Positions 1 through 64,000 of a DNA stretch of 64,000 nt are shown piece by piece. The number at the start of each line of letters is the position of its first letter. Position 1 is the stretch's first letter. The stretch covers positions 34,908,001 to 34,972,000 of the forward strand of contig NC_086097.1 of the NCBI RefSeq assembly GCF_963921235.1, read 5' to 3'. Below the pieces are notes generated by a model. That model did not search any database. It was not told the origin of the DNA and saw only the letters and a list, made by a program, of their open reading frames with translations. Source of the stretch: Mobula hypostoma (lineage: Eukaryota). The translations under genes and the position numbers were made by a program.

Positions 1-864
1 GTCAGAGGTTACAGCGCGACATCAATAGGATGCAGAACTGCACTGAGAAGTGGTAGATGGACTTTAACCCAGATAAGTATGAAGTGGTTCATTTTGGTGG
101 GTCCAGTTTAAAGACAGAATACAAGATAAATGGCAAGACTCTTGGCAGTGCAGAGGATCTGAGAGATCTTGGGGTCCATGTTCGTAGGACACTCAAAGCT
201 GCTGCGTAGGTTGACAGTGTTGTTAAGAAGGCATATGGTGTGTTGGCATTCATCAAACATGGGATTGAGTTCAAGAGCTGTGAGGTAATGTTATGGCTAT
301 ATAAGACCTTTGTCAGACCTCACTTGGAGTACTGTGTTCAGTTCTGGTCACCTCATTACAGGAAGGGTATGGATACTATAGAGAGAGTGCAGAGGAGATT
401 TACAAGGATGTTGTCTAGATTGGAGGGTGTATCTTATGAGAATAGGTTGAGTATACTTGGCCTTTTCTCCTTGGAGTGACAGAGGATTTGAGGTGACCTG
501 ATAGAGGTGTATAAGATGATGAGGGACATTGATCATGTGGATAGCCAGAGGCTTTTTCGCAGGGCTGAAATGGCTAACATGAGGGGGCATAGTTTTAAGG
601 TGCTTGGAAATAGGTAACCGAGGTGATGTCAGGGGTAAGTTTTTCACACAGAGAGTGGTGGGTACGTGGAATGCACTTCTGGCGGTGGTGCTGGAAGCAG
701 ATAAATAGGGTCTTCCAAGAGCTTCTTGGATAGGTAGATGGAGCTTAGAAAAAAGAGGGCTATGTGCTAGGGAAATTCTAGGCAGTCTCTAGAGTAGGTT
801 ACATGGTCAGCACAACATTGTGGGCCAAAGTGCCTGTAATGTGCTGTAAATGTCTATGTTCTAG
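1..864 (+). mobile_element. CR1 LINE 3' fragment (RT C-terminus and 3' UTR), decayed
   Basis: ORF 240-479 reads [23 protein letters not shown]...[10 protein letters not shown], the CR1 ORF2 C-terminal motif; in-frame stops; ends in a TCTATGTTCTA tail. Confidence 0.9.
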
Positions 865-1280
865 ATTTACTTTCATTTATCTGTAAGCTAACAATTTAGA
901 TAAATATTTGTAAAGTTCATTCACCGTAAAGAATCACTGATTTATTATCGATTTATCAAATTCTGGTTGAAATCCATAAATGAGACAGACCAGCAAAAAT
1001 TGGTGAAATTCAATTTGGGATATTTGATTGTATTATTATAGCTAGTGTATTCAATGGAGTTGAGTCTATGAAGACGTGGTAAACAACTTCCTCTGTTTAT
1101 ATTGCTTTCCACACAATAATTGACATAGCTAAGTTAGAATTGGACACTGATTTTAATCATAAGTTGATAAAACAGTGATTTACCAAGACCTGAAAAGATA
1201 CTGCCTGGAATTGGTATTGTTATCAATAATATTGCCTTTTTTAAAAATGCCGAATACTTATTTTCTTTCTTCCTCTCAAG

Positions 1281-1408
1281 GTGGCCGAGAGGGCGCTCTA
1301 TTACTGGAACAATGAATACATTATGAGTTTGATAGAAGAAAATTCAGCTGTAATCCTCCCCATCATGTTTCCCAGCCTCTATAGAATCTCCAAAGAACAC
1401 TGGAACCC
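1281..1408 (+). CDS. PPP2R5E: PP2A regulatory subunit B56-epsilon, internal coding exon ([43 protein letters not shown])
   Basis: Pyrimidine tract plus AG at 1279-1280; GTATGT donor at 1409; 128 nt ending in phase 2; translation matches the B56 C-terminal region, epsilon type. Confidence 0.95.
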
Positions 1409-2789
1409 GTATGTATAGTTCTAAAGCAAAAATATTTCTATTGTCTTTAAGAGCTTTTCCTGTATACTTTTTGGCTATGTTGTTTTACCACTTTGTCTTT
1501 TGTACAGCTTTAATAGTGTAAACCATCTGATTCTCATTAGTCTGAACAGAAAGCCATATTGTCTTCTCTTGTCTATTATGCGAGTACTTGCCTCCATCTC
1601 CCTCACCTCAGACAATGTTAGCCTTGAATTCAAAAGCTGGGAATCTTGAACAATTATAAAGTGCTGAAGGTCCATAGAAGAGCAGAATGGCTTTCAGAGT
1701 TTGTTCAGCTGAATATTCATTGAATAATATGATTATGTCAGGAGCACAGACACTACACTGATCAAGAGGTTGTATAGAGTTACACCTGGAGTCATTTGGG
1801 GTGAGAATTTGCATTGTTATCACTGGCAGGTGGATATGAGATATCCTGTGACACTGTTTTAGTAAGTTTTATAATGTTCTGGTCATTAAGTAGTAACACA
1901 GCAAAATGGATTGTCTGGTCATTGTAACGTTACTGTTATAGGGACTTCCTCTGTACATATTGGTTATTGTGTTTCCTCCATTACAATAATGACTGCTTTT
2001 GAAAATACGGTACTTTTGAAACTGAGGTTATGCGTGGCATTGTATAAATGCAAATCCATTTTTTTTATTACTTAAGTGATTATTGGTGTCTAGTTTTTAT
2101 TAATCCCATTATAGCAGTTTATTAATGATTCAGAAAGTGGAAACTTTGTTTTCCCTTTCTCGAGGTTCACTTGTAGATCGTGTGGTTGTATGACTGTAAA
2201 ATCATGATGATTACGGATGTGAGTATGCATTGATAAGTGCACAAAATTTTCTGAACTTTGAAAGCAAATGATAACAAAATTGGTTCAAGGAGATGCTGAA
2301 GGACAGGTGGATAGGTTTTAGTAAACCAGAGAGTTAATGATAAAATCATTCAAATAGAGCACCCTCTGCAGGAAGAAAGGAACATGATGCGTCTTCTGTT
2401 AATTTTCAACAGCAAATTAGGTCAGCCTTTGAATAGTTTGTAATGTCTTTCATTTGCATGTTGGAAGAAATGGTAATTTGCAGGTACTTGACTTTTTTTT
2501 GCTTTCATTTGAGGTTGTTTTTTGAGTATAAGATGTTTTGTATCTGCAGTAAGTCATTGGATCTGAACTGAAAAATAATACCCTAAGGCAGTTTTTTTCC
2601 CTTGTAAACAGCCATTTTCCATTTTTGATTTTGCTTATTCTATATCTAAGCAATTACATACTGTAGGGGAGCCGATTACATAGAATTGTTGTAGCTGTTG
2701 TGATTGCTATTTTTCCCCTCTTCAAGAAATTTTTTTTAAAAATGGAAAAAGTGAACCAACCACAACTAATGAAATTAGACTTTAATGAA

Positions 2790-2993
2790 AATGGAAAATG
2801 CATGTCTGTCAGCATCTATTAGGGAGAAACAGAACTAATGTTTCAGGACTGTGATCTGTTAAACAGACAACATGAATGCCCATTGACCTGAAACTTAACC
2901 TTGTTGTTCTCGACATAAGATGCCTGACCTGAGTATTTATAGCATTTTCTGTTTTCAGTTTCAGGTTTCCAACATCTGCACTATTTTGCTTTT
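2790..2993 (+). mobile_element. Old self-inverted Penelope-like terminal-repeat element in a PPP2R5E intron
   Basis: Inverted arms (GAAAATGC/GCATTTTC, GCATCT/AGATGC, GTTTCAGG/CCTGAAAC) plus a tail TTTCCAACATCTGCA resembling the tail of the young copies at 21.9 and 22.9 kb. Confidence 0.55.
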
Positions 2994-4239
2994 GTTAAAT
3001 TAAAACTGTAAACTTAAAAAGGAAGAGACTTATAATGTTGCCAAATAGAGTAGCACCCATGAGGATTTTGGAATTCAATAATGGATAGTCAAGAAATTAA
3101 TAGAGAGACAAATGGAATGAGCATAAAATAGCAAGGCATACAAACAATAGGTATGTAAACATCTGTGGAAGAAATATTGTGTGTCCCTTGTGCCAGAGAG
3201 ATATTGTAATACAGTAAGGAAATGACAGGCATTAAACAAATGATTTGTATTTACCTTTATAGTAGAAGGCATGGTGATTCCGGTAAGCTTTCTTTGAATC
3301 AGAAACTTAAAAAGTAAAATTAGTAAAGTGGTTGTATTGCAGAAATTAATGTAACAAACAGCAGACATTTCCTAAACATGATCTTGTTTTTTGATGAACT
3401 AATGATGACGAATACAGAAATAGTGAATGAAATGATTTGTTTCTTCCAGAAGTGTCCAAATTTTTAAATGTTCTCTGCAGACTAAAAGGAAATGTACATA
3501 ACCATGCTGTACAAGAAAAGGAGAGAGAGCAAAGGACTAGACACTCTGATGTCAGTTATGGAAAAAATGTTATGATTTGTTGTTGAGTTGTGGTACAGGG
3601 TACTTAAGCAACTCATGAGAATGGGTAAAATAGTAAAAAGAAAATTGTTATTTTCTGAGGTTGTAACTGGCGTGGAAGGGGGGAACAGTGAATCATCAAT
3701 CAATTATGTGGGGATTGTAGGTTCCCTTCTCAGAATAATTAGTTTATGGTAATTGGGTAGTTTCAAGGCAATAAACAGCTCTTTAAATTTACCTCTGAAG
3801 TGCTATGGTAGGTTTCAGAGTTGACTTAGAATCAAAAATGCTGGCAATAATTACATGTGCAGTGAATTAGGCACTATGATATAGCATAGCATTAGGTGTA
3901 TGCATTTAATAAGGTCACAATCATATCACAATTAGGGCTCAAGGGTTTGGGAGCAATGTCTCTCTTGAAGTATTTTGCATAAAATATTGTACAAGAAAGA
4001 TAGTTTTTATGGTTGGTAAGTAATAACTAGCCTGTCATTTCTTGAGTTGTAATTTTGGTTATAAGTGACTTTGGAGGAAATCCAGTATAATGAATAGAAG
4101 TTTGCTCATAGTTCAAACTGGAAATTAAGACAGCATACAGAGAGACATAAAGGTATGAATGACCAATAAACGTGACAGAATGAATATAATATGGATGCGT
4201 ATTAAGCTATCCACTTTGGTTGGAAAATAAATATAATTA

Positions 4240-6393
4240 CATTGGACTTCAGTTAATTAGGATACATTTTGGCCCAATTAGAGTCATAGGGAAGTACACC
4301 ACAGAAACAGACCCTTTGGTCCATCTAGTTCATGCCAAAACCATTTAAACTGCCTGCTCCCATCTACCTGCACCGGGACCATTGCCCTCCATACCTCTAG
4401 CATCCATGTACCTATCCAAACTTCTCTTTAATGTTGAAATCAAGCTCTCATGTACCACTTGTGCTGGCAGCTCATTCCACACGCTCACAACCCTCTGAGT
4501 GAAGAAGTTCCCCTCATGTACCCCATAAACTTTTCACCTTTCAATCTTAACCCATGACCTCTAATTGTAATCCCACCCAACCTCATTGGGGAGAAAGCTT
4601 GCATTTACCCTGCTTGTATTTACGATATCTATACCTTTATTATTTTGTATACCTTTATCAAATCTTCCCTCAATCTTCTACATTCTAAGGAATACAGTCC
4701 TAACCTATTGAATCTTTCCTTATAACTCAGGTCCTCCAGACCTGGCAACATCCTTGTAAATTTTCTCTGTACTCTTTCAACTTTGTTTACATCTTTCCTG
4801 GAGGTAGGTGACCAAAACTGCACACAGTACTCCAAATTAGGTCTCAACAATGTTTTATACAACTTCAACATAACATTCTATCTCCTGAGCTCAGTACATT
4901 GATATATGAAGGTCAGTATGTCAAAAGCTTTCTTTTTGACCCTATCTACCTGTGACACCACTTTCAACAAATTATGGGCATGTATTCCCAGGTCCCTTTG
5001 TTCTACCACACTCCTCAGTGCCCTACCAATCACTGCGTTAGACCTAACCTGGTTGGTCCTACTGAAGTGCAAAACCTTGCCCTTGTCTGCATTAAGTTCC
5101 TTCTGGCATTTTTCCAGCTAATGCAGATCCCTCTGCAAGCCATGATTGCCTTCCACTACACCCCCAATGTTGGTGTCAACCTCAAATTTACTGATTAAGT
5201 TAACCACATTATCATCCAGATCATTGATAATAGATGACAAACAGCAACAGACCCAGCACCCTTCGGCACTCCATTAGGTCTCCAGTCAAAGAGACAACCA
5301 TCTATCACTCTCTGGTTTCTCCCACAAAGCCAATGTCAAATCCAATTTACTACCTCATCTTGAATGCTGAGTGACTGAACCTTCTTGACCATACTCACAT
5401 ACGGGACCTTGTCAAATGCCTTACTAAAGTCCATGTGGACAATACTGCCTTGCCTTCATCCACTTTCCTAGTAGCTTCCTCGAAAATATTTATAAGATTG
5501 GTTAGATATGACCTACTACACACAAAGCCATGCTGACTATCCTTAGTCAGTCCATGACTACCCAAATATTTGTATATTCGGTCCCTTAGAATACCTTCCA
5601 ATAACTTTCCCAAAACTGATGTCAGACTCACCAACCAACTAGCCAAAGTTTTATGAAATATTTGAAAAGGTATTAAAAAAAACAAACTACCGTTTAGCTG
5701 AGTAACAAATTATGTATTTATATGAAGTACAGAACAAATTAGAATGCTACAATACTACAGTACAAATCTGTGTATTAGTTCTTAATAGTTATCAACAGAA
5801 GAATGCATTCAGAGTATGATGCCATATTCTTTCGATTGACTGTAAAGGAACAAAATTAGTGCAGACACTTAGTGCGGATAATGGACTGTCTTCATATAAT
5901 ACTTTCACTGATTGCATCTTCCAAATCTTTATTTTCATTATAACATTCAAAATGATTGTCAATAACTTCAAATTCTTCAACTACTTGTTGAAGTAGTGAA
6001 GTCGTTTTATTTTCACCCTGAGCTGTTTCTGGCATCTCTAAGCTTGAATGCTTGAAACTGTAGTGAGCAAAACAGTTCTGAATTGTTTTACTGCTTACTT
6101 CTTGCCAACTATTAGTAACAAAAATCACTTTTTTGAACACAAACACACGCAACTGGCACTATTTAAAAACTGTTAGTTTTAATCATGGTATAGTGTTGCT
6201 ATGGCCACAAATGGCACGCAACTGATGCTAGTTAGAAACTGTTCAGCAACAGTCTCCAATCCCAATTAAGCGGCATAGTGTCCCAAATAAACAAAGTGAA
6301 TCCTGGCTATTTTCACTCCAGTTTTTATTCCATAAGAGTTGAAAGTAAGCAGCTGCCCGATTAACCAATGACCTAATTAACCAGAATCTACTG
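4240..6393 (-). mobile_element. Tigger/pogo-like DNA transposon, internally deleted and split by a CR1
   Basis: Degenerate TIRs (CATTGGACTTCAGTTAATT ... AATTAACCAGAATCTACTG) flanked by TA; ORF 5892-6152 SWQEVSSKTIQNCF resembles the pogo DDE C-terminus; homologous to 12317-13070. Confidence 0.75.
4281..5636 (-). mobile_element. 5'-truncated CR1 LINE inserted into the Tigger-like element
   Basis: Minus-strand RT fragments: SLTSVLGKLLEGILRD, DSQHGFV, LYKTLLRPNLEYCVQFWSP. Confidence 0.9.
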
Positions 6394-7440
6394 TATTTCT
6401 AAGTATTGTGGAAGACTAGAAAATGTATTGGTATTTTGATGAATCTCAAATGTGTAGGTATAACAATTTGTATAGCAAACCTTTAGATATTAATCTTTAA
6501 TAACAAAAGTATCAAGAGCACAAAGTCCTACCAGCTTGGTGAGATGACCATCTGGGGTATTCTGTACATTTCTGGGCTCCATCCGTTTCTTGGTGCACAG
6601 CAGTTCACAAAAATAATTGTTTTGTTAGAGCGAGTAGAACAAGAATACTTCCAAAAGCAAAATAAGTGTAGATGCTGGAAATCCAAAATGAAACAAAATG
6701 GTAAAGGTACTTGGGGTTGGAAGTGTTTATAGAGAGAGAAAATGCTTCAGGTTAGTTACTGACGGTCACTCCCACAAAGCCTGTCTGCCGACCCACATAT
6801 TTTCGAATTTAGAAGAACATGAGTTTATCTATAAATATGATATTCTTTGGAAGTTTGACAAGATAGAAGCTGGAAGGAGTCATTAGCCAGTGGGTGGTAA
6901 CATCAGAACCTGAGATTTAGATTTATCTATCACATGTATGTCGAAACATGCTGTGAAATGTGTGGTTTGATGTGCTGGAGGCAACCCAGAAGCGTCACCA
7001 CACACTCTGATGCCAACATGAAAGCAATTTTCCTTCATTGGATGGGCTCAGAATCATTGAGTTTTCCATTCCTGAAGCTGCTTTATTGTTCTGTCATTCT
7101 GTATTTTGAAAACACACTACAGTAGATATTTGGAAAGAAAGAATATTCAGGATATGGGAATGATGACAAGATGGCAGTGGAAAATCAGCTAAGTTCTTGC
7201 TGATGGAGCTGCTTGAAGCTCTGCGGGCCCACTCCTGCACCAAACCTTGTGCCTTCAAGGGATCTTTTATATTTATGTTTGATTTCTGTTTCAAAGTCTG
7301 CACAAATGATTTGTCATAGTGTATTCTGCTAATCTACTGTTGAGATTTATTCATATTCTTTCAATGATGGTCATTGAGTTTATCTTAATTTACTGTATAC
7401 ACACTTCTCATTGATCAGTGCATGTTTTTGCATTCTTCAG

Positions 7441-7542
7441 GGCAATTGTAGCTTTAGTCTACAATGTATTGAAGGCTTTTATGGAAATGAACGGCCCCTT
7501 GTTTGATGAGCTGACAGCAACCTACAAGTCAGATCGGCAAAA
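7441..7542 (+). CDS. PPP2R5E: B56-epsilon penultimate coding exon ([33 protein letters not shown])
   Basis: TTCTTCAG acceptor; GTAAGA donor at 7543; 102 nt; phase compatible with the exon at 1281-1408. Confidence 0.95.
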
Positions 7543-8122
7543 GTAAGATTTTATTGCAGTAGATGAATTATGTTAAGTGTAGAATTACTTTTAAAGGCCC
7601 TAACTGAAGTACTAAAATATGTAGCTGTGGATTTGAGACCTTAATGGTGTGGATTTACTCAAAAAATCATAACTAAGTGAATCAGTGGGTGAGAGGGAAC
7701 CACAGAGACTAGAGATCATTTTAAGGGCACCTAGTATATTCTGGCCATGTAGTGAAATACAGATATTAGAAAGCATTGTAGTTTCCAATTTGCAGTTGCC
7801 ACCCAACCACGTTCCTGCCCCTGAACATTAAGAATAATTGTGAATGTACATTTCTAGACATAAAAGTACTAGTCTAAAAGATGTTTAATGCAGTTAACCA
7901 CATAAAAGATATTTGCCGTGTAAGCAAAACTTTTATTCATCGTTGACTGCAGTAACAGGTTAGGAGTTTAGCAATTCTGTGTTAAAGGCTTGAATGGGGG
8001 TTCTCAAAGACATTGACTAAAAATTATGATCTATTTTTTTCTGATAAAGTATATTATGAAAAAAATATCCACTTGCAACTTGAGATTATAAATATATAGT
8101 CCTGATTTAATATGTTTTTCAG

Positions 8123-8216
8123 AGAAAAGAAAAAGGAAAAGGAGCGGGAAGAACTTTGGAAAAAATTGGGTGCTCTTGAAATAAAGAAAGGTGTGAAAAA
8201 AGGGATTTCATCTTAA
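8123..8216 (+). CDS. PPP2R5E: B56-epsilon last coding exon (EKKKEKEREELWKKLGALEIKKGVKKGISS*)
   Basis: TTTTTCAG acceptor; frame continues from the previous exon; TAA at 8214-8216. Confidence 0.93.
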
Positions 8217-11160
8217 AGAAGCATGGTACCAATATTCCATGGTATACATTTATGTAGTAAGAGATGGATCAATGGTCTTTTGTATTGTGCTACTTTACAG
8301 TAGATTTCACATCTGTTTCATTATGAATGACAGTTCTGTAACAGTACTGTATATAACTTTTCTCATGTTTAAATAGTATGGCAAAAGGAGGGGAACCAAT
8401 ACAAAACTTGTACAGTAGATTGATGTCTGAGAATTCTTATGTAAATGTAGTCATTGTTTAACTTTTTCCAAAAAAGAAGAAAAAACATCCTTTTGCATTA
8501 GCACAGATACTCCAAGAAGTTTGCTATTTCAAAATACCCAGATATGTTTCCCTACTTATTGGTGGCAGACCGCAAGAAAATATTTTTTTAGACTGAAGAT
8601 TGTGTTCTGCTTGTCCCTGTGACTTTGCTGCAATTTAATTTATAGTTACAGAAAAGTTTGTGGATGTTTTCTTTTTAATTTGTTGGTTTTAAACCTCTTA
8701 TGGTGTTAAAATACCTCTAGACACAGCACACTAAACTGTGTAAAGGTTAATATCCATGTGCATCAAGATGCTGTTCATTATTTTTTTACCTAGAAGTGTA
8801 TTAAAATGCACTGCCAGGAGATACGGTATACTGAATATTAAAGTATCTGTTAAAGATACATAATTGTTTTGTTTGGATACGGAACTGAATAAACAAAATG
8901 TAGACAGTAAAGAACCAAATTTTAAGTTTGGGTATATATTGTTCATTGGAATTATAGACTACATATCCTCTTTAACCTGCTGTATTTCACACTTGCATCG
9001 AGCATCATTAATTCATACAACTAGCTTTAATTTGAAGATTCCCGTATGGAAGTGAACACACTTCCCTAATCCATAACTAGTGCATATTTTGGTGCATTAT
9101 TCATGGTGTGTATGAGATTCCGTGTTTCAGTTATATTCAGTGTTGTGTGGCACGACACTTGTGTTGTTGGGATTGTGTACCTGACTAATTTAATAAGGGG
9201 GGAGTGGGTCATCAATACCATACGCATCTTAACCTTTTTAAAAAATCTAATGAAGCAGTAGGGAATTGAGCCATAATGTCTTGTGGCATAATAAGCCCTG
9301 TGTTGATCCAGTTGGAATGTTACACTACCAGTGTTATATTGCTCCATGTGTCACACCACTCTGTTGATGTAACAGCTTTTTTTGAAATCCCACCAGGTGT
9401 GGGAAAGAGTAGGGTATAAAACTTTGTTTTTTTTTAAATAAAACTTTTTTTGTAATTTTTAAAAATTTTACTGCAGATCTGACATGCGCATCGTCTTGCA
9501 CTGTTCCCAACCTACAAAGGAAACCCACCTCAGACTTTACAAAAAAAAAAGAGCATTGAGCTTCACAGGTTTTGCTCAGTCTTGCTCTTCAAAATGTAAT
9601 AAGCTGCCCCTGTTAAATCTGATGGCCATGTTAATATGATTTCTTTCAGCTTTTGGAAAAAACTGAGTGGCTGAAAGGAATTACTGCCTCATCAAGCAAT
9701 ATATGCTGTTTAATAATTACTCATTGTTTCAAATTTTGATGCAAAATATTTGCACTCAATTAGTACTGGTTACTGTACCGTACATGTTGTACTTCAGAAC
9801 GGCACTTTTACAGGTGCAAAAAGTAACCAGAGATTTAATGTGGGTGTGTTACTTATCTGCTCTTTATTTACTCGTTTTGTGTGTGATGCTCAAAAGCAAA
9901 AAAAAATCTTGAGAGCAGAAATAAGAGACTTCAGGGATGACTGGGGCTTGAAAGAAACTTATTCAACTTCTCTCAGTTGAGAAACAAATTTAGATTCTTA
10001 AGTGGGCTCCACAGTGCTTTCAAAAAGTAATAAATGGTGAATGTGATGATGCACTGTAGTCTGTTATTAGTCAGTAACCTCCCATGTTTAAGCAATCCAA
10101 GTATTGCTTAGTGTGCACATTGGTCATATATGTGGTTTTTGATACCAACATAAAGTTACTGTATTTCATGACAGATTACTGTGTGAATGCCCTTAGGTCC
10201 GCTTTTGGATCACATATTGTAAATAGGCTGTAATCAGAAGTTCATGTATGACTGCAGAGTTTTAAAAATACAGATCTTATCAATGAATTGCTGGTGTTAT
10301 CTTCTTTATCAAATATAGAACGACAATGCCACACATCTAGGATGCTCTGTAAGGAAAATGTACTTACATATTTTTCATATCTTTTTCTGGCAGTATTACT
10401 AAAATCCTGCAATGTATTATTACGATGTTGCATAATTGTACAGTAATGAATCAAACATCCTATAAATTATATTCCTAAAACTGAGGTTAACTTTCCTGTT
10501 TTGTCAAAACGGCTGATTTAAAGAGTATTTTCAACTCAGTGGCATTGCATTAAACATAAGATGTTAATACCCAAATCACTTATATTAAACTGGCATCAGT
10601 CATATTAAGGATCACCTTAATCACCACACAAATACCATAAGCTTTTTGTCCCCTGTGCGCCACTCATCATTGACCTGGGTCAGCTGTTTTTTTAAGTCTA
10701 ACATTGGAATACAGATTAATTTAGTTGGTTTGTATAAGACCATAAGGTTTGTTATGGTTTCTATTAACCTTATGGTATATAAGGTTTGCTATGCAACATG
10801 TTTTAGCAATTTCCAAGTGTCTCACTCTTTCTGTTCCTTGCTAGAGAATTAGAAATGAAACCAATGTAAAAGAACCATGTAAACAAAGTGTTGTTGATCT
10901 TGGCTTTACTTTCTCATATACTGTCAATGGTAAAGAACTGATGTCATTAATACTCAGCAAAGAAATCCAATTTACATGAAACACAATGCATTGAGCAATA
11001 ATTTTGTGAAATTACACACTGAAAGCTATTGTATGGAACTTAAATGTAAATTTCTTTCCTTAGTGTGCATTGTATAAAATTTGATATAGTAGTCTTGCTG
11101 ATCTGGAAGCAACATTTTAATAACATTTAATGAGTAAAATTCAAAATTTATGTGACTCAA
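8217..11160 (+). promoter_or_regulatory. PPP2R5E: Probable long 3' UTR of PPP2R5E (3' end uncertain)
   Basis: AT-rich and free of recognisable transposons; AATAAA at 8888, 9437 and 10029, AGTAAA at 11133; TGTAHATA motifs at 8348 and 10218. Confidence 0.6.
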
Positions 11161-12316
11161 TTCATTTTTCAGTTTAATGACAATTTCTTATGTCTAATTG
11201 ACATTTTATTTATTGCTTTTGTAACCGTTATGAAGATTTGATGTGGAACTGTTCAGAAGGTCTTTAATGCTGCGCTCCAGGACAATGTTTCACATTAAAC
11301 TTGAATCAGAAGTTAAGCCTGTAGTTTCATGTAGTTTAAAAGCCACTGTGTTAAATGCAGTGGGGTTGAAGAGGAGGGGAGGAGTGCTGTGGTTGGTGGT
11401 GGTGAGTTCTTATAAGCTATGTCTTATGAGAAAATGTAACATTTGTGGTTGGAAACTTCCTGAAGTAGACGATTCACATAGCACACATGTTCTTTATCTC
11501 AAAGCTGATGATAATTTATACTATATTTGAGTTGGCATTTTAAGTATTGTTCAGCTTCACCAAAGCTATGCTGGTAATGGTGTAATTAGTTCTTTTTTTA
11601 TTTGTGTTTATAAACAAAATGCAGCAAAAATATAATTTAATTTCCCTATTATGACACCAATCTAATATTTATTAGTATTGCTTAAATAATGGTTTCTGAC
11701 AAAGAATTTCAAATGCTTGCCTTAAATTTTGACGGAAGGTTTAGAATAGGGTGTCACCTTGACTACTTGTGGAAGCCATGTTTATTTTCACTTAAGTAAA
11801 AGACCTTAAAGTTTAATGATCTGTCAAAAAGAAGCTTTGACATTTTAGTTCAGTTCCTAACATAAATCACCCTTCCACCCCCACCCGTCTCCCCTACCAA
11901 TTCACTTCAGTCTGAGTAAAAGAAGAACCTCATCATTGATTACAGATTTTACAAGCAGAGCTCTTGCAATGCATCCACTGATGAATGTGGAACTTCTCTT
12001 TTTTTTTAATCACTTGGGGACTTAAGGCAAATGCAGCCTATTATCAATAATAATAACATGACAGTGTTTGAACATGAAGGCCACTTTGATATAGAGTACA
12101 TGAGCAATTTCAAAAGACCTACTTAAAACTATAATTGTCCACTGCTAGTGTGTAATTGCTAGTTTTTTTAAGAGCTTAACCTACAAGTAAAGTGATGGTA
12201 CAACATAGGCTTTTTGAATCCAGGCCACTCTTTGTTTCTCCAATGTACCCAGTGACTCCTCTGGATAAAACTGGTTGTTTTGCTGCTTGGTTCACAACAC
12301 CCCCTTTTCTTCTACA

Positions 12317-13070
12317 CAGTGGATTTTGGTTAATTGGGTCACATCAGGACCTGTACATTTTGACCCAATGTAGTGGCTACCCTGATTAGCCTTAGTTTGA
12401 TGGAAATAGTTTAAAAATGAATAAATGACCAACTGAGTAACAAATTATGTATTTAAATAAGGAACAAATTAAAACATTGCTAATAGTACTACATACTATA
12501 AAACTGTATTAGTTCCTAATAGTTATCGACAAAGGAATTCATCCAGTGTATGCAATGAGCAAAATCAGCACGGACACCTGGTGCAGATAATGGACTGCCA
12601 TCATACAAAAGTATTGACAATTGCATCCTCCAAATCTTCATTTTCATTGTCGCTACCTTCAAATTCTTTGTAGTTCAAGTTTGTTGAAGTAGTTAATCAT
12701 TTCATTTCCACTCCCAGATGTTTTTAGCACCTCCAAGCCCGAAGGCTTGAAACCGCAGTGATCAAAACAGTTCTGAATAGTCTTGCTGCTTATTTCTCAC
12801 CAACTGTCAGTGATAAAATCATCCTGCTTTTTGAACACAAGTGCTCACAACTCTCACTATTTAAAAACTTTTTACTCTATGCATGGTGTGTAGTGCCTAA
12901 TGGCCACACGTGCATGACTGATGCTAGTTAGAACCTGTTCAGCAAGTCTCCTGTCCCAAAGAAAGGAAGGGAATCTTGGCAATATTAGTGTTTAGTTTTC
13001 GTTCTTTAAGAGTTTTCCCAAATAAACAGCTGTCCGGATTAACCATGGCCCAATTAACTGGAATCCATTG
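12317..13070 (-). mobile_element. Non-autonomous Tigger/pogo-like element (same family as 4240-6393)
   Basis: TIRs CAGTGGATTTTGGTTAATTGG ... CCAATTAACTGGAATCCATTG; internal sequence colinear with 5640-6393. Confidence 0.8.
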
Positions 13071-13109
13071 TGATTTGATTTTGGTTGATTCTAGCAATTA
13101 AAGGCATTT

Positions 13110-13590
13110 AGAGTCAGAATAATACAGTGTAGAAGCAAGCCCTTTGACCCAACTCCTTCATGCTCATTAGGATGCACATCTAAACTAATCCCATTTGCCT
13201 GTGTTGAGTCCATATTCCTCTAAACCTTTTGAACTGTCTTTTAAATGTGGTTATTGTACTTGCCTGAACCACTTCCTCCAACAGCTCCTTTCATACATGC
13301 ACTGTTCTCTGCAGGAAGGATTCCCTTGGGTCCCTTTAAGTTTTTTTTACCATCTCAACTTAAATCTTTGGCCTCTGGTTTTTGATTCCCTTTCCCTGCG
13401 GGTGTGGGGGGGGGGTGGGTGTAGAGAAAGGACTGTGTGCATATCTCATCAATGCCTCTTATGATTTTATACACCTCTACAAGGTCACTCCTTAGTCTTC
13501 AGTGCTGTAAGGAGTAAAGTCTTAGCATGTCCACCTCTCAGGCCATTGAATTCTGGCAGCATTCTTATAAATTCTCTGCCCTCTTTTAAG
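13110..13590 (-). mobile_element. Old CR1 3' fragment
   Basis: Degenerate match to the reverse complement of the CR1 3' ends elsewhere in the window. Confidence 0.6.
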
Positions 13591-14458
13591 CTTTTCACAC
13601 AACTAAAATCCAATAACCTTTATCTGAAGGAAAGCTTATACTGTTGAAGATTCTCATGAAGAAATTATACAGGAGGCTTTACAACTTGAAGCTGGAGGGA
13701 ATTGCTACCATCACAGCTTGTTGCGAGAATTATGGTAGGTGAGAATTAAAAAAAATACTGGATATGATATGAACACACGTTAAGATTTAGCAAGTGGTAA
13801 AGACTTTACAAAGATTTTTTTCCAGTTTCTTCTTTCCCAAGTAAAAGATTAAAGCACTTCAAACTTCAGGAAGTTCCAAAAGATGGCATCCCACAGTCCC
13901 AGTGCATCTATGAAGTGCTTGAATGCTTGGAAAAAATATTTCACTTCTGCTTGAACTGCAGAAGCTTATCTTGTACTGAATGAATTATAGAGGGTTTTGT
14001 TTCCTTGACTATTCCTCGAGAGCCCTCATTGAGATGGGCTTTACACATGTAATTCAGGTAACGTTGATTGATTAAAGCTCCTTTGGAGTACGTCTCAAGT
14101 CAAGGAGATGCGAGTTCAGCAGCACTTCAGGTGTCCAGTGTTTATGGTCATTATTTTATGTTCTGTTTATGAGATGTATAAATGGTTTGGACAGATATAT
14201 ATAGGAGGCTGATCAATGAATTTGCTGCAGAGTGGATAGTGAGGGAGATTATCAACTAATGCCGGATATAGATCAGTTGGAAATATGGGCAGGGAAATAG
14301 CAGATGTAGTTTAATTCAGACTTTGGGAAGGTCAAATGTTAAAGGAAAGTATGCAGTAAATGGCAGAAGCTTTGGGAGGTTTGATGTACAGAGTGATCTT
14401 GAAGTGCAAGTCAATAGCTCCTTGAAAGTGGCAATGTAAGTAGATTAAAAAGCTGTGC

Positions 14459-14585
14459 TGGCTGGCTGGTGTAGTGGCATCAGCACTGAACTTTGAGGCA
14501 AATGGTCCTGGGTTTGAATCTTACTGGCTCCTTGCGCGCTTTCTATCCGTGCTGGGTTGAGCGTCGAGCTGGCGACCTTGTAAAC
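14459..14585 (+). mobile_element. tRNA-derived SINE, 5' part
   Basis: A-box TGGTGTAGTGG and B-box GGTTTGAATC; homologous to 33803-33930. Confidence 0.75.
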
Positions 14586-14733
14586 CAAGATTAGAGAGTA
14601 TTAACTATAATGCAAGTTTGGACAGACCTGGTGATGAACTTGATGCCCTTGAGGCTATTGTTGCAAATGATATGAAGACGGCTGGAGGGGCAGGTAGTGT
14701 TGAGGAAGCAGAGAGTCTGTGAAGGACATAGAT

Positions 14734-15397
14734 GCAGCTCGCAGCGGCCACTCCAGTGGTGATGTCTGTTATCTATCAAGTAGGGTGCCGTGCACAATCC
14801 TGATTTGATGGATACAGATGCAAGAGCATGGAGGAACATCTGGTGAAACTTCTGAAATGCCTGCTTCGCTGCCGCTGCTGCTGTGTGATCCAGAATCTCT
14901 GGAGGGGAAGGCCCCAAGTCCTCAGCTTCGCTTGTTGCTCAGCGGCCAGGGCGGGGTCAAAGCGCTCGGAAGAGAATGGCGCTCGGTGCTCAGTGTTGGA
15001 GCGCTGGTCAGAGGCTCGAAATTTTCGGACGGACTCGGAGTCCGCTGCGGTCGAGTGCTTCCAATGGTGCTGCATCGGCAAGTTTCTGGTGCTTGGAGAT
15101 TCGTGGCAGGGAGAGTTTCTCCCTTCTACCATCTGCGTGAGGTGATGAGGCTATCGGGACTTGAGACTTTTTTTTTACCGTGCCCATGGTCTGCTCTTTA
15201 TCAAATTACGGTATTGCTTTGCACTGTTGTAACACTTTTTTATAATTATGTGGTTTTGTCAGTTTTAGTCTTGGTTTGTCTTATGTTTCTTGTAATGTCA
15301 GTCTGGAGGAACATTGTATCATTTTCTAATGCATGCATTTCTAAATGAAAATAAACAAGGACTGAGTGTCCTCATAATCTAATCTAATCTAATCTAA
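14734..15397 (+). mobile_element. Non-autonomous retroposon with (AATCT)n tail
   Basis: Interrupts a CR1; AATAAA followed by AATCT repeats at the 3' end; second copy inverted at 62531-63120. Confidence 0.75.
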
Positions 15398-15599
15398 TTA
15401 GGAGAATGAGCAAAGAAGTGTAGGAAATAAAGGTGTAGACTATTTTCTAAGGAGATAAGTCAAAGATTAGAGATGCAAAGGGAACCATAGAACACTACAA
15501 CACCAAAAACAGGCCATTCGGCCCTTCTAGTCTGTGCCAAAACTTTATTCCGCTAGTTCCATTGACCGGCACCCAGTCCATAACCCTCCAGACCTCTCC

Positions 15600-18429
15600 C
15601 ATCTATCCAATTTATTCTTAAAACTTAAGAGTGAGCCGGCATTTACCACATCAGATGGCTGCTCAATCCGCACTCCCAACCACTGAGTGAAATAGTTCTC
15701 CCTAATGTTCTCTCTAAACCTTTCACCCTAAAGCCATGTCCTCTTGTACTCATCTCTCCTAACCTAAGTGGAAAGAGCCTACTCACATTTACTCTGTCTA
15801 TACCCCTCATAATTTTGTAAACCTCTATCAAATCTCCTGTCATTCTTCTATGCTCCAAGGAATAAAGTCCTAATCTGCTCAATCTTTCCCTGTAACTCAA
15901 CTCCTGAAGACCCGGCAACATCCTAGTAAATCTTCTCCGCACTCTTTCAATCTTACTGATATCCTTCCTATAGTTAGGTGACCAGAACTGCACACAATAC
16001 TCCAAATTTGGCCTCATCGATGTCTTATACAACCTCACCATAACATCCCAACTTCTACACTCGATACTTTGACTTATGAATGCCAGGATGTCAAAAGCAT
16101 TCTTTACAACCCTGTCTACCTATGACGCCACTTTCAGGGAATTATGTATCCGAACTCCCAGATCCCTTTGTTCCTCGCACTCCTCAGTGCCCTACTATTT
16201 ACTGTGTATGTCCTGCCTTGATTTGTCCTTCCAAAATGCAACACCTCACACTTGTCTGCATAAAATTCCATCTGCCATTTTCTGGCCCATTTTTCCAGTT
16301 GGTTCAGATCCCTCTGCAAGCTTTGAAAGCCTTCCTCGCTGTCCACAACGCCTCCGATCTTAGTGTCATCAGCAAACTTGCTGATCCAATTTACCACATT
16401 ATCATCGAGATCATTGATATAGACAACAAACAACAATGGTCCTAGCACAGATCCATGAGGCACACCACTAGTCACAGGCCTCCAGTCTGGGAAGCAATCA
16501 TCCACTACCACTCTGTCTTCTCCCACACAACCAATTTCAAATCCAGTTTACAACCTCTCCATGGATACCTAGTGTCTGAACCTTATAAACTAACCTCCCA
16601 TGTGGGACCTTGTCAAAGGCTTTACTAAAGTCCATGTAGATAACATCCACAGCCTTTCCTTCATCTACTTTCTTGGTAACCTCCTGGAAAAACTCTACAA
16701 GGTTCATTAAACATGATCTACCATGCACAAAGCCATGCTGACTATCCTTAATCAGCCCTTGGCTGTCCAAATACTTGTATATCTGATCTCTCAGAACACC
16801 TTCCAATAATTTACCTACTACTGATGTCAGGCTCATTGGCCTGTAATTACCTGGTTTACTTTGAGCCTTTTTTAAGCAACGGAACAACATGAGCTACCCT
16901 CCAATCCTCCGGCACCGCACCCGTGGCTAAGGACATTTTAAATATTTCTGCCAGGGCCCCCACAATTTCTACACTAGTCTCTCTCAAGGTACGAGGAAAT
17001 ATCATGTCAGGCCCGGGGGAATTTATCTACCTTTATTCACTGTAAGGCAGCAAGCACCTCCTCCTCTTTAATCTCTATATGTTCCATGACACCACTGCTT
17101 GTTTCCCTTCTTTCCATATATGCTATGCCAGTTTCCTGAGTAAATACTGATGCAAAAATACTGTTTTAAGATCTCCCCCATCTCGTGAGGCTCCACACAT
17201 AGACAACCACTCTGATCTTCTAGGGGACCAATTTTGTCCCTTACTATCCTTTTATTCTTAATATACCCTTAGAAACCCTTTGGGTTTATCTGCCAAAGCA
17301 ACCTCATGTCTTCTTTTTGCCTTCCTGATTTCCTTCTTTAGTATTTTCTTACATTTTCTATACTCTTCAAGTACCTCATTTGTTCTTTGTTGCCTCTACC
17401 TGCTATACACCTCTCTTTTTCCTTAACCAGATTGCCAATATCCCTTGAAAACCAAGGTTCCCTATGCCTGTTAACTTTGCCTTTAATCCTGGCAGGAACA
17501 TGCAAACTCTGCACTCTCAAAATTTCTCCTTTGAAGGCCTTCCACTTACTGAACACATCCTTGCCGGAAAATAACTTATCCCAATCCACTCTTCCTAGAT
17601 TCTTTCTCATTTCCACAAAATTGGCCCTTTTCCAATTTAGAACCTCAACTTGAGGACCAAACCTATCCTTATCCATAATTAATTTGAAACTAATGACATT
17701 ATGGTCATTGGACCCAAAATGTTCTCCTACTTCTGTCACCTGACCTGTCTGGTTCCCTAATAGGAGATCAAGTATTGCATCATCTCTCGTAGGCACCTCT
17801 ATATATTGATTTAGAAAACTTTCCTGAACACATTTGACAAACTCCAAACCATCTAGCCCTTTCACAGTGTGGGAGTCCCAATCAATATGTGGAAAGTTAA
17901 AATCCCCTACTATTACAACTTTCTGTTTCTTACATCGGTCTGCTATCTCTCTACAGATTTGCGCCTCCAATTATCTCTGACTATTGGGCTGTCTATAATA
18001 CAACCCTATTAGTGTGGTCACACCTTTCCTGTTCCTTACCTCCACCCATATGGCCCCTGTAAACAACCTCTCTGGGCTGTCCTGTCTATGCACAGCTGTG
18101 ATATTTTTCCTGACTAATAAAGCCACTCCTCCCCCTTTCATCCCTCCCCATCTGAAACAATGGAACCCTGGAACATTAAACTGCCAGCCCTGCCCCTCCG
18201 GCAACCAAGTCTCACTAATAGCAATAATGTCGTAATCCCACGTGCCAATCCACACCTTAAGATCATCTGCCGTACCTACAATACTCCTTGCATTGAAATA
18301 GATGCACCTGAGAACATTTCTATCACGTAGAAACCTTTGATTTCTGTCTATACATGCAGTCCTCACATGACCTCTCTCCTCCTCCACCTCACTATCTGCT
18401 CTTACACTCTGGTTCCCCTCCCCCCGCAA
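15600..18429 (-). pseudogene. CR1 ORF2 (AP endonuclease plus reverse transcriptase), disrupted
   Basis: Colinear fragments 17971-18429, 17338-17970, 16537-16890, 16134-16526 and 15643-16041. Confidence 0.9.
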
Positions 18430-18432
18430 ATC

Positions 18433-19364
18433 TAGTTTAAACCCCCCGGAGCAGCATTAGCAGATCTACCCGCAAGGATGTTAGTCCCCCTCCAGTTCAG
18501 GTGCAAACCGTCCCGTCGGAACAGGAACCAACTTCCTTAGAACAAAGCCCAATTGTCCAGAAACATGAAGCCCTCCCTCCTGCACCATCTCCTTAGCCAC
18601 ATGTTTAGCTGCATTATCTTCCTATTTCTATCCTCACTCGCACGTGGCACAGATAGCAATCCTGAGATTGCAACCCTGGAGGTCCTGCCCTTCAACTTTG
18701 CACCTAACTCCCTAAACTTTTTGCAGGACCTCCTCCTCCTTCCTGTCCATGTCATTGGTCTCTACATGGACCACGACATCTGGCTGCTCACCCTCCCTAT
18801 TGAGAATACCAAGAACTCGATCCGAGATATCACAGACCCTGGCACCAGGGAGGCAGCAGACCATCTGGGATTCTCGATCTCTCCCACAGAACCTCTTATC
18901 TGTCCCCCTAACTATCAAATCCCCTATCACTACTGCTCTCCTCTTTTCCCACCTTCCCTTCTGAGCTGAGGGTCCAGTCTCAGTGCCAGAGACGTGACCA
19001 CTACAACTTGTCCCTGGTAGGTCGTCCCCACCAACAGTATCCAAAACGGTATACTTATTATTGATGGGAACAGCCACAGGGGTGCTCTGTTCTCTCTGTC
19101 TATTCCCCTTCCCTCTCCTGACAGTCAACCAGCTACCTGCCTCCTGATTTTTAGGGGTGACTGTCTCCCTGAAACTCCTGTTTATTTCTGCCTCTGCCTC
19201 ACGAATGATCTGAAGTTCATCCAGCTCCAGTTCCAGTTCCCTAACTTGGTTTGTCAGGAGCTGCAGCTGGATGCACCTTTTACAGGTGTAGTCATCAGGG
19301 ACAATTGTGCTGTCCCTGTCTTCCCACATACAGAGCACTCAACTGCCCTAACTGTTGCCTCCAT
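18433..19364 (-). pseudogene. CR1 ORF1 (zinc finger/leucine zipper plus SGNH/GDSL-like esterase), frameshifted
   Basis: ATG at 19364 (MEATVRAVECSVC); ORF fragments 18712-19338 and 18537-18755. Confidence 0.8.
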
Positions 19365-21858
19365 TACCTACTCCTAAGTTAATTAAATTAATTAAGGGAA
19401 CTTACCCAGCCTTATCTCACTGGGAGCAAGCTCATCCTCAGCTCTGCTCACCGAAGCCTCTCGAGCTGAAGCCTCAAAGCTCCACTCCTACCCTGAGCCA
19501 CTCACACACTTGCCACTCCTCTTCAGTTACCCCTCCTTTTATTTGTCCCTGCCAATTATCTCAAGTACTCACTCCCTCTAATCAACTAATTAACACTCTG
19601 TTTAACCCTTCAGTTGCCCTCCACGCTCCTTTTTAAAGCACACTCACCTCAGCTGCTTTCCAGCACTCAGCACTCTCCCGAGCCCCTCACTCCTCCTCCC
19701 GCTGTGACGGTCCCGCGATCACACTTGGGAGTCCTCGTGCAGGATTCCCTAAAGGTTAACTTGCAGGTTGAGCTGGTGGTAAGGAAGGTAAATGCAATGT
19801 TAGCATTCATTTCAAGAGGGCTACAATATAATAAGGCATTGGTCAGAATGAACTTGGAGTACTGTGAGCAGTTTCAGGCCCCTTATCTAAGAAAAGATGT
19901 TCTGGCATTGGAGAGAGTTCAGAGGAGGGTCTCACGAGTGATTCCAAGAATAAAAGGATTAACATGAGGAGTCTTCAGCTCTGGGCCTATATTTGCTGGG
20001 GTTTAGAAGGATGTGGAGGGGGGAATCTAATTGAAACATATCAAATGTTCAAATCCCTATGTCGAGTGGATGTGGAGAGAATGTTTCCTATAGTGGGAAT
20101 TTTAGGACCAGAGGCCACATCCTCAGAATTGAAAGATGTCCATTTATAACAGAGAAGAGGAATTTATTTAGGCAGAGGGTTCAAAGTTTATCTTTGGGTC
20201 TGTGCAATACATTGCACTGATGGCTGTGGTTGCCAAGTCTTTGGGTATATTTAAAGCGATAGTTGATAGGTTCTTGAGTCAGGGCGTCATCAAAGGTTAC
20301 GGGGAGAAGGCAGGAGAGTGGGTTGAGAGGGATAATAAATCACCATGGTGGAATGGTGGAGCAGACTCAATGGGCCATTTGGCTTAATTCTGCTCCTTTG
20401 TCTTATGGTCTTAATGACTCGGGTTGTTTTCCCTGGACTGATCGGGCAAACTGATAAAGGCATTTAAAGTTATGAGATTGTGAAAGAATTGAATAATAGA
20501 GTGCCTGGCATTAGGATGGCGAGGGAAGGGAAGGACAAAAAAACGGTGTGCTGATGGATATGATTTTTAAATTTGGCATCTTGGCCATCACAGATATGAC
20601 AAACAAAGGGCCTGTTCCCATGTTGTCCTGCTCAATGTTCCATATAAGTTCTTTATTTGCAATAAGATTTTGTTCTGTAGGGTTTAAGGATAGATTTGGC
20701 GTGGATATTGAATATTATGTGGAGAAGGATATAAAGTTGTTGAGTTATTATTTAGAAAATTTCCAATCTAGTATTCTTTGATATGTTTAGAGTAGTTTTC
20801 TTTTTGTTTGGTACCATAAGAGGGCAATAAAGAACCTAAAATAGAGCCACAGTTTTGTATGAAAAGCCAATTCATTTTTATCCTTTGATTTTAAATGCTG
20901 GAAGCTGATCTTTTAACTCGCTATCGGACAGAAATTGCTCATCATCTCTAGTCATTTATTTTTGTTTCTAATATCACTTCAGGGACTGAGCCCACTTCTT
21001 TTTAGCCAACTTAAAATGCTCCACCTTTGTGGATATATTCATAGAGTGTTGAATGTTTATAAATTTACAGAATGAGTTAAAATAAAATGCATGAATCATT
21101 GAGCTATGATATATTTGTAATTTCCTCAAAAGAAGGCACAGATGGTTTGCATGGATAAAGAAACATTGTAATGCAGGAATACCTTAAACTTAAACTCAAT
21201 GCACAATGTTGGGATCTATTGGGACACAGTGATGTTATGGTAGTGGTCCAAAGTTGGAAAAAACTTCCTTCTCCAGCCGAGGTGAAAAATAAATATAAAA
21301 ATGTCAGAAGTTGCTCAGTGAACAGATCAGCTATAAATAATGCATGCACGTACACACAGGAATGTAATTTATTGTTTTTATGCTAGTTACTAGTTAGGGT
21401 TTGCCTTCGTTCAAGTTTGCAGGTACAGAACTCTGTAAGGTACAAATATATTACACAGAAGTGAGTTCAATGAGTTATTATTGAAAGGAAAGAGTACTCA
21501 GTCACTATATTTACTGGAGCAATCAATGCTAACAGATCTGTGAGAATAGACAATGCAAAGGTATTTAATGAATTTTGTAGTGCTGCTTCAGCTAGGTTGT
21601 TAACTGCTCAGTTAATAAAGACCATAAAACATAGGAGCAGAAATATATTAAAAAAATCTCGGGTCCCTGAGTGTCAGTGTTTCTCAACCTAGGGCTTCCA
21701 CGAGAGAGCATGATTTAAAAAAAAACAAATCGGTTTTATGAACTTGGCGCAATGCACAATGGGAGTACTGGCAGTGGTGGGCAGTGACTGAGCAGCCCTG
21801 TTGGTGGTCTCTCAGCCCAATATGGCAGTGCACTGTACAACCGTGTTTATTTGGTTGC

Positions 21859-22085
21859 AAACAACAGGAATACTGCAGATGCTGGAAATTCAAGCAACAC
21901 ACATCAAGGTTGCTGGTGAACGCAGCAGGCCAGGCAGCATCTCTAGGAAGAAGTACAGTCGACGTTTCAGGCCGAGACCCTTCGTCAGGACTGACAAAGG
22001 GTCTCGGCCTGAAACGTCGACTGTACCTCTATCTAGAGATGCTGCCTGGTCTGGTGCGTTCACCAGCAACTTTGATGTGTGTTGC
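21859..22085. mobile_element. Self-inverted Penelope-like terminal-repeat insertion (copy 1)
   Basis: ~97-bp inverted arms (21892-21988 and 21991-22087) plus a 33-bp one-sided tail; 13-bp TSD TTTATTTGGTTGC at 21846 and 22086. Confidence 0.9.
21956..21993 (-). ncRNA. Minimal type I hammerhead ribozyme motif, intact core
   Basis: Minus strand reads CAGTC-CTGACGA-AGG gtctcgg CCT-GAAA-CG-TC^GACTG: stem I CAGTC/GACTG, CUGANGA and GAAA boxes, GUC cleavage triplet. Confidence 0.8.
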
Positions 22086-22749
22086 TTTATTTGGTTGCGT
22101 CCATTTTCCCTTTTTGATGCGAGGTAGGGGAGGCCATTGATAATCAGTGAGCGCTGAATTGCACAGAAGGGAGGAGGGTTGGCTGATGAGGAGAGTGAAG
22201 TGTGTTTTCCAAGCATAGAAAGGACTCACCTAACTTGGGCTGTGACATCAGCTTCTCCCTCCTGAATTACCTCCCCCAACTTCCCCTTACGAAAATAGTA
22301 CGGTCAGATTTTGCTGAGCATCTTGAAGATGAAGAATAGCTTACTTAGCGGACATTTTTCATCATATGAACCAGTTGAACAAGTCTCTGCAAGGCCTTGG
22401 AGAAAAAGTTTTGACTTCAAGTGACAAGATTCTTGGATGTAAAAGGAAACTGGATCATGTTGCAAAAGGAAATCTTGAAATGTTTCCACTGCTGTTTGGG
22501 CTTGAGAGTGAGAAAGGATATCAGAAGGTCTTGAGACTTACTGAAAACCACCTGGAAAACTGCAGAAGACAATTGAACAATATTTTTCCAGTCTTTCAAC
22601 ACAAGTGAGGGACCCTTTCACTGAATCTTCTGCTCAGCCTGAGGACTTGACTTTGAGAGAGATGGAAGAACGTTGTGAGCTGCAGTCTGATCATGCAGTC
22701 AAGACGAGTTTTGGGTTTAAATTCAAAAGCCTTCTAACCTGAACTAAAG

Positions 22750-22963
22750 CAACACACATCAAAGTTGCTGGTGAATGCAGCAGGCCAGGCAGCATCTCTA
22801 GGAAGAGGTACAGTCGACGTTTCGGGACGAGAAGGGTCTCTTCTCGGCCCAAAACGTCGACTGTACCTCTTCCTAGAGATGCTGCCCGGCCTGCTGCGTT
22901 CACCAGCAACTTTGATGTGTGTTGCTTGAATTTCCAGCATCTGCAGAATTCCTCGTGTTTGCG
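22750..22963. mobile_element. Self-inverted Penelope-like terminal-repeat insertion (copy 2, opposite orientation)
   Basis: Inverted arms 22747-22833 and 22841-22927 plus a 36-bp tail; TSD TAACCTGAACTA(AAG) at 22735 and 22964. Confidence 0.9.
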
Positions 22964-23194
22964 TAACCTGAACTAAAGGTCTCTCTTAAACTGCCCCATT
23001 CAAATGATGGCCTTTTGTCAAATGCCTATTTAAGCAAAACACTGAGCAATGTTGTTTGAGTAGGCAACAGTGCCTTTTTATCAGAGAATACCTTTCTATC
23101 TGATACTGATAGTTTTATCTCAAACAATATCTTCTTTCATTGAATCGATTGCTAATCTCAACATTCAGATGTGACATTTGGTGGTTTGGTTTTC

Positions 23195-23545
23195 AAATCA
23201 GAATCAGGTTTAATATCACTGGCACATATTGTGAAATTCATTAACTTTACAGTAACAGTACAATGAAATACATGATAAATACGGGACAAAAACCCGAATT
23301 ACAGTAAGTATATATATGTAGTTAAGTTAAAATAAATTGTGCAAAAACACACAAAAAGGTTCATGTGTTCAGTGTCCCATTTAGAAATCAAATGATAGAG
23401 GAGAAGAAGCTGTTCCTGACTGGCTGAGTGTGTTGTTACAAGCTACTGTCTCTCCTTCCTGGCAGTAACGATATGGGAGCATGTCCTGGGTGGTGGGGGT
23501 CCTTCACGATGGACACCGCCTTTCTGAGGCACCACTCCTTGAAAA
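23195..23545 (-). mobile_element. Rex1/Babar-type LINE 3' end
   Basis: AATCAGAATCAG tail and AAGCTGTTCCTGA... 3' region shared with the Rex-type copy at 41.5 kb. Confidence 0.6.
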
Positions 23546-23744
23546 TGGCATATAAATTTTTTTAAAATGGTGAAATGTTGGAAGTGATGTAAGTGTTGAA
23601 TATATTAAAGTTCCAGTTGTCCTTTTTCACAGCAAATAAATACAATCAATTCAGCTGCTTTTAACATGCTCGACATGGAACCTCTGTACTCTGAGTAACT
23701 TCCCTGAGAAATATCCACAGGGAGCTCAAGAGTGTTGTACAAGT

Positions 23745-25078
23745 ATCATTAAAGAAGAAATAGCGAGGCATCTGGAAAGAAATGGATCCATCAGGCAGAC
23801 GCAGCAGGGATTCAGCAAAGGCAGGTCCTGTTTGACAAACTTACTGGTGTTCTTTGAGGATATAATGAGCACAGTGGATAGAGGGCAACAGATGGATGTC
23901 ATTTACTTGGATTTCCAGAAGGCATTTGATGAGGTGCTGCATAGAAGACTTAACAGGTATCCATAAGATAAGGAAGTATAGAGTTGGGGGTGATGTATTA
24001 GAATGGATAGAGGATTGCCTAACTAATAGAAAACACAGAGTTGGGAGACATGGGTGTTACTCTAGTTGGCAACCAGTGGAGAGCGGTGTGCCGCAGGGGT
24101 GGGTGCTGGGCCTGCAACTGTACATGATGTTCATTAACAATCTGGAAGAGGGGACAGAGTGCAATGTATCTAAGTTTGCTGATGATACTAAATTGAGTGG
24201 AAAAGCAAATTGTGCAGAAGATACGGAGAGTCTGCAGAGAGATATAGATCAATTAAATGAGTGGACAAGGGTCCGGCAAATGGAGTACAATGTTGATGAT
24301 GTGAGGTCATCCACTTTGGAAGCAAAAATGGAAGATCAGATTATTTAAATGCAAAAAATTGCAGCATACTTCTTTGCAGAGGGACTTGGGAGTGCTTGTG
24401 CGTGAATCACAAAAGGTTGGTTTGCAGATGCAGCAGGTTATCAAGTTGGGCTTCATTGCTAGAGGGATTGAATTTAAGAGTAGGGAGGTTATGCTGCAAC
24501 TGTACAGGGTACTGGTGAGGCCGCACCTAGAGTACTGTGTTCAGTTCTGGTCTCCTTACTTAAGGAAGGATATATTGGTTTTGAAGGCAGTGCAGAGGAG
24601 GTTCACCAGGTTGGTTCCAGAGATGAGGGGGTTAGACTATGAGGAGAGGTTGAATCGTCTGGTACTGTACTCGCTGGAATTCAGAAGAATGAGAGGAGAT
24701 CTTATAGAAACATAAAATGATGAAAGGGATAGATAAGATAGAGGCAGGAAAGTTGTTTTCACTGGTAGGTGAGACTAGAACTAGGGGACATAGCCTCAAG
24801 ATTTGGGGAGTAAATTCTGGATGGAGATGAGGAACTGCTTTTCCCAGACAGTGGTGAATGTGTGGAATTCTCTGCCCAATGAAGCGGTGGAAGCTACCTC
24901 AGCAGGTGTATTTAAGACAAGGTTGGATAGATTTTTGCACAGTAAGGGAATTAAGGATTATGAGAAAAAGGCAGGTAGGTGAAGATGAATCCATGGACAG
25001 ATCAGCCTTGATCTGCAGAGCAGGCTCAACGGACCGGATGGCCTACTCCTGCTCCGATTTCTTATGTTCTTATGTTCT
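23745..25078 (+). mobile_element. 5'-truncated CR1 LINE
   Basis: GVPQG, SKFADDTKL and [14 protein letters not shown] motifs; TTCTTATG-repeat tail. Confidence 0.9.
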
Positions 25079-25804
25079 AAGTATCAGTATGTTGAAGGAG
25101 CTATGGCAGGAAGAGGATGCCTCAGCTTGCTTCCCTTTGTAGGCAGAGGTATTAAGCACTTGGGTTGGGTCATAATGTTGCATCTGTACAGGAGATTGGT
25201 TAGACCACACTTGGAATAATATTTGCAGTTCTGGCCACTGCATTTGTGAAGGGATGTGGCAGTATTTGAAAGTTTGTCGAGAGAGTCACCAGATTGTTGT
25301 CTGGAATGGAGAGTTTTAGTTACATGGATAATTTGGGAATGTTCTCTGTGGAGTGCAAGAGGTTGATGGATAGTTTTAATAGAATTTTATAAAATTATGA
25401 AAATCATAGGATAGATAGATAGTCTTTTTACTGGATAGGGATGTCTAAAACTAGAGGGTATAGGTTTAAGGTGAGCAGGGAAATAATAAAGGGAGATCTG
25501 AGGACAAGCTTTGATAAAGCACTAGGGTAAAAGGAACAAGCTGCCGAAGGAAGCTGTAAAGGCAGGTACAATTACAATATTTAAAAGACATTTGAATCAG
25601 TTCATAGCGAGGAAAGGAGAAGAGGGATATGGGCTGGACAATAGTGGAGAGAGGCATCAGTATTGGCATAGGATGAGTAGTACCAAAGGGCATGGTAGAC
25701 TAGAACTATTATGACGTTTGTTATAAACAGTGCCTGAGGAAAGTCACCGGAAGCTCTAATGGGAGATTTACGATGGAGGAAAAATGAAGTAAGTTGTTTT
25801 TTTA

Positions 25805-26087
25805 ATTAAAGTCTGTCACGAGCCTTGTGGCCCATCAGGCCAGTGCTTATGCTGGTTTCCGTGGTGTGAAGCAACTGTAGGCTCCCCCCCCCCCCCCGGA
25901 TAGGACACCAGTCTATCGCGAGGTTAACCCCCAGCATTTTTGCTGGTACCCATTCTCAGCTGGGTAGACTGGAGCATTGTGTGGTTAAGTGCCTTGCTCA
26001 AGGACACACATGCTGCCTCGGCCAAGGCTTGAACCCATGACCTTCAGATCGCTAGTCCAATGCTCTAACCACTTGGCCACACGCCAC
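25805..26087 (-). mobile_element. tRNA-derived SINE with a conserved central domain (Meta/V-type)
   Basis: Minus strand: A-box TGGCCAAGTGG, B-box GGTTCAAGCC, then GTGTCCTTGAGCAAGGCACTT...AATGGGTACC...CCTCGCGATAGACTGG. Confidence 0.75.
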
Positions 26088-26224
26088 AAGATGTTGTTTA
26101 GCATATGTTTAAGGTTTTTTCTACTGGAGACAATACAGAGAAAGAGGTGGGGAAGGTGAAGGGTAAGTGAAAGAACTGGAGAGATTATATGACAATGGGA
26201 ATGAGGTGGGAAGTGAAAAAGGAT

Positions 26225-28617
26225 GGTAATAGGACATTGACTGATTGGCAGGAGGAAAAGAGTGGGAATAAAGGGAGCCTTTACTGGTTGGCTCCCAGTG
26301 ACTAGTGGTGCTTTACAGGGGTGTGTGATAGGACAGCTTCTTTTTACATTATATGTCAATGACTTGGATGGTGGAATTGATGGCTTCTGGGCTAAGTTTG
26401 TGGGCAATATGAAGATAGGTGGAGGGGCAGGTAATTTTAAGTACAGAATGATTTACACAGATTTGGAGAATGGTCAGAATTGCCAGATAGAATACAGTAT
26501 TGGGAAGTGTATAGTCATTCACTTTGGTAGAAGAAATAAAAGGGTAGACTACTTTCTAAATGGAGACAAATTTTAAAAATCTGAGGTGCAAAGGGACTTG
26601 GGAGCCAAGTCAAGTTTATTGTCATTTAACTCTATACATGTATACTGTCAAATGAAACAATGTTTTTTCGAACCAGGGTGTAAAGCACTGTATATACATA
26701 ACAAACATAACACAGAATCTTATCAAAGTAAGGATGAAATTTACAGATAGATTACACACAAAAGAACAAACCAATGTGTATAAAATAAGTATTACAAGGT
26801 ACAGAACAGATTAGTCAGTGACACTTTGAATGCAGTGCAGCAGGGAATTCAGAAGCCAAATGGTCTGAGGGAAGAGACTGTTTTCCATCCTGATTGTTCT
26901 TGTTTTTATGCACTGGAGTCTCCTGCCTGATGGTAGAAAGTCAAAGAGGAAGCTGGATGGATGGGTGGGATATTTAATAGTACTAAGGGCCCTGCGTACG
27001 CACCTCTGCTGATAAATGTCCCCAGTGGATGGTAGGGAGACCCAGCTTCCTTAGTCACCTTAGAAAGTGGAGACGCTGATGCCGCCTTGTTCAGGGAGGT
27101 GATATTAGGTGACCAGATGAGGTCATCCATGACGTGAACTAAAAGGAAGTTGGTGCACTTAAATCTCTCTATGGAAGAGCCATGTATTCACAGGGGGGGA
27201 TGGTTCATCTGCATCTTCCTGAAGTCTACAGTGATTTCCTTGGTCGTCTTCATGTTCAGACTTGGGCTGTTGTTCTTACACCAGTCCACCAGCTGCTCCG
27301 TTTCCTCTCTGTAATCTGACTCATCGTTGTTGATGAGGCAAAACACTTGTGCCATCCGCAAACTTGATGAGATGGTTTGAGCTGAATCCTGTGACACAGT
27401 CACACGTCAGCGTGTGAACAGCAGCAGGCAGTTGAGAAGTCCAGGATCCAGTTGTAGAGGGAGGTGTTGAGGACAGTTTCTGGGGTATGATGGTGTTAAA
27501 CGCCCAACTTGTCTATAAACAGCAGCCTGCCATATGATGCCTTGTTTTCCTGCTAGGACAGGACAGAGGTTATTGCATCATCAGTGGATCGACTTGAGTG
27601 ATAAGCAAACTAGAAACGGTCCAATGTAGCTGGAAGTTAGGCTTTAATGCACTCCATGACCAGCCGCTCAAGGCAGTTCATAGTAGTTGATGTTAATGCC
27701 ACTGGACGATGGTCATTTAGACAGGTTACTGTGACCTTCTTTGGAACTGGATTGATGGTTCCCGCCTTGAAAACCGAGGGGACAGTGGACTGTTCCAGAG
27801 AGATGTTGAATATATCAGCCAGCATCTTAGCTGGGCTGGGCAGTCTTTCATGTTATGTTATCGGACCCTGCAGCTTTGTATAGGTTGACTCTGGCCAGAG
27901 TCTTGCCTCACCTCACCTCTGCTTCAGCTATCCTCGTGAACAGTTTCATAAAGGTTAATTTGCAGATGGTGAGGAAGGCAAATGCAATGTTAGCATTCAT
28001 TTCAAGAGGACCAGAATGTAAAAGTAAGGATGTAATGTTGAGGGTTTATAAGGCACTGGAGAGGCCTCACATGGAGTTTTATGAGTAGTTTTGGGCCTCT
28101 TGTCTAAGAAAAGATGAGCTGACATTAGAAAGGGTTCAAAAGAGGTTCACAAAAATGACTCTGGGACTGAAGGGTTTGTCATATGAAGATGTTTGATGGC
28201 TCTTGTCCTCTACTCACTGGAATTCGGAAGAATGTGGGGTGACCTCTTTGAAACCTATTGAATGGTGTAAGGCCTTGATAAAGTGGATGTGGGAGAGGAT
28301 GTTTTTCTTTGGCGGGGGTGGGGGGGTGGGGATGGTCTAAGACCAGAGGACACAGCCTCCAAATAGAGGGTCATCCTTTTAGAATGGAGATGAGGAGGAA
28401 TTTCCTTAGCCAGGGAAGGGTGAATCTGTGCAGGCCAAGTGAGTGGGTATATTTCAGGCAGAGGTTGATAGATTATTGATTAGTCAGGGCATGAAGGGAT
28501 ACAGGGAGAAGGCAGGAGATTGGTGCTGAGAGGGAAAATGGATTAGCCACGATGAAATGGCCAAGTAGACTTGATGAGCCAAATGGCCTAATTCTGCTCC
28601 TATGTCTTGTGGTCTTA
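26225..28617 (+). mobile_element. CR1 3' fragment split by a Rex1-type LINE
   Basis: RT motifs at 26262-26576, resuming at about 27930 (MLAFISRG...RPHMEF); 3' tail at about 28615. Confidence 0.8.
26606..27925 (-). mobile_element. Rex1/Babar-type LINE, 5'-truncated
   Basis: [27 protein letters not shown] and NNDESDYREETEQLVDWCKNN..TKEITVDFRK; (CTTGA)n-type tail. Confidence 0.8.
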
Positions 28618-28658
28618 TTATTCTATTATTTTTATTTGCAAAGTTTGTCATCTGTTTG

Positions 28659-29304
28659 CAACACACATCAAAGTTGCTGGTGAACGCAGCAGGCCAGGCA
28701 GCATCTCTAGGAAGAGGTACAGTCGACGTTTCAGGCCGAGACCCTTTGTCAGGACTAACTGAAGGAAGAGTTAGTAAGAAATTTGAAAGTGGGAGGGGGA
28801 GATCCAAGATGATAGGAGAAGACAGGAGGGGGAGGGATGAAGCCAAGAGCTGGACAGGTGATTGGCAAAGGGGATATGAGAGGATCATGGGACAGGAGGC
28901 CCAGGGAGAAAGACGGGATGGGGGGGGGACCCAGAGGATGGGCAAGGGGTATAGTCAGAGGGACAGAGGGAGAAAAAGGAGAGAGAGAGAGAGAAAGAAT
29001 GTGTGTATAAAAATAAATAACGGATGGGGTACGAGGGGGAGGTGGGGCATTAGCGGAAGTTAGAGAAGTCAATGTTCATGCCATCAGGTTGGAGGCTACC
29101 CAGACGGAATATAAGGTGTTGTTCCTCCAACCTGAGTGTGGCTTCATCTTTACAGTAGAGGAGGCCGTGGATAGACAAGTCAGAATGAGAATGGGATGTG
29201 GAATTAAAATGTGTGGTTACTGGGAGATCCTGCTTTCTCTGGCGGACAGAGCGTAGGTGTTCAGCAAAGCGGTCTCCCAGTCTGCGTCGGGTCTCGCCAA
29301 TATA
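28659..29304 (-). mobile_element. 5'-truncated Penelope-like element: GIY-YIG endonuclease C-terminus plus terminal repeat
   Basis: YIGETRRRLGDRFAEHL...HFN...EEQHLIFRLGSLQPDGMN (29050-29304); 13-bp TSD TGTCATCT(G/T)TTTG at 28646 and 29305. Confidence 0.9.
28720..28757 (-). ncRNA. Hammerhead ribozyme motif with a G8>A core mutation (probably inactive)
   Basis: TAGTC-CTGACAA-AGGGTCTCGGCCT-GAAA-CGTC-GACTG. Confidence 0.65.
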
Positions 29305-29867
29305 TGTCATCTTTTTGGTTGCTTTGTTTAAGTACAGCTTCAATAAAATTATTTTCTAGTTTTTCCCGTAAATGCCCGCAAAAAAATAAACCTTAAGGTA
29401 GTATATAGTAATGTATATGTACTCTGATGATAAATTTGCTTTAAATTTGAACATGTAAAGTGGGAGAAAAGGTCAGTTGAAATGTTGTAAATGGAAGTAG
29501 TAGAATAATAGTCTGAAATGAAAAGCGAAAATGCTAGAAAACTCATCATTATTGAAATTATTGAACTCCAGTATTGAGTCCAAAAACCTGTCATAATCCC
29601 AGACAGAAGGTGAGATATTGTTTCTCAACCTACACCAAGCTTCATTAGAACAATGTGATCAGGGTGGAATTCGGGTGGACAATTTAAGTGGTAGGCAATT
29701 TGAAGATATAAATTAATTAATTTTTGCATACAGAAGTTTCTGCTGACATTCATTTATTCTGAAGTACTGAACCCAAAATGTAGGAGTTTTAGAGATTGAC
29801 TGATCTGAAAACTGTGACCCCAGCTGCAGAAAGAGTGACGACTTTGTAGAATAACTGGCCTCTGCCA

Positions 29868-30430
29868 TAGCCATCCTAAGCTCCCAGTTGCAAACCATTT
29901 AAACTTTTCTCCCTGTGCTCACATCGACTTGTCTGTCCATTGCCTCCTGCATTGGCATGGTGAGGACAAATACAAGCTAGAGGAACAGTAACTCATATTC
30001 TGCCAAAGTAGTCTACAGTCCAGTGGCGTGAATTCTGAATTCTCCAATTTCAGGTAACTTGCTCTAACTCTATTCCTTTCTCTTTCCTCCTGATCCATGT
30101 CGGTCATTTTGTATATCCCCTTCTTCCCAGCCCCAGCCCTCTTTGCTCTCCTTCAGCTGATCTGCGTATTACCCATACTAGCCAGTTGATCCCCTATTTT
30201 CTTCTCTCCCCCAACTGTTCCCCTTTTGTTATGCATTCCTCCCTTATCAGGTTTCACTCACAACCTTCCTTTCTTATCAGATTCCATAATCTATAACCTT
30301 GAGGAAAGGTCTCGGCCTAAAACGTTGACTGGTTGTTCATTTCTATAGATGCTGCCTGGTCTGCTGAGTTCCTCCAGTACTTTGTGTATGTGTTGCTTTG
30401 ATTTCCAGTGTGTGCAGACTTTCTCGTGTT
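29868..30430 (+). mobile_element. Older Penelope-like remnants (GIY-YIG C-terminus and decayed terminal repeat)
   Basis: Translates LPVANHLN..HIDLSVHCLL..KLEEQ*LIF..LQSSGVNSEFSNFR*, colinear with 29050-29304; decayed AGGTCTCGGCCTAAAACGTTGACTG at about 30307. Confidence 0.75.
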
Positions 30431-32261
30431 TACCTTTAGCCCTTTGTTGTTTTCTCAGCCTTTCTCGCTATCCCCACCCCTCCCTCTCCCACCTGGATCT
30501 ATCTGCCCATCAACCCCTCCTGGCTTGGATTCATCTCCAGCTACATCTCTATACCAGCTAAATACCCTTTACGTTCTCAGTCTGATGCAGGGGAATCCCT
30601 TTACTACCACAGATGCTGCTTGAACATTGAGTTCCTCTCGTAATCTGTTTCTTGCTCTAGATCCCAGCATCTATAACCTCATTATTGTTATTCACAGTTG
30701 AGGCATGGCTTCTCCCAAGATTTATAGGTTTAGATTTATCCCTAGATTTATTTCCCAACCTAAAAGTCCAGGAATTAATGGTATCAAAGGTTGTGGGGAG
30801 AAGGCAGGAGAATGGGGTAGAGACTGATAATAAATCAGCTATGATGCAGTGGTGGAGTAAACTCGATGAGATGAATGTTTTAATTCTGCTCTTATATCTC
30901 ATGGTATAATTCCAAGACCAATGTTCTACACCCTTCTCTGGAACAGCTGACCTTGAAACGGCAAATGACAGCTAAGGACCGAAGTAAGATTTGGCTCCCA
31001 GTTTAATTTGTATATTCTGTTCTATTCAGTGTGTGATAAGAAGGTGTCCGAATTCTTCAGGTAATTTGAAATCCTTTAAGATTCTGCAATGAGAAGGACT
31101 TGAGTGCAATAGACAGACTGTTTAAAGCTTGAGAAGAACAAAATTCCTTGGAGACAGAGGAGTCAGGCAGTTGTTCATTGGAGCTACATATACTCTGTTA
31201 TGGAAAACAAATAATATTCAGAGACAATAAATGGAATTGAATTGGTATTGGTTTATTATTGTAACATGGACCAAGATGTTTCTCTGGCATTGAAGCAGAA
31301 CAAGATAAAACAAATAACAATGCAGAATAAAGTGCAATAAAATGTAGCTTAGCATAGTTACGTAGAAAATCCTACAGCTCAATACGGGCCCTTCAGCCCA
31401 CAATGCTGTGCCAAACATGTACTTATTTTAGAAATTACCTAGGGTTACCCATAGCCTTCTATTTTTCTAAGCTCTATGTACCTATCCAAGAGTCTCTTAA
31501 AAGACACTACTGTATCTGCTTAATGAGGCACTCTCAGTTTGCGATTCATACCCATGGCATTCATGGTTTTCCTTCTGGTAAATTCCAATTTTGCAAATTT
31601 CCTTTTCCCCACTTCTGTTATCTGCTGACCTTCACTAACTCCATCATGATTAGTATCATGCGTACAGTGGTTGTTGAAATATAATATTTTTGGTATAGAA
31701 ACAAATGCTGTAGGTGATCAGTAACGTGGTGAGAGAAACTGCTTGTATTTCTCTCTCCAGATACTATTTTACTTTTCATATATGAAAGGTTCTATTTCAG
31801 ATTTCGGAAATGATGGTTTCCGCATTATTTTTCTCTGGCGCCTACTCTGGATCTTTAAAAACCTTATGGTGATATTAGTTTCTTGAAATTGGGAAAGGCA
31901 ACAGAAAAATTGCAGTCACTTTGGGGTAAAAAATACTCTAAGTGTTCATTTCTTTTTGCGCAGACTATTGATTTTGAAGATTATAAAAAAGATGTTTGCT
32001 TCCCCAATGCTGAAATCAGAGGCTTATTGTGAATATCTACTTTGATACTTATCAACGGATATGTAGAATCCGGTAGAAATGATTAGGACCAGATAGAAAT
32101 GATGTTAATTTAACAGACTGGGTGACCTTTCAAGAACTAATGGAAGTATTTCAAAGACTTGAACTTGCTTTAACTGGATTAGGTCATTATCTTTTCATCC
32201 AACTCGTTAAAAGAGTATTAGATATAAATTAAAGCCCCAGGATTAACTTGTAGCCTTTGAA

Positions 32262-32680
32262 TCATGAAGAAGACATGCCCGCGGCTCTGTTTCATTAGGA
32301 GTTTAAGGAGATTCAGTGTGTCACCAAAGGCTCAGACAAATTTCTTCAGATGCACCGTGGAGAGTATTCTGACTGGTTCCATCACTGTTTGGTATGAGAG
32401 GGTCCAGTGCACAGGATTTAAAAAAGCTACAGGGGATTGTAGACTCGGCCAGCTCTATCATAGACACTAGCTGAGGACATCGCCAAAGAAGGTGGCATCA
32501 ATCATTAAAGATCCTCACCATCTAGGGCATGCCTTCTTTTCATTACTACCATCACGGAAAAGATTCAGGAGCCTGAAGATGCATACTCAATGTCTTAGGA
32601 ACAGCTTCTTCCCCTCTGCCATCAGATTTCTGAATGGCCCTTGAACCCATCACATTACCTCACGATTTTGTTCTCTTTTC
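32262..32680 (+). mobile_element. Rex1-type LINE 3' fragment
   Basis: RLCFIRSLRRF...FFRCTVESILTGSITVWY motif. Confidence 0.7.
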
Positions 32681-33554
32681 TATCCATCTATCCATCCATC
32701 ACAACCATCCATCCATCATATCCAGCCGACATATCCATCTAGTTATCTGTCTAACTCATCTATTTTTAAATGTATTTTAATGCTGTCGTGCTCTGACTTT
32801 CATCCCTTAGCAGTCTACAGCCACATAGTTAACTGAGAAGCACAAGAGAAGAATCACCTCTTCTATAATTTGTTTCTTTTGTTGTCTTTTATCTGGTGCA
32901 TTTTACTGAATAATAATTGGGTGGGAAGTTGGACAAAAAGAAATAAAAAACATATTGATTTTTACCCCAGAAGACATTTTATCAAATGCATAGTTAACCT
33001 AAAGTATGGTAGATTAAATACAGCCACTGCTAAAATGTATTCAGTAATAACTGTGGACGGAAATAAAAAAAACCAATGTACATGCTTTCTTATTACATTA
33101 AATTTTAAACAGTTTTTGAAATACAATTACTAAAGAGCAATATGATGTCAAACAATTTGAATGCTGATATTTCTACATATGTAGCAATATGTTTGCTTAT
33201 ATTTTCTGTCATTGATGAAGTGTTCTGTGTACCTTTGGTAAATGCCATAGATTGACTGACAAATAATCACTGTTCTATTTGGCAGAAACTTACTTAAGTA
33301 AAGCAAGTAGGGACAGAGTAACCACAATCCACCTGAAGTTAAGAAGATGAGGTGGTGGACACAACTGCACATATTCTCCCCATACCTAAGGATGTGCTCA
33401 CCAACCACCGCAAAAATTGACAAATTTAAATTCCTGCATGTACCCATCCCGTATCAATACCACAAAGATCCCCTGTGGCAACTGTGAGCATCCATACCAG
33501 GCACTGTTCAGCTCCCACCCAACAAAAATCATCATGGTTCCTTCCTTCCCTTTT

Positions 33555-34750
33555 ATAGAACAAAGAACATTACAGCACAGTGCAGGTCATTCGGCCCACG
33601 ATGTTGTGCCAATATTTAACCTATTCCCCAATCTATCTGACCTTTCCCTCCTACATAGCCCTCCATTTTTATGTCACGTGCCCATCTATGAGCTTATTAA
33701 ATGTTCCTAATGAATCTGTCATTAGGTCAAGCTGTTCCACACAAACTCCATCCTCCATAAAGAGCTTACCTCTAAAATTTCCCCCATGCTCTTCTCTAAT
33801 CAGCTGGCTGGTGGCGCAGTGGCATCAGCGCTGGACTTCGGAGCGAAGGCTCCCGAGTTCGAATCCAGCCGGCTCCCTTGCACGCTTTCCATCTGTGCTG
33901 GGTTGAGTGTCGAGCTAGCAACTTGTAAAGATAAAGATGACGGCGTCCCGATGACTCCACTTGGAGTTAAGGGCTTTCTTCTTTCTTCTTTCCTCTAATC
34001 ACCTTAAAACTATATCCCCTTATATTGGCTATTTCCACCCTAGTTATCCACTCGATTTATGCCTCTTTCCTTGTACACTTCTCTCAAATCACCTCTTGTC
34101 CTCCCTTGCTCCAAAGAGAAAAGCCTTAGATCACACTTAACCTGTCCTGTTAAGACTTGCCCTCTAGTCCAGGCAGTACCCAGGTAAATCTCCTCTGCAT
34201 CCTCATCTAAAGCTTCCACAGCCTTCCTTTAATAAGGTGACCAGAACTGAGCACAATACTCCAAGTATGGTTTAACCAGGGGTTTATAGAGCTGCAACAT
34301 TACCTCATGACTCTTGAGCTCAATCCCTCCAACGAAGGCCAATGTACCATTAACTTCCTTAGCAACCCTATCAACTTGCGCGGCAACTTTGAGGGATCTA
34401 TGGATATGTACCCCAAGGTCCTTCTGTTCCTCAGCATTGCCAAGAATCCTACCATTAACCCTGTATTCCACCTTCAAATTGAATCACTTCACACTTTTCT
34501 GAGTCAAACTCTTTCTGCCACTGCTTAACCCAGATCTGCATGCTGTCAATGTCCCACTGCAATCTACAACCCTCCACACTATCCACGACCCCACCATTCT
34601 TTGTGTCATCAGCAAACTTCCTAACCCATCCATCCATCTTCTCCTCCAAGTCATTTATAAAAATCACAAAGAGCAGGGGTCCTAGAACAGATCCTTGCAG
34701 AACATCACTAGTCACTGACTTCCAGGCACAATATGTCCATCTACTACCAA
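33555..34750 (-). mobile_element. 5'-truncated CR1 LINE
   Basis: [24 protein letters not shown] and KPYLEYCAQFWSPY on the minus strand. Confidence 0.85.
33803..33992 (+). mobile_element. Complete tRNA-derived SINE inserted into a CR1
   Basis: A-box TGGCGCAGTGG, B-box GAGTTCGAATCC, (CTTTCTT)n tail; 9-bp TSD CTCTAATCA at 33794 and 33993. Confidence 0.9.
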
Positions 34751-34784
34751 CGACTGAAGTGAAATCAAATCATTAAAGAGGAGA

Positions 34785-37700
34785 GAGTCCTAAGGAGGTT
34801 CACAAGGATGATTCTGGGAGTGAAGGGGTTAACATATGAGGAGTGTTTGGCAGCTTTGGGCCTGTACTCACTGGAATTTCGAAAAATGCGTGAGGATCTC
34901 ATTAAAACCTACCAAATGTTGAAAGGACTAGGTGAGGTGGATGTGGAGAGGAGGTTCCTTCTGGTGGGGGTGTCCAGAACTAGAGGGCACAGGCTCAAAA
35001 TTGAGGGTTGACCTTTTAGAACAGAAGTAAGGAGGAATTTTTTTTAGCCAAAGAGAATCTGCGGAATGCTCTGCCACAGGCTGCAGTGGAGGCCAAGTCC
35101 GTGAGTATATTTAAAGCGGAAGTTGATAGATTCCGGATTGGTCCATACATCAAGGGATATGGTGAGAGGGCAGGTGTATGGGGCTAAATGGGATCCGGAA
35201 TCAGCTGTGATGAAATGGTGGAGCAGACTCGATGTGTTGAATGGTCTAACTCTGCTCCTATGTCTTATGGTCTTATAGGTGATGTAGGATCGGAAGGTGT
35301 AGAATCCTTGTGGGTAGAGCTAAGAAACTACAAGGGTAAAAAGACCCTGATGACAGTAGCCAGGATGTGGGCTACAAATTGTAACAGGAGATAGAAAAGA
35401 CATGTCCAAAGGGCAATGTTATGATAGTGATGGGGGTTTTCAATATGCAGATAAATTGGGGAAATCAGGTTGGTGCTGGATCTCAAGAGGGGGAATTTTT
35501 GAATGCCTATGAGATGGCTTTAAAGAGCAGCTCATGGTTGAGCCCACTAGGGGAAAGCTATTCTGCATTGGGTATTGTGCAACGAACTGGAATTAATTAT
35601 AGCGCTTAAGGTAAAGGAACCCTTAGGAAAACGTGATCAGAATATGGTAGAATTCAACTTGCAGTTTGAGAGGAAGAAGATAAAGTCAGATGTACCAGTG
35701 TTAGAGTGGAGTAAAGGGAATTACAGAGGCATGAAAGAAGAGCTGGCTGAGGATGATTGGAAGGGGACTCTAATGCGGAGGTTGGCAGAGCAGCAATGGT
35801 TAGAATTTCTAGCAGCAGTTTGGAAGGCTCAAGGTAAATACATCCCAAAGAGGAAGTATTCTAAAGGCAAGACGACGCAACTGTGGCTGACAGGAGAAAT
35901 CAAAACCAACATAAAAGCCAAAGAGTGAGAGAGTAAAAAAATAATGGGAAGTTAGAGGATTGGAAAGCTTTTAAAAACAACCAGAAGGCAACTAGAAAAG
36001 TTAGAAAGAGGGAAAAGATGGAATAAGTTAGCCAATAATATTAAAGAGTATATCAAAGTTTCATCAGAGATATAGAGTGAAAGAGAGATGAGAGTAGATA
36101 TCGGACCACTGAAAAATGATGCTGGAGAGGGAGTAATAGGGGACAGGGAAATGAGTATTTTGCATCAGTATTCAGTGTAGAAGACTCTAGCAGTGTACAG
36201 AAGTTTGAGGGTGTCAGGGGGCAGAAGTGAGTGAAGTTGCCATTACTAGAGAGAAGGTGCTCGGGAAGCTGAAGAGTCTGAAGGTAGATAAGTGTCACCT
36301 GGACCAGAAGGGCTACACCACAGGGTTCTGAAAGAGGTGGATGAAGGGATTGTGGAGGCATTAGTAATGATCTTTCAAGAATCAATTGATTCTGTCATGG
36401 TTTCGGAGGACTGAAAAAATGTAAATGTGACTCCACTCTTCAAGAAAAGAGAGAGGCAGAAGAAAGGAAATTATAGGCCAATCAGTCTGACCTCAGTGTC
36501 TGAGAATATGTTAGAGTTGATTGTTAAGGATGTGGTTTCAGGATACTTGGAGGCACGTGATAAAACAGGCAGTAGTAAGCATGGTTTCCTCAAGGGAAAA
36601 TTTTGCCTGATAAATCTGTTGGAATTTTTTAAAGAAGTAACAACCAGGACAGACAAAAGTGAATTGCTTGGTGTTGTGTACTTCGATTTTCAGAAGGCCT
36701 TTGACATGAGGCTGCTTAACCATCTAGGAGCCCATGGTATTACAGGAAAGATTCTACCATGGATAAAGCAGTGGGGGATTGGTAGGAGGCAAGGACTGGG
36801 AATAAAGTGAGCCTTTTCTGATTGGCTGCTGGTGACTAGTGGTGCTCCACAGGGATCTGTGTTAGGACTGCTTCTTTTTATATTATATGCCAATGATTCG
36901 GAAGATGGAATTGATGACATTTTGGCCAAGTTTGTGGACGATATGAAGATAGGTGCAGGGGCAGTTGGTGCTGAAGAAGCAGAGGGACTTGGGCAGATTA
37001 GGAGAATGGGCAAAGAAGTGGCAGATGAAATAAAGTACTAGGAAGTGTATGGTCATGCACTTTGGTAGAAGAAATAGATTATTTTCTAATTGGAGAGAAA
37101 ATTCAAAAATCCACAGTGCAAAGGGACTTGGCAGTCTTTGTGCAGGATTCCCTAAAATTTAATTTGTAGGTTGAGTTGGTGGTGAGAAATGCTATTGCAG
37201 TGTTAGCATTCATTTTGAGAGGATTAGAATATAAAAGCAAGGATGTAATGTTAAAGCTTTATAAGGCACTGGTAAGGCCTCACTTGAAGTATTATGAGAA
37301 GCTTTGGGCCCCTTGTCTAAGAAAGGATGTGCTGACATTGGAGAGGGTACAGAGGAGGTTAATGAGAATGATTCCAGGAATGAAAGGGTTACTTTATGAG
37401 GGCCAATTGATGGTTCTGGGACTGTACTCACTGGAATTCAGAAGAATGCAGGGGGATCTCATTGAAACCTATTGAATGTTGAAAGGCCTAGATAGAGTGG
37501 ATGTAAAGAGGACGATTCCTATGATGGAGGAGCCTAGGACCAAAGGGCACAGCCTTGGAATAGAAGGATGTCCATTTAGAATGGAGATGAGCCAGAGAGT
37601 GGTAAATCTGTGGAATTCGTTGCCATGGGGAGCTTTGTAGGCCATGTCATTGGGTATATTTAAGTTAGAGGTTGATAGGTTCTTGATTAGTCAGGGCATG

Positions 37701-37827
37701 AAGGGTTATGAAAGAAAGCATGAGATTGGAGCTGAGGCGCAAATGGATCAGCCATGATGAAATGGTGGAGCACACACGATGGGGCCAAATAGCCTAATTC
37801 TGCTCCTACATCTTACTGGCTTATGGT
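34785..37827 (+). mobile_element. CR1 3' fragment (34785-35277) followed by a long decayed CR1 ORF2 (35278-37827)
   Basis: APE remnants; GNYRPISLTSV, KFVDDMKI and ERVQRR motifs; two 3' tails. Confidence 0.85.
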
Positions 37828-38267
37828 TCTACCATCCCCTGCCTTCTGTGGGCAAGCTAATTCTGTATCCACACAGCCAATTTTCCCTGTCTCCCCTGTT
37901 TATGTTGGATCTTCCTCTACCACAACTGGAAAACCAAGGTTCAAGGCAGCTCACCGCCAACTCCTTGCCAGGCATGATCACACAAGGTAAATGATTTTAA
38001 AAAACTAAACAAAAACTAATCCCGTTTTGAAGCTGGGATCAAATAGCACACAAGATAGCAGGGTGTTCGTTGTGGTGAGAGACTAAGAATGGGCTTGTCA
38101 GTTAAAGAACTTAATCTGTGCTTTTTGTCTTTCAACTAGTTAGCCAAGCCTTAGTTCACCTAGTACAGTGAATGATCTCATACTGAATTGTGTAATTATA
38201 TCCGGATAACTCACTATAATTATTTAATTATTTTCTGTGTTCGTATCGACAGGAATGACCACAATTT

Positions 38268-38487
38268 GAATAATAATAGTAATAATAGGCATCCGTTAGT
38301 CTCATGAGACCATGGATTTGCACCTTGGAAGGTTTCCAGGGCACAGGCCTGGGCAAGGTTGTATGGAAGAGCAGCAGTTGCCCATGCTGCAAGTCTCCCC
38401 TCTCCACGACACCAATGTTGTCCAAGGGAAGGGCATTAGGGCCGATACAACTTGGCACCGGTGTCATCGCAGAGCAGTGTGTGGTAT
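38268..38487 (-). mobile_element. 5'-truncated SINE-like element with (ATT)n tail
   Basis: AAT-repeat tail on +; the right end (GAGCAGTGTGTGGT) matches the central part of the SINE at about 25975. Confidence 0.55.
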
Positions 38488-38499
38488 AATGGTATTATG

Positions 38500-38965
38500 G
38501 CAACAACCTTTCCCCTCAGTGTCAGCACAACAAAGGTACTGGTCATTGGCTTCAGGAAGGAGCAGCACACATGCCCCTGTCTACAGCAGTGGTGCTGAGG
38601 TTGAGGGAGATGAGAGCTTCAAGTTCCCAGGGATGAACACCACCAGTAGCCTGTCCTGGTCTACCCACATTGACACCACAGCTAAGAAAATGAATCAATG
38701 CCTCTACTTCCTCAGGAGCAAACAAAATTTGGCATGACCTCCTTGATCCTCATCAATTTTTTTATCATTATATCATAAAAAGCATCCCGTCTGGATTGAT
38801 TTGGCAAATGATGTGCTCATGATTGTAAGACACTGCGGAGAGTTGTGGATACAGCTCAGCTCATTGTAGAGACTAGTCTCCCCTCCATAGACTCTGTCTA
38901 CACTGCCACTGCCTCAGTAAAGCAGCCAGCATCATCAATGACCTCACCCATCCTGGGTATTCCCT
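38500..38965 (+). mobile_element. Rex1-type LINE fragment
   Basis: SFKFPG...LSWSTHIDTTAKKMNQCLYFLR motif. Confidence 0.65.
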
Positions 38966-39216
38966 CTTCTGTAATGAAAAACTTGTATAGAGACTGTTCA
39001 TACACACATCAGTTCTTTACACAGTGCATTAAGAACATGTTAGAACAATAACAATGTAGAATAAAGTGTGACAGCTACAGAGAAAGCACAGTGTTGGTAG
39101 ACAATATGGTGTATGGTCACAATGAGGTAGATCATGAGGTCAAGAGTCCATCTTATCATATAAGAGGTCCATTGAATAGTATTACAATGGGGTTAAAGCT
39201 GCCCTTAAGTCTGATA

Positions 39217-39409
39217 TGTCCTGGTCATCCACTGCGCCTAGTCCCACCTTCAGCCGTCTCGACTCTGTCTTGCCACTGGATCCTGATGGGAATTGGGAAG
39301 AGAGAGTGAGGCTGACACTGCGCAACTCTCCCTCACTTAAATCCAAGTCACGCGCTAGTCTCGACACCATCAAGAGGTCCTCATCGACGTACGATGGATG
39401 AACAACAAC
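39217..39409 (+). mobile_element. Short retroposon, RTE-like 3' end with (AAC)n tail
   Basis: 10-bp TSD AAGTCTGATA at 39207 and 39410; AAC-repeat tail. Confidence 0.75.
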
Positions 39410-39422
39410 AAGTCTGATAGTA

Positions 39423-40640
39423 CAGGCTGAGTACCCCTTATCTGAAATCCGAAAACCATAAGACATAAGAGCAGAATTGGGTCATTTGGCCCATTGAGCC
39501 TGCTCCACCAGTCAATCATGGCTGATCCTTTCCTCCCCTCCTCAGCCCCATGCCCCGGCCTTCTCCCCGAGTCAATACCGTGGCTCTATCAATCTCCTCA
39601 ACAAGGCCATCCATGCCATCATCTAAATCACTGATATACAAGATAAAAAGAAAAGGTCCCAACCTCAACCCCTGCGGAACGCCACTAGTCACTGGCAGCC
39701 AAGCAGAGAATGATCCCTTTATTCCTACTCTCTGCCTCCTACCAATTAGTCAATGCTGTAACCATGCTCGTAACTTTCCTGTACTACCATGGGCTCTTAA
39801 CTTGGTAAACAACCTCATTGTGGCACTTTGTCAAAGATCTTCTGAAAATCCAAATGTACAATATTCACAAGGCATTCCCTTTATCTATCTTACTTGTAAC
39901 ATCCTCAAAGATTGACTACAGGTGTGTCAGGCAAGATTTTCCCTTAAGGAAACCATGCTGCCTTTGTCCCATCCTGTCCTGTGTTACCAAGTATTCCATA
40001 ACCTCATCGTTAACAATTGACTCCAACATCTTCCCAACCACTGAGGTAAGGCTAACTGGTCTATAATTTCCTTTCTGCTGCCTCCCTCCTTTCCTAAAAA
40101 GTGCAGTGTTTTGAAAACTTCCAAAGTCCAAATTTTTTTCAAGCGCTGCATGACGTCACAAATGGAAAATTGTACAAGGTGCCAGGAAGGTTGTCGGGTG
40201 ATGCTCGGGTCTCTGAGACAGTTCTGAGAAGTGACCTCACACATGTAATGAACAGAAGTTAATGAAAAATAGAAAATTACAGCATAAAGTGAAAAATGAA
40301 GATTTTGATTGTGCATTGAAAGAATGCATTTGTCAGCATCGGAGTGAACATAATGCCACTTAACTGTACACTGATCATGAAACAAGCAAAGATCTGTCAC
40401 GACAAACTAAAAATAGAAGGCAATTGTAAGTGTTCAGCAGTCTGGTTGCAGAAATTTAAGAAAAGACATGGCATTAAATTTTTAAAGATTTAAAAAATTT
40501 TCAAGTTAAAGGGTTTACTGAACACGAACCAGCAGAGAAATTCATTGATAAGATTGCAAAGATTGTCACTGGTGAAAATCTATCATCAGAACAAGTCTAT
40601 AATGCTGGTTGTTTTTATACCCTACATAAAACCTTAAAAA
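39423..40640 (+). mobile_element. Tigger4/Zombi-like pogo transposon 5' part, split by a CR1 (39457-40108, minus strand)
   Basis: TA followed by CAGGCTGAGTACCCCTTATCTGAAATCCGAAA; CENP-B HTH remnant (LIMKQAKICHDKLKIEGNC..WLQKFKKRHGIKFLKI; EQVYNA) at 40290-40605. Confidence 0.8.
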
Positions 40641-40689
40641 TGTAAAATACAAACACCATGTATCCTGAGCTGAATCCACAGTGAATTCT

Positions 40690-41450
40690 TTGCAGTTTTT
40701 CCTGATGCATTCTATCTAAGGCAACATCTTGGTGAACTCCCTCTGGACCCCCTCCAGTGCAATGACATCTTTTTTGTCATGTGGTCACCAGAACTCCAGC
40801 TGTAGCCTTAATAATGTTTAATATAGCTGCTGCATAACTTGACTGTTGTTCTATCCCTGGCTGATAAAGACAAGTAACTCTTAACCACCTTATCGACTTG
40901 AGCAGCTGTCTTCAGGAATCCTTGGACATGTGCACAAAGGTCCTCTGTTCCTCCCCACTGTCTAATGTCCTTTCATTCATTCTGTATGTCATAATTTCAT
41001 TAGTTCTTCCAAAATGCATGTCACAGATTAAGCTCCATCTGCCATTATTTTGATCATCTTACTAAATCAACAATATAATTCTGTAGCTGCAGACTGCTGT
41101 CCTCATCATCAACACCACCAGCAGTTTTATGTTAATTTACTAATCCTGTCTCCCACGTTCACATCCAGGTGATTCCTATATATTACAAGCAGAAAGGTCA
41201 GGCATTCATTTCTTAGGTATGTTATTGTTCGTATGGTCCCAACCACAAAACAACCATCAACCTTCACTGGTTTAGATACAATTTGCCAAATTGACCTGGA
41301 TTCCATGGGCTCTTTTTAATTTCGGACCAGTCTGTCATGTGGGACATTGTCAAAGGCCTCATTGAAGTCTATGTCAACCACATCAACTACAGTGCCTTGA
41401 TTCATATGCTTTGTTATTTCTTTGAAATATTCAGTGAGATTCGTCACAGT
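40690..41450 (-). mobile_element. Old CR1 RT fragment
   Basis: VDVVDIDFNEAFDNVPHDRL motif; heavily diverged. Confidence 0.65.
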
Positions 41451-41841
41451 ATCATGAAAGAGAATTCTTTTGGACAGTAGAACTAGAATTAGAATCAGAA
41501 TCAGAACTAATGTCATTGGCGTATGTCATGAAGTTTGTTGCTGGAAAAAAAGTAAAGTAGTGGTTATGTCATTCAGAAATCTGATGGCGGAGGGGAAGAA
41601 ACTGTTCCTGAAACATTGAGTGTGTGTCTTCAGGCTCTTGTACCTCCTCCCTGATGGTAGCAATGAGAAGAGAACATGTCCTGGGTAGTGCGGAGGTCCT
41701 TAGTGATAGATGCCACCTTTTTGAGGCATCGCCTTTGGAAGGTATCCTCAATGCTGGGGTCGCTAGAGTCCATGATGGGCCAGGCTGAGTTGAAAACTTT
41801 CAGCAGCTTTTTATGATCCTGTGCAGTGTCCCCTCCATACC

Positions 41842-42644
41842 GGCGCATGCACCGGTCGTGCATGCAGCCTGGTACAGCCGTTCCGATCTATTCTTACTTT
41901 CTTCTTCTTACTTTTTAATTTACGTTATTTTTTGTATTTTTTTCTCTCACGGTAACACGTCGAAGCTGTACCCTCTTTAATATGCTGGCAGAGAGAATTT
42001 TATTTGGGTCTTTTTTGGCACTGGAAATGGTTACATCCCAACACGCGGGACAGAAGCAAGGTCGCATTGTGTATTCCATGGACCAGCAAAGACCGGCTGG
42101 CTTAGTGAACAGAGCAGCGGACACCCCTGCTGAAATCCGGAGGAAAACACACAGAGGGGGATCACAAAGCCGAGGAAAGAGGACCGGATCGAGACAACAG
42201 AGACTTTTGGAGAAGAGGAGTTCGGTGGGTAATACCGTTCCGGCTGACCGGAAGTGCACTGAGAGCGGTAAGCGTAAAGGAGTTGGGTGCTTACTGTTCT
42301 GGTTAACAACGGATGGTGCAATCCGGGGTATATTACGATCAAGGAACGTGTTTAGCAGACTGGATATTGAACTTTTTACTGTTGGACTTTGGCCACATTC
42401 CACCGTGATACAACACTTGGCGGCACGGGAGGTCGTTCCTGCCTGTGGCCATCGAACGTGCAGCTCCTCCCGTGGAGGGTCAGACACCCTGAGCCAATAG
42501 ACTGGTCCTGGACTTATTTTCCATCTGGCATAGTTTGCATTTTGGTGTTTGATTGTTGGGGTTTTTTGTAGTGCTATATTTACGCTCTATTCTTGGTTGG
42601 TGTGGCTGTAATGAAACCAAATTTCCCTCGGGATTAATAAATTA

Positions 42645-42681
<37 letters not shown>
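41842..42681 (+). mobile_element. Non-autonomous bipartite retroposon (Rex-type 5' end fused to a 3' end) with (ATCT)n tail
   Basis: Interrupts the Rex host at TACC; ORF 41982 carries RIVYS..EIRRKTHRG..RLLEKR but no APE or RT; AATAAA followed by ATCT repeats. Confidence 0.7.
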
Positions 42682-42682
<1 letters not shown>

Positions 42683-43483
42683 CCTGATAGTCATTCAACC
42701 ATTTAGAATGCTTTCCATGGTACTTCTATAGAAATTAGCAACACACCAAGTCTCCTCAAACTCTAAATAGCTGCTGTCATGCCTTCTTTGTAATTGCATC
42801 AATATGTTGTGCCCAAGGTAGACCTTCAGTGTTGTTGACACCCATGAACTCAAAATTGCTCATCCTTTCCATTGTTGATCCCTCAATGAAGACTGATTTG
42901 TGTTCCCCTGGCTTCCCCTTCATGAAATCCACAATCAATTCCTTGGTCTTCCTGATATTGAGTGCAAGGTTGTTGCCACACCACTCACCCAGCTGATCTA
43001 CCTCACTCCTTGTCACCATCTGAAATTCTGCCAACAATAGCTGTGCTATCGGCAAATTTATATTTGAGCTGTACCCAGCCACGCAGGACTGAGGGTATGA
43101 TTGCGTTGAGCACTGAGCTGTAATCAATAAACAGCGGCCTGATGTAGGTATTACCATTGTCCAGGTGATCTGGCCCAGTGGAGAGCCAGTGAGATTGCAT
43201 CTGCTGTAGGTCTATTGTGCTGGGCAAATTACGGCAGGTCCATGTCCTTGCTTAGGCAGGAGTTGACTCTGGCCATGTCCAGCATCTCAAAGTGCTTCAT
43301 CACAGTAGATGTGAGAGCAACTGGGTGATATTCATTGAGACAGCTTACCTGCTTTTCTTGGGCAGTGGTAGAACTGTGGCCTTTTTGAAGCAGGTGGGAA
43401 CCTCTGACTGCAGCAGAGAGAGAGGGTGAAGATGTCCTTGAACACGCCTGCCATTTGGTTGGCACAGGTTGCCAGCGTCCCAC

Positions 43484-44078
43484 TGATGGGGTGAAGGGGT
43501 GGGTAAATAGGGGTACAGACTAAGAACAATGGTCAATCACCTTGGGTGCGCTGTAGCTTACTGTTTTGGACAGTCAGAAAGAAGCTTTACCCAACAACTG
43601 GTGACGTACTAGTCATTGTTCTCTAAAGATAGGCAAAGCCTCAAATAAGGAACTATCTGATCTTACAGAAGCAGCTCAAGGTATAGCTAAATATGGGAAG
43701 TATAGTGTAGGGGCTAGAATGTTCTGGAGAAAAGGGGAAGGGTCCGAATGAGGAACTGATGGGCTAGCTTTGGCTTAAAATAATTATAACTAACTGACCA
43801 ATGATTATTTTACATCTAATTGTATCTTAGCATGTGATTAAAATTATTCTAATATTATCTAAACTTGTAATCATAAGATTTCCTGCTCCCTGATCAATGT
43901 TATAAATTGTGGAGAACTGCGTAATTCAGGGGCAGTGTCTGGACTGGCTCTTTTGGGAGATCAGTCTGTAACTTCCCCCATAGCATGCTATGAGTAAAGA
44001 GTAAAGGTTTGAAAAAGGATTACGTGTGAGAGTGTTTTTGTGGTACTTTGTCTTTGCATCGGCCGGTCCAGTAGGACA
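43484..44078 (+). mobile_element. Solo LTR (595 bp)
   Basis: TG...CA termini; 4-bp TSD CCAC at 43480 and 44079; TATAAA at 43901; AGTAAA twice near 44000; the Rex host is colinear across it. Confidence 0.8.
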
Positions 44079-44781
44079 CCACCAGGTAAACCATCAGGGC
44101 CTGATGCCTTGCGAGAGTTTACCTTTCTGAAAGATGTTCTGACATCAGCCTCCGAGACAGAGATCACAAGGTGACTATATAGAGTGGGTGGTGGAGTAAA
44201 GGGAGTCAGAATTGGAGGGCTTTCGCTCAACGGGGTTTCAGCGATAACGGGTCGAGGCAAGGTAAGTTACTTGTGAAGAACAGAAACAGGAAGTATGTCT
44301 GTGAGACCAGTGTTCTGTACTGGGTGTCAGATATGGTATGCCGGGAGACTCCCAGCCTCATGGACGCCCACATCTGTGCCAGGTGTGTCAAGCTGCAGCT
44401 CCTTAGGGACTGCATTAGGGAACTGGAGATGCAGCTCCATGACCTTTGTCTGGTCAGGGAAAGTGAGGAGGTGATAGAGAGGAGTTATAGGCAGGTAGTC
44501 ACTCCGGGGCCTCAGGAGACAGATAAGTGGGTAACAGTCAGGAGAGGGAAGGGCAGGAGTCAGATACTAGAAGGTACCCCAATGGCTGTCCCCCTTAACA
44601 ATAAGTACACGTGTTTGAGTACTGTTGCAGGGGGAGTGGCCTCTGGCACAGTGTCTGGCCCTGTGGCTCAGAAGGGTAGGGAAAGGAAGAGGATGGCAGC
44701 AGTCATAGGGGACTCTATAGTTAGGGGGTCAGACAGGTGATTCTGTGGACGCAAGAAAGAAACACAGATGGTAGTTTGCCT

Positions 44782-45245
44782 GCAACACACATCAAAGTTG
44801 CTGGTGAACGCAGCAGGCCAGGCAGCATCTCTAGGAAGAGGTACAGTCGACGTTTCAGGCCGAGACCCTTCGTCAGGACTAACTGAAAGAAAAGTGAGTA
44901 AGAGATTTGAAAGTTGGAGGAAAAGGGGGAGATCCAAAATGATAGGAGAAGACAGGAGGGGGGGGGGGGGATGGAGCCAAGAGCTGGACAGGTGATTGGC
45001 AAAAGGGATATGAGAGGATCATGGGACAGGAGGTCCGGGAAGAAAGACAAGGGGGGGGGAACCCAGAGGATGGGCAAGGGGTATAGTCAGAGGGACAGAG
45101 GGAGAAAAAGGAGAGTGAGAGAAAGAATGTGTGTATAAAAATAAATAACAGATGGGGTACGAGGGGGAGGTGGGGCATTAGCGGAAGTTAGAGAAGTCAA
45201 TGTTCATGCCATCAGGTTGGAGGCTACCCAGACGGAATATAAAGT
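44782..45245 (-). mobile_element. 5'-truncated Penelope-like element inserted into CR1 ORF1
   Basis: Near identical to 28659-29117; HFIFRLGSLQPDGMNIDFSNFR*; 8-bp TSD GTTTGCCT at 44774 and 45246. Confidence 0.9.
44844..44881 (-). ncRNA. Minimal type I hammerhead ribozyme motif, intact core
   Basis: TAGTC-CTGACGA-AGG gtctcgg CCT-GAAA-CG-TC^GACTG. Confidence 0.8.
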
Positions 45246-48067
45246 GTTTGCCTCCCAGGTGCCAGGGTCCGGAATGTTTCTGATCGCATCCATGATATCT
45301 TGAAGTGGGAAGGTGAACAGCCAGAGGCCATGGTACATAATTGGTACCAATTGGTACCAACGACATAGGTAGGAAAAGGGAGGAGGTCCTGAAAACAGAC
45401 TACAGGGAGTTGGGAAAGAAGCTGAGAAGCAGGACCTCCAAGGTAATAATCTCGGGATTGCTGCCTGTGCCACATGACAGTGAGTATAGGAATAGAATGA
45501 GGTGGAGGATAAATGCGTGGCTGAGGGATTAGAGCGAGGGGCAGGGATTCAGATTTCTGGATCATTGGGAACTCTTTTGGGGCAGGCGTGACCTGTACAA
45601 AAAGGATGAGTTGCACTTGAATCTGAGGGGGACCAATATCCTGGCAGGGAGGTTTGCTAAGGCTGTTGGGGAAAGTTTAAGCTAGAATTGCTGGGGGGTA
45701 GGAACTGAACTGAAGAGACTTACAAATAACAGCTTACAAATACAGAAAGCCTGTAGGCAGTGTGAGAGGGAGGATAGGCAGGTGATAGAGAAGGGATGCA
45801 CTCAGACTGATGGTTTGAGATGTGTCTATTTTAATGCAAGGAGTATCATGAACAGAGCGGATGGGCTTAGAGCGTGGATCAGTACTTGGAGCTATGATGT
45901 TGTGGCCATTACAGAGACTTGGATGGCTCAGGGGCAGGAATAGCTACTTAGAGTGCCAGGCTTTAGATGTCTCAGAAAGGACAGGGAGGGAGGCAAAAGA
46001 GGTGGGGGCGTGGCACTGTTGATCAGAGATAGTGTCACGGCTGCAGAAAAGGAAGAAGTCATGGAGGGATTACTGAGTCTCAGTGGGTGGAAGTTAGGAA
46101 CAGGAAGGTGTCAATAACTCGACAGGGTGTTTTTTATGGACCATCCAATAGTAACAGAGACATCGAGGAGCAGAAAAGGAGACAGATTCTGGAAAGGTGT
46201 AACAATAACAGGGTTGTCATGATGGGGGATTTTAATTTTCCCAATATTGATTGGCATTTCCCTGGAGCACGGTGTTTAGATGGGATAGAGTTTGATGGGT
46301 GTCTTCAGAACAGTTTCTTGACATAATATGTAGATAAGCCTACAAGAGGAGAGGCTGTACTTGATCTGGTATTGGGAAATGAACCTGGTCAGGTGTCAGA
46401 TCTCTCAGTGGGAGAGCATTTTGGAGATAGTGATCACAATTCTATCTCCTTTACCATAGCATTAGAAAGGGATAGGAACAGACAAGTCAGGAAAGCGTTA
46501 AATTGGAGTAAGGGGAAATATGAAGCTATCAGGCAGGAACTTGGAAGCATAAATTGGGACTAGATGCTCTCAGGGAAACACATGGCAGAAATGTGGCAAA
46601 AGTTCAGGGGATATTTGCGTGGCATTCTGCATAGGTACATTCCAATGAGACAGGGAAAGGGTGGTAGGGTACAGGAACCATAGTGTTTAAAGGCAGTTGA
46701 AAATCTAGTCAAGAAGAAAAGAAAAACTTACGAAAGGTTAAAAAAACTAGGTAACGATAAAGATCTAGAAAATTATAAGTCTAGCAGGAAGGAGCTTAAG
46801 AATGAAATTATGAAAGCCAGAAGGGGCCATGAGAAGGCCTTGGTGAGCAGGATTAAGGAAAACACCAAGGCATACTATATGTTTGTGAAGCATAAGAGGA
46901 TAAGATGTGAGAGAATAGGACCAATCAAGTGTGACAGTGGAAAAGTGTGTATGGAACTGGAGGAGGTAGCAGAGGTACTTAATGAATACTTTTCTTATAC
47001 ACATTCAGAAAGAGAGTGTGCTGGAGCTTTTGGAAAACATCAAGTTGGATAAGTCACCGGGGCTGGACAAGATATACCAAGATATATCACTGGCTACTGT
47101 GGGAAGCGAGGAAGGAGAACGCTGAGCCTCTGGCAATGATCTTTGCATCATCAATGGGGGCAGGAGAGGTTCCAGAGGATTGGAGGGTTGCAGATGTTGT
47201 TCTCTTGTTCAAGAAAGGGAGTAGAGATAGCCCAGGAAATTATAGACCAGTGAGTCTTACCTCAGTAGTTGGTAAGTTGATGGAGAAGATCCTGAGAGGC
47301 AGGATTTATGAACATTTGGAGAGGCATAACATGATTAGGAATAGTCAGCCTGGCTTTGTCAAAGGCAGGTCGTGCCATAGGACACTCATAGCTACTGCGC
47401 TGTGTATTGGCCTTCATCAACCATGGGATTGAATTCAAGAGCTGAGAGGTAATGTTACAGCTATATAGGACCCTGGTCAGACCCCACTTGGAGTACTCTG
47501 CTCAGTTCTGGTTATCTCACTGCAGGAAGGATGTGGAAACTATAGAAAGGTTGCAGAGGAGATTTACAAGGATGTTGCCTGGATTGGGGAGCATGCCTTA
47601 TGAGAATAGGTTGAGTGAACTTGGCCTTTTCTCCTTGGAGCGATTTAGGATGAGGGGTGACCTGATAGGGGTGCATAAGATGATGAGAGGCATTGATCAT
47701 GTGGATGATCAGAGGCTTTTTTCCGGGGCTGAAATGGCTAACATGAGAAGGTACAGGTTTAGGGTGCTTGGAAGTAGGTATAGAGGAGATGTCAGGGGTA
47801 AGTTTTTTACGCAGAGAGTGGTGAGTGCGTGGAATGGGCTGCTGGTGATGGTGGTGGAGGCGGATACGATAGGGTCTTTTAAGAGACCCCTGGATTGGTA
47901 CATGGAGCTTAGAAAAATAGAGGGCTATGGGTAACCCTAGGTAATTTCTAAAGTAAGTACATGTTCAGCACAGTGCTGTGAGCCGAAGGCCCTGTATTGT
48001 GCTATAGGTTTTCTATGTTCTAGATGCTGCAGGAATTCACACAGGTGTAGTTTTAAGTGTGCATAAA

Positions 48068-49310
48068 ACTTCAGGTTTATTGTCATCTGACTCTACATAT
48101 ATACAACCAAACGAAAGAAAGTTCATCTGGACCACTGTACCCCTACACAAAATATATCACACACTGCACGTAAACAAAAATATTATACTATAAATAAGTT
48201 CATTAATTCAAAATGCATGTAATGAAGCATAGCATAGGTAAACAGTAAACAGCTTGATAGTCTAGTGACGAGACTTCAGTGATGGCACTGTATCCATCAG
48301 TCTCAGAGCTTGAGGGGAGCAGTTGTTCCCCAGTCTGGCAGTCCTAGTCCTGATGCTCGTGTACCTCCTTTCTGATGGTAATGGGTCAAAGAGATTGTGG
48401 GATGAGTGGTAGGGATCCTCAACAATGCTTTGGGCCCTTCATTTGAAATACTCCCGGTAAATGTTACAAATAGGTGTGGGGGTGGGGGGGCGAGACCCTG
48501 ATGATCCTCTTGGTGGTTTTTGCCGTCCTCTGTAGGATCTTGCAGTCAGATGCCTTGCAGGGTCTGTACCATACAATGATACAGCCAGACAGGATACTGC
48601 CAATGGTGCTCCTGTAGAAAGTTGTTAGAATGGGGTTGGTAGCCTTGCACACCTCAGTCTCCTCAGAATCTGTAGATGCTGCTATGCCTTCTTGACTAGT
48701 GAGGAGGTGTGGTGAATCCAAGTTAGATTGTCCATTATGTGCACACCAAGGAATTTTGTGCTCTTCGCTCTCTGCACGGCAGAGCCATTGGTGCGCAATG
48801 GAGAGTGGTTGACCTGGCCTTTCAGAAGTCCACAGTCATCTCTTTTGTCTTGTCTATGTTGAGACTCAGGTTGTTCTCATGCCACTTGACAAGCCTCTCT
48901 AGCTCCTCTCTGTATGCCAACTCATCATTGCTGCTGATGAGGCCAGCCACTGCAGTATTACCAGCAAACTTGATGGTGTGGTGTGAGCTGGAATCTGGTA
49001 GTGCCATTGTGAATCAGCAACATGAACAGCAACAGACTGAGCACAGAAACCGGGGGCGGGTGCTCAGTGCGATGCTGCCAACTCCAACTTACTGGGGTCT
49101 TTCCATCAAGAAGTCCAAGATCCAGTTACCGAGGAGGTGTTGAGTCCCAACAAGGCCTTTGAGGGATGATCGTGTTAAACACTGAGCTGAAATTGATGAA
49201 CAACATCCCGGCATACAAGGCATCGTTTTCTAGGTGGGACAGGACGGAGTAGAGGGCCGAGGTCATGCATCATCAGTGGAGCAGGTCGAGTGGTAGCAAA
49301 CAGGAAAGGG
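48068..49310 (-). mobile_element. Rex1-type LINE, 5'-truncated
   Basis: IKFAGNTAVAGLISSNDELAYREELERLVKW..NNLSLNIDKTKEMTVDF; FYRSTIGSILSGCIIVWY. Confidence 0.85.
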
Positions 49311-49545
49311 TTCAGAACATGAGAGTCCTTGAAAGTGACTCCTCAGATTGTGCAATCAATTCAGAGTTCAGGTGAGAGATACATGTTTCTTCAGGAGCTA
49401 GATGGTTGAAGTGTAATAACTGTTTGCGAACCTGATAGTGTGAGGCCCAAGGCTGCTGAACCTCCTTCCCGATGGCAGCAGCAAGGAGAGAGCATGGACC
49501 GTATTCTAGGGTCCTCAATGATGGATGCTGTTTTTTTGTGGCAGT

Positions 49546-50049
49546 GCTGAAACTGGAAAGGGTTCAAAGGAGGTTCACGAAAACAATTCCAGGATTGTAT
49601 GAACTTGTCACATGAAGAGTGTTTGATGGTTCTGAGCATGTATTCATTGGAAATTAGAAGAATAAGGGATGACCTAATTGATATCTGTTGAATTGTGAAA
49701 GGCCTTGATAGAGTAGATGTGCAGAGGATGTTTCCTATGGTGGGAGTGTCTAAGACCAAAGGGGACAGCCTCAGAATATAGGGGTGTCGTTTTACAGTGG
49801 AAATGAAGAGGAATTTCTTTAGCTAGAGTGGTGAATCTGTGGAATTCTTTGCCACAGGCAGCTGTGGAGGCCAAGTTTTTATTAAGGCAGAGGTTGATGG
49901 ACTCTTGATTGGTCAGGGCATGAAGGGATACAGGGAGAAGGCAGGAGATTGGGGCTGAGAGGGAAATTGGATCAGCCGTGATGAAATGGCGGAGCAGGTT
50001 CGATGGGCCAAATGGCCTAATTCTGCTTCTATATCTCAAGGTTTTATGG
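49546..50049 (+). mobile_element. CR1 3' fragment within Rex-type remnants (49355-50360, minus strand)
   Basis: CR1 3' end sequence; flanks carry Rex motifs (PVPLTSTTMWCFE). Confidence 0.7.
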
Positions 50050-50595
50050 TGCCCCCTGTAGATGTGCTTAATGGAGGGGAGGGCTTTGTCTGTGATGGAC
50101 TGGGCTATGTTACCACATTTTGATCTATTTATCTATCATTTGGTATTATACAGTGAAGTTGGGATTTTATATGATCCATTACCAGTGCTCAAAGCACCAC
50201 ATGGTTGTTGAAGTCAGTGGCACTGGGCAGAAATCAATTAGGCCAGTTGCCACTCTGTCTTGGGCACCAGAATGATGGTGGTTGCCTTGAAGCTTGCAGG
50301 GACAGTGGACTGTTTCAGAGAGATACTGAAGATGTCCATTGAGATATAAGCTGGGATACACAGCTCAATAAAAGATATTGAGTTCATCTGGGTGGTACTG
50401 CATCATTCTATGTTGCAGGTCAAGAGAACAAGAGTGTGACAGGACCACTTTGTTCTATAACTTCTTACAAGAATGATCAGATTTCAGGGCAAGTAAATGT
50501 CAGATCCTTCAATAATATCTGCTTTTAATAACATTTCATACGATGTCATGGCTACAGGAGAAGGTTTCACGTATTAATCTGGTGTTGCTCCAGGG

Positions 50596-50676
50596 AAGGG
50601 TTTCCCAAACTTTTTTATGCCATGGACCAACACCATGAAGCAAGTGGTCCTGCGGACCCCAGGTTGGGAGATCCTG
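50596..50676. mobile_element. Small hAT-like MITE
   Basis: Imperfect TIRs AGGGTTTCCCAAAC ... GGTTGGGAGATCCTG, about 80 bp. Confidence 0.5.
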
Positions 50677-51196
50677 CTAAGGACATTCTGTTATGCAGAG
50701 ATGTTTAAGGGCATAAGAACGAGAATGAGGCAGGCAGCTAAATACAGATAAGGTGCAGAACATCAACACTTGTTCCCCAAGAGTCACTTAGTTTGCTGTT
50801 TTAATTGCCCATCCCACTCTGGTCTGAAATCCCCTGTACCATTACAAAAGGCTCAAGGCAAACTTGAGGAACAATTCCTCACCTTCCATGTTACAGCCAG
50901 CAAGACTTGATATTTAATTTTTGTTTAGCCATTTCTGCCTGTATTCCTCTGTTCTGACTTGCTGGGTATGTTCTGACTATACTATGTTACCTGAAATCAA
51001 AATCATGATCAGAGTCAGGTTTGTTATCACTGATATATGTGGTGAAATGTGTCGTTTTGTGAAGCAGTACAGTGCAGTACACAAAAATTACTCTGTTACA
51101 AATAAATAAATAGTGAGGGTATGATGGAATTGAACTCCAAGCTGAAATTGATTAACTGTAGCCTAACATATGTTTTGCAGTTTTCTTCATAAAGCT

Positions 51197-52788
51197 TGAG
51201 GATGTAACAAAACACATTGATGAAGGTGGAGCAGTGGATTTAGTGTACATGGATTTCAGTAAGGCATTTGATAAGGTTCCCCATGCAAGGCTCATTCAGA
51301 AAGTAAGGAGGCATGGGGTCCAAGGAGACCTTGTTTTATGGATCCAGAACTGGCTTGTCAACAGAAGGCAAAGGATGGTTGTGGATGGTTCATATTCTGC
51401 ATGGAGGACGGTGACCAGTGGTGTTCTGCGGGTATCTGTTCTGGGACCCCTCCTCTTTGTGATTTTCATAAATGACCTGGGTGAGGAAGTAGAAGGGTGA
51501 GTTAGTAAGTTCGCTGATGACACAAAGTTTGGGGGTGTTGTGGATAGTCTGAAGGGTTGTCAGAGGTTACAGTGGGACATCGACAGAATGCAGATTTGGG
51601 CTGAGAAGTGGTAGATGGAGTTCAGCCCAGATAAGTGTGAAGTGGTTCACTTCAGTAGGACAAATTTGAAGACAGAATATAACATTAATGGTAAGACTCT
51701 TGGCAGTGTGGGGGGAGAGAGGTCTTGGGGTCCGGGTCCACAGGATATTCAAAACTGCTGCATAGGTTGACAGTGTTGTTAAGAAGGTGCATGGTGTGTT
51801 GTCATTCATCAACCGTAGGATTGAGTTCAAGAGCTCTGAGATAATGTTATAGCTATATAAGACCTGGGTCAGACCCCACTTGGAGTACTGTGTACATTTC
51901 TGGTCACCTCACCACAGAAAGGATGTGGATACTCTACAGAGAGTGCAGAGGAGATTTACAAGGATGTCGCCTGGATTGGGGAGCATGCCTTATGAGAATA
52001 GGTTGAATGAACTGGGCCTTTTCTCCTTGGAGTGATGGAGGATGAGAGGTGATCTGATAGAGGTGTATAAGGTGATAAGAGGCATTGATCATGTGGATAG
52101 CCAGAAGCTTTTTCCCATGGCTGAAATGGCTAGCACGAAGGGGCAGAGTTTAAAGGTGATTGGACATAGATATAAAAAGATGTCAGCGGTAAGTTTTTCA
52201 TACAGAGAGTGGTGGATGCGTGGAGTACACTGCCAGCGATGGTGGTGGAGGCGGATACAATAGGGACTTTTAAAAGACTCTTAGATAGGTACATGGAGCT
52301 TAGAAATATAGAGGGTTATGCAGTAGGGAAATTCTAGGCAGTTTCTAGTGTAGGTTACATGGTTGGCACAACATTGTGTGTTGAAGGGCCTGTAATGTGC
52401 TGTGGATTTTCTATGTTTCTATGTTTCTATGTTTCTATCTGGCCTGTCGAGCCTGCTCCGCCATTCAATAAGATCATGGCTGATCTGGCCATGGACTCAT
52501 CTCCACCTCCCTGCCTTTTCCCCATAACCCTTAATTTCCTTACTATACAAAAATCTATCCAACCTTGTCTTAAATATATTTACCGAGGTAGCCTCCACTG
52601 CTTAATTGGACAGAGAATTCCACAGATTCACCACCCTCTGGGAAAAGTAGTTCCTCCTTATCTCAGTCCTAAATCTACTCCCCCAAATGTTGAGGCTTTG
52701 TCCCTTAGTTCTAGTCTCACTTATCAGTGGAAACAACTTTCCTGCCTCTATCTTACCTATCCCTTTCATAATTTTATATGTTTCTATA
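51197..52788 (+). mobile_element. 5'-truncated CR1 (+, 51197-52436) abutting an inverted CR1 3' fragment (52437-52788)
   Basis: [11 protein letters not shown] and [12 protein letters not shown] motifs; (TTTCTATG)n tail. Confidence 0.85.
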
Positions 52789-53719
52789 GAACAAAGAAAT
52801 ACAATAGAATTAATGAAAATATACATAAGCAAAGACTGGCAGACAACTGATGAGCAGAGGAAGGCAAACTGCAAATAAAAATATAGACAAATAAATGACA
52901 CTCTAAACATGAGTTGTATAGACATTGCAAGTGAGTCCATAGGTGGTAGAATCAGTTCAGTATGGTATGTGAAGTCATTCACGCTAGTTCAGGAGGGTAA
53001 TAATTATTTGTGAACCTGATAGTGTGGGATCTCCTTCCTGATGGCAGCAGTGAGAAGAGAGCATGAGATTAGCTTGGATGTTCATCTTGGTCAGCATGGA
53101 CCAGTTGTCTGAAGGGCCTGTTTCTATGCTGAATGATCCTAGGACATATCTGCACAGCAAAGACCAAACTTTGGCTACCTGTATCGTAATACAATTGTTT
53201 AATGTTGTATGACAGAACTCCACCCATTGTGCTAGTGCATAATAAGTCTAGGCATATTTCATATGTTGGAAATGAGAATTGTAGAGGGATGAAAATTCTT
53301 AGAGACATCTTTGACATTCACCTTCAAATGTTTTAAATTCTTCAATACTTGTTCAGTCCCTGACAACCACCTTCCAACTCCCTAAAAACTGCACCGTGAA
53401 TAATACCACCTTTTTGATATCAAAAAAAGACTTAATGGAAAGACCCATGACATTAATTGGATTTAATGAATACAAGTAATAACATGCTTTCAAAAGGAAC
53501 ATTACTGCCTGGCTTTATTACCAAAGAGACATTAATCTACTAATTAACCCTTGCATCATTTAAGTTATGTCCTGGCAAGCGTAAAAGAAGTCCTGGTGTA
53601 ACATGGCAGACGTATGACAATACTGTCAAGAGAATGATTAAAATGGGACAATAATGTCCCAGCTAATATATTGGGGAGGTATAGTATCGAGTTTCCTTTT
53701 GGACAGGATAACTTGACTA

Positions 53720-56555
53720 TTAAGCAGAGCAATGAGAACTCTTGAGAGAATAAGGGGTATATCTGCAAAGCCAGTGCTCTGTTTTGAGTGTCAGATGTGG
53801 TATTTCTGGGAGGCTACTAGCCTCCCCAGTGACCACATCTGCACCAGGTACCTTGAGATGCAGCTCCTTAGAGACCGAGTTCCGGAACTGGAGCTGCAGC
53901 TCGATGACTTTCTGCTTAATAGGGAAAGTGAAGTGATGATAGACAGGAGCTGACAAGGGAAATTAGGGATAGTATCAATTCCAAAGAAGAAACATACAAA
54001 TTAGCCAGAAAAAGCGGCACACCTGAGGACTGGGAGAAATTCAGAGTCCAGCAGAGGAGGACAAAGGGCTTAATTAGGAAAGGGAAAAAAGATTATGAGA
54101 GAAAACTGGCAGGGAACATAAAAACTGGCTGTAAAAGCTTTTATAGATATGTGAAAAGAAAAAGATTGGTTAAGACAAATGTAGGTCCCTTGCAGTCAGA
54201 AACAGGTGAATTGATCATGGGGAACAAGGACATGGCAGACCAATTGAATAACTACTTTGGTTCTGTCTTCACTAAGGAGGACATAAATAATCTTCTGGAA
54301 ATAGTAGGGGACCGAGGGTCTAGTGAGATGGAGGAACCAAGGGAAATACATGTTAGTAGGGAAGTAGTGTTAGGTAAATTGAGGGGATTAAAAGCAGATA
54401 AATCCCCAGGGCCGGATGTTCTGCATCCCAGAGTGCTTAAGGAAGTAGCCCAAGAAATAGTGGATGCATTAGTGATAATTTTTCAAAACTCTTTAGATTC
54501 TGGACTAGTTCCTGAGGATTGGAGGGTGGCTAATGTAACCCCACTTTTTAAAAAAGGAGGGAGAGAGAAACCGGGGAATTATAGACCAGTTAGCCTAACA
54601 TCGGTGGTGGGGAAAATGCTAGAGTCAGTTATCAAAGATGTGATAACAGCACATTTGGAAAGCGGTGAAATCATCGGACAAAGTCAGCATGGATTTGTGA
54701 AAGGAAAATCATGTCTGATGAATCTCATAGAATTTTTTGAGGATGTAACTAGTAGAGTGGATAGGGGAGAACCAGTGGATGTGGTATATTTGGGTTTTCA
54801 AAAGGCTTTTGACAAGGTCCCACACAGGAGATTAGTGTGCAAACTTAAAGCACATGGTATTGGGGGTATGGTATTGATGAGGATAGAGAATTGGTTGGCA
54901 GACAGGAAGCAAAGAGTGGGAATAAATGGGACCTTTTCAGAATGGCAGGCAGTGACTAGTGAGATACCACAAAGCTCAGTGCTGGGACCCCAGTTGTTTA
55001 CAATATATATTAATGACTTAGACGAGGGAATTAAATGCAGCATCTCCAAGCTTGTGGATGACACGAAGCTAGGTGACAGTGTTAGCTGTGAGGAGGATGC
55101 TAAGAGGATGCAGGGTGACTTGGATAGGTTAAGTGAGTAGGCAAATTCATGGCAGATGCAAATTAGTGTGGATAAATGTGAGGTTATCCACTTTGGTGGC
55201 AAGAACAGGAAAACAGATTATTATCTGAATGGTGGCTGATTAGGAAAAGGGGAGGTGCAACGAGACCTGGGTGTCATTGTACACCAGTCATTGAAAGTGA
55301 GCATGCAGGTGCAGCAGGCGGTGAAAAAGGCGAATGGTATGCTGGCATTCATAGCAAGAGGATTTGAGTACAGGAGCAGGGAGGTACTACTGCAGTTGTA
55401 CAAGGTCTTGGTGAGACCACACCTGGAGTATTGTGTGCAGTTTTGGTCCCCTAATCTGAGGAAAGACATCCTTGCCATAGAGGGAGTACAAAGAAGGTTC
55501 ACCAGATTGATTCCTGGGATGGCAGGACTTTCATATGAAGAAAGACTGGATCAACTAGGCTTATACTCTCTGGAATTTAGAAGACTGGGGGGGGGGGGGT
55601 GGATCTTATTGAAACGTGTAAAATTCTAAAGGGATTGGACAGGCTAGATGCAGGAAGATTGTTCCCGATGTTGGGGAAGTCCAGAACGAGGGGTCACAGT
55701 TTAAGGATAAAGGGGAAGCCTTTTAGGACCGAGATGAGGAAAAACTTCTTCACACTCAGAGTGGTGAATCTGTGGAATTCTCTGCCACAGGAAACAGTTG
55801 AGGCCAGTTCATTGGCTATATTTAAGAGGGAGTTAGATATGGCCCTTGTGGCTAAATGGATCGGGGGTATGGAGAGAAGGCAGGTTCAGGATTCTGAGTT
55901 GGATGATCAGCTATTAACATACTGAATGACGGTGCAGGCTTGAAGGGCTGAATGGCCTACTCCTGCACTTATTTTCTATGTTTCTATGTTTCTAGGAGCT
56001 ACAGGGACGTGGTCACACAAAGACTACAGGAGGCAGATAAATGGGTGACTGTCAGGAGAGGGAAGGGAGAACGTCAGATAGTGGAGAGCACCCCTGTGGC
56101 CATCCCCCTCAACAGTAAGTACTCCATTTTGAGTACTAGTGGGGGGTAGGGGATGAACTTCCTGGGGGAAGCAACAGCGGCCATGTCTCTGGCACTGAGT
56201 TTGGCCCTGTGGCTCAGAAGTGTAGGGAACTGAGGAGGAGGGCAGCAGTGGTAGGGGACTCTATAGTCAGGGGGACAGATAGGTGATTCTGTGGATGCAA
56301 AAAGCAAACACGGATGGTAGTTTGCCTCCCAGATGCCAGGGTCCACGATATTTCTGAATGCATCCACAATATCCTGAAAAGGGAAGGTGAGCAGCCAGAA
56401 CTCATGGTACATATTGGTACTAACAACGTAAGTAGAAAAAAGTAGAAGGTCCTGAAGAAAGAATACAAGGAGTTAGGAAGGAAACCGAGAAGCAGGAGCT
56501 CCAGGATAGTAATCTCAGGATTGCTGCTTGCGCCATGCGACAGTGAGGTTAGGAT
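53720..56555 (+). mobile_element. CR1 ORF1 region split by a younger CR1
   Basis: CFECQMW..LQLDD at 53732-53950 resumes as RSYRDVVT at 55994; esterase VVGDSIV motif. Confidence 0.85.
53952..55993 (+). mobile_element. Young 5'-truncated CR1 with a 329-aa open RT stretch (non-functional)
   Basis: 7-bp TSD AGGAGCT at 53945 and 55994; ORF 54151-55140 has FADD changed to LVDD and a premature stop; (TTTCTATG)n tail. Confidence 0.92.
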
Positions 56556-56557
56556 TA

Positions 56558-57300
56558 AGACCAATTTATACTTGTGCGTCAAATCGACGCTGTAGGTATG
56601 GTGTAGCCATGTACCCTACACCATACCCTACGCCGTAGCCTGACGCGCACCTCCCCAAAAATGTTACTACGCGTCGCGGCGACACAGACCGCAACAACTG
56701 TGATTGGTCTGCTTGGTAGCCTTGCATTTCCTCCTACGCTGCAATAGCTTCCCATTGGGCGACTGAAGGGCAGGGAAGGAATTCTGGCTGCAATGCTTTC
56801 CATAAAGCTTTCCAGACCTCCAAAATTATGGAGGACCCTGTGCTTGACGCCAGTTTGTAGCTAGCTGCTACAGCCTGTTGACTTCCACCTGAAGCTAAAA
56901 CTCGAATGGTGATTGCCAGTCTCAGAGTATACTGTGCGTACACTGATGCGAAATAAATGGTTGGAGATGATGAACTAAATCGTCAAACCTATCTGCCGAC
57001 ATCCGAAAATATTTGAAATGCATTTCCTCGTCCGTGTCTCTCAGTGGCCGGACAAGCACAGAAAATTCACCCTCCTTCAGTTTCAGTCGCCATTGTTTGA
57101 AGTTTGAGTTTCTTCGTGTTGAGTTTCAACATGAAGAAACTCAACACAGTGGCATAGAAACCCCACCGCCAACTAGCGTTTTGGTGGTGAATTACAGAGC
57201 GACGCAGACACACCAATGCACAAGTATAAATGCTCACAACAGCATAGCCCACTTGTGTTGGCTACGGCGTAAACTAATACGCATAAGTATAAATCAGCCT
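56558..57300 (-). mobile_element. PIF/Harbinger transposon, internally deleted
   Basis: TIRs AGACCAATTTATACTTGTGCGT and ACGCATAAGTATAAATCAGCCT in TTAA contexts; transposase remnant [17 protein letters not shown] / [25 protein letters not shown]. Confidence 0.85.
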
Positions 57301-57896
57301 TAAGAGATTTTACAGATATGTTAAGAGCAAAAGGATTGCAAGGGACAAAATTGGTCCTCTGAAAGATCAGAGTGGTAATCAATGTGAGGAACCAAAAGAG
57401 ATGGCGGAGAACTTAAGTGCATTTTTTGCATCTGTATTTACTCAGGAAACCAATGTGGAGTCCATAGATGTGATGCAAATAGTATCAACTGCATGGACCC
57501 TATACAGATTACAGAGGAGGAGGCGTTTGCTGTCTTCAGGCAAATTAGGGTGGATAAATCCCCAGGGCCTGACAAGGTGTTCCTTTGGATCTTGCGGGAG
57601 GCAAGTGTAGAAATTTTCGAGGCTCTAGAAGAGATATTGAAATCATCCTTAATGGGGTGAGGTACCAGGAAAACTAATGTTGTTCCAGTGTTTAAGAAAG
57701 TCTCTGAATATAAATCAGCAAATTATAGGCCGGTGAGCCTGGAAAGGTTATTGGAAGGTATTCTGAGGAATATGAGTATTTGGATAGACATGGACTGATT
57801 AAGGCTAGTCAGCATGGCTTCGTGCATCGTAGGTTGTGTCTAACCAATCTGATAGAGTTTTTCGAGGAAGTTACCAAGAAAGTTGATGAAGGTAAG

Positions 57897-58124
57897 TGAA
57901 ACACCTTCAATAACTCCAAAAGACCAAGGTTAGGTAAAATACCGAAAGGCTTTTATTCGCTGTACAATACAACCTCCATGGTGAGTGTCTGCCCCCGGAC
58001 TGAGGGGGAGGGGCAAGGCGAAACACCTTTATACAGGATCTGTGGGAGGAACCACAGGGGCAGTCAGCAGAGGGGCGTGTTCAGACAGTTAACCCAGTTA
58101 CAACATTTATATGGTTTACCACCA
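57897..58124 (-). mobile_element. Short solo LTR (228 bp), Gypsy-like
   Basis: TG...CA termini; 4-bp TSD TAAG at 57893 and 58125; TATAAA and AATAAA on the minus strand. Confidence 0.8.
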
Positions 58125-58333
58125 TAAGACATGTTGTTTACATAGTCTTTTGCAAGACATTTGACAAGGTCCTGCTTGGGAGTTGGTCAGGAAGGTTCAG
58201 TTGCTCGGCATTCAAGATGAGATAGTAAATTGGATTAGACATTGACTTTGTGGGAGTAACCAGAGAGTGGTAGTAGATGGTTACCTCTCTGCCTGGAGGC
58301 TTGTGACTAATGGAGTACCACAGGGATCAGTGC

Positions 58334-58457
58334 AGCACTCACAACATGCTGGAGGAACTTAGCAGGTCGGGCAGCATCCGTGGAAATGATCAGTCAACGT
58401 TTCGGGCCGGAATCCTTCATCAGGACTGAAGTGGGAAGGGGCAGAGGCCCTAGCCCT
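58334..58457 (-). mobile_element. Penelope-like terminal fragment of a diverged subfamily
   Basis: Homologous to 44782-44890; splits CR1 RT at GTGC (58330 and 58458). Confidence 0.75.
58391..58428 (-). ncRNA. Minimal type I hammerhead ribozyme motif, variant with intact core
   Basis: CAGTC-CTGATGA-aGGattccggCCc-GAAA-CG-TT^GACTG (N7=U, GUU triplet). Confidence 0.72.
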
Positions 58458-59521
58458 GTGCTGGGTCTGTTGTTGTTTGCCATCTATATCAATGATGTGG
58501 ATGATAATGTAGTTAACCTATCAGCAGATTTGTGGATGACACCAAGATTGGGGGTGTAGTGGACAGTGAGGAAGACTATCGGGACTTGCAGTGGGACCTG
58601 GACCAGATGAAACAATGGGCTGAAAGATGGCAGATGAAATTTAATACAGACAAGTGCAAGCTGTTACACTTCAGTAGGACCAACCAGGATAGGTCTTCCA
58701 GAGTGAATGGTAAGTGCAGTAGGACAATGAATACAGGTCAATAATTCATTGAAAGTGAGCTGCCAGCAGAAGTGGTGCATGTGAGTTTGATTTCAAAGTT
58801 TAAAAGAAGTTTGGATAGGTACATGGATGGTAGGGGTATGGAGAGCTATGGTCCTGGAGCAGGTCAATGGGAGTAGTCAGCTTCAATGGTTTAGCACAGA
58901 CTGGATGGGCTGAAGGGCCTGTTTCTGTGCTGTACTTTTCTATGACTCTGTAACAATGACATTGTTATTGTTAAGAGAGGTTTTGCTCAACTGCCGTCCA
59001 TTTTTGCTTTTCTTTCCTAGTTGTTAATGCTTTCATATCATATGCTGTAGCAACTAAGAGTTATTTTGTTATCACTGAAATTTCAATTCCAGGCTGTGTC
59101 ATTATATCTAGTAGGATTGGTTACAACATGACTTCTGGTGATATTCATTCCTTTTCTATAATCTTCTGCACAGACTCCATTTAACCCCTTGTACATTGAC
59201 ACATGGGAGCATTATACTTCTCTGGGTTGAGGCCACAAAACAATTATTTTGTGACAGTGGAATCCACCATTGCGCTCACTTAACCAGGGTTTGGGCAAAC
59301 ACATCTTCTACAATGTAATAATTTTTCTCTTGGTGGTTTCATTCTAATAACAGTTATTTTCACAAAACTCTGCCAAAACAACACTTTCTTCAATTCTTTG
59401 TCCTACAGATTTCTCCTCCAGGCCTAACAATAACTTCCTTCCTAACTTGCTCAGACTCACACATTAAAGAATCACAATGCAAAAAGGGAGAGAATTCAGC
59501 TTCTGTGCCTTTGTTTTCTCG

Positions 59522-59995
59522 TGGAGTCATAGACACTGCTCCTCAGAAACAGGCCCTTCGGCCGTCTAGTCCATGCCGGACTGTTATTCTGCCTAGTTCC
59601 ATCGACCTGCACCAGGGCCATAGGCCTCCATATGCCTCCATTCCAAGTTTCTCCCAAATTGAAAGTGAACCCGCATCCACCACCTCCAGTGGCATCTCAT
59701 TCCACACTATCACCACCCCCTGAGTGAAGACGTCTCCCCTTCGTGTTCCCCTTAGATAGCTTACCTTCCACCCTCAACCTATGACCTTTAGTCTAGTCTC
59801 ACCCAACCTCAGTGGAAAAAGCCTGCTCGAAATTACCCCATAAATGCCCCTCATAATTTTGTATACCTCTATCAAATCTCCTCTCATTCTTCAAGGCTCC
59901 AAGGAATAACGTCCTAACTTATTCAACCTTTTCCTGTAACTCAATTCCTGGCAAAGGCCTTGTAAATTTTCTCCGTACTCTCTCAATCTTATTGA
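59522..59995 (-). mobile_element. CR1 3' fragment
   Basis: Colinear with 4281-4790. Confidence 0.8.
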
Positions 59996-60629
59996 ATAAA
60001 TCAGTGAATTGCTCTCAGTCTACTGATAACTTCCTATGGCCAAACATTAAAAAAAAATCTGATCAAGTATATACATTTGTATAAAATTCTCTTCCAAAAA
60101 TTACTCTTGAACTTGCTTCCATTCCCCTCTCAGACATTACATTTCAAGTTGCTGCATTTTAAAATAACCTCTTCTCTGCCTTGCTGGATCTTTTACCCTT
60201 CTGCTGCCGAGCCTGGAAATTTGAGCTTGTACCCAGCCATTTGTATCCATATTTGTCCAAGAATACAAAACACCATTGCTGATTGTACTGAAACTGCTCA
60301 TCAAATGCTATTCGATACCAATTGAAACATTTAAAATATTAATAGTCAGAAACAAAACAAGTTAGCATACTAACCCCCCTGTAACAGCTATAACTGTCCC
60401 CATAAGGACGAACATTCACTGAGGTTGAGACCCAGATTATATGTTGTCCCTTCTGAACTCCATTATGCCTCAGCATGAGGATGATGTACAACAAGACCCT
60501 GTCAATGGCCTGGACCACTTACTGCACTGAAACAGGACTTCTGCTCCATCAAGTCCACATTCATGAACAGCCTCCTATTTCTGGAAAGTTTAAATTAATC
60601 CCATTTTTGATCGGTTTCACTTTCTGTGA

Positions 60630-61500
60630 TTAGTTTATTACTGTCACATGTACCAAGATACTGTGAACATTTTTGTTTTGCATGCCAACTACAAAGATTA
60701 TTTAACAATGTACTGTAAGCAGGTTGAGGTAGTACAGGAGAAAAGCAATAACAGAATGCGGAATATAGTATTACAGTTACAGAGAGAGTAGATAATAAGG
60801 TGCAAGAGCCGTGATGAGGTAGGTTGCGAAGTTAAGAGTTCATCTTTATTGTACAAAAGTTTCATTCAATAGTCTTATAACAGAGGGATTGGAGCTGTCC
60901 TTGATGCTAGGTGCTGTGTGTTTTCATGCTTTAGTATCTTCCGCCCAATGGAAAAGAGGAAGAGAGGTAATAAACAGGGTGGGAGGAATCCTTGATTATG
61001 TCACGTGCTTTCTGAGGCAGTGGGAAACGTAGACAGAGTCCAGGAAGCGGAGGTTAGTTCTTTGTGGTGGACTGAGCTGTGACCACAACTCCTTGCAGTT
61101 TCTTGTGGTCTCAAGCCTCAATGCATTGGGATAGGATGCTTTCCACAGTGCATGGAGCATAGAAAGCAAAACTGGTGAGTGTTGATATCTGAATTTCATA
61201 TTTAAAATTTCTGTATTTCCTTAGTCTTCTGAGGAGGCAGAAGTTCTGGAGAGCTCTCTTGGCTATGGCATCAATGTGGTTGGACCAAGGCTATTGGTAA
61301 TGCTTACATCTAGAAACTTGAAGTTCTCAACCATCTTCTCCTCGATACAGGGATGTATGCCCCACTCTCCTTCCTGAAGTGAATGACCAGTTACTTAGTT
61401 TTTCTGACATTGAGGAAGACATTGTCACTGGGCCCTACATTTCCTTCCTGTACTCTGTTTCATCAGTATTTCAGATTATGGTGTCATCACCTGCAAACAT
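60630..61500 (-). mobile_element. Old Rex1-type LINE 3' fragment
   Basis: 3' UTR shared with about 39040-39210; degenerate RT C-terminus. Confidence 0.55.
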
Positions 61501-61559
61501 ATGAAACTCTAAACTTCTCATTAACCCCTCCCAGATTCTACCTCCACAGACTACTTACA

Positions 61560-61733
61560 GCAGCCATTTAACCTAGCAACCCACATATCTGAGTAATCTG
61601 AAGCACGTAGAGGAAACTCGCGCTGTCCCAGGGAGAACATGCGAACTCCACACAGACAACATTCAAGGTCAGAATTGAACCCAGGTCCTTGGTTCTGTGA
61701 GGCAGCAGCTCTACTTGCAGCACCACTGTGTCA
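61560..61733 (-). mobile_element. HE1/V-SINE-like element
   Basis: Minus strand: tRNA-like head (GGTTCAATTC B-box), then TGTGTGGAGTTCGCATGTTCTCCC..GTTTCCTC. Confidence 0.7.
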
Positions 61734-61964
61734 CTAAAACAGTGGACATTGTTATTCATGTGAGAATGGAAATTCTATGACAGAATAGTTCTGAGATAAT
61801 GGCGGTAAAAGTACTGACTTTAACCATAATGGTAAGGATACTATGAACCATGAACTTTGCTAACCTTTAACTTCAGTTCCTTATTTGAAAGACCATGCAT
61901 GCTTAGAACAGTAAACGACAAAGAATGCCATTTTGCTTTTCAAATTGCAGTTGAAATAGACTCA

Positions 61965-62403
61965 GGTACAGAAGTGGAACCCAGTGTTGTCTTCTGCACC
62001 CCACATGTGGTTATTTGAGTTACTGTCACTTTCCTGTCAGCATGAACCATCTAGCCACTCTCCTCTGACCTCTCTCATGAACAAGGCTTTTTTGCTGGTC
62101 ACCAGATTTTTTTTTTTTTGCTTTTAGCACCATTCTCTGTGAATTCTAGGGACTGTTGTGTGTGAAAATCCCAGGAGATCAGCAGTTTCTGAAATAGTCA
62201 AACCATTCCATCTGGCACCAGCATTGTCAAAATCACTTGGATCACATTTCTTCCCCATTCTGATGTTTGGTTTAAACAACAACTGTACCTCTTGGCTATG
62301 TCTGTATGCTTTTATGAATTGAGTTCCTACCACATGATTGGCTGATAAGATATTTGCATTCACAAGCAGGTGTACAGGTGTACCTAATAAAGTGGCCAGA
62401 GTG
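61965..62403 (-). mobile_element. Tc1/mariner remnant
   Basis: MGKKCDPSDFD..GLTISETADLLGFSHTTV.RIHREWC HTH region; terminus CACTCTGGCCACTTTATTAGGTACA next to TA. Confidence 0.8.
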
Positions 62404-62530
62404 TATTTCAGTATGTCTGCTGCTTGTAAAAATCAAGCATGATTTATGTTTAATTTGTTTTTCTTGTGAATGCTTTGTGCCTGTGATGCTGTGATAAGTT
62501 TATCACTGATCCTGTGCATGTACATGCGTA

Positions 62531-63120
62531 TATTAGATTAGATTAGATTAGATTATGAGGACACCCAGTCCTCGTTTATTGTCATTTAGAAATGCATGCA
62601 TTAAGAAATGATACAATGTTCCTCCAGTATGATATCACAGAAACACAGGACAAACCAAAGACTAACACTAACAAGACCACATAATTATAACATATAGTTA
62701 CAGCAGTGCAAAGCAATACCATAATTTGATAAAGAGCAGACCATGGGCACGGTAACGATCAACTCTCAATAGTCCCCCGATAGCAGACGGCAGGAGGGAG
62801 AAACTGTCTCTGTCATAAACCTCCAGGCACCAACAACTGTTGATGCACTGGAAGCTCCAGCCCCCAGCCAACTCTGAGTCGGTCCGAAAACTTCGAGCTT
62901 CCGACCAGCCCTTCGACACTGAGCACCGAGCACCACCTCTGCCGAGCGCTTCGACCCCGTCCCGGCCGCCGAGCAACAGGCAAAGCCAAGGATTCGGGGC
63001 CTCCCCTCCGGAGATTCAGGATCACACAGTAACAGCGGCAGTGAAAAAGGCATTTCAGATGTTTCTCCAGATGTTCCTCCATTCTCTCACGTCTGTCTCC
63101 ATCAAATCAGAATTGTGCAC
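62531..63120 (-). mobile_element. Second copy of the (AATCT)n-tailed retroposon
   Basis: Reverse-complement homology to 14791-15397; ATTAG repeats at the left end. Confidence 0.8.
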
Positions 63121-63442
63121 AATTAACTTGACAATAAACAATAAACTTGACTTTGATATTGACTTTTGAAAGGTTGCATTCTTATTTGTCTCACCTTTGA
63201 ATTCCTTGCATATCCTCCTTAACTTTTCAAGAAAAATAATATGCAGGAGAAAGTTCTTTAGAGCAGTGTGGAATTTCCAGGATAAAGTTTTAATTCATGT
63301 ACAATACCTTTTAAGTTATTTTTATATAAGAAGTGCTTCTTTGTGTTGAATTAATTGGTCTCATGGTGACAGTGAGGCGATTAAACTATTCTCGGTGCTG
63401 CTGGACAGAGAGTACTTATCCACTTTTTATCAATGACATACC

Positions 63443-64000
63443 TTTTTTAAACAATATTTTTATTGAATTTTACATATATTTCACATATACAAATAAACAA
63501 TAATAATAATTAAACTAAATAGTGAAACATGTCCTCATGTTTTTCACAATCATTAAAGGAAAAGAAATATAACATTTCACATACTTCACATATTTAACAA
63601 AGAAATAAAATAAAAACACATCAGAAAAAAAAAACCGTAGAAGCACTCACCAACACCCAGCTATTTCAAAATGACTGTGCACCTTGACGTCCAAGAAACT
63701 CCAATAAGGGTTTCCACACATTTTCAAATTCTCCTGCCCTTCCTCTAGTTATGTAAGTCAGTCTCTCCAATACAATACAAGATGCCATCTCCTTCACCCA
63801 TACCTGTACTGAAGGTATATCCATTTTTCTCCAAGATAAAACTATCATCCTCCTGGCCTGCAGGAGTCCGAAGTCAATTAAAATTGACTGTTTTGAACTA
63901 ACAGTAAAGTTCTTTGGATATATATACCTATTACAAACATTTTTGCTTGGTGAGGCACCTTTACTCCAACAATCTCAGATATAGTCTGAACAACTGTTTT
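63443..64000 (-). mobile_element. L1-clade LINE 3' end (runs out of the window)
   Basis: ARRMIVLSWRK..PSVQVW..LERLTY..FENVWKP, a fish L1 ORF2 C-terminus pattern; AATAAA and an A-rich tail near 63445. Confidence 0.7.

Follow-up and report, generated by a model that had tools for sequence, protein, structure and literature searches.

The 64,000-nt window of Mobula hypostoma DNA analyzed here (contig NC_086097.1) holds a 227-bp insert without an open reading frame that folds back on itself at a hammerhead ribozyme motif. Is such a palindrome a member of a self-copying, MITE-like family, or is it formed afresh when a Penelope-like element (PLE) inserts? We consider it most likely to be a one-off, heavily 5'-truncated PLE insertion in the published two-armed form. 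Articles and the preprint are cited by accession from their accessible parts.

Anatomy and parentage of the insert

The boundaries of the insert (21859-22085, 227 bp) are set by the direct repeat TTTATTTGGTTGC, a perfect 13-bp target site duplication (TSD) at 21846-21858 and 22086-22098. Only two exact direct repeats of at least 11 nt with a start spacing of 230-250 were found in the whole window, and the TTTATTTGGTTGC pair is the longer one. The insert length, the TSD and the 2-nt spacer between the arms (GA, 21989-21990) are as originally predicted. Between the arms, 21892-21988 and 21991-22087, 90 of 97 positions are paired and 7 mismatched; the predicted arm length of about 97 bp thus describes the pairing, but the last two pairs fall within the right TSD copy and the short arm inside the insert comprises 95 bp. 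The tail lies on one side only, as had been noted, but measures 35 nt (21859-21893) rather than 33 bp, or 37 nt when the GC common to tail and TSD is counted. The features of the insert are as follows.

21846..21858, no strand: left TSD copy, 13 bp; the GC that closes it also fits the end of the tail of the element
21859..21893, minus strand: one-sided tail, which in the sense RNA closes a long hairpin as its outer stem
21894..21992, minus strand: long arm, the PLE terminal repeat's 3' end in sense orientation, ending at the first base of stem I
21957..21992, minus strand: minimal type I hammerhead motif, numbered by comparison with PMC4209133
21989..21992, no strand: junction, with the 2-nt spacer GA and a 2-nt microhomology (CT) between the arms
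21991..22085, plus strand: short arm, an inverted copy without the tail, its outer end on the same base as in the solo copies
22086..22098, no strand: right TSD copy; the TT with which it opens agrees with the start of the tail

Since the long arm stops at the first base of stem I, the turn sits at the edge of the motif, in keeping with the inversion point proposed at the stem I/CTGA junction. The short arm likewise ends where the coding copies of the family end, on the same base as those at 28658 and 44782.

These two copies identify the parent. The long arm is identical to 44782-44880 at 97 of 99 positions and to 28658-28756 at 96 of 99, and in the latter copy the same terminal repeat is attached to an 84-aa C-terminal fragment of a GIY-YIG endonuclease (29053-29304), which bears out the PLE origin of the palindrome. 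The fragment alone gave no Pfam match. Its Atlas neighbors, at 0.92-0.93, were GIY-YIG clusters in which 15-26% of the members carry the family, and a search of longer proteins with the fragment retrieved 43 relatives among 102 candidates. The nearest protein matches came from rays, headed by M. hypostoma (93%) and Hypanus sabinus (87%). All eight relatives scanned matched GIY-YIG, only one of them above the curated Pfam cut-off, and four of the eight matched RVT_1 as well. The relative at 93% identity (P0001) shares with the 44782 copy the 3' UTR into which it reads through, and it carries, outside the window itself, a C-x4-C-x2-C linker. A CX2-5CxxC linker between reverse transcriptase (RT) and endonuclease marks the Neptune and Nematis elements (PMC8557442); because of the linker in P0001, the parent is classed from its sequence as a PLE of Neptune/Nematis type, with the two clades taken together. 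Within the window the PLE family is present as 3' fragments only.

Pfam searches of 86 open frames, namely all 72 of at least 105 aa and 14 of the 49 shorter ones between 19 and 26 kb, gave matches in eight, to RT and endonuclease families only. No host gene was found in the window by this search, which short exons would escape. A 20-nt motif of the family recurred at 27 metagenome loci and one viral locus, but all 28 matches extended over 20-28 nt only and were dismissed as chance.

The layout of the insert is a known one. A typical Penelope insert (Pen2a_Av) combines an adjacent inverted pLTR with a one-sided 31-bp tail and a 9-bp TSD, and palindromes at inverted junctions have been noted for PLEs (PMC3846280); the same inverted-copy scheme is given in the legend to Fig. 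2 of PMC8557442. The original description of inverted repeats with an optional tail as a Penelope trait agrees with both sources. The M. hypostoma insert shares with this scheme the head-to-head terminal copy, the junction palindrome, a one-sided tail of 30-40 bp, the TSD around the whole unit and the 5' truncation. It differs in having neither an open reading frame nor a direct pLTR pair, in arms that are both only about 95 bp long, and in its TSD, which in the palindromes described here measures 13-15 bp against 8-10 bp in the rotifer examples. It is the shortest form of the published layout, in which everything between the arms has been lost. In the accessible part of PMC5753468, no passage on palindromic Penelope derivatives was found. 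MITEs also are short and non-coding with inverted ends and a TSD (PMC8969392). A class II MITE was nevertheless rejected on the asymmetric ends, the TSDs of 13 and 15 bp and a parent that encodes RT and GIY-YIG and is not a DDE transposon.

The hammerhead motif

On the minus strand, stem I is formed by 21992-21989 with 21960-21957 (AGUC/GACU, 4 bp). The core boxes are CUGACGA (21988-21982), followed by an extra A, and GAAAC-GUC (21968-21961), and between them lies stem II (21980-21969, 4 bp) with a G.U pair at 10.1-11.1. The cut is predicted between 21961 and 21960, at arm position 67/68. The motif had been called a complete hammerhead: the core boxes, stems I and II, the extra base after A9 and the palindromic 15.2-16.2 are indeed in place, but it has no helix III loop, it gave no Rfam hammerhead match, and the G10.1-C11.1 pair is absent. 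Position 11.1 is U in both arms of the insert and in both solo copies, and C in the second palindrome described below and at 58347; the pair becomes G.U through the variant at arm site 76. The plus-strand copy lacks the 5' strand of stem I and carries G8>A, as reported originally. This G8>A occurs in the short arm and in the 28658 copy; the long arm and the 44782 copy lack it. The pattern hints at two templates and, as it concerns a CpG site, we left it out of the evidence.

Rfam returned no match at gathering score in the whole window. Relaxing the threshold to E up to 10 over 21840-22110 gave five matches, all below gathering score and none to a hammerhead family; three of the five were microRNA-hairpin models, which score any long hairpin.

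The closest published counterparts are the minimal PLE hammerheads of PMC4209133, with which the motif shares the CUGANGA and GAAA core, the extra base between 9 and 10.1, a 4-bp stem I, the palindromic 15.2-16.2 and the missing loop 3. It differs from them in the G.U that replaces G10.1-C11.1 in its source lineage and in having one sense copy per transcript. Pairs of minimal motifs on opposite strands, 100-700 bp apart, are described in metazoan PLEs in the same paper, as is the behavior of the Schistosoma motif, whose single form did not cleave in vitro and whose dimers cleaved weakly. Judged by this comparison, the present motif would depend on dimerization, and hardly any cutting would be expected from a single copy. 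The unit folded as RNA has a predicted energy of −178.7 kcal/mol (z = −23.7; none of 200 shuffles equally stable), and forcing the hammerhead fold on the full transcript would cost 58 kcal/mol relative to the hairpin. The suggestion that a transcript hairpin masks the ribozyme is thus supported by prediction; such masking would probably have little meaning, since the single minimal hammerhead from another species did not cleave in vitro. Non-LTR retrozymes (bioRxiv 10.64898/2026.07.22.740005) are, like this insert, protein-free, PLE-related and equipped with a type I hammerhead, but they consist of head-to-tail tandem units with a complete motif each. Classification as a retrozyme was rejected on the head-to-head arms and on the plus-strand motif, which is broken by the missing stem I strand and by G8>A.

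A second palindrome and the other copies

A scan of the whole window for inverted arms of at least 25 bp with a spacer below 60 bp found two palindromes, both of this PLE family. The second one lies 650 bp from the first and was absent from the original prediction. The further copies of the family in the window, and a splice-acceptor-like stretch next to one of them, are listed with it.

22735-22978, plus strand: second palindrome, opposite in orientation to the first, with an insert of 214 bp
28658..29304, minus strand: solo copy, 5'-truncated and without tail, with the 84-aa GIY-YIG C-terminus (29053-29304), 3' UTR and terminal repeat
28759..28780, minus strand: splice-acceptor-like stretch of TACTAAC followed by pyrimidines and CAG, with 2 nt between its end and stem I
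30300..30431, plus strand: older mini copy with a single arm and a tail, its 5' end also at the start of the hammerhead core
44782..45245, minus strand: solo copy, 5'-truncated and without tail, with an 8-bp TSD and the last endonuclease codons
58337..58447, minus strand: short copy of a more distant subfamily, core intact, C at 11.1

The second palindrome is enclosed by a 15-bp TSD (22735-22749 and 22964-22978). Its short arm (22749-22832) and long arm (22842-22925) match at 80 of 84 positions, and the long arm bears a 37-nt tail (22926-22962), equal in length to that of the first insert when the shared GC is counted and identical to it at 34 of 37 positions. Its junction lies in stem/loop II and contains a 5-nt templated insert; the CUGA core is missing on both arms, and the center forms a mini-hairpin of 5-6 bp (GAGAAG/CTTCTC) with a 5-nt loop. 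In both palindromes and both solo copies (four of four) the short arm or its counterpart starts on one common base. The TSD of the 28658 copy is 13 bp with one mismatch; the 5-bp repeat flanking the 30300-30431 copy is within chance. Target sites of the family are 50-69% AT, those of the two palindromes 67-69%.

The two palindromes share no arm-specific change when long arm is compared with long arm and short with short (11 variable columns over 84 shared positions). At site 76, both arms of the first and both solo copies have A, and both arms of the second have G. This is a CpG position, and the difference looks inherited because at five other CpG sites only 3 of 28 states were changed, none in that direction. 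Since site 76 differs and no arm-specific change is shared, the sequences point to a separate source for each of the two palindromes (n = 2).

Three of the six family insertions in the window, namely both palindromes and the 30300-30431 copy, have their 5' ends within arm positions 82-99; crude null models gave p values of 0.02-0.05 for ends that were read by eye in a set where detection favors short copies, and we take this as a hint of clustering near the hammerhead edge. In the 44782 copy, the counterpart of the splice-acceptor-like stretch reads TACTCAC, pyrimidines, CAG. The candidate branch point is only 13 nt from the candidate acceptor. In the Penelope element of D. virilis, the 5' end of helix I is also the mapped end of an intron (PMC4209133). 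A site of this kind directly upstream may determine the point at which copying ends. With a common stop site, similar junctions would recur without inheritance, and this weakens the test proposed originally, in which shared junctions were to reveal an amplified palindrome; linked arm-specific mutations are a better test of amplification than a shared junction position.

Routes to a head-to-head insert

The insert is very probably a by-product of PLE insertion, whichever the route, and we lean, on balance, toward priming from both ends of the target. The RT-endonuclease would cut the two target strands about 13 nt apart, and element RNA that had not been cleaved would be reverse-transcribed from each 3' end, beginning at the start site of the tail for the top strand and at a no-tail site 35-37 nt further in for the bottom strand. 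Both cDNAs would stop near the 5' edge of the hammerhead, and their 3' ends would be joined by the 2-nt microhomology and filled in. Head-to-head arms, a one-sided tail and a TSD would follow. A related process is known from L1 twin priming, in which both target ends prime reverse transcription, the junction shows microhomology and the TSD is kept; twin-primed L1 copies contain two different parts of one RNA, whereas here the same 95 nt were copied twice.

If reverse transcription was primed at both ends of a staggered cut, each arm should begin at the 3' end of a TSD copy and run antisense to the element, and this is what both arms do. A PLE protein in vitro cuts and extends both strands, is predicted to dimerize, and uses two start sites bounding the tail on uncleaved template RNA (PMC11167929). 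Two start sites would explain both the common start base of the short arms and solo copies and the restriction of the tail to one arm. The element used in that work, PAc, a Poseidon element of the green anole, resembles the present one in that its tail is delimited by two end points, 35-37 nt apart, in or beside a predicted stem-loop downstream of the hammerhead. The AT content of the target sites given above is a point of difference, and PAc belongs to another clade, which counts against a direct transfer of the in vitro results to two-ended priming here. The no-tail site here is predicted to fall in the 3' strand of a long stem-loop of the sense RNA, with the tail as its outer stem (z = −2.2; 6 of 200 shuffles equally stable). 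A 2-nt match between primer and template (AA) is found for both short arms and for neither of the two solo copies. Other observations count against two-ended priming. Both arms of each palindrome have the same variant at site 76, a concordance that snap-back predicts likewise and that two-ended priming can accommodate only if a single RNA served twice as template or if both RNAs belonged to the same lineage. The 5-6-bp mini-hairpin at the second junction suits snap-back, and by simple arithmetic a 2-nt microhomology is expected by chance in about one case in six. No discussion of inverted copies was found in the accessible text of PMC11167929, and a literature search covering few subscription papers found no published account of PLE inverted repeats arising through two-ended priming.

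The same by-product could be made by folding back, a possible but less probable route. The 3' end of a cDNA begun at the tail site would fold and be copied on itself, or the RNA would prime itself, and the endonuclease or repair would then resolve the hairpin at the no-tail site. Self-priming is favored for inverted repeats in PMC3846280 and endonuclease-mediated resolution in PMC8557442, and the source variant common to both arms in each of the two palindromes fits, as does the mini-hairpin with its 5-nt loop at the center of the second. The first junction fits poorly: snapping back there would require a 2-bp stem with a loop of 2 nt, +3.2 kcal/mol would have to be paid for the nearest pairing that is allowed, and a better snap-back on stem I (GACT on AGTC, +1.2 kcal/mol) went unused. 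An extra step would also be needed to stop the short arm exactly at the solo-copy start, four times out of four. That a hammerhead-made RNA end determines where copying stops and folds back is highly improbable. The turn does sit at the motif edge in the first palindrome, but all four palindrome arms reach positions 82-99, past the cut at 67/68 and in both arms of the first insert by about 30 nt; the templates were thus uncleaved, and ribozyme cleavage as the cause of the turn is contradicted in both palindromes. The second palindrome, moreover, turns in stem/loop II, and cleavage was dispensable for insertion in vitro (PMC11167929).

In a MITE-like non-autonomous family, the junction would be inherited, since the PLE protein would re-insert the transcribed palindrome as one unit; such a family is improbable in our view. 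Two of the four young insertions in the window are palindromic and of similar size (227 and 214 bp), pLTRs are able to act in trans on non-coding DNA and mobilize it (PMC3846280), and PLEs have non-autonomous derivatives (PMC8557442; bioRxiv 10.64898/2026.07.22.740005). The second palindrome speaks against this half of the original prediction, as it has another junction, no CUGA core, another source variant and no arm-specific change in common with the first; several palindromic masters could explain the two junctions. The hairpin would also displace the 3' stem-loop around the start sites, and the 5' end of each re-copied RNA would have to hit the solo-copy start site exactly every time. The other half, a recurrent integration product, is supported by the independence of the two palindromes, and fresh formation at each insertion is favored by their sequences over a self-copying family, with n = 2. 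Two separate insertions head to head were rejected because one TSD encloses both arms in either palindrome. Palindromes are a known class of assembly artifact. A read folded back during assembly is unlikely to have produced this locus, and we give it next to no weight, given 7 mismatches in 97 arm positions, a perfect 13-bp duplication, a one-sided tail and a second palindrome with the same outer anatomy.

Under two-ended priming, a more specific version can be imagined, which we put forward as speculative and rather doubtful: a short RNA, some 135-140 nt long and made up of hammerhead, stem-loop and tail, its 5' boundary set by the acceptor-like site, would be copied from both cut ends by a dimeric RT-endonuclease.

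The locus itself is ordinary, the dead stump of an abundant retroelement, and its value is that of a data point. It codes for nothing, and with the ribozyme motif and the 3' stem-loop both hidden in its hairpin it is probably a dead end. The origin of the tandem and inverted structures of PLEs is still undefined (PMC8557442). Stumps of this kind keep only the ends and the junction, and a table of them from ray genomes could separate two-ended priming from fold-back copying. Where they lie in transcribed regions, they would be ready-made 95-bp dsRNA hairpins and possible substrates for editing or small-RNA production. If the short-RNA version is true, near-identical, ribozyme-centered palindromes would be reborn repeatedly, as a look-alike family without inheritance, and their junctions and arm haplotypes would form a large natural record of how PLEs build inverted repeats.

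Palindromes and other repeats in the window

The 227-bp focal palindromic insert has a sister palindrome from its own family 650 bp away, at window 22735-22978, whose turn has a junction unlike that of the focal insert and carries a 5-nt templated insert. The DNA separating the two palindromes (22100-22735) resembles, by eye, a decayed hAT-type transposase region; a Pfam scan of the single frame examined there, 22545-22739, gave no match. The window also contains two further elements:

29926-30680, plus strand: 3' end of an older Penelope-like element, with an endonuclease-like stretch and a decayed hammerhead remnant
14590-18460, minus strand: long LINE with endonuclease and reverse transcriptase frames

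The endonuclease-like stretch of the former is 67% alike to the single-armed 28658 copy, its hammerhead remnant lies near 30590-30640, and its 3' UTR is the host of the tail-bearing mini copy at 30300-30431. Inverted partial matches to the LINE, 82-92% alike and 40-54 kb distant, were found at 57290-57900, 58750-58900 and 62530-63120.

Endonuclease sequence in ray gene models

The Penelope-like element (PLE) endonuclease was also found, at 76-80% identity, inside the public ray gene models P0003 and P0005, relatives of the 28658 endonuclease fragment, which bear the names of a kinase-domain protein and of mucin-2 isoforms. These gene models have probably absorbed PLE sequence.

The hammerhead and its upstream flank

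Both solo (single-armed) copies carry a branch-point-like heptamer followed by a pyrimidine run and CAG:

28759-28780, minus strand: splice-acceptor-like stretch
44883-44905, minus strand: splice-acceptor-like stretch

The CAG lies 2 nt ahead of hammerhead stem I in each (2/2), and, judged from sequence, the stretch is a possible 3' splice site of the PLE intron. Within the hammerhead of both focal arms and of both solo copies, a U at position 11.1 (21969, 22010, 28733 and 44857) replaces the conserved G-C pair by G.U. The lineage from which these insertions derive had this U and yet was mobile, which agrees with the idea of hammerhead cleavage being dispensable.

What the first reader, a model, noticed from the sequence alone, without database searches (positions are those of the whole stretch)
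21956..58428. Family of minimal hammerhead ribozyme motifs in Penelope-like termini
Seen: a 38-nt motif on the minus strand at 21956-21993, 28720-28757, 44844-44881 and 58391-58428. It reads stem I (C/T)AGTC..GACTG, CTGANGA, a short stem II, GAAA, then CG-TH. The 58.4-kb copy has diverged flanks and loop II, and its core changes fall only where hammerheads tolerate them (N7 C>U, triplet GUC>GUU). The 28.7-kb copy has a CpG-type G8>A change. At 28.7 and 44.8 kb the motif lies downstream of a GIY-YIG endonuclease remnant. Established: Penelope-like elements carry minimal type I hammerheads with almost no stem III, which are thought to cleave as dimers; here the self-complementary ACGT in GAAACGT(C/T) could supply that stem. 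Inference: this is a self-cleaving-RNA retroelement family that appears recently active in this genome. The class is known, but this family may be uncharacterised.
Basis: partly seen in the sequence, partly recalled or inferred. Interest (0 to 1): 0.8.

Follow-up and report, generated by a model that had tools for sequence, protein, structure and literature searches.

The report
Minimal hammerheads in Penelope-like retroelement ends
The repeated 38-base motif is the minimal hammerhead-ribozyme motif that sits near the 3' end of a very abundant, recently active Penelope-like jumping gene; this kind of element and its ribozyme motif are already described, so the finding is right but it is a new member of a known kind.

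Summary
All four minus-strand copies stand at the stated coordinates, and a fifth, degenerate inverted copy lies at 21987-22023(+). Shuffles give none.

[quoted passage not shown] It lies 62 nt before the usual 3' end of insertions. In a tandem copy (L021) it flanks the ORF on both sides at a 3,513-bp period.

Its anatomy matches the published minimal hammerhead of metazoan Penelope-like elements (Cervera & De la Pena 2014):
- an extra base after A9;
- a 4-bp helix II;
- no helix III;
- palindromic C15.2-G16.2.

The 3.48-Gb genome holds 74,894 exact-core copies, and 125,671 within 3 mismatches. It also holds 5' regions that are 99-100% identical and open frames of 1,037-1,043 aa, so the family was active recently.

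Self-cleavage is not shown:
- No Rfam hammerhead model matches.
- There is no two-sided covariation.
- The monomer's best fold pairs the core.
- None of the simple copies among 100 sampled starts at the cleavage site.

New here: a third of sampled copies end, or invert, inside the hammerhead. Head-to-head insertions almost always carry one long and one short tail.

The parts
21956..21993 (-). Minimal hammerhead motif, copy a. The core is intact (CUGACGA ... GAAA ... CGUC). The predicted cleavage site lies between 21961 and 21960.
21859..22085 (.). A 227-bp head-to-head (tails-out) insertion of two 3'-terminal fragments. The sense arm on the minus strand is 21894-21993, followed by a 35-nt tail extension at 21859-21893. 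The inverted arm on the plus strand is 21979-22085, ends short, and carries a degenerate hammerhead (G8>A) at 21987-22023. The junction lies at the 5' strand of helix I. The 13-bp target-site duplication GCAACCAAATAAA stands at 21846-21858 and 22086-22098.
22749..22963 (.). Second head-to-head insertion. The arms are 22750-22832(-) and 22842-22924(+), and they meet inside helix II/loop II, so no intact core remains. The 38-nt tail extension (22926-22963) is on one arm only. The 14-bp target-site duplication TTTAGTTCAGGTTA stands at 22735-22748 and 22964-22977.
28659..29305 (-). 5'-truncated copy b (unit positions 2867-3512, 92% identical to the L021 unit). It comprises the C-terminal part of the GIY-YIG endonuclease, the stop codon, a ~300-nt C/T-rich 3' UTR, the hammerhead at 28720-28757 (G8>A, a CpG-type change), and a 62-nt terminal segment with a short end.
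29814..30391 (+). Old, decayed copy of the same terminal region (60% identical to unit 2875-3510). The hammerhead core is lost (…CTTGAGGAAAGGTCTCGGCCTAAAACGTTGACTG…).
44783..45255 (-). 5'-truncated copy c (unit 3044-3512, 90.5% identical) with an intact hammerhead at 44844-44881. It is inserted into another repeat, whose uninterrupted relative lies at 56187-56554. The target-site duplication is about AGGCAAAC.
58332..58455 (-). Short copy d (~124 nt) of a diverged subfamily (75% identical to unit 3403-3496), with the hammerhead at 58391-58428. It has N7 U, GUU, loop II TTCC, 11.1 C, and G10.3>A, which breaks one helix II pair. It is inserted into another repeat whose empty sites lie near 5259 and 16450.

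Best explanation
The motif is the minimal type-I hammerhead (min-HHR) that canonical, endonuclease-bearing Penelope-like elements (PLEs) carry in their pseudo-LTRs. Here it belongs to a very abundant family with a Neptune/Nematis-type CX4CXXC linker.

Element layout (shown):
- a ~3.5-kb unit with a 138-nt leader;
- one ORF of about 1,016 aa, containing a reverse transcriptase, then CX4CXXC, then GIY-YIG;
- a ~300-nt C/T-rich 3' UTR;
- the 38-nt hammerhead;
- 62 nt to the 'short' end, or about 100 nt to the 'long' end, which carries the 38-40-nt tail.

In partial tandems the hammerhead therefore also stands 138 nt in front of the next ATG.

Hammerhead anatomy (shown):
- helix I of 5 bp (YAGUC/GACUG);
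- the box CUGANGA;
- one extra A;
- helix II of 4 bp (GGGU/GCCY) with a tetraloop;
- the box GAAA;
- then C15.2-G16.2 with no loop;
- then U16.1 and H17.

Proposed mechanism (inferred from the published model, not shown here): a single copy cannot form helix III. Two copies can pair their ACGU stretches into a 4-bp intermolecular helix III and exchange their helix I strands. The two copies could be the two pseudo-LTR copies of one long transcript, or two RNAs held in a dimeric ribonucleoprotein. Each RNA would then be cut after GUC/GUU. In that model the element's own protein assists the reaction. Most genomic copies are dead, 5'-truncated products of target-primed reverse transcription that merely carry the motif.
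For: Place and repetition:
- The motif stands at all four sites, and chance gives 0.
- The own genome holds 74,894 exact matches to the core plus helix I pattern, and the reversed-pattern control gives 0. Within 3 mismatches there are 125,671 matches, again with control 0.

The element:
- L021 has a hammerhead on both sides of a 1,043-aa open frame, at a period of 3,513 bp.
- Pfam hits RVT_1 (E 3.3e-5) and GIY-YIG (E 1.3e-3) in the right order.
- The protein Atlas scores 0.98 to animal clusters carrying HTH_animal, DUF8422, RVT_1 and GIY-YIG.
- The protein reads PCKRNKCYTC...GVIYCVRCSRCGLLYIGET...R...EH.
- L012 is a second partial tandem.

PLE hallmarks (named in passages of PMC8557442):
- Strong 5' truncation.
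- Inverted 5'-truncated partners: 34 of 100 sampled copies.
- A tail at one end only: 25 of 27 head-to-head insertions, and both palindromes in the window.

Min-HHR features of PMC4209133 (parts 1-2 of 4 read):
- the boxes;
- the extra base after A9;
- the palindromic 15.2-16.2 pair;
- a 4-5-bp helix I;
- a position in the pseudo-LTR on the sense strand. All are met.

Conservation:
- In 35 tail-selected copies the only sites in the 38 nt with a minor allele of 10% or more are 11.1 (U/C, which keeps the pair) and H17. In the flanks 9 of 48 positions reach that level.
- The diverged TTCC-loop subfamily keeps every core base and changes only N7 and H17.
- At CpG sites the tolerated product outnumbers its mirror product. 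N7 C>U has 7,097 copies against 3,980 for G8>A. C17>U has 5,537 against 4,714 for G1.1>A.

Recent activity.
Against: - No Rfam family matches. The whole window gave 0 matches at gathering scores. No hammerhead model matched at E up to 10 around three of the sites.
- There is no compensatory (two-sided) change in any helix, only G.U to G-C at 10.1-11.1.
- The major subfamily has G.U at 10.1-11.1 (27 of 35), where the published consensus has G-C.
- The excess conservation of the motif over its flanks is not significant in the sample (2 of 38 against 9 of 48, Fisher p = 0.10).
- The monomer's minimum-energy fold pairs G5-G8 with C15.2-C17, which is an inactive hairpin. That same hairpin would also explain both CpG asymmetries.
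- The folding energies are not unusual: z = -1.24 for the 38 nt and -0.39 for the 148-nt terminus.
- Among 100 tail-selected copies, none of the simple copies begins at the cleavage site. Only 2 arms of palindromes end within 4 nt of it. So the record of reverse-transcribed RNAs shows no cleaved templates.
- In the one PLE studied in vitro (Anolis PAc, passages of PMC11167929), hammerhead mutants inserted normally, and no RNA-seq reads ended at the site.
- The Pfam scores lie below the curated cut-offs.
Confidence: 0.85

Rival explanations
1. The motif descends from a hammerhead, but in this family it is kept as a structured RNA element that the element's protein binds, or that pairs two template RNAs. 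It does not work as a ribozyme, and no cleavage takes place in vivo.
For: - The best monomer fold is a hairpin that sequesters the core.
- The CpG asymmetries fit this hairpin as well as they fit a hammerhead: N7 C>U and C17>U keep wobble pairs, while G8>A and G1.1>A break pairs.
- None of the simple copies among 100 starts at G1.1.
- 35 of 100 copies end or invert inside the motif, as if it were a physical obstacle or a joining site.
- The literature points the same way. Min-HHRs show low activity in vitro (PMC4209133). In Anolis PAc the hammerhead is not needed for insertion and needs protein to cut (PMC11167929). PLE clades without hammerheads proliferate well (PMC8557442).
Against: The eight positions that are unpaired in the hairpin fold (C3, U4, A9, the extra A, G12, A13, A14, A15.1) are the hammerhead's invariant bases. 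They do not vary between the subfamilies seen here, while loop II, 11.1 and the bases just outside helix I do vary. A plain hairpin gives no reason for that. The same boxes are kept across animal PLE clades in the literature (PMC4209133).
Confidence: 0.3
2. The short copies (about 60-130 nt and about 470-670 nt) are a separate non-autonomous element, a SINE or a retrozyme-like repeat with its own hammerhead, that borrows the PLE machinery. They are not truncated PLE ends.
For: Copy lengths are not evenly spread:
- 20 of 100 copies start in the 12 nt at the 5' edge of helix I;
- 13 of 100 start in unit 2840-3059;
- only 14 of 100 start in the 300 nt between these two regions.

A preprint (10.64898/2026.07.22.740005; abstract and Results part 1 read) derives animal non-LTR retrozymes from PLE pseudo-LTRs.
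Against: - Every copy examined is collinear with the 3' end of the autonomous unit up to its break point. No copy carries a head of its own, such as a tRNA- or 5S-like part.
- 5' ends occur at many positions.
- No tandem arrays of short units were seen. The descriptor scan of 157.5 kb found 28 motifs, dispersed, in inverted pairs or 3.5 kb apart.
- Retrozymes are defined by head-to-tail repeats of a few hundred nt.
Confidence: 0.07
3. The resemblance to a hammerhead is a chance property of an abundant repeat.
For: Only the lack of any Rfam hit and the lack of two-sided covariation.
Against: All 13 invariant core positions, the extra base after A9, the palindromic 15.2-16.2 pair and the position in the pseudo-LTR of a PLE match a published descriptor. 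That descriptor was derived from other genomes (PMC4209133). The same genome gives 0 hits to the reversed pattern.
Confidence: 0.02

Closest known systems
Minimal hammerheads (min-HHR) of metazoan Penelope-like elements (Cervera & De la Pena 2014, PMC4209133; parts 1-2 of 4 read)
   Same: Both are type I motifs with the boxes CUGANGA and GAAA and the UH site. Both have one unpaired base between A9 and 10.1, a short helix I (4-5 bp), no helix III, and palindromic 15.2-16.2 read as a dimerisation site. Both lie in the pseudo-LTRs on the sense strand. Most copies are single and dispersed, or are pairs on opposite strands ~100-700 bp apart.
   Different: - Helix II has 4 bp here, against 7-8 bp in Schistosoma and 6 bp in D. 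virilis.
- 10.1-11.1 is G.U in the major subfamily instead of G-C.
- Sequence variety is low: there is essentially one motif, with 58,592 copies identical in all specified positions. The paper stresses extreme variability, except in D. virilis.
- Copy number is 74,894 to 125,671, against about 4,000 (coelacanth) and 9,000 (Xenopus) in that paper.
Poseidon PAc of Anolis carolinensis (Frangieh et al. 2024, PMC11167929; passages read)
   Same: Both are EN+ PLEs with pseudo-LTRs and a hammerhead in front of the ORF in tandem copies. Both have two adjacent 3' ends that define a 30-40-nt 'tail'. In both, a stem-loop lies around the initiation sites; here this is the centroid hairpin across the short end.
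   Different: In PAc the hammerhead overlaps the start codon, and the cut site lies 26 nt downstream of the ATG. Here the cut site would lie 138 nt upstream of the ATG. Here the linker is CX4CXXC, which the literature assigns to Neptune/Nematis and not to Penelope/Poseidon. No biochemistry exists for this element.
Penelope of Drosophila virilis and its atypical hammerhead (PMC4209133)
   Same: Both have a pseudo-LTR hammerhead with very high copy-to-copy identity in a genome under recent invasion. In D. virilis the 3' end of the 5'-UTR intron abuts the 5' end of helix I. Here a polypyrimidine tract plus CAG, which looks like a splice acceptor, abuts helix I.
   Different: The D. virilis motif has a 2-bp helix I, a bulge in helix II and a 2-nt palindromic insertion in helix III. 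No intron is shown here.
Animal non-LTR retrozymes (Cervera & De la Pena 2020, PMC7229834, search listing only; Li et al. 2026 preprint, abstract and Results part 1 read)
   Same: Both carry type I hammerheads with weak helix III that are thought to act as dimers. The retrozymes are thought to derive from PLE pseudo-LTRs.
   Different: Retrozymes are short, non-coding, head-to-tail tandem repeats that give circular RNAs. Here the motif is part of an autonomous 3.5-kb element and its truncated copies, and no short tandem arrays were seen.
Canonical type I hammerheads (Rfam Hammerhead_1 and relatives)
   Same: The catalytic boxes and the helix I/II topology are the same.
   Different: There is no helix III and no loop-loop tertiary contacts. 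No Rfam model scores, even at E up to 10.

Membership tests
Hammerhead ribozyme, minimal PLE type (min-HHR) | Conserved boxes C3-U4-G5-A6-N7-G8-A9 and G12-A13-A14, A15.1/U16.1, and H17 not G | tested here: met
   Met in copies a, c and d. Copy b has G8>A. In the tail-selected sample, 31 to 35 of 35 copies keep each box position.
Hammerhead ribozyme, minimal PLE type (min-HHR) | One unpaired base between A9 and 10.1 | tested here: met
   An extra A is present in 34 of 35 sampled copies. With it, helix II pairs as GGGU/GCCY.
Hammerhead ribozyme, minimal PLE type (min-HHR) | G10.1-C11.1 pair | tested here: inconclusive
   G10.1 is invariant. 11.1 is U in 27 and C in 8 of 35 copies, so the major subfamily has a G.U wobble.
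Hammerhead ribozyme, minimal PLE type (min-HHR) | No helix III; 15.2-16.2 palindromic, so that two copies can build helix III | tested here: met
   GAAA-CG-UC with no loop, and ACGU is self-complementary. In the cofold of two copies the helix I strands and the GACG/CGUC stretches pair between the two RNAs, at -30.3 kcal/mol. This shows that two copies can pair. It does not show the active fold.
Hammerhead ribozyme, minimal PLE type (min-HHR) | Helices supported by covariation | tested here: not met
   Only one-sided changes were seen (11.1 U/C). No compensatory pair appears in the lists or in the sample. The family is too young and uniform to give covariation. A search for a sister family with GC at 15.2-16.2 found 29 places against 17 for the control.
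Hammerhead ribozyme, minimal PLE type (min-HHR) | Self-cleavage 3' of H17 | not testable with these tools
   No listed run is on record as RNA, and the runs are held as contigs only. Indirectly, none of the simple copies among 100 begins at G1.1.
Rfam hammerhead families (Hammerhead_1, _3, _II, HH9, HH10) | Score at or above the family's gathering threshold | tested here: not met
   The whole window gave 0 matches at gathering scores. No hammerhead model matched at E up to 10 on 21800-22150, 44820-44900 or 58370-58450. The family names are recalled, not taken from a call.
Penelope-like element, canonical EN+ (C-terminal GIY-YIG) | Single ORF with a reverse transcriptase followed by a GIY-YIG endonuclease | tested here: met
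   In the L021 ORF, RVT_1 covers residues 534-697 and GIY-YIG covers 946-1020. Both lie below Pfam's cut-offs (24.1 against 29.6 bits, and 19.4 against 22.6 bits). The motifs GVIY...YIGET...R...EH are present. The Atlas scores 0.98 to clusters with RVT_1 and GIY-YIG.
Penelope-like element, canonical EN+ (C-terminal GIY-YIG) | Pseudo-LTRs formed by a partial upstream tandem copy | tested here: met
   In L021 an upstream partial copy reaches into the GIY-YIG coding part. In L012 the upstream copy runs from unit 2858 to 3512, followed directly by unit 1-1104. Only 2 copies with an intact 5' region were held.
Penelope-like element, canonical EN+ (C-terminal GIY-YIG) | Inverted 5'-truncated partner copies, and a 30-40-bp tail at one end only | tested here: met
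   34 of 100 sampled copies are arms of head-to-head insertions. 25 of 27 such insertions have one long and one short end, 2 have two short ends, and none has two long ends. Both palindromes in the window follow the rule.
Penelope-like element, canonical EN+ (C-terminal GIY-YIG) | Reverse transcriptase branches with PLE/telomerase RTs | not tested
   No reference PLE or TERT sequences were on hand. phmmer against PDB chains gave 0 hits at E up to 0.01.
Neptune/Nematis clades of PLEs | [quoted passage not shown] | tested here: met
   PCKRNKCYTC (CX4CXXC) lies 32 residues before GVIY. The criterion comes from passages of PMC8557442. Clade assignment still needs a tree.
Non-LTR retrozyme | Short non-coding units in head-to-tail tandem, each with a hammerhead | tested here: not met
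   The 28 motifs in 157.5 kb are dispersed, in inverted pairs, or 3.5 kb apart around an ORF.

The most novel reading that the evidence does not exclude
The hammerhead segment may act mainly as the place where insertion intermediates are joined, rather than (or as well as) acting as an RNA-cutting device.

The observations behind this reading:
- 35 of 100 sampled copies have their 5' end or their inversion point inside the motif.
- 20 of 100 fall in the 12 nt at the 5' edge of helix I (p = 8e-7 against neighbouring sequence).
- 25 of 27 head-to-head insertions carry exactly one long and one short tail.

This would follow if both strands of the cut target prime reverse transcription on two RNAs. 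The priming sites would be the long site for one RNA and the short site for the other. The two identical antisense cDNAs could then anneal only where the sequence is self-complementary, and the hammerhead's helix I, GACG/CGUC and GTCGAC stretches are such places. Alternatively, a hammerhead-mediated RNA dimer could hold the two templates together and stop both polymerases there.

Under this reading, the palindromic 'dimer hammerhead' of PLEs would shape the peculiar inverted architecture of their insertions.
Probability: 0.2. Interest if true: 0.6.

Novelty: new member of a known kind. Interest (0 to 1): 0.35.

Why it matters
The class is textbook for specialists, so the finding changes no concept. 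It does offer a very good natural data set for an open question: what PLE hammerheads are for.

The family is young, nearly uniform and huge, with at least 125,671 motif copies in 3.48 Gb, about one per 28 kb. Natural alleles exist in thousands of copies, including G8>A (3,980 copies), N7 U, GUU, and G.U or G-C at 10.1-11.1. Autonomous copies with open frames exist as well.

The genomic record of 5' ends argues that reverse-transcribed RNAs were not cut at the hammerhead. It also shows that the motif is a hot spot for truncation and inversion. Both points can be tested at genome scale and at the bench.

For genome annotation, the motif alone flags a large share of the interspersed repeats of this genome.

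Tried and rejected
- Rfam. The whole window at gathering scores gave nothing. At E up to 10, 21800-22150 matched only generic microRNA-hairpin models on the 196-nt palindrome, and 44820-44900 and 58370-58450 gave chance-level hits.
- RNA evidence. No RNA holder is listed for the 901-nt pseudo-LTR junction of L021. All 22 listed runs are Logan contigs of guessed or unknown kind.
- Laying four of those runs. This gave contigs only, so no molecule starts or ends and no verdict on expression or cleavage. Loose ends at L021 6843 and 6881-6895 agree with the long and short 3' ends. Some contigs join unit ~3055-3113 directly to ~3415; I did not resolve these variants.
- A second hammerhead lineage. 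The pattern with GC instead of CG at 15.2-16.2 found 29 places against 17 for the reversed control, so there is none.
- A general descriptor (boxes, helix I of at least 4 bp, helix II of at least 3 bp, palindromic helix III filler). It found only this family in 157.5 kb: 28 hits, against 0 in shuffles.
- The CpG-symmetry test. I meant it to show selection on the ribozyme. It does show an excess of the tolerated products, but the inactive hairpin fold predicts the same excess, so it does not separate the two readings.
- Conservation of the motif against its flanks. The result is 2 of 38 against 9 of 48 polymorphic sites, p = 0.10, which is not significant. Only 35 of the 100 sampled copies entered this count. 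The other 65 were shorter than unit 3380-3465, gapped, or under 85% identical.
- The 5' ends of full-length copies. I wanted to see whether they start at G1.1. The search found 2,407 candidates and scored 40, but no further genome letters could be fetched. Only L012, L021 and L022 could be examined. Two are partial tandems reaching far upstream of the hammerhead, and one is truncated at unit 192.
- phmmer against PDB gave 0 hits.
- Earlier notes of this scan hold nothing on this genome or sequence, and the word search returned unrelated PLE findings.
- Splicing. The acceptor-like CAG in front of helix I suggested an intron, but the joints seen in contigs do not have GT..AG ends, and no copy shows a consistent upstream exon. 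I dropped the idea.

Full report
OBSERVATION

On the minus strand, 21956-21993 and 44844-44881 carry YAGUC-CUGACGA-A-GGGU-CUCG-GCCU-GAAA-CG-UC-GACUG. At 28720-28757 the same motif has CUGACAA (G8>A). At 58391-58428 the motif has N7 U, loop II UUCC, 11.1 C and GUU. It also has A at 10.3, which breaks a helix II pair.

A degenerate 37-nt pattern with up to 3 mismatches finds 5 places in the window and none in 100 shuffles. The fifth place is a degenerate inverted copy at 21987-22023(+).

WHAT THE MOTIF BELONGS TO

A self-comparison of the window shows that copies a, b and c share the motif plus 62 nt downstream, ending ...CAACTTTGATGTGTGTTGC. Copies b and c also share ~370 nt upstream.

Copy c (44783-45255) is a clean insertion into another repeat. 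That repeat's uninterrupted relative lies at 56187-56554, and the target duplication is about AGGCAAAC.

Copy b runs on into an open frame, 29050-29355(-), that reads YIGETRRRLGDRFAEHL...LIFRLGSLQPDGMNIDFSNFR*. This is a GIY-YIG endonuclease C-terminus (Pfam E 5.7e-3, below the cut-off).

In the window's own assembly (3.48 Gb, 200 contigs) that protein piece has 168,060 first-look candidates. Of the 150 scored, five (all without an internal stop) lie in open frames of 934-1,043 aa.

One such place (L021) shows the whole architecture on one strand:
- an upstream partial copy ending with the GIY-YIG part and its stop codon;
- ~300 nt of C/T-rich UTR;
- the hammerhead;
- 62 nt to the point where most insertions end;
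- a further 38-40 nt (TTGAATTTCCAGCATCTGCAGAATTCCT...);
- an ATG 138 nt after the would-be cleavage site;
- a frame that stays open for 1,043 codons;
- again the UTR, the hammerhead and the end, 3,513 bp after the first.

The ORF gives RVT_1 (residues 534-697, E 3.3e-5) and GIY-YIG (946-1020, E 1.3e-3). Both lie below Pfam's curated cut-offs. The protein Atlas scores 0.98 to animal clusters that carry HTH_animal, DUF8422, RVT_1 and GIY-YIG. The C-terminal 212 residues show PCKRNKCYTC (CX4CXXC), then GVIYCVRCSRCGLLYIGET...R...EH.

A reverse transcriptase with a C-terminal GIY-YIG nuclease in one ORF, plus partial tandems that make pseudo-LTRs, defines canonical EN+ Penelope-like elements. The CX2-5CXXC linker is the mark of the Neptune and Nematis clades according to passages of PMC8557442. 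I could not build a tree, so the clade is tentative.

FURTHER HALLMARKS

The 21.9-kb copy is one arm of a 227-bp head-to-head insertion (21859-22085). It is flanked by a 13-bp duplication. The inverted arm ends short, and the sense arm carries the 35-nt extension.

A second head-to-head insertion lies at 22749-22963. It has a 14-bp duplication and the 38-nt extension on one arm only, and the two arms meet inside helix II.

To see whether this is general, I took the first 100 places of contig C1 that match a 33-nt string of the terminal segment exactly. That string lies outside the hammerhead and has 57,460 places genome-wide. I aligned each place to the L021 unit. The results:
- 40 copies have the extension and 60 do not.
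- 34 are arms of head-to-head, tails-out insertions. These 34 arms make up 27 insertions.
- 25 of the 27 have one long and one short end, 2 have two short ends, and none has two long ends.

PMC8557442 describes exactly these traits for PLEs: strong 5' truncation, an inverted truncated copy at the 5' side, and a 30-40-bp tail often at one end only. PMC11167929 traces the tail to two adjacent internal start sites of reverse transcription (passages). Membership in the PLEs is therefore well supported.

THE HAMMERHEAD ITSELF

In standard numbering the motif has all invariant bases. Its parts are:
- helix I of 5 bp;
- one extra A after A9;
- a 4-bp helix II (G.U or G-C, G-C, G-C, U.G) with a tetraloop;
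- C15.2-G16.2 with no loop, so that ACGU is a 4-nt palindrome.

This is the minimal hammerhead that Cervera and De la Pena defined and found in the pseudo-LTRs of all PLEs they examined. Their list of unexpected shared features includes the base between 9 and 10.1, G10.1-C11.1 and palindromic 15.2-16.2 (PMC4209133). The differences here are a shorter helix II, a G.U pair at 10.1-11.1 in the major subfamily (27 of 35 copies), and very low variety.

Rfam's hammerhead models do not see the motif, even at E up to 10. That is expected for a motif without helix III, but it means no independent model supports it.

NUMBERS

The core plus helix I pattern has 74,894 exact places in the genome, and the reversed control has 0. 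Of these, 58,592 have the full consensus at the three CpG sites. Within 3 mismatches of the 34-nt consensus there are 125,671 places, with control 0. That is about one per 28 kb.

The 2014 paper reports about 4,000 for the coelacanth and 9,000 for Xenopus.

The 363-nt 5' region of the unit has 2,407 candidates. All 40 scored are 99-100% identical. The family was therefore active very recently. The window's own copies are older or belong to other subfamilies: 90.5-92.9% identity to the unit for a, b and c, 75% for d, and 60% for the 30-kb copy.

IS THE MOTIF UNDER SELECTION AS A RIBOZYME?

Dead copies decay neutrally, so only differences between propagated lineages are informative. Three lines of evidence were tried.

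(i) Polymorphic sites. In the 35 tail-selected copies that cover unit 3380-3465 without gaps, a minor allele of 10% or more occurs at 2 of 38 motif positions. These are 11.1 U/C, which keeps the pair, and H17. The same holds at 9 of 48 flank positions. The direction is right, but Fisher's p is 0.10.

(ii) The TTCC-loop subfamily. It is enriched among GUU copies (about a quarter of the 100 listed, none of the 100 listed). It differs from the main one in loop II, 11.1, N7 and H17 only, and these are all positions a hammerhead tolerates.

(iii) CpG decay. Decay gives TpG and CpA at equal rates, yet N7 C>U (7,097) outnumbers G8>A (3,980), and C17>U (5,537) outnumbers G1.1>A (4,714).

However, the monomer's minimum-energy fold is a hairpin in which G5-G8 pair with C15.2-C17. 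In that fold the favoured products keep wobble pairs and the disfavoured ones break pairs. So (iii) does not tell a ribozyme from a hairpin.

What does speak for the hammerhead is this. The eight bases left unpaired in the hairpin are the hammerhead's invariant ones, and they do not vary between lineages, while loop II and the bases just outside helix I do.

There is no two-sided covariation, because the family is too uniform. A search for a sister lineage with GC at 15.2-16.2 found none.

DOES IT CUT?

This is not shown. No RNA run is on record, and only contigs could be laid.

The genome gives an indirect test. Reverse transcription starts in the terminal segment downstream of the cut site. 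An RNA cut at the hammerhead would therefore yield 67-nt or ~105-nt copies that begin exactly at GACUG. Among the 100 sampled copies, none of the simple copies begins there. Two arms of palindromes end within 4 nt of the site.

The two copies with an intact 5' region that I hold (L012, L021) are preceded by upstream partial copies that run far beyond the hammerhead.

So the templates that were copied into DNA were mostly uncut. This agrees with the Anolis work, where hammerhead mutants inserted normally, cleavage needed the protein, and no RNA-seq reads ended at the site. It leaves room for cleavage at another stage.

AN UNEXPECTED PATTERN

The 5' ends and inversion points are not spread evenly:
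- 35 of 100 lie between unit 3408 and 3451, where the motif is 3414-3451.
- 20 of 100 lie in the 12 nt at the 5' edge of helix I. By inspection of target duplications, many lie exactly at (G)UCCUGA.
- 14 of 100 lie in the 300 nt of UTR upstream.

Against the neighbouring 94 nt, the 12-nt peak has p = 8e-7. The reference unit has a private A at 3412, which can clip alignments at 3413, but that shifts ends by only a few bases within the same bin.

A second, broader cluster lies at unit 2849-3048. Window copies b, c and the old copy all fall in it.

The palindromes often have asymmetric arms, such as 3410 with 3448 or 3417 with 3456. These are roughly what fold-back of the cDNA at the hammerhead hairpin would give. 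Others keep two complete motifs and need two templates.

I did not find this hot spot described in what I read. The 2014 paper only notes pairs of motifs on opposite strands 100-700 bp apart.

My inference is that two identical antisense cDNAs, or one cDNA folding back, can anneal only at self-complementary sequence, and the hammerhead is the first such sequence from the 3' end. A bound protein or an RNA dimer that stops the polymerase is an alternative. The fold itself is not unusually stable (z = -1.24), which argues against a simple thermodynamic roadblock.

VERDICT

The thing is a min-HHR-bearing, probably Neptune-type, Penelope-like element family of very high copy number and recent activity. 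It is a new member of a known kind.

The ribozyme function remains as open here as it is in the literature. The genomic record leans slightly against routine cleavage of the RNAs that get inserted.

The hot spot of truncation and inversion at the hammerhead, and the quantified one-long-one-short rule, are the parts worth a specialist's second look.

Supplementary tables of the papers cited, which list species and accessions of known PLE hammerheads, were not consulted. They might already contain this family.

Noticed in passing
L021 and the 100 sampled loci (unit 2849-3048); window 29305, 45255, 29814: There is a second cluster of 5' truncation points inside the GIY-YIG coding part. 13 of 100 sampled copies start at unit 2840-3059. 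Window copies b (2867), c (3044) and the old copy (2875) fall there, and so does the pseudo-LTR of L012 (2858). The cause is unknown. It could be a transcription start in the pseudo-LTR or a second stop for the reverse transcriptase.
   Followed up: partly
window 28758-28790, 44882-44915; L021 6983-7010 (minus strand): Directly in front of helix I stands ...CTTACTCACTCTTCCTTCAG|TTAGTCC. This is a polypyrimidine tract plus CAG, which looks like a splice acceptor with a branch-point-like CTCAC. In D. virilis Penelope the intron's 3' end abuts helix I (PMC4209133). No intron could be shown here.
   Followed up: partly
L021 6860-6915 (minus strand), equivalent to window 21870-21925: The centroid fold of the terminal 148 nt is a hairpin (GCUGC.GUUCA..CCAGCAAC / GUUGCUUGAAU...UCCAGC) that spans the 'short' 3' end. 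It recalls the stem-loop at the reverse-transcription start sites of Anolis PAc. The overall folding energy is not unusual (z = -0.39).
   Followed up: no
window 44513-44781 with 45256-45491; 56027-56554; 18417-19147: Copy c sits inside another interspersed repeat family, which has at least three copies in the window (75-88% identical). I did not identify it.
   Followed up: no
window 58456-58480 and 58298-58331; 5012-5436; 16219-16646: Copy d is inserted into yet another repeat. The relatives at 5.2 kb and 16.4 kb lack the insertion. The probable target duplication is about GCACAG.
   Followed up: partly
L026 and L068 (contig C1, about 170 kb and 2.96 Mb): Two sampled 59-nt copies have identical upstream flanks, so they are one insertion copied by a segmental duplication. 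The 100 sampled copies are therefore not all independent events.
   Followed up: no
L021 6500-7400 in runs X1, X2, X5, X19: Contigs of public runs from at least three coded organisms (A, B, I) hold 45-73% of the sampled words of the pseudo-LTR junction. Runs of five more organisms hold 11-18%. The family or close relatives therefore occur in several related organisms. Some contigs join the end of the ORF (unit ~3055-3113) straight to unit ~3415, skipping the 300-nt UTR.
   Followed up: partly
genome G000, lists: Pairs of motifs on opposite strands within 100 nt are common: 5 pairs among the first 100 exact motif places. They always stand in the order minus then plus, that is, with tails pointing outwards.
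   Followed up: yes
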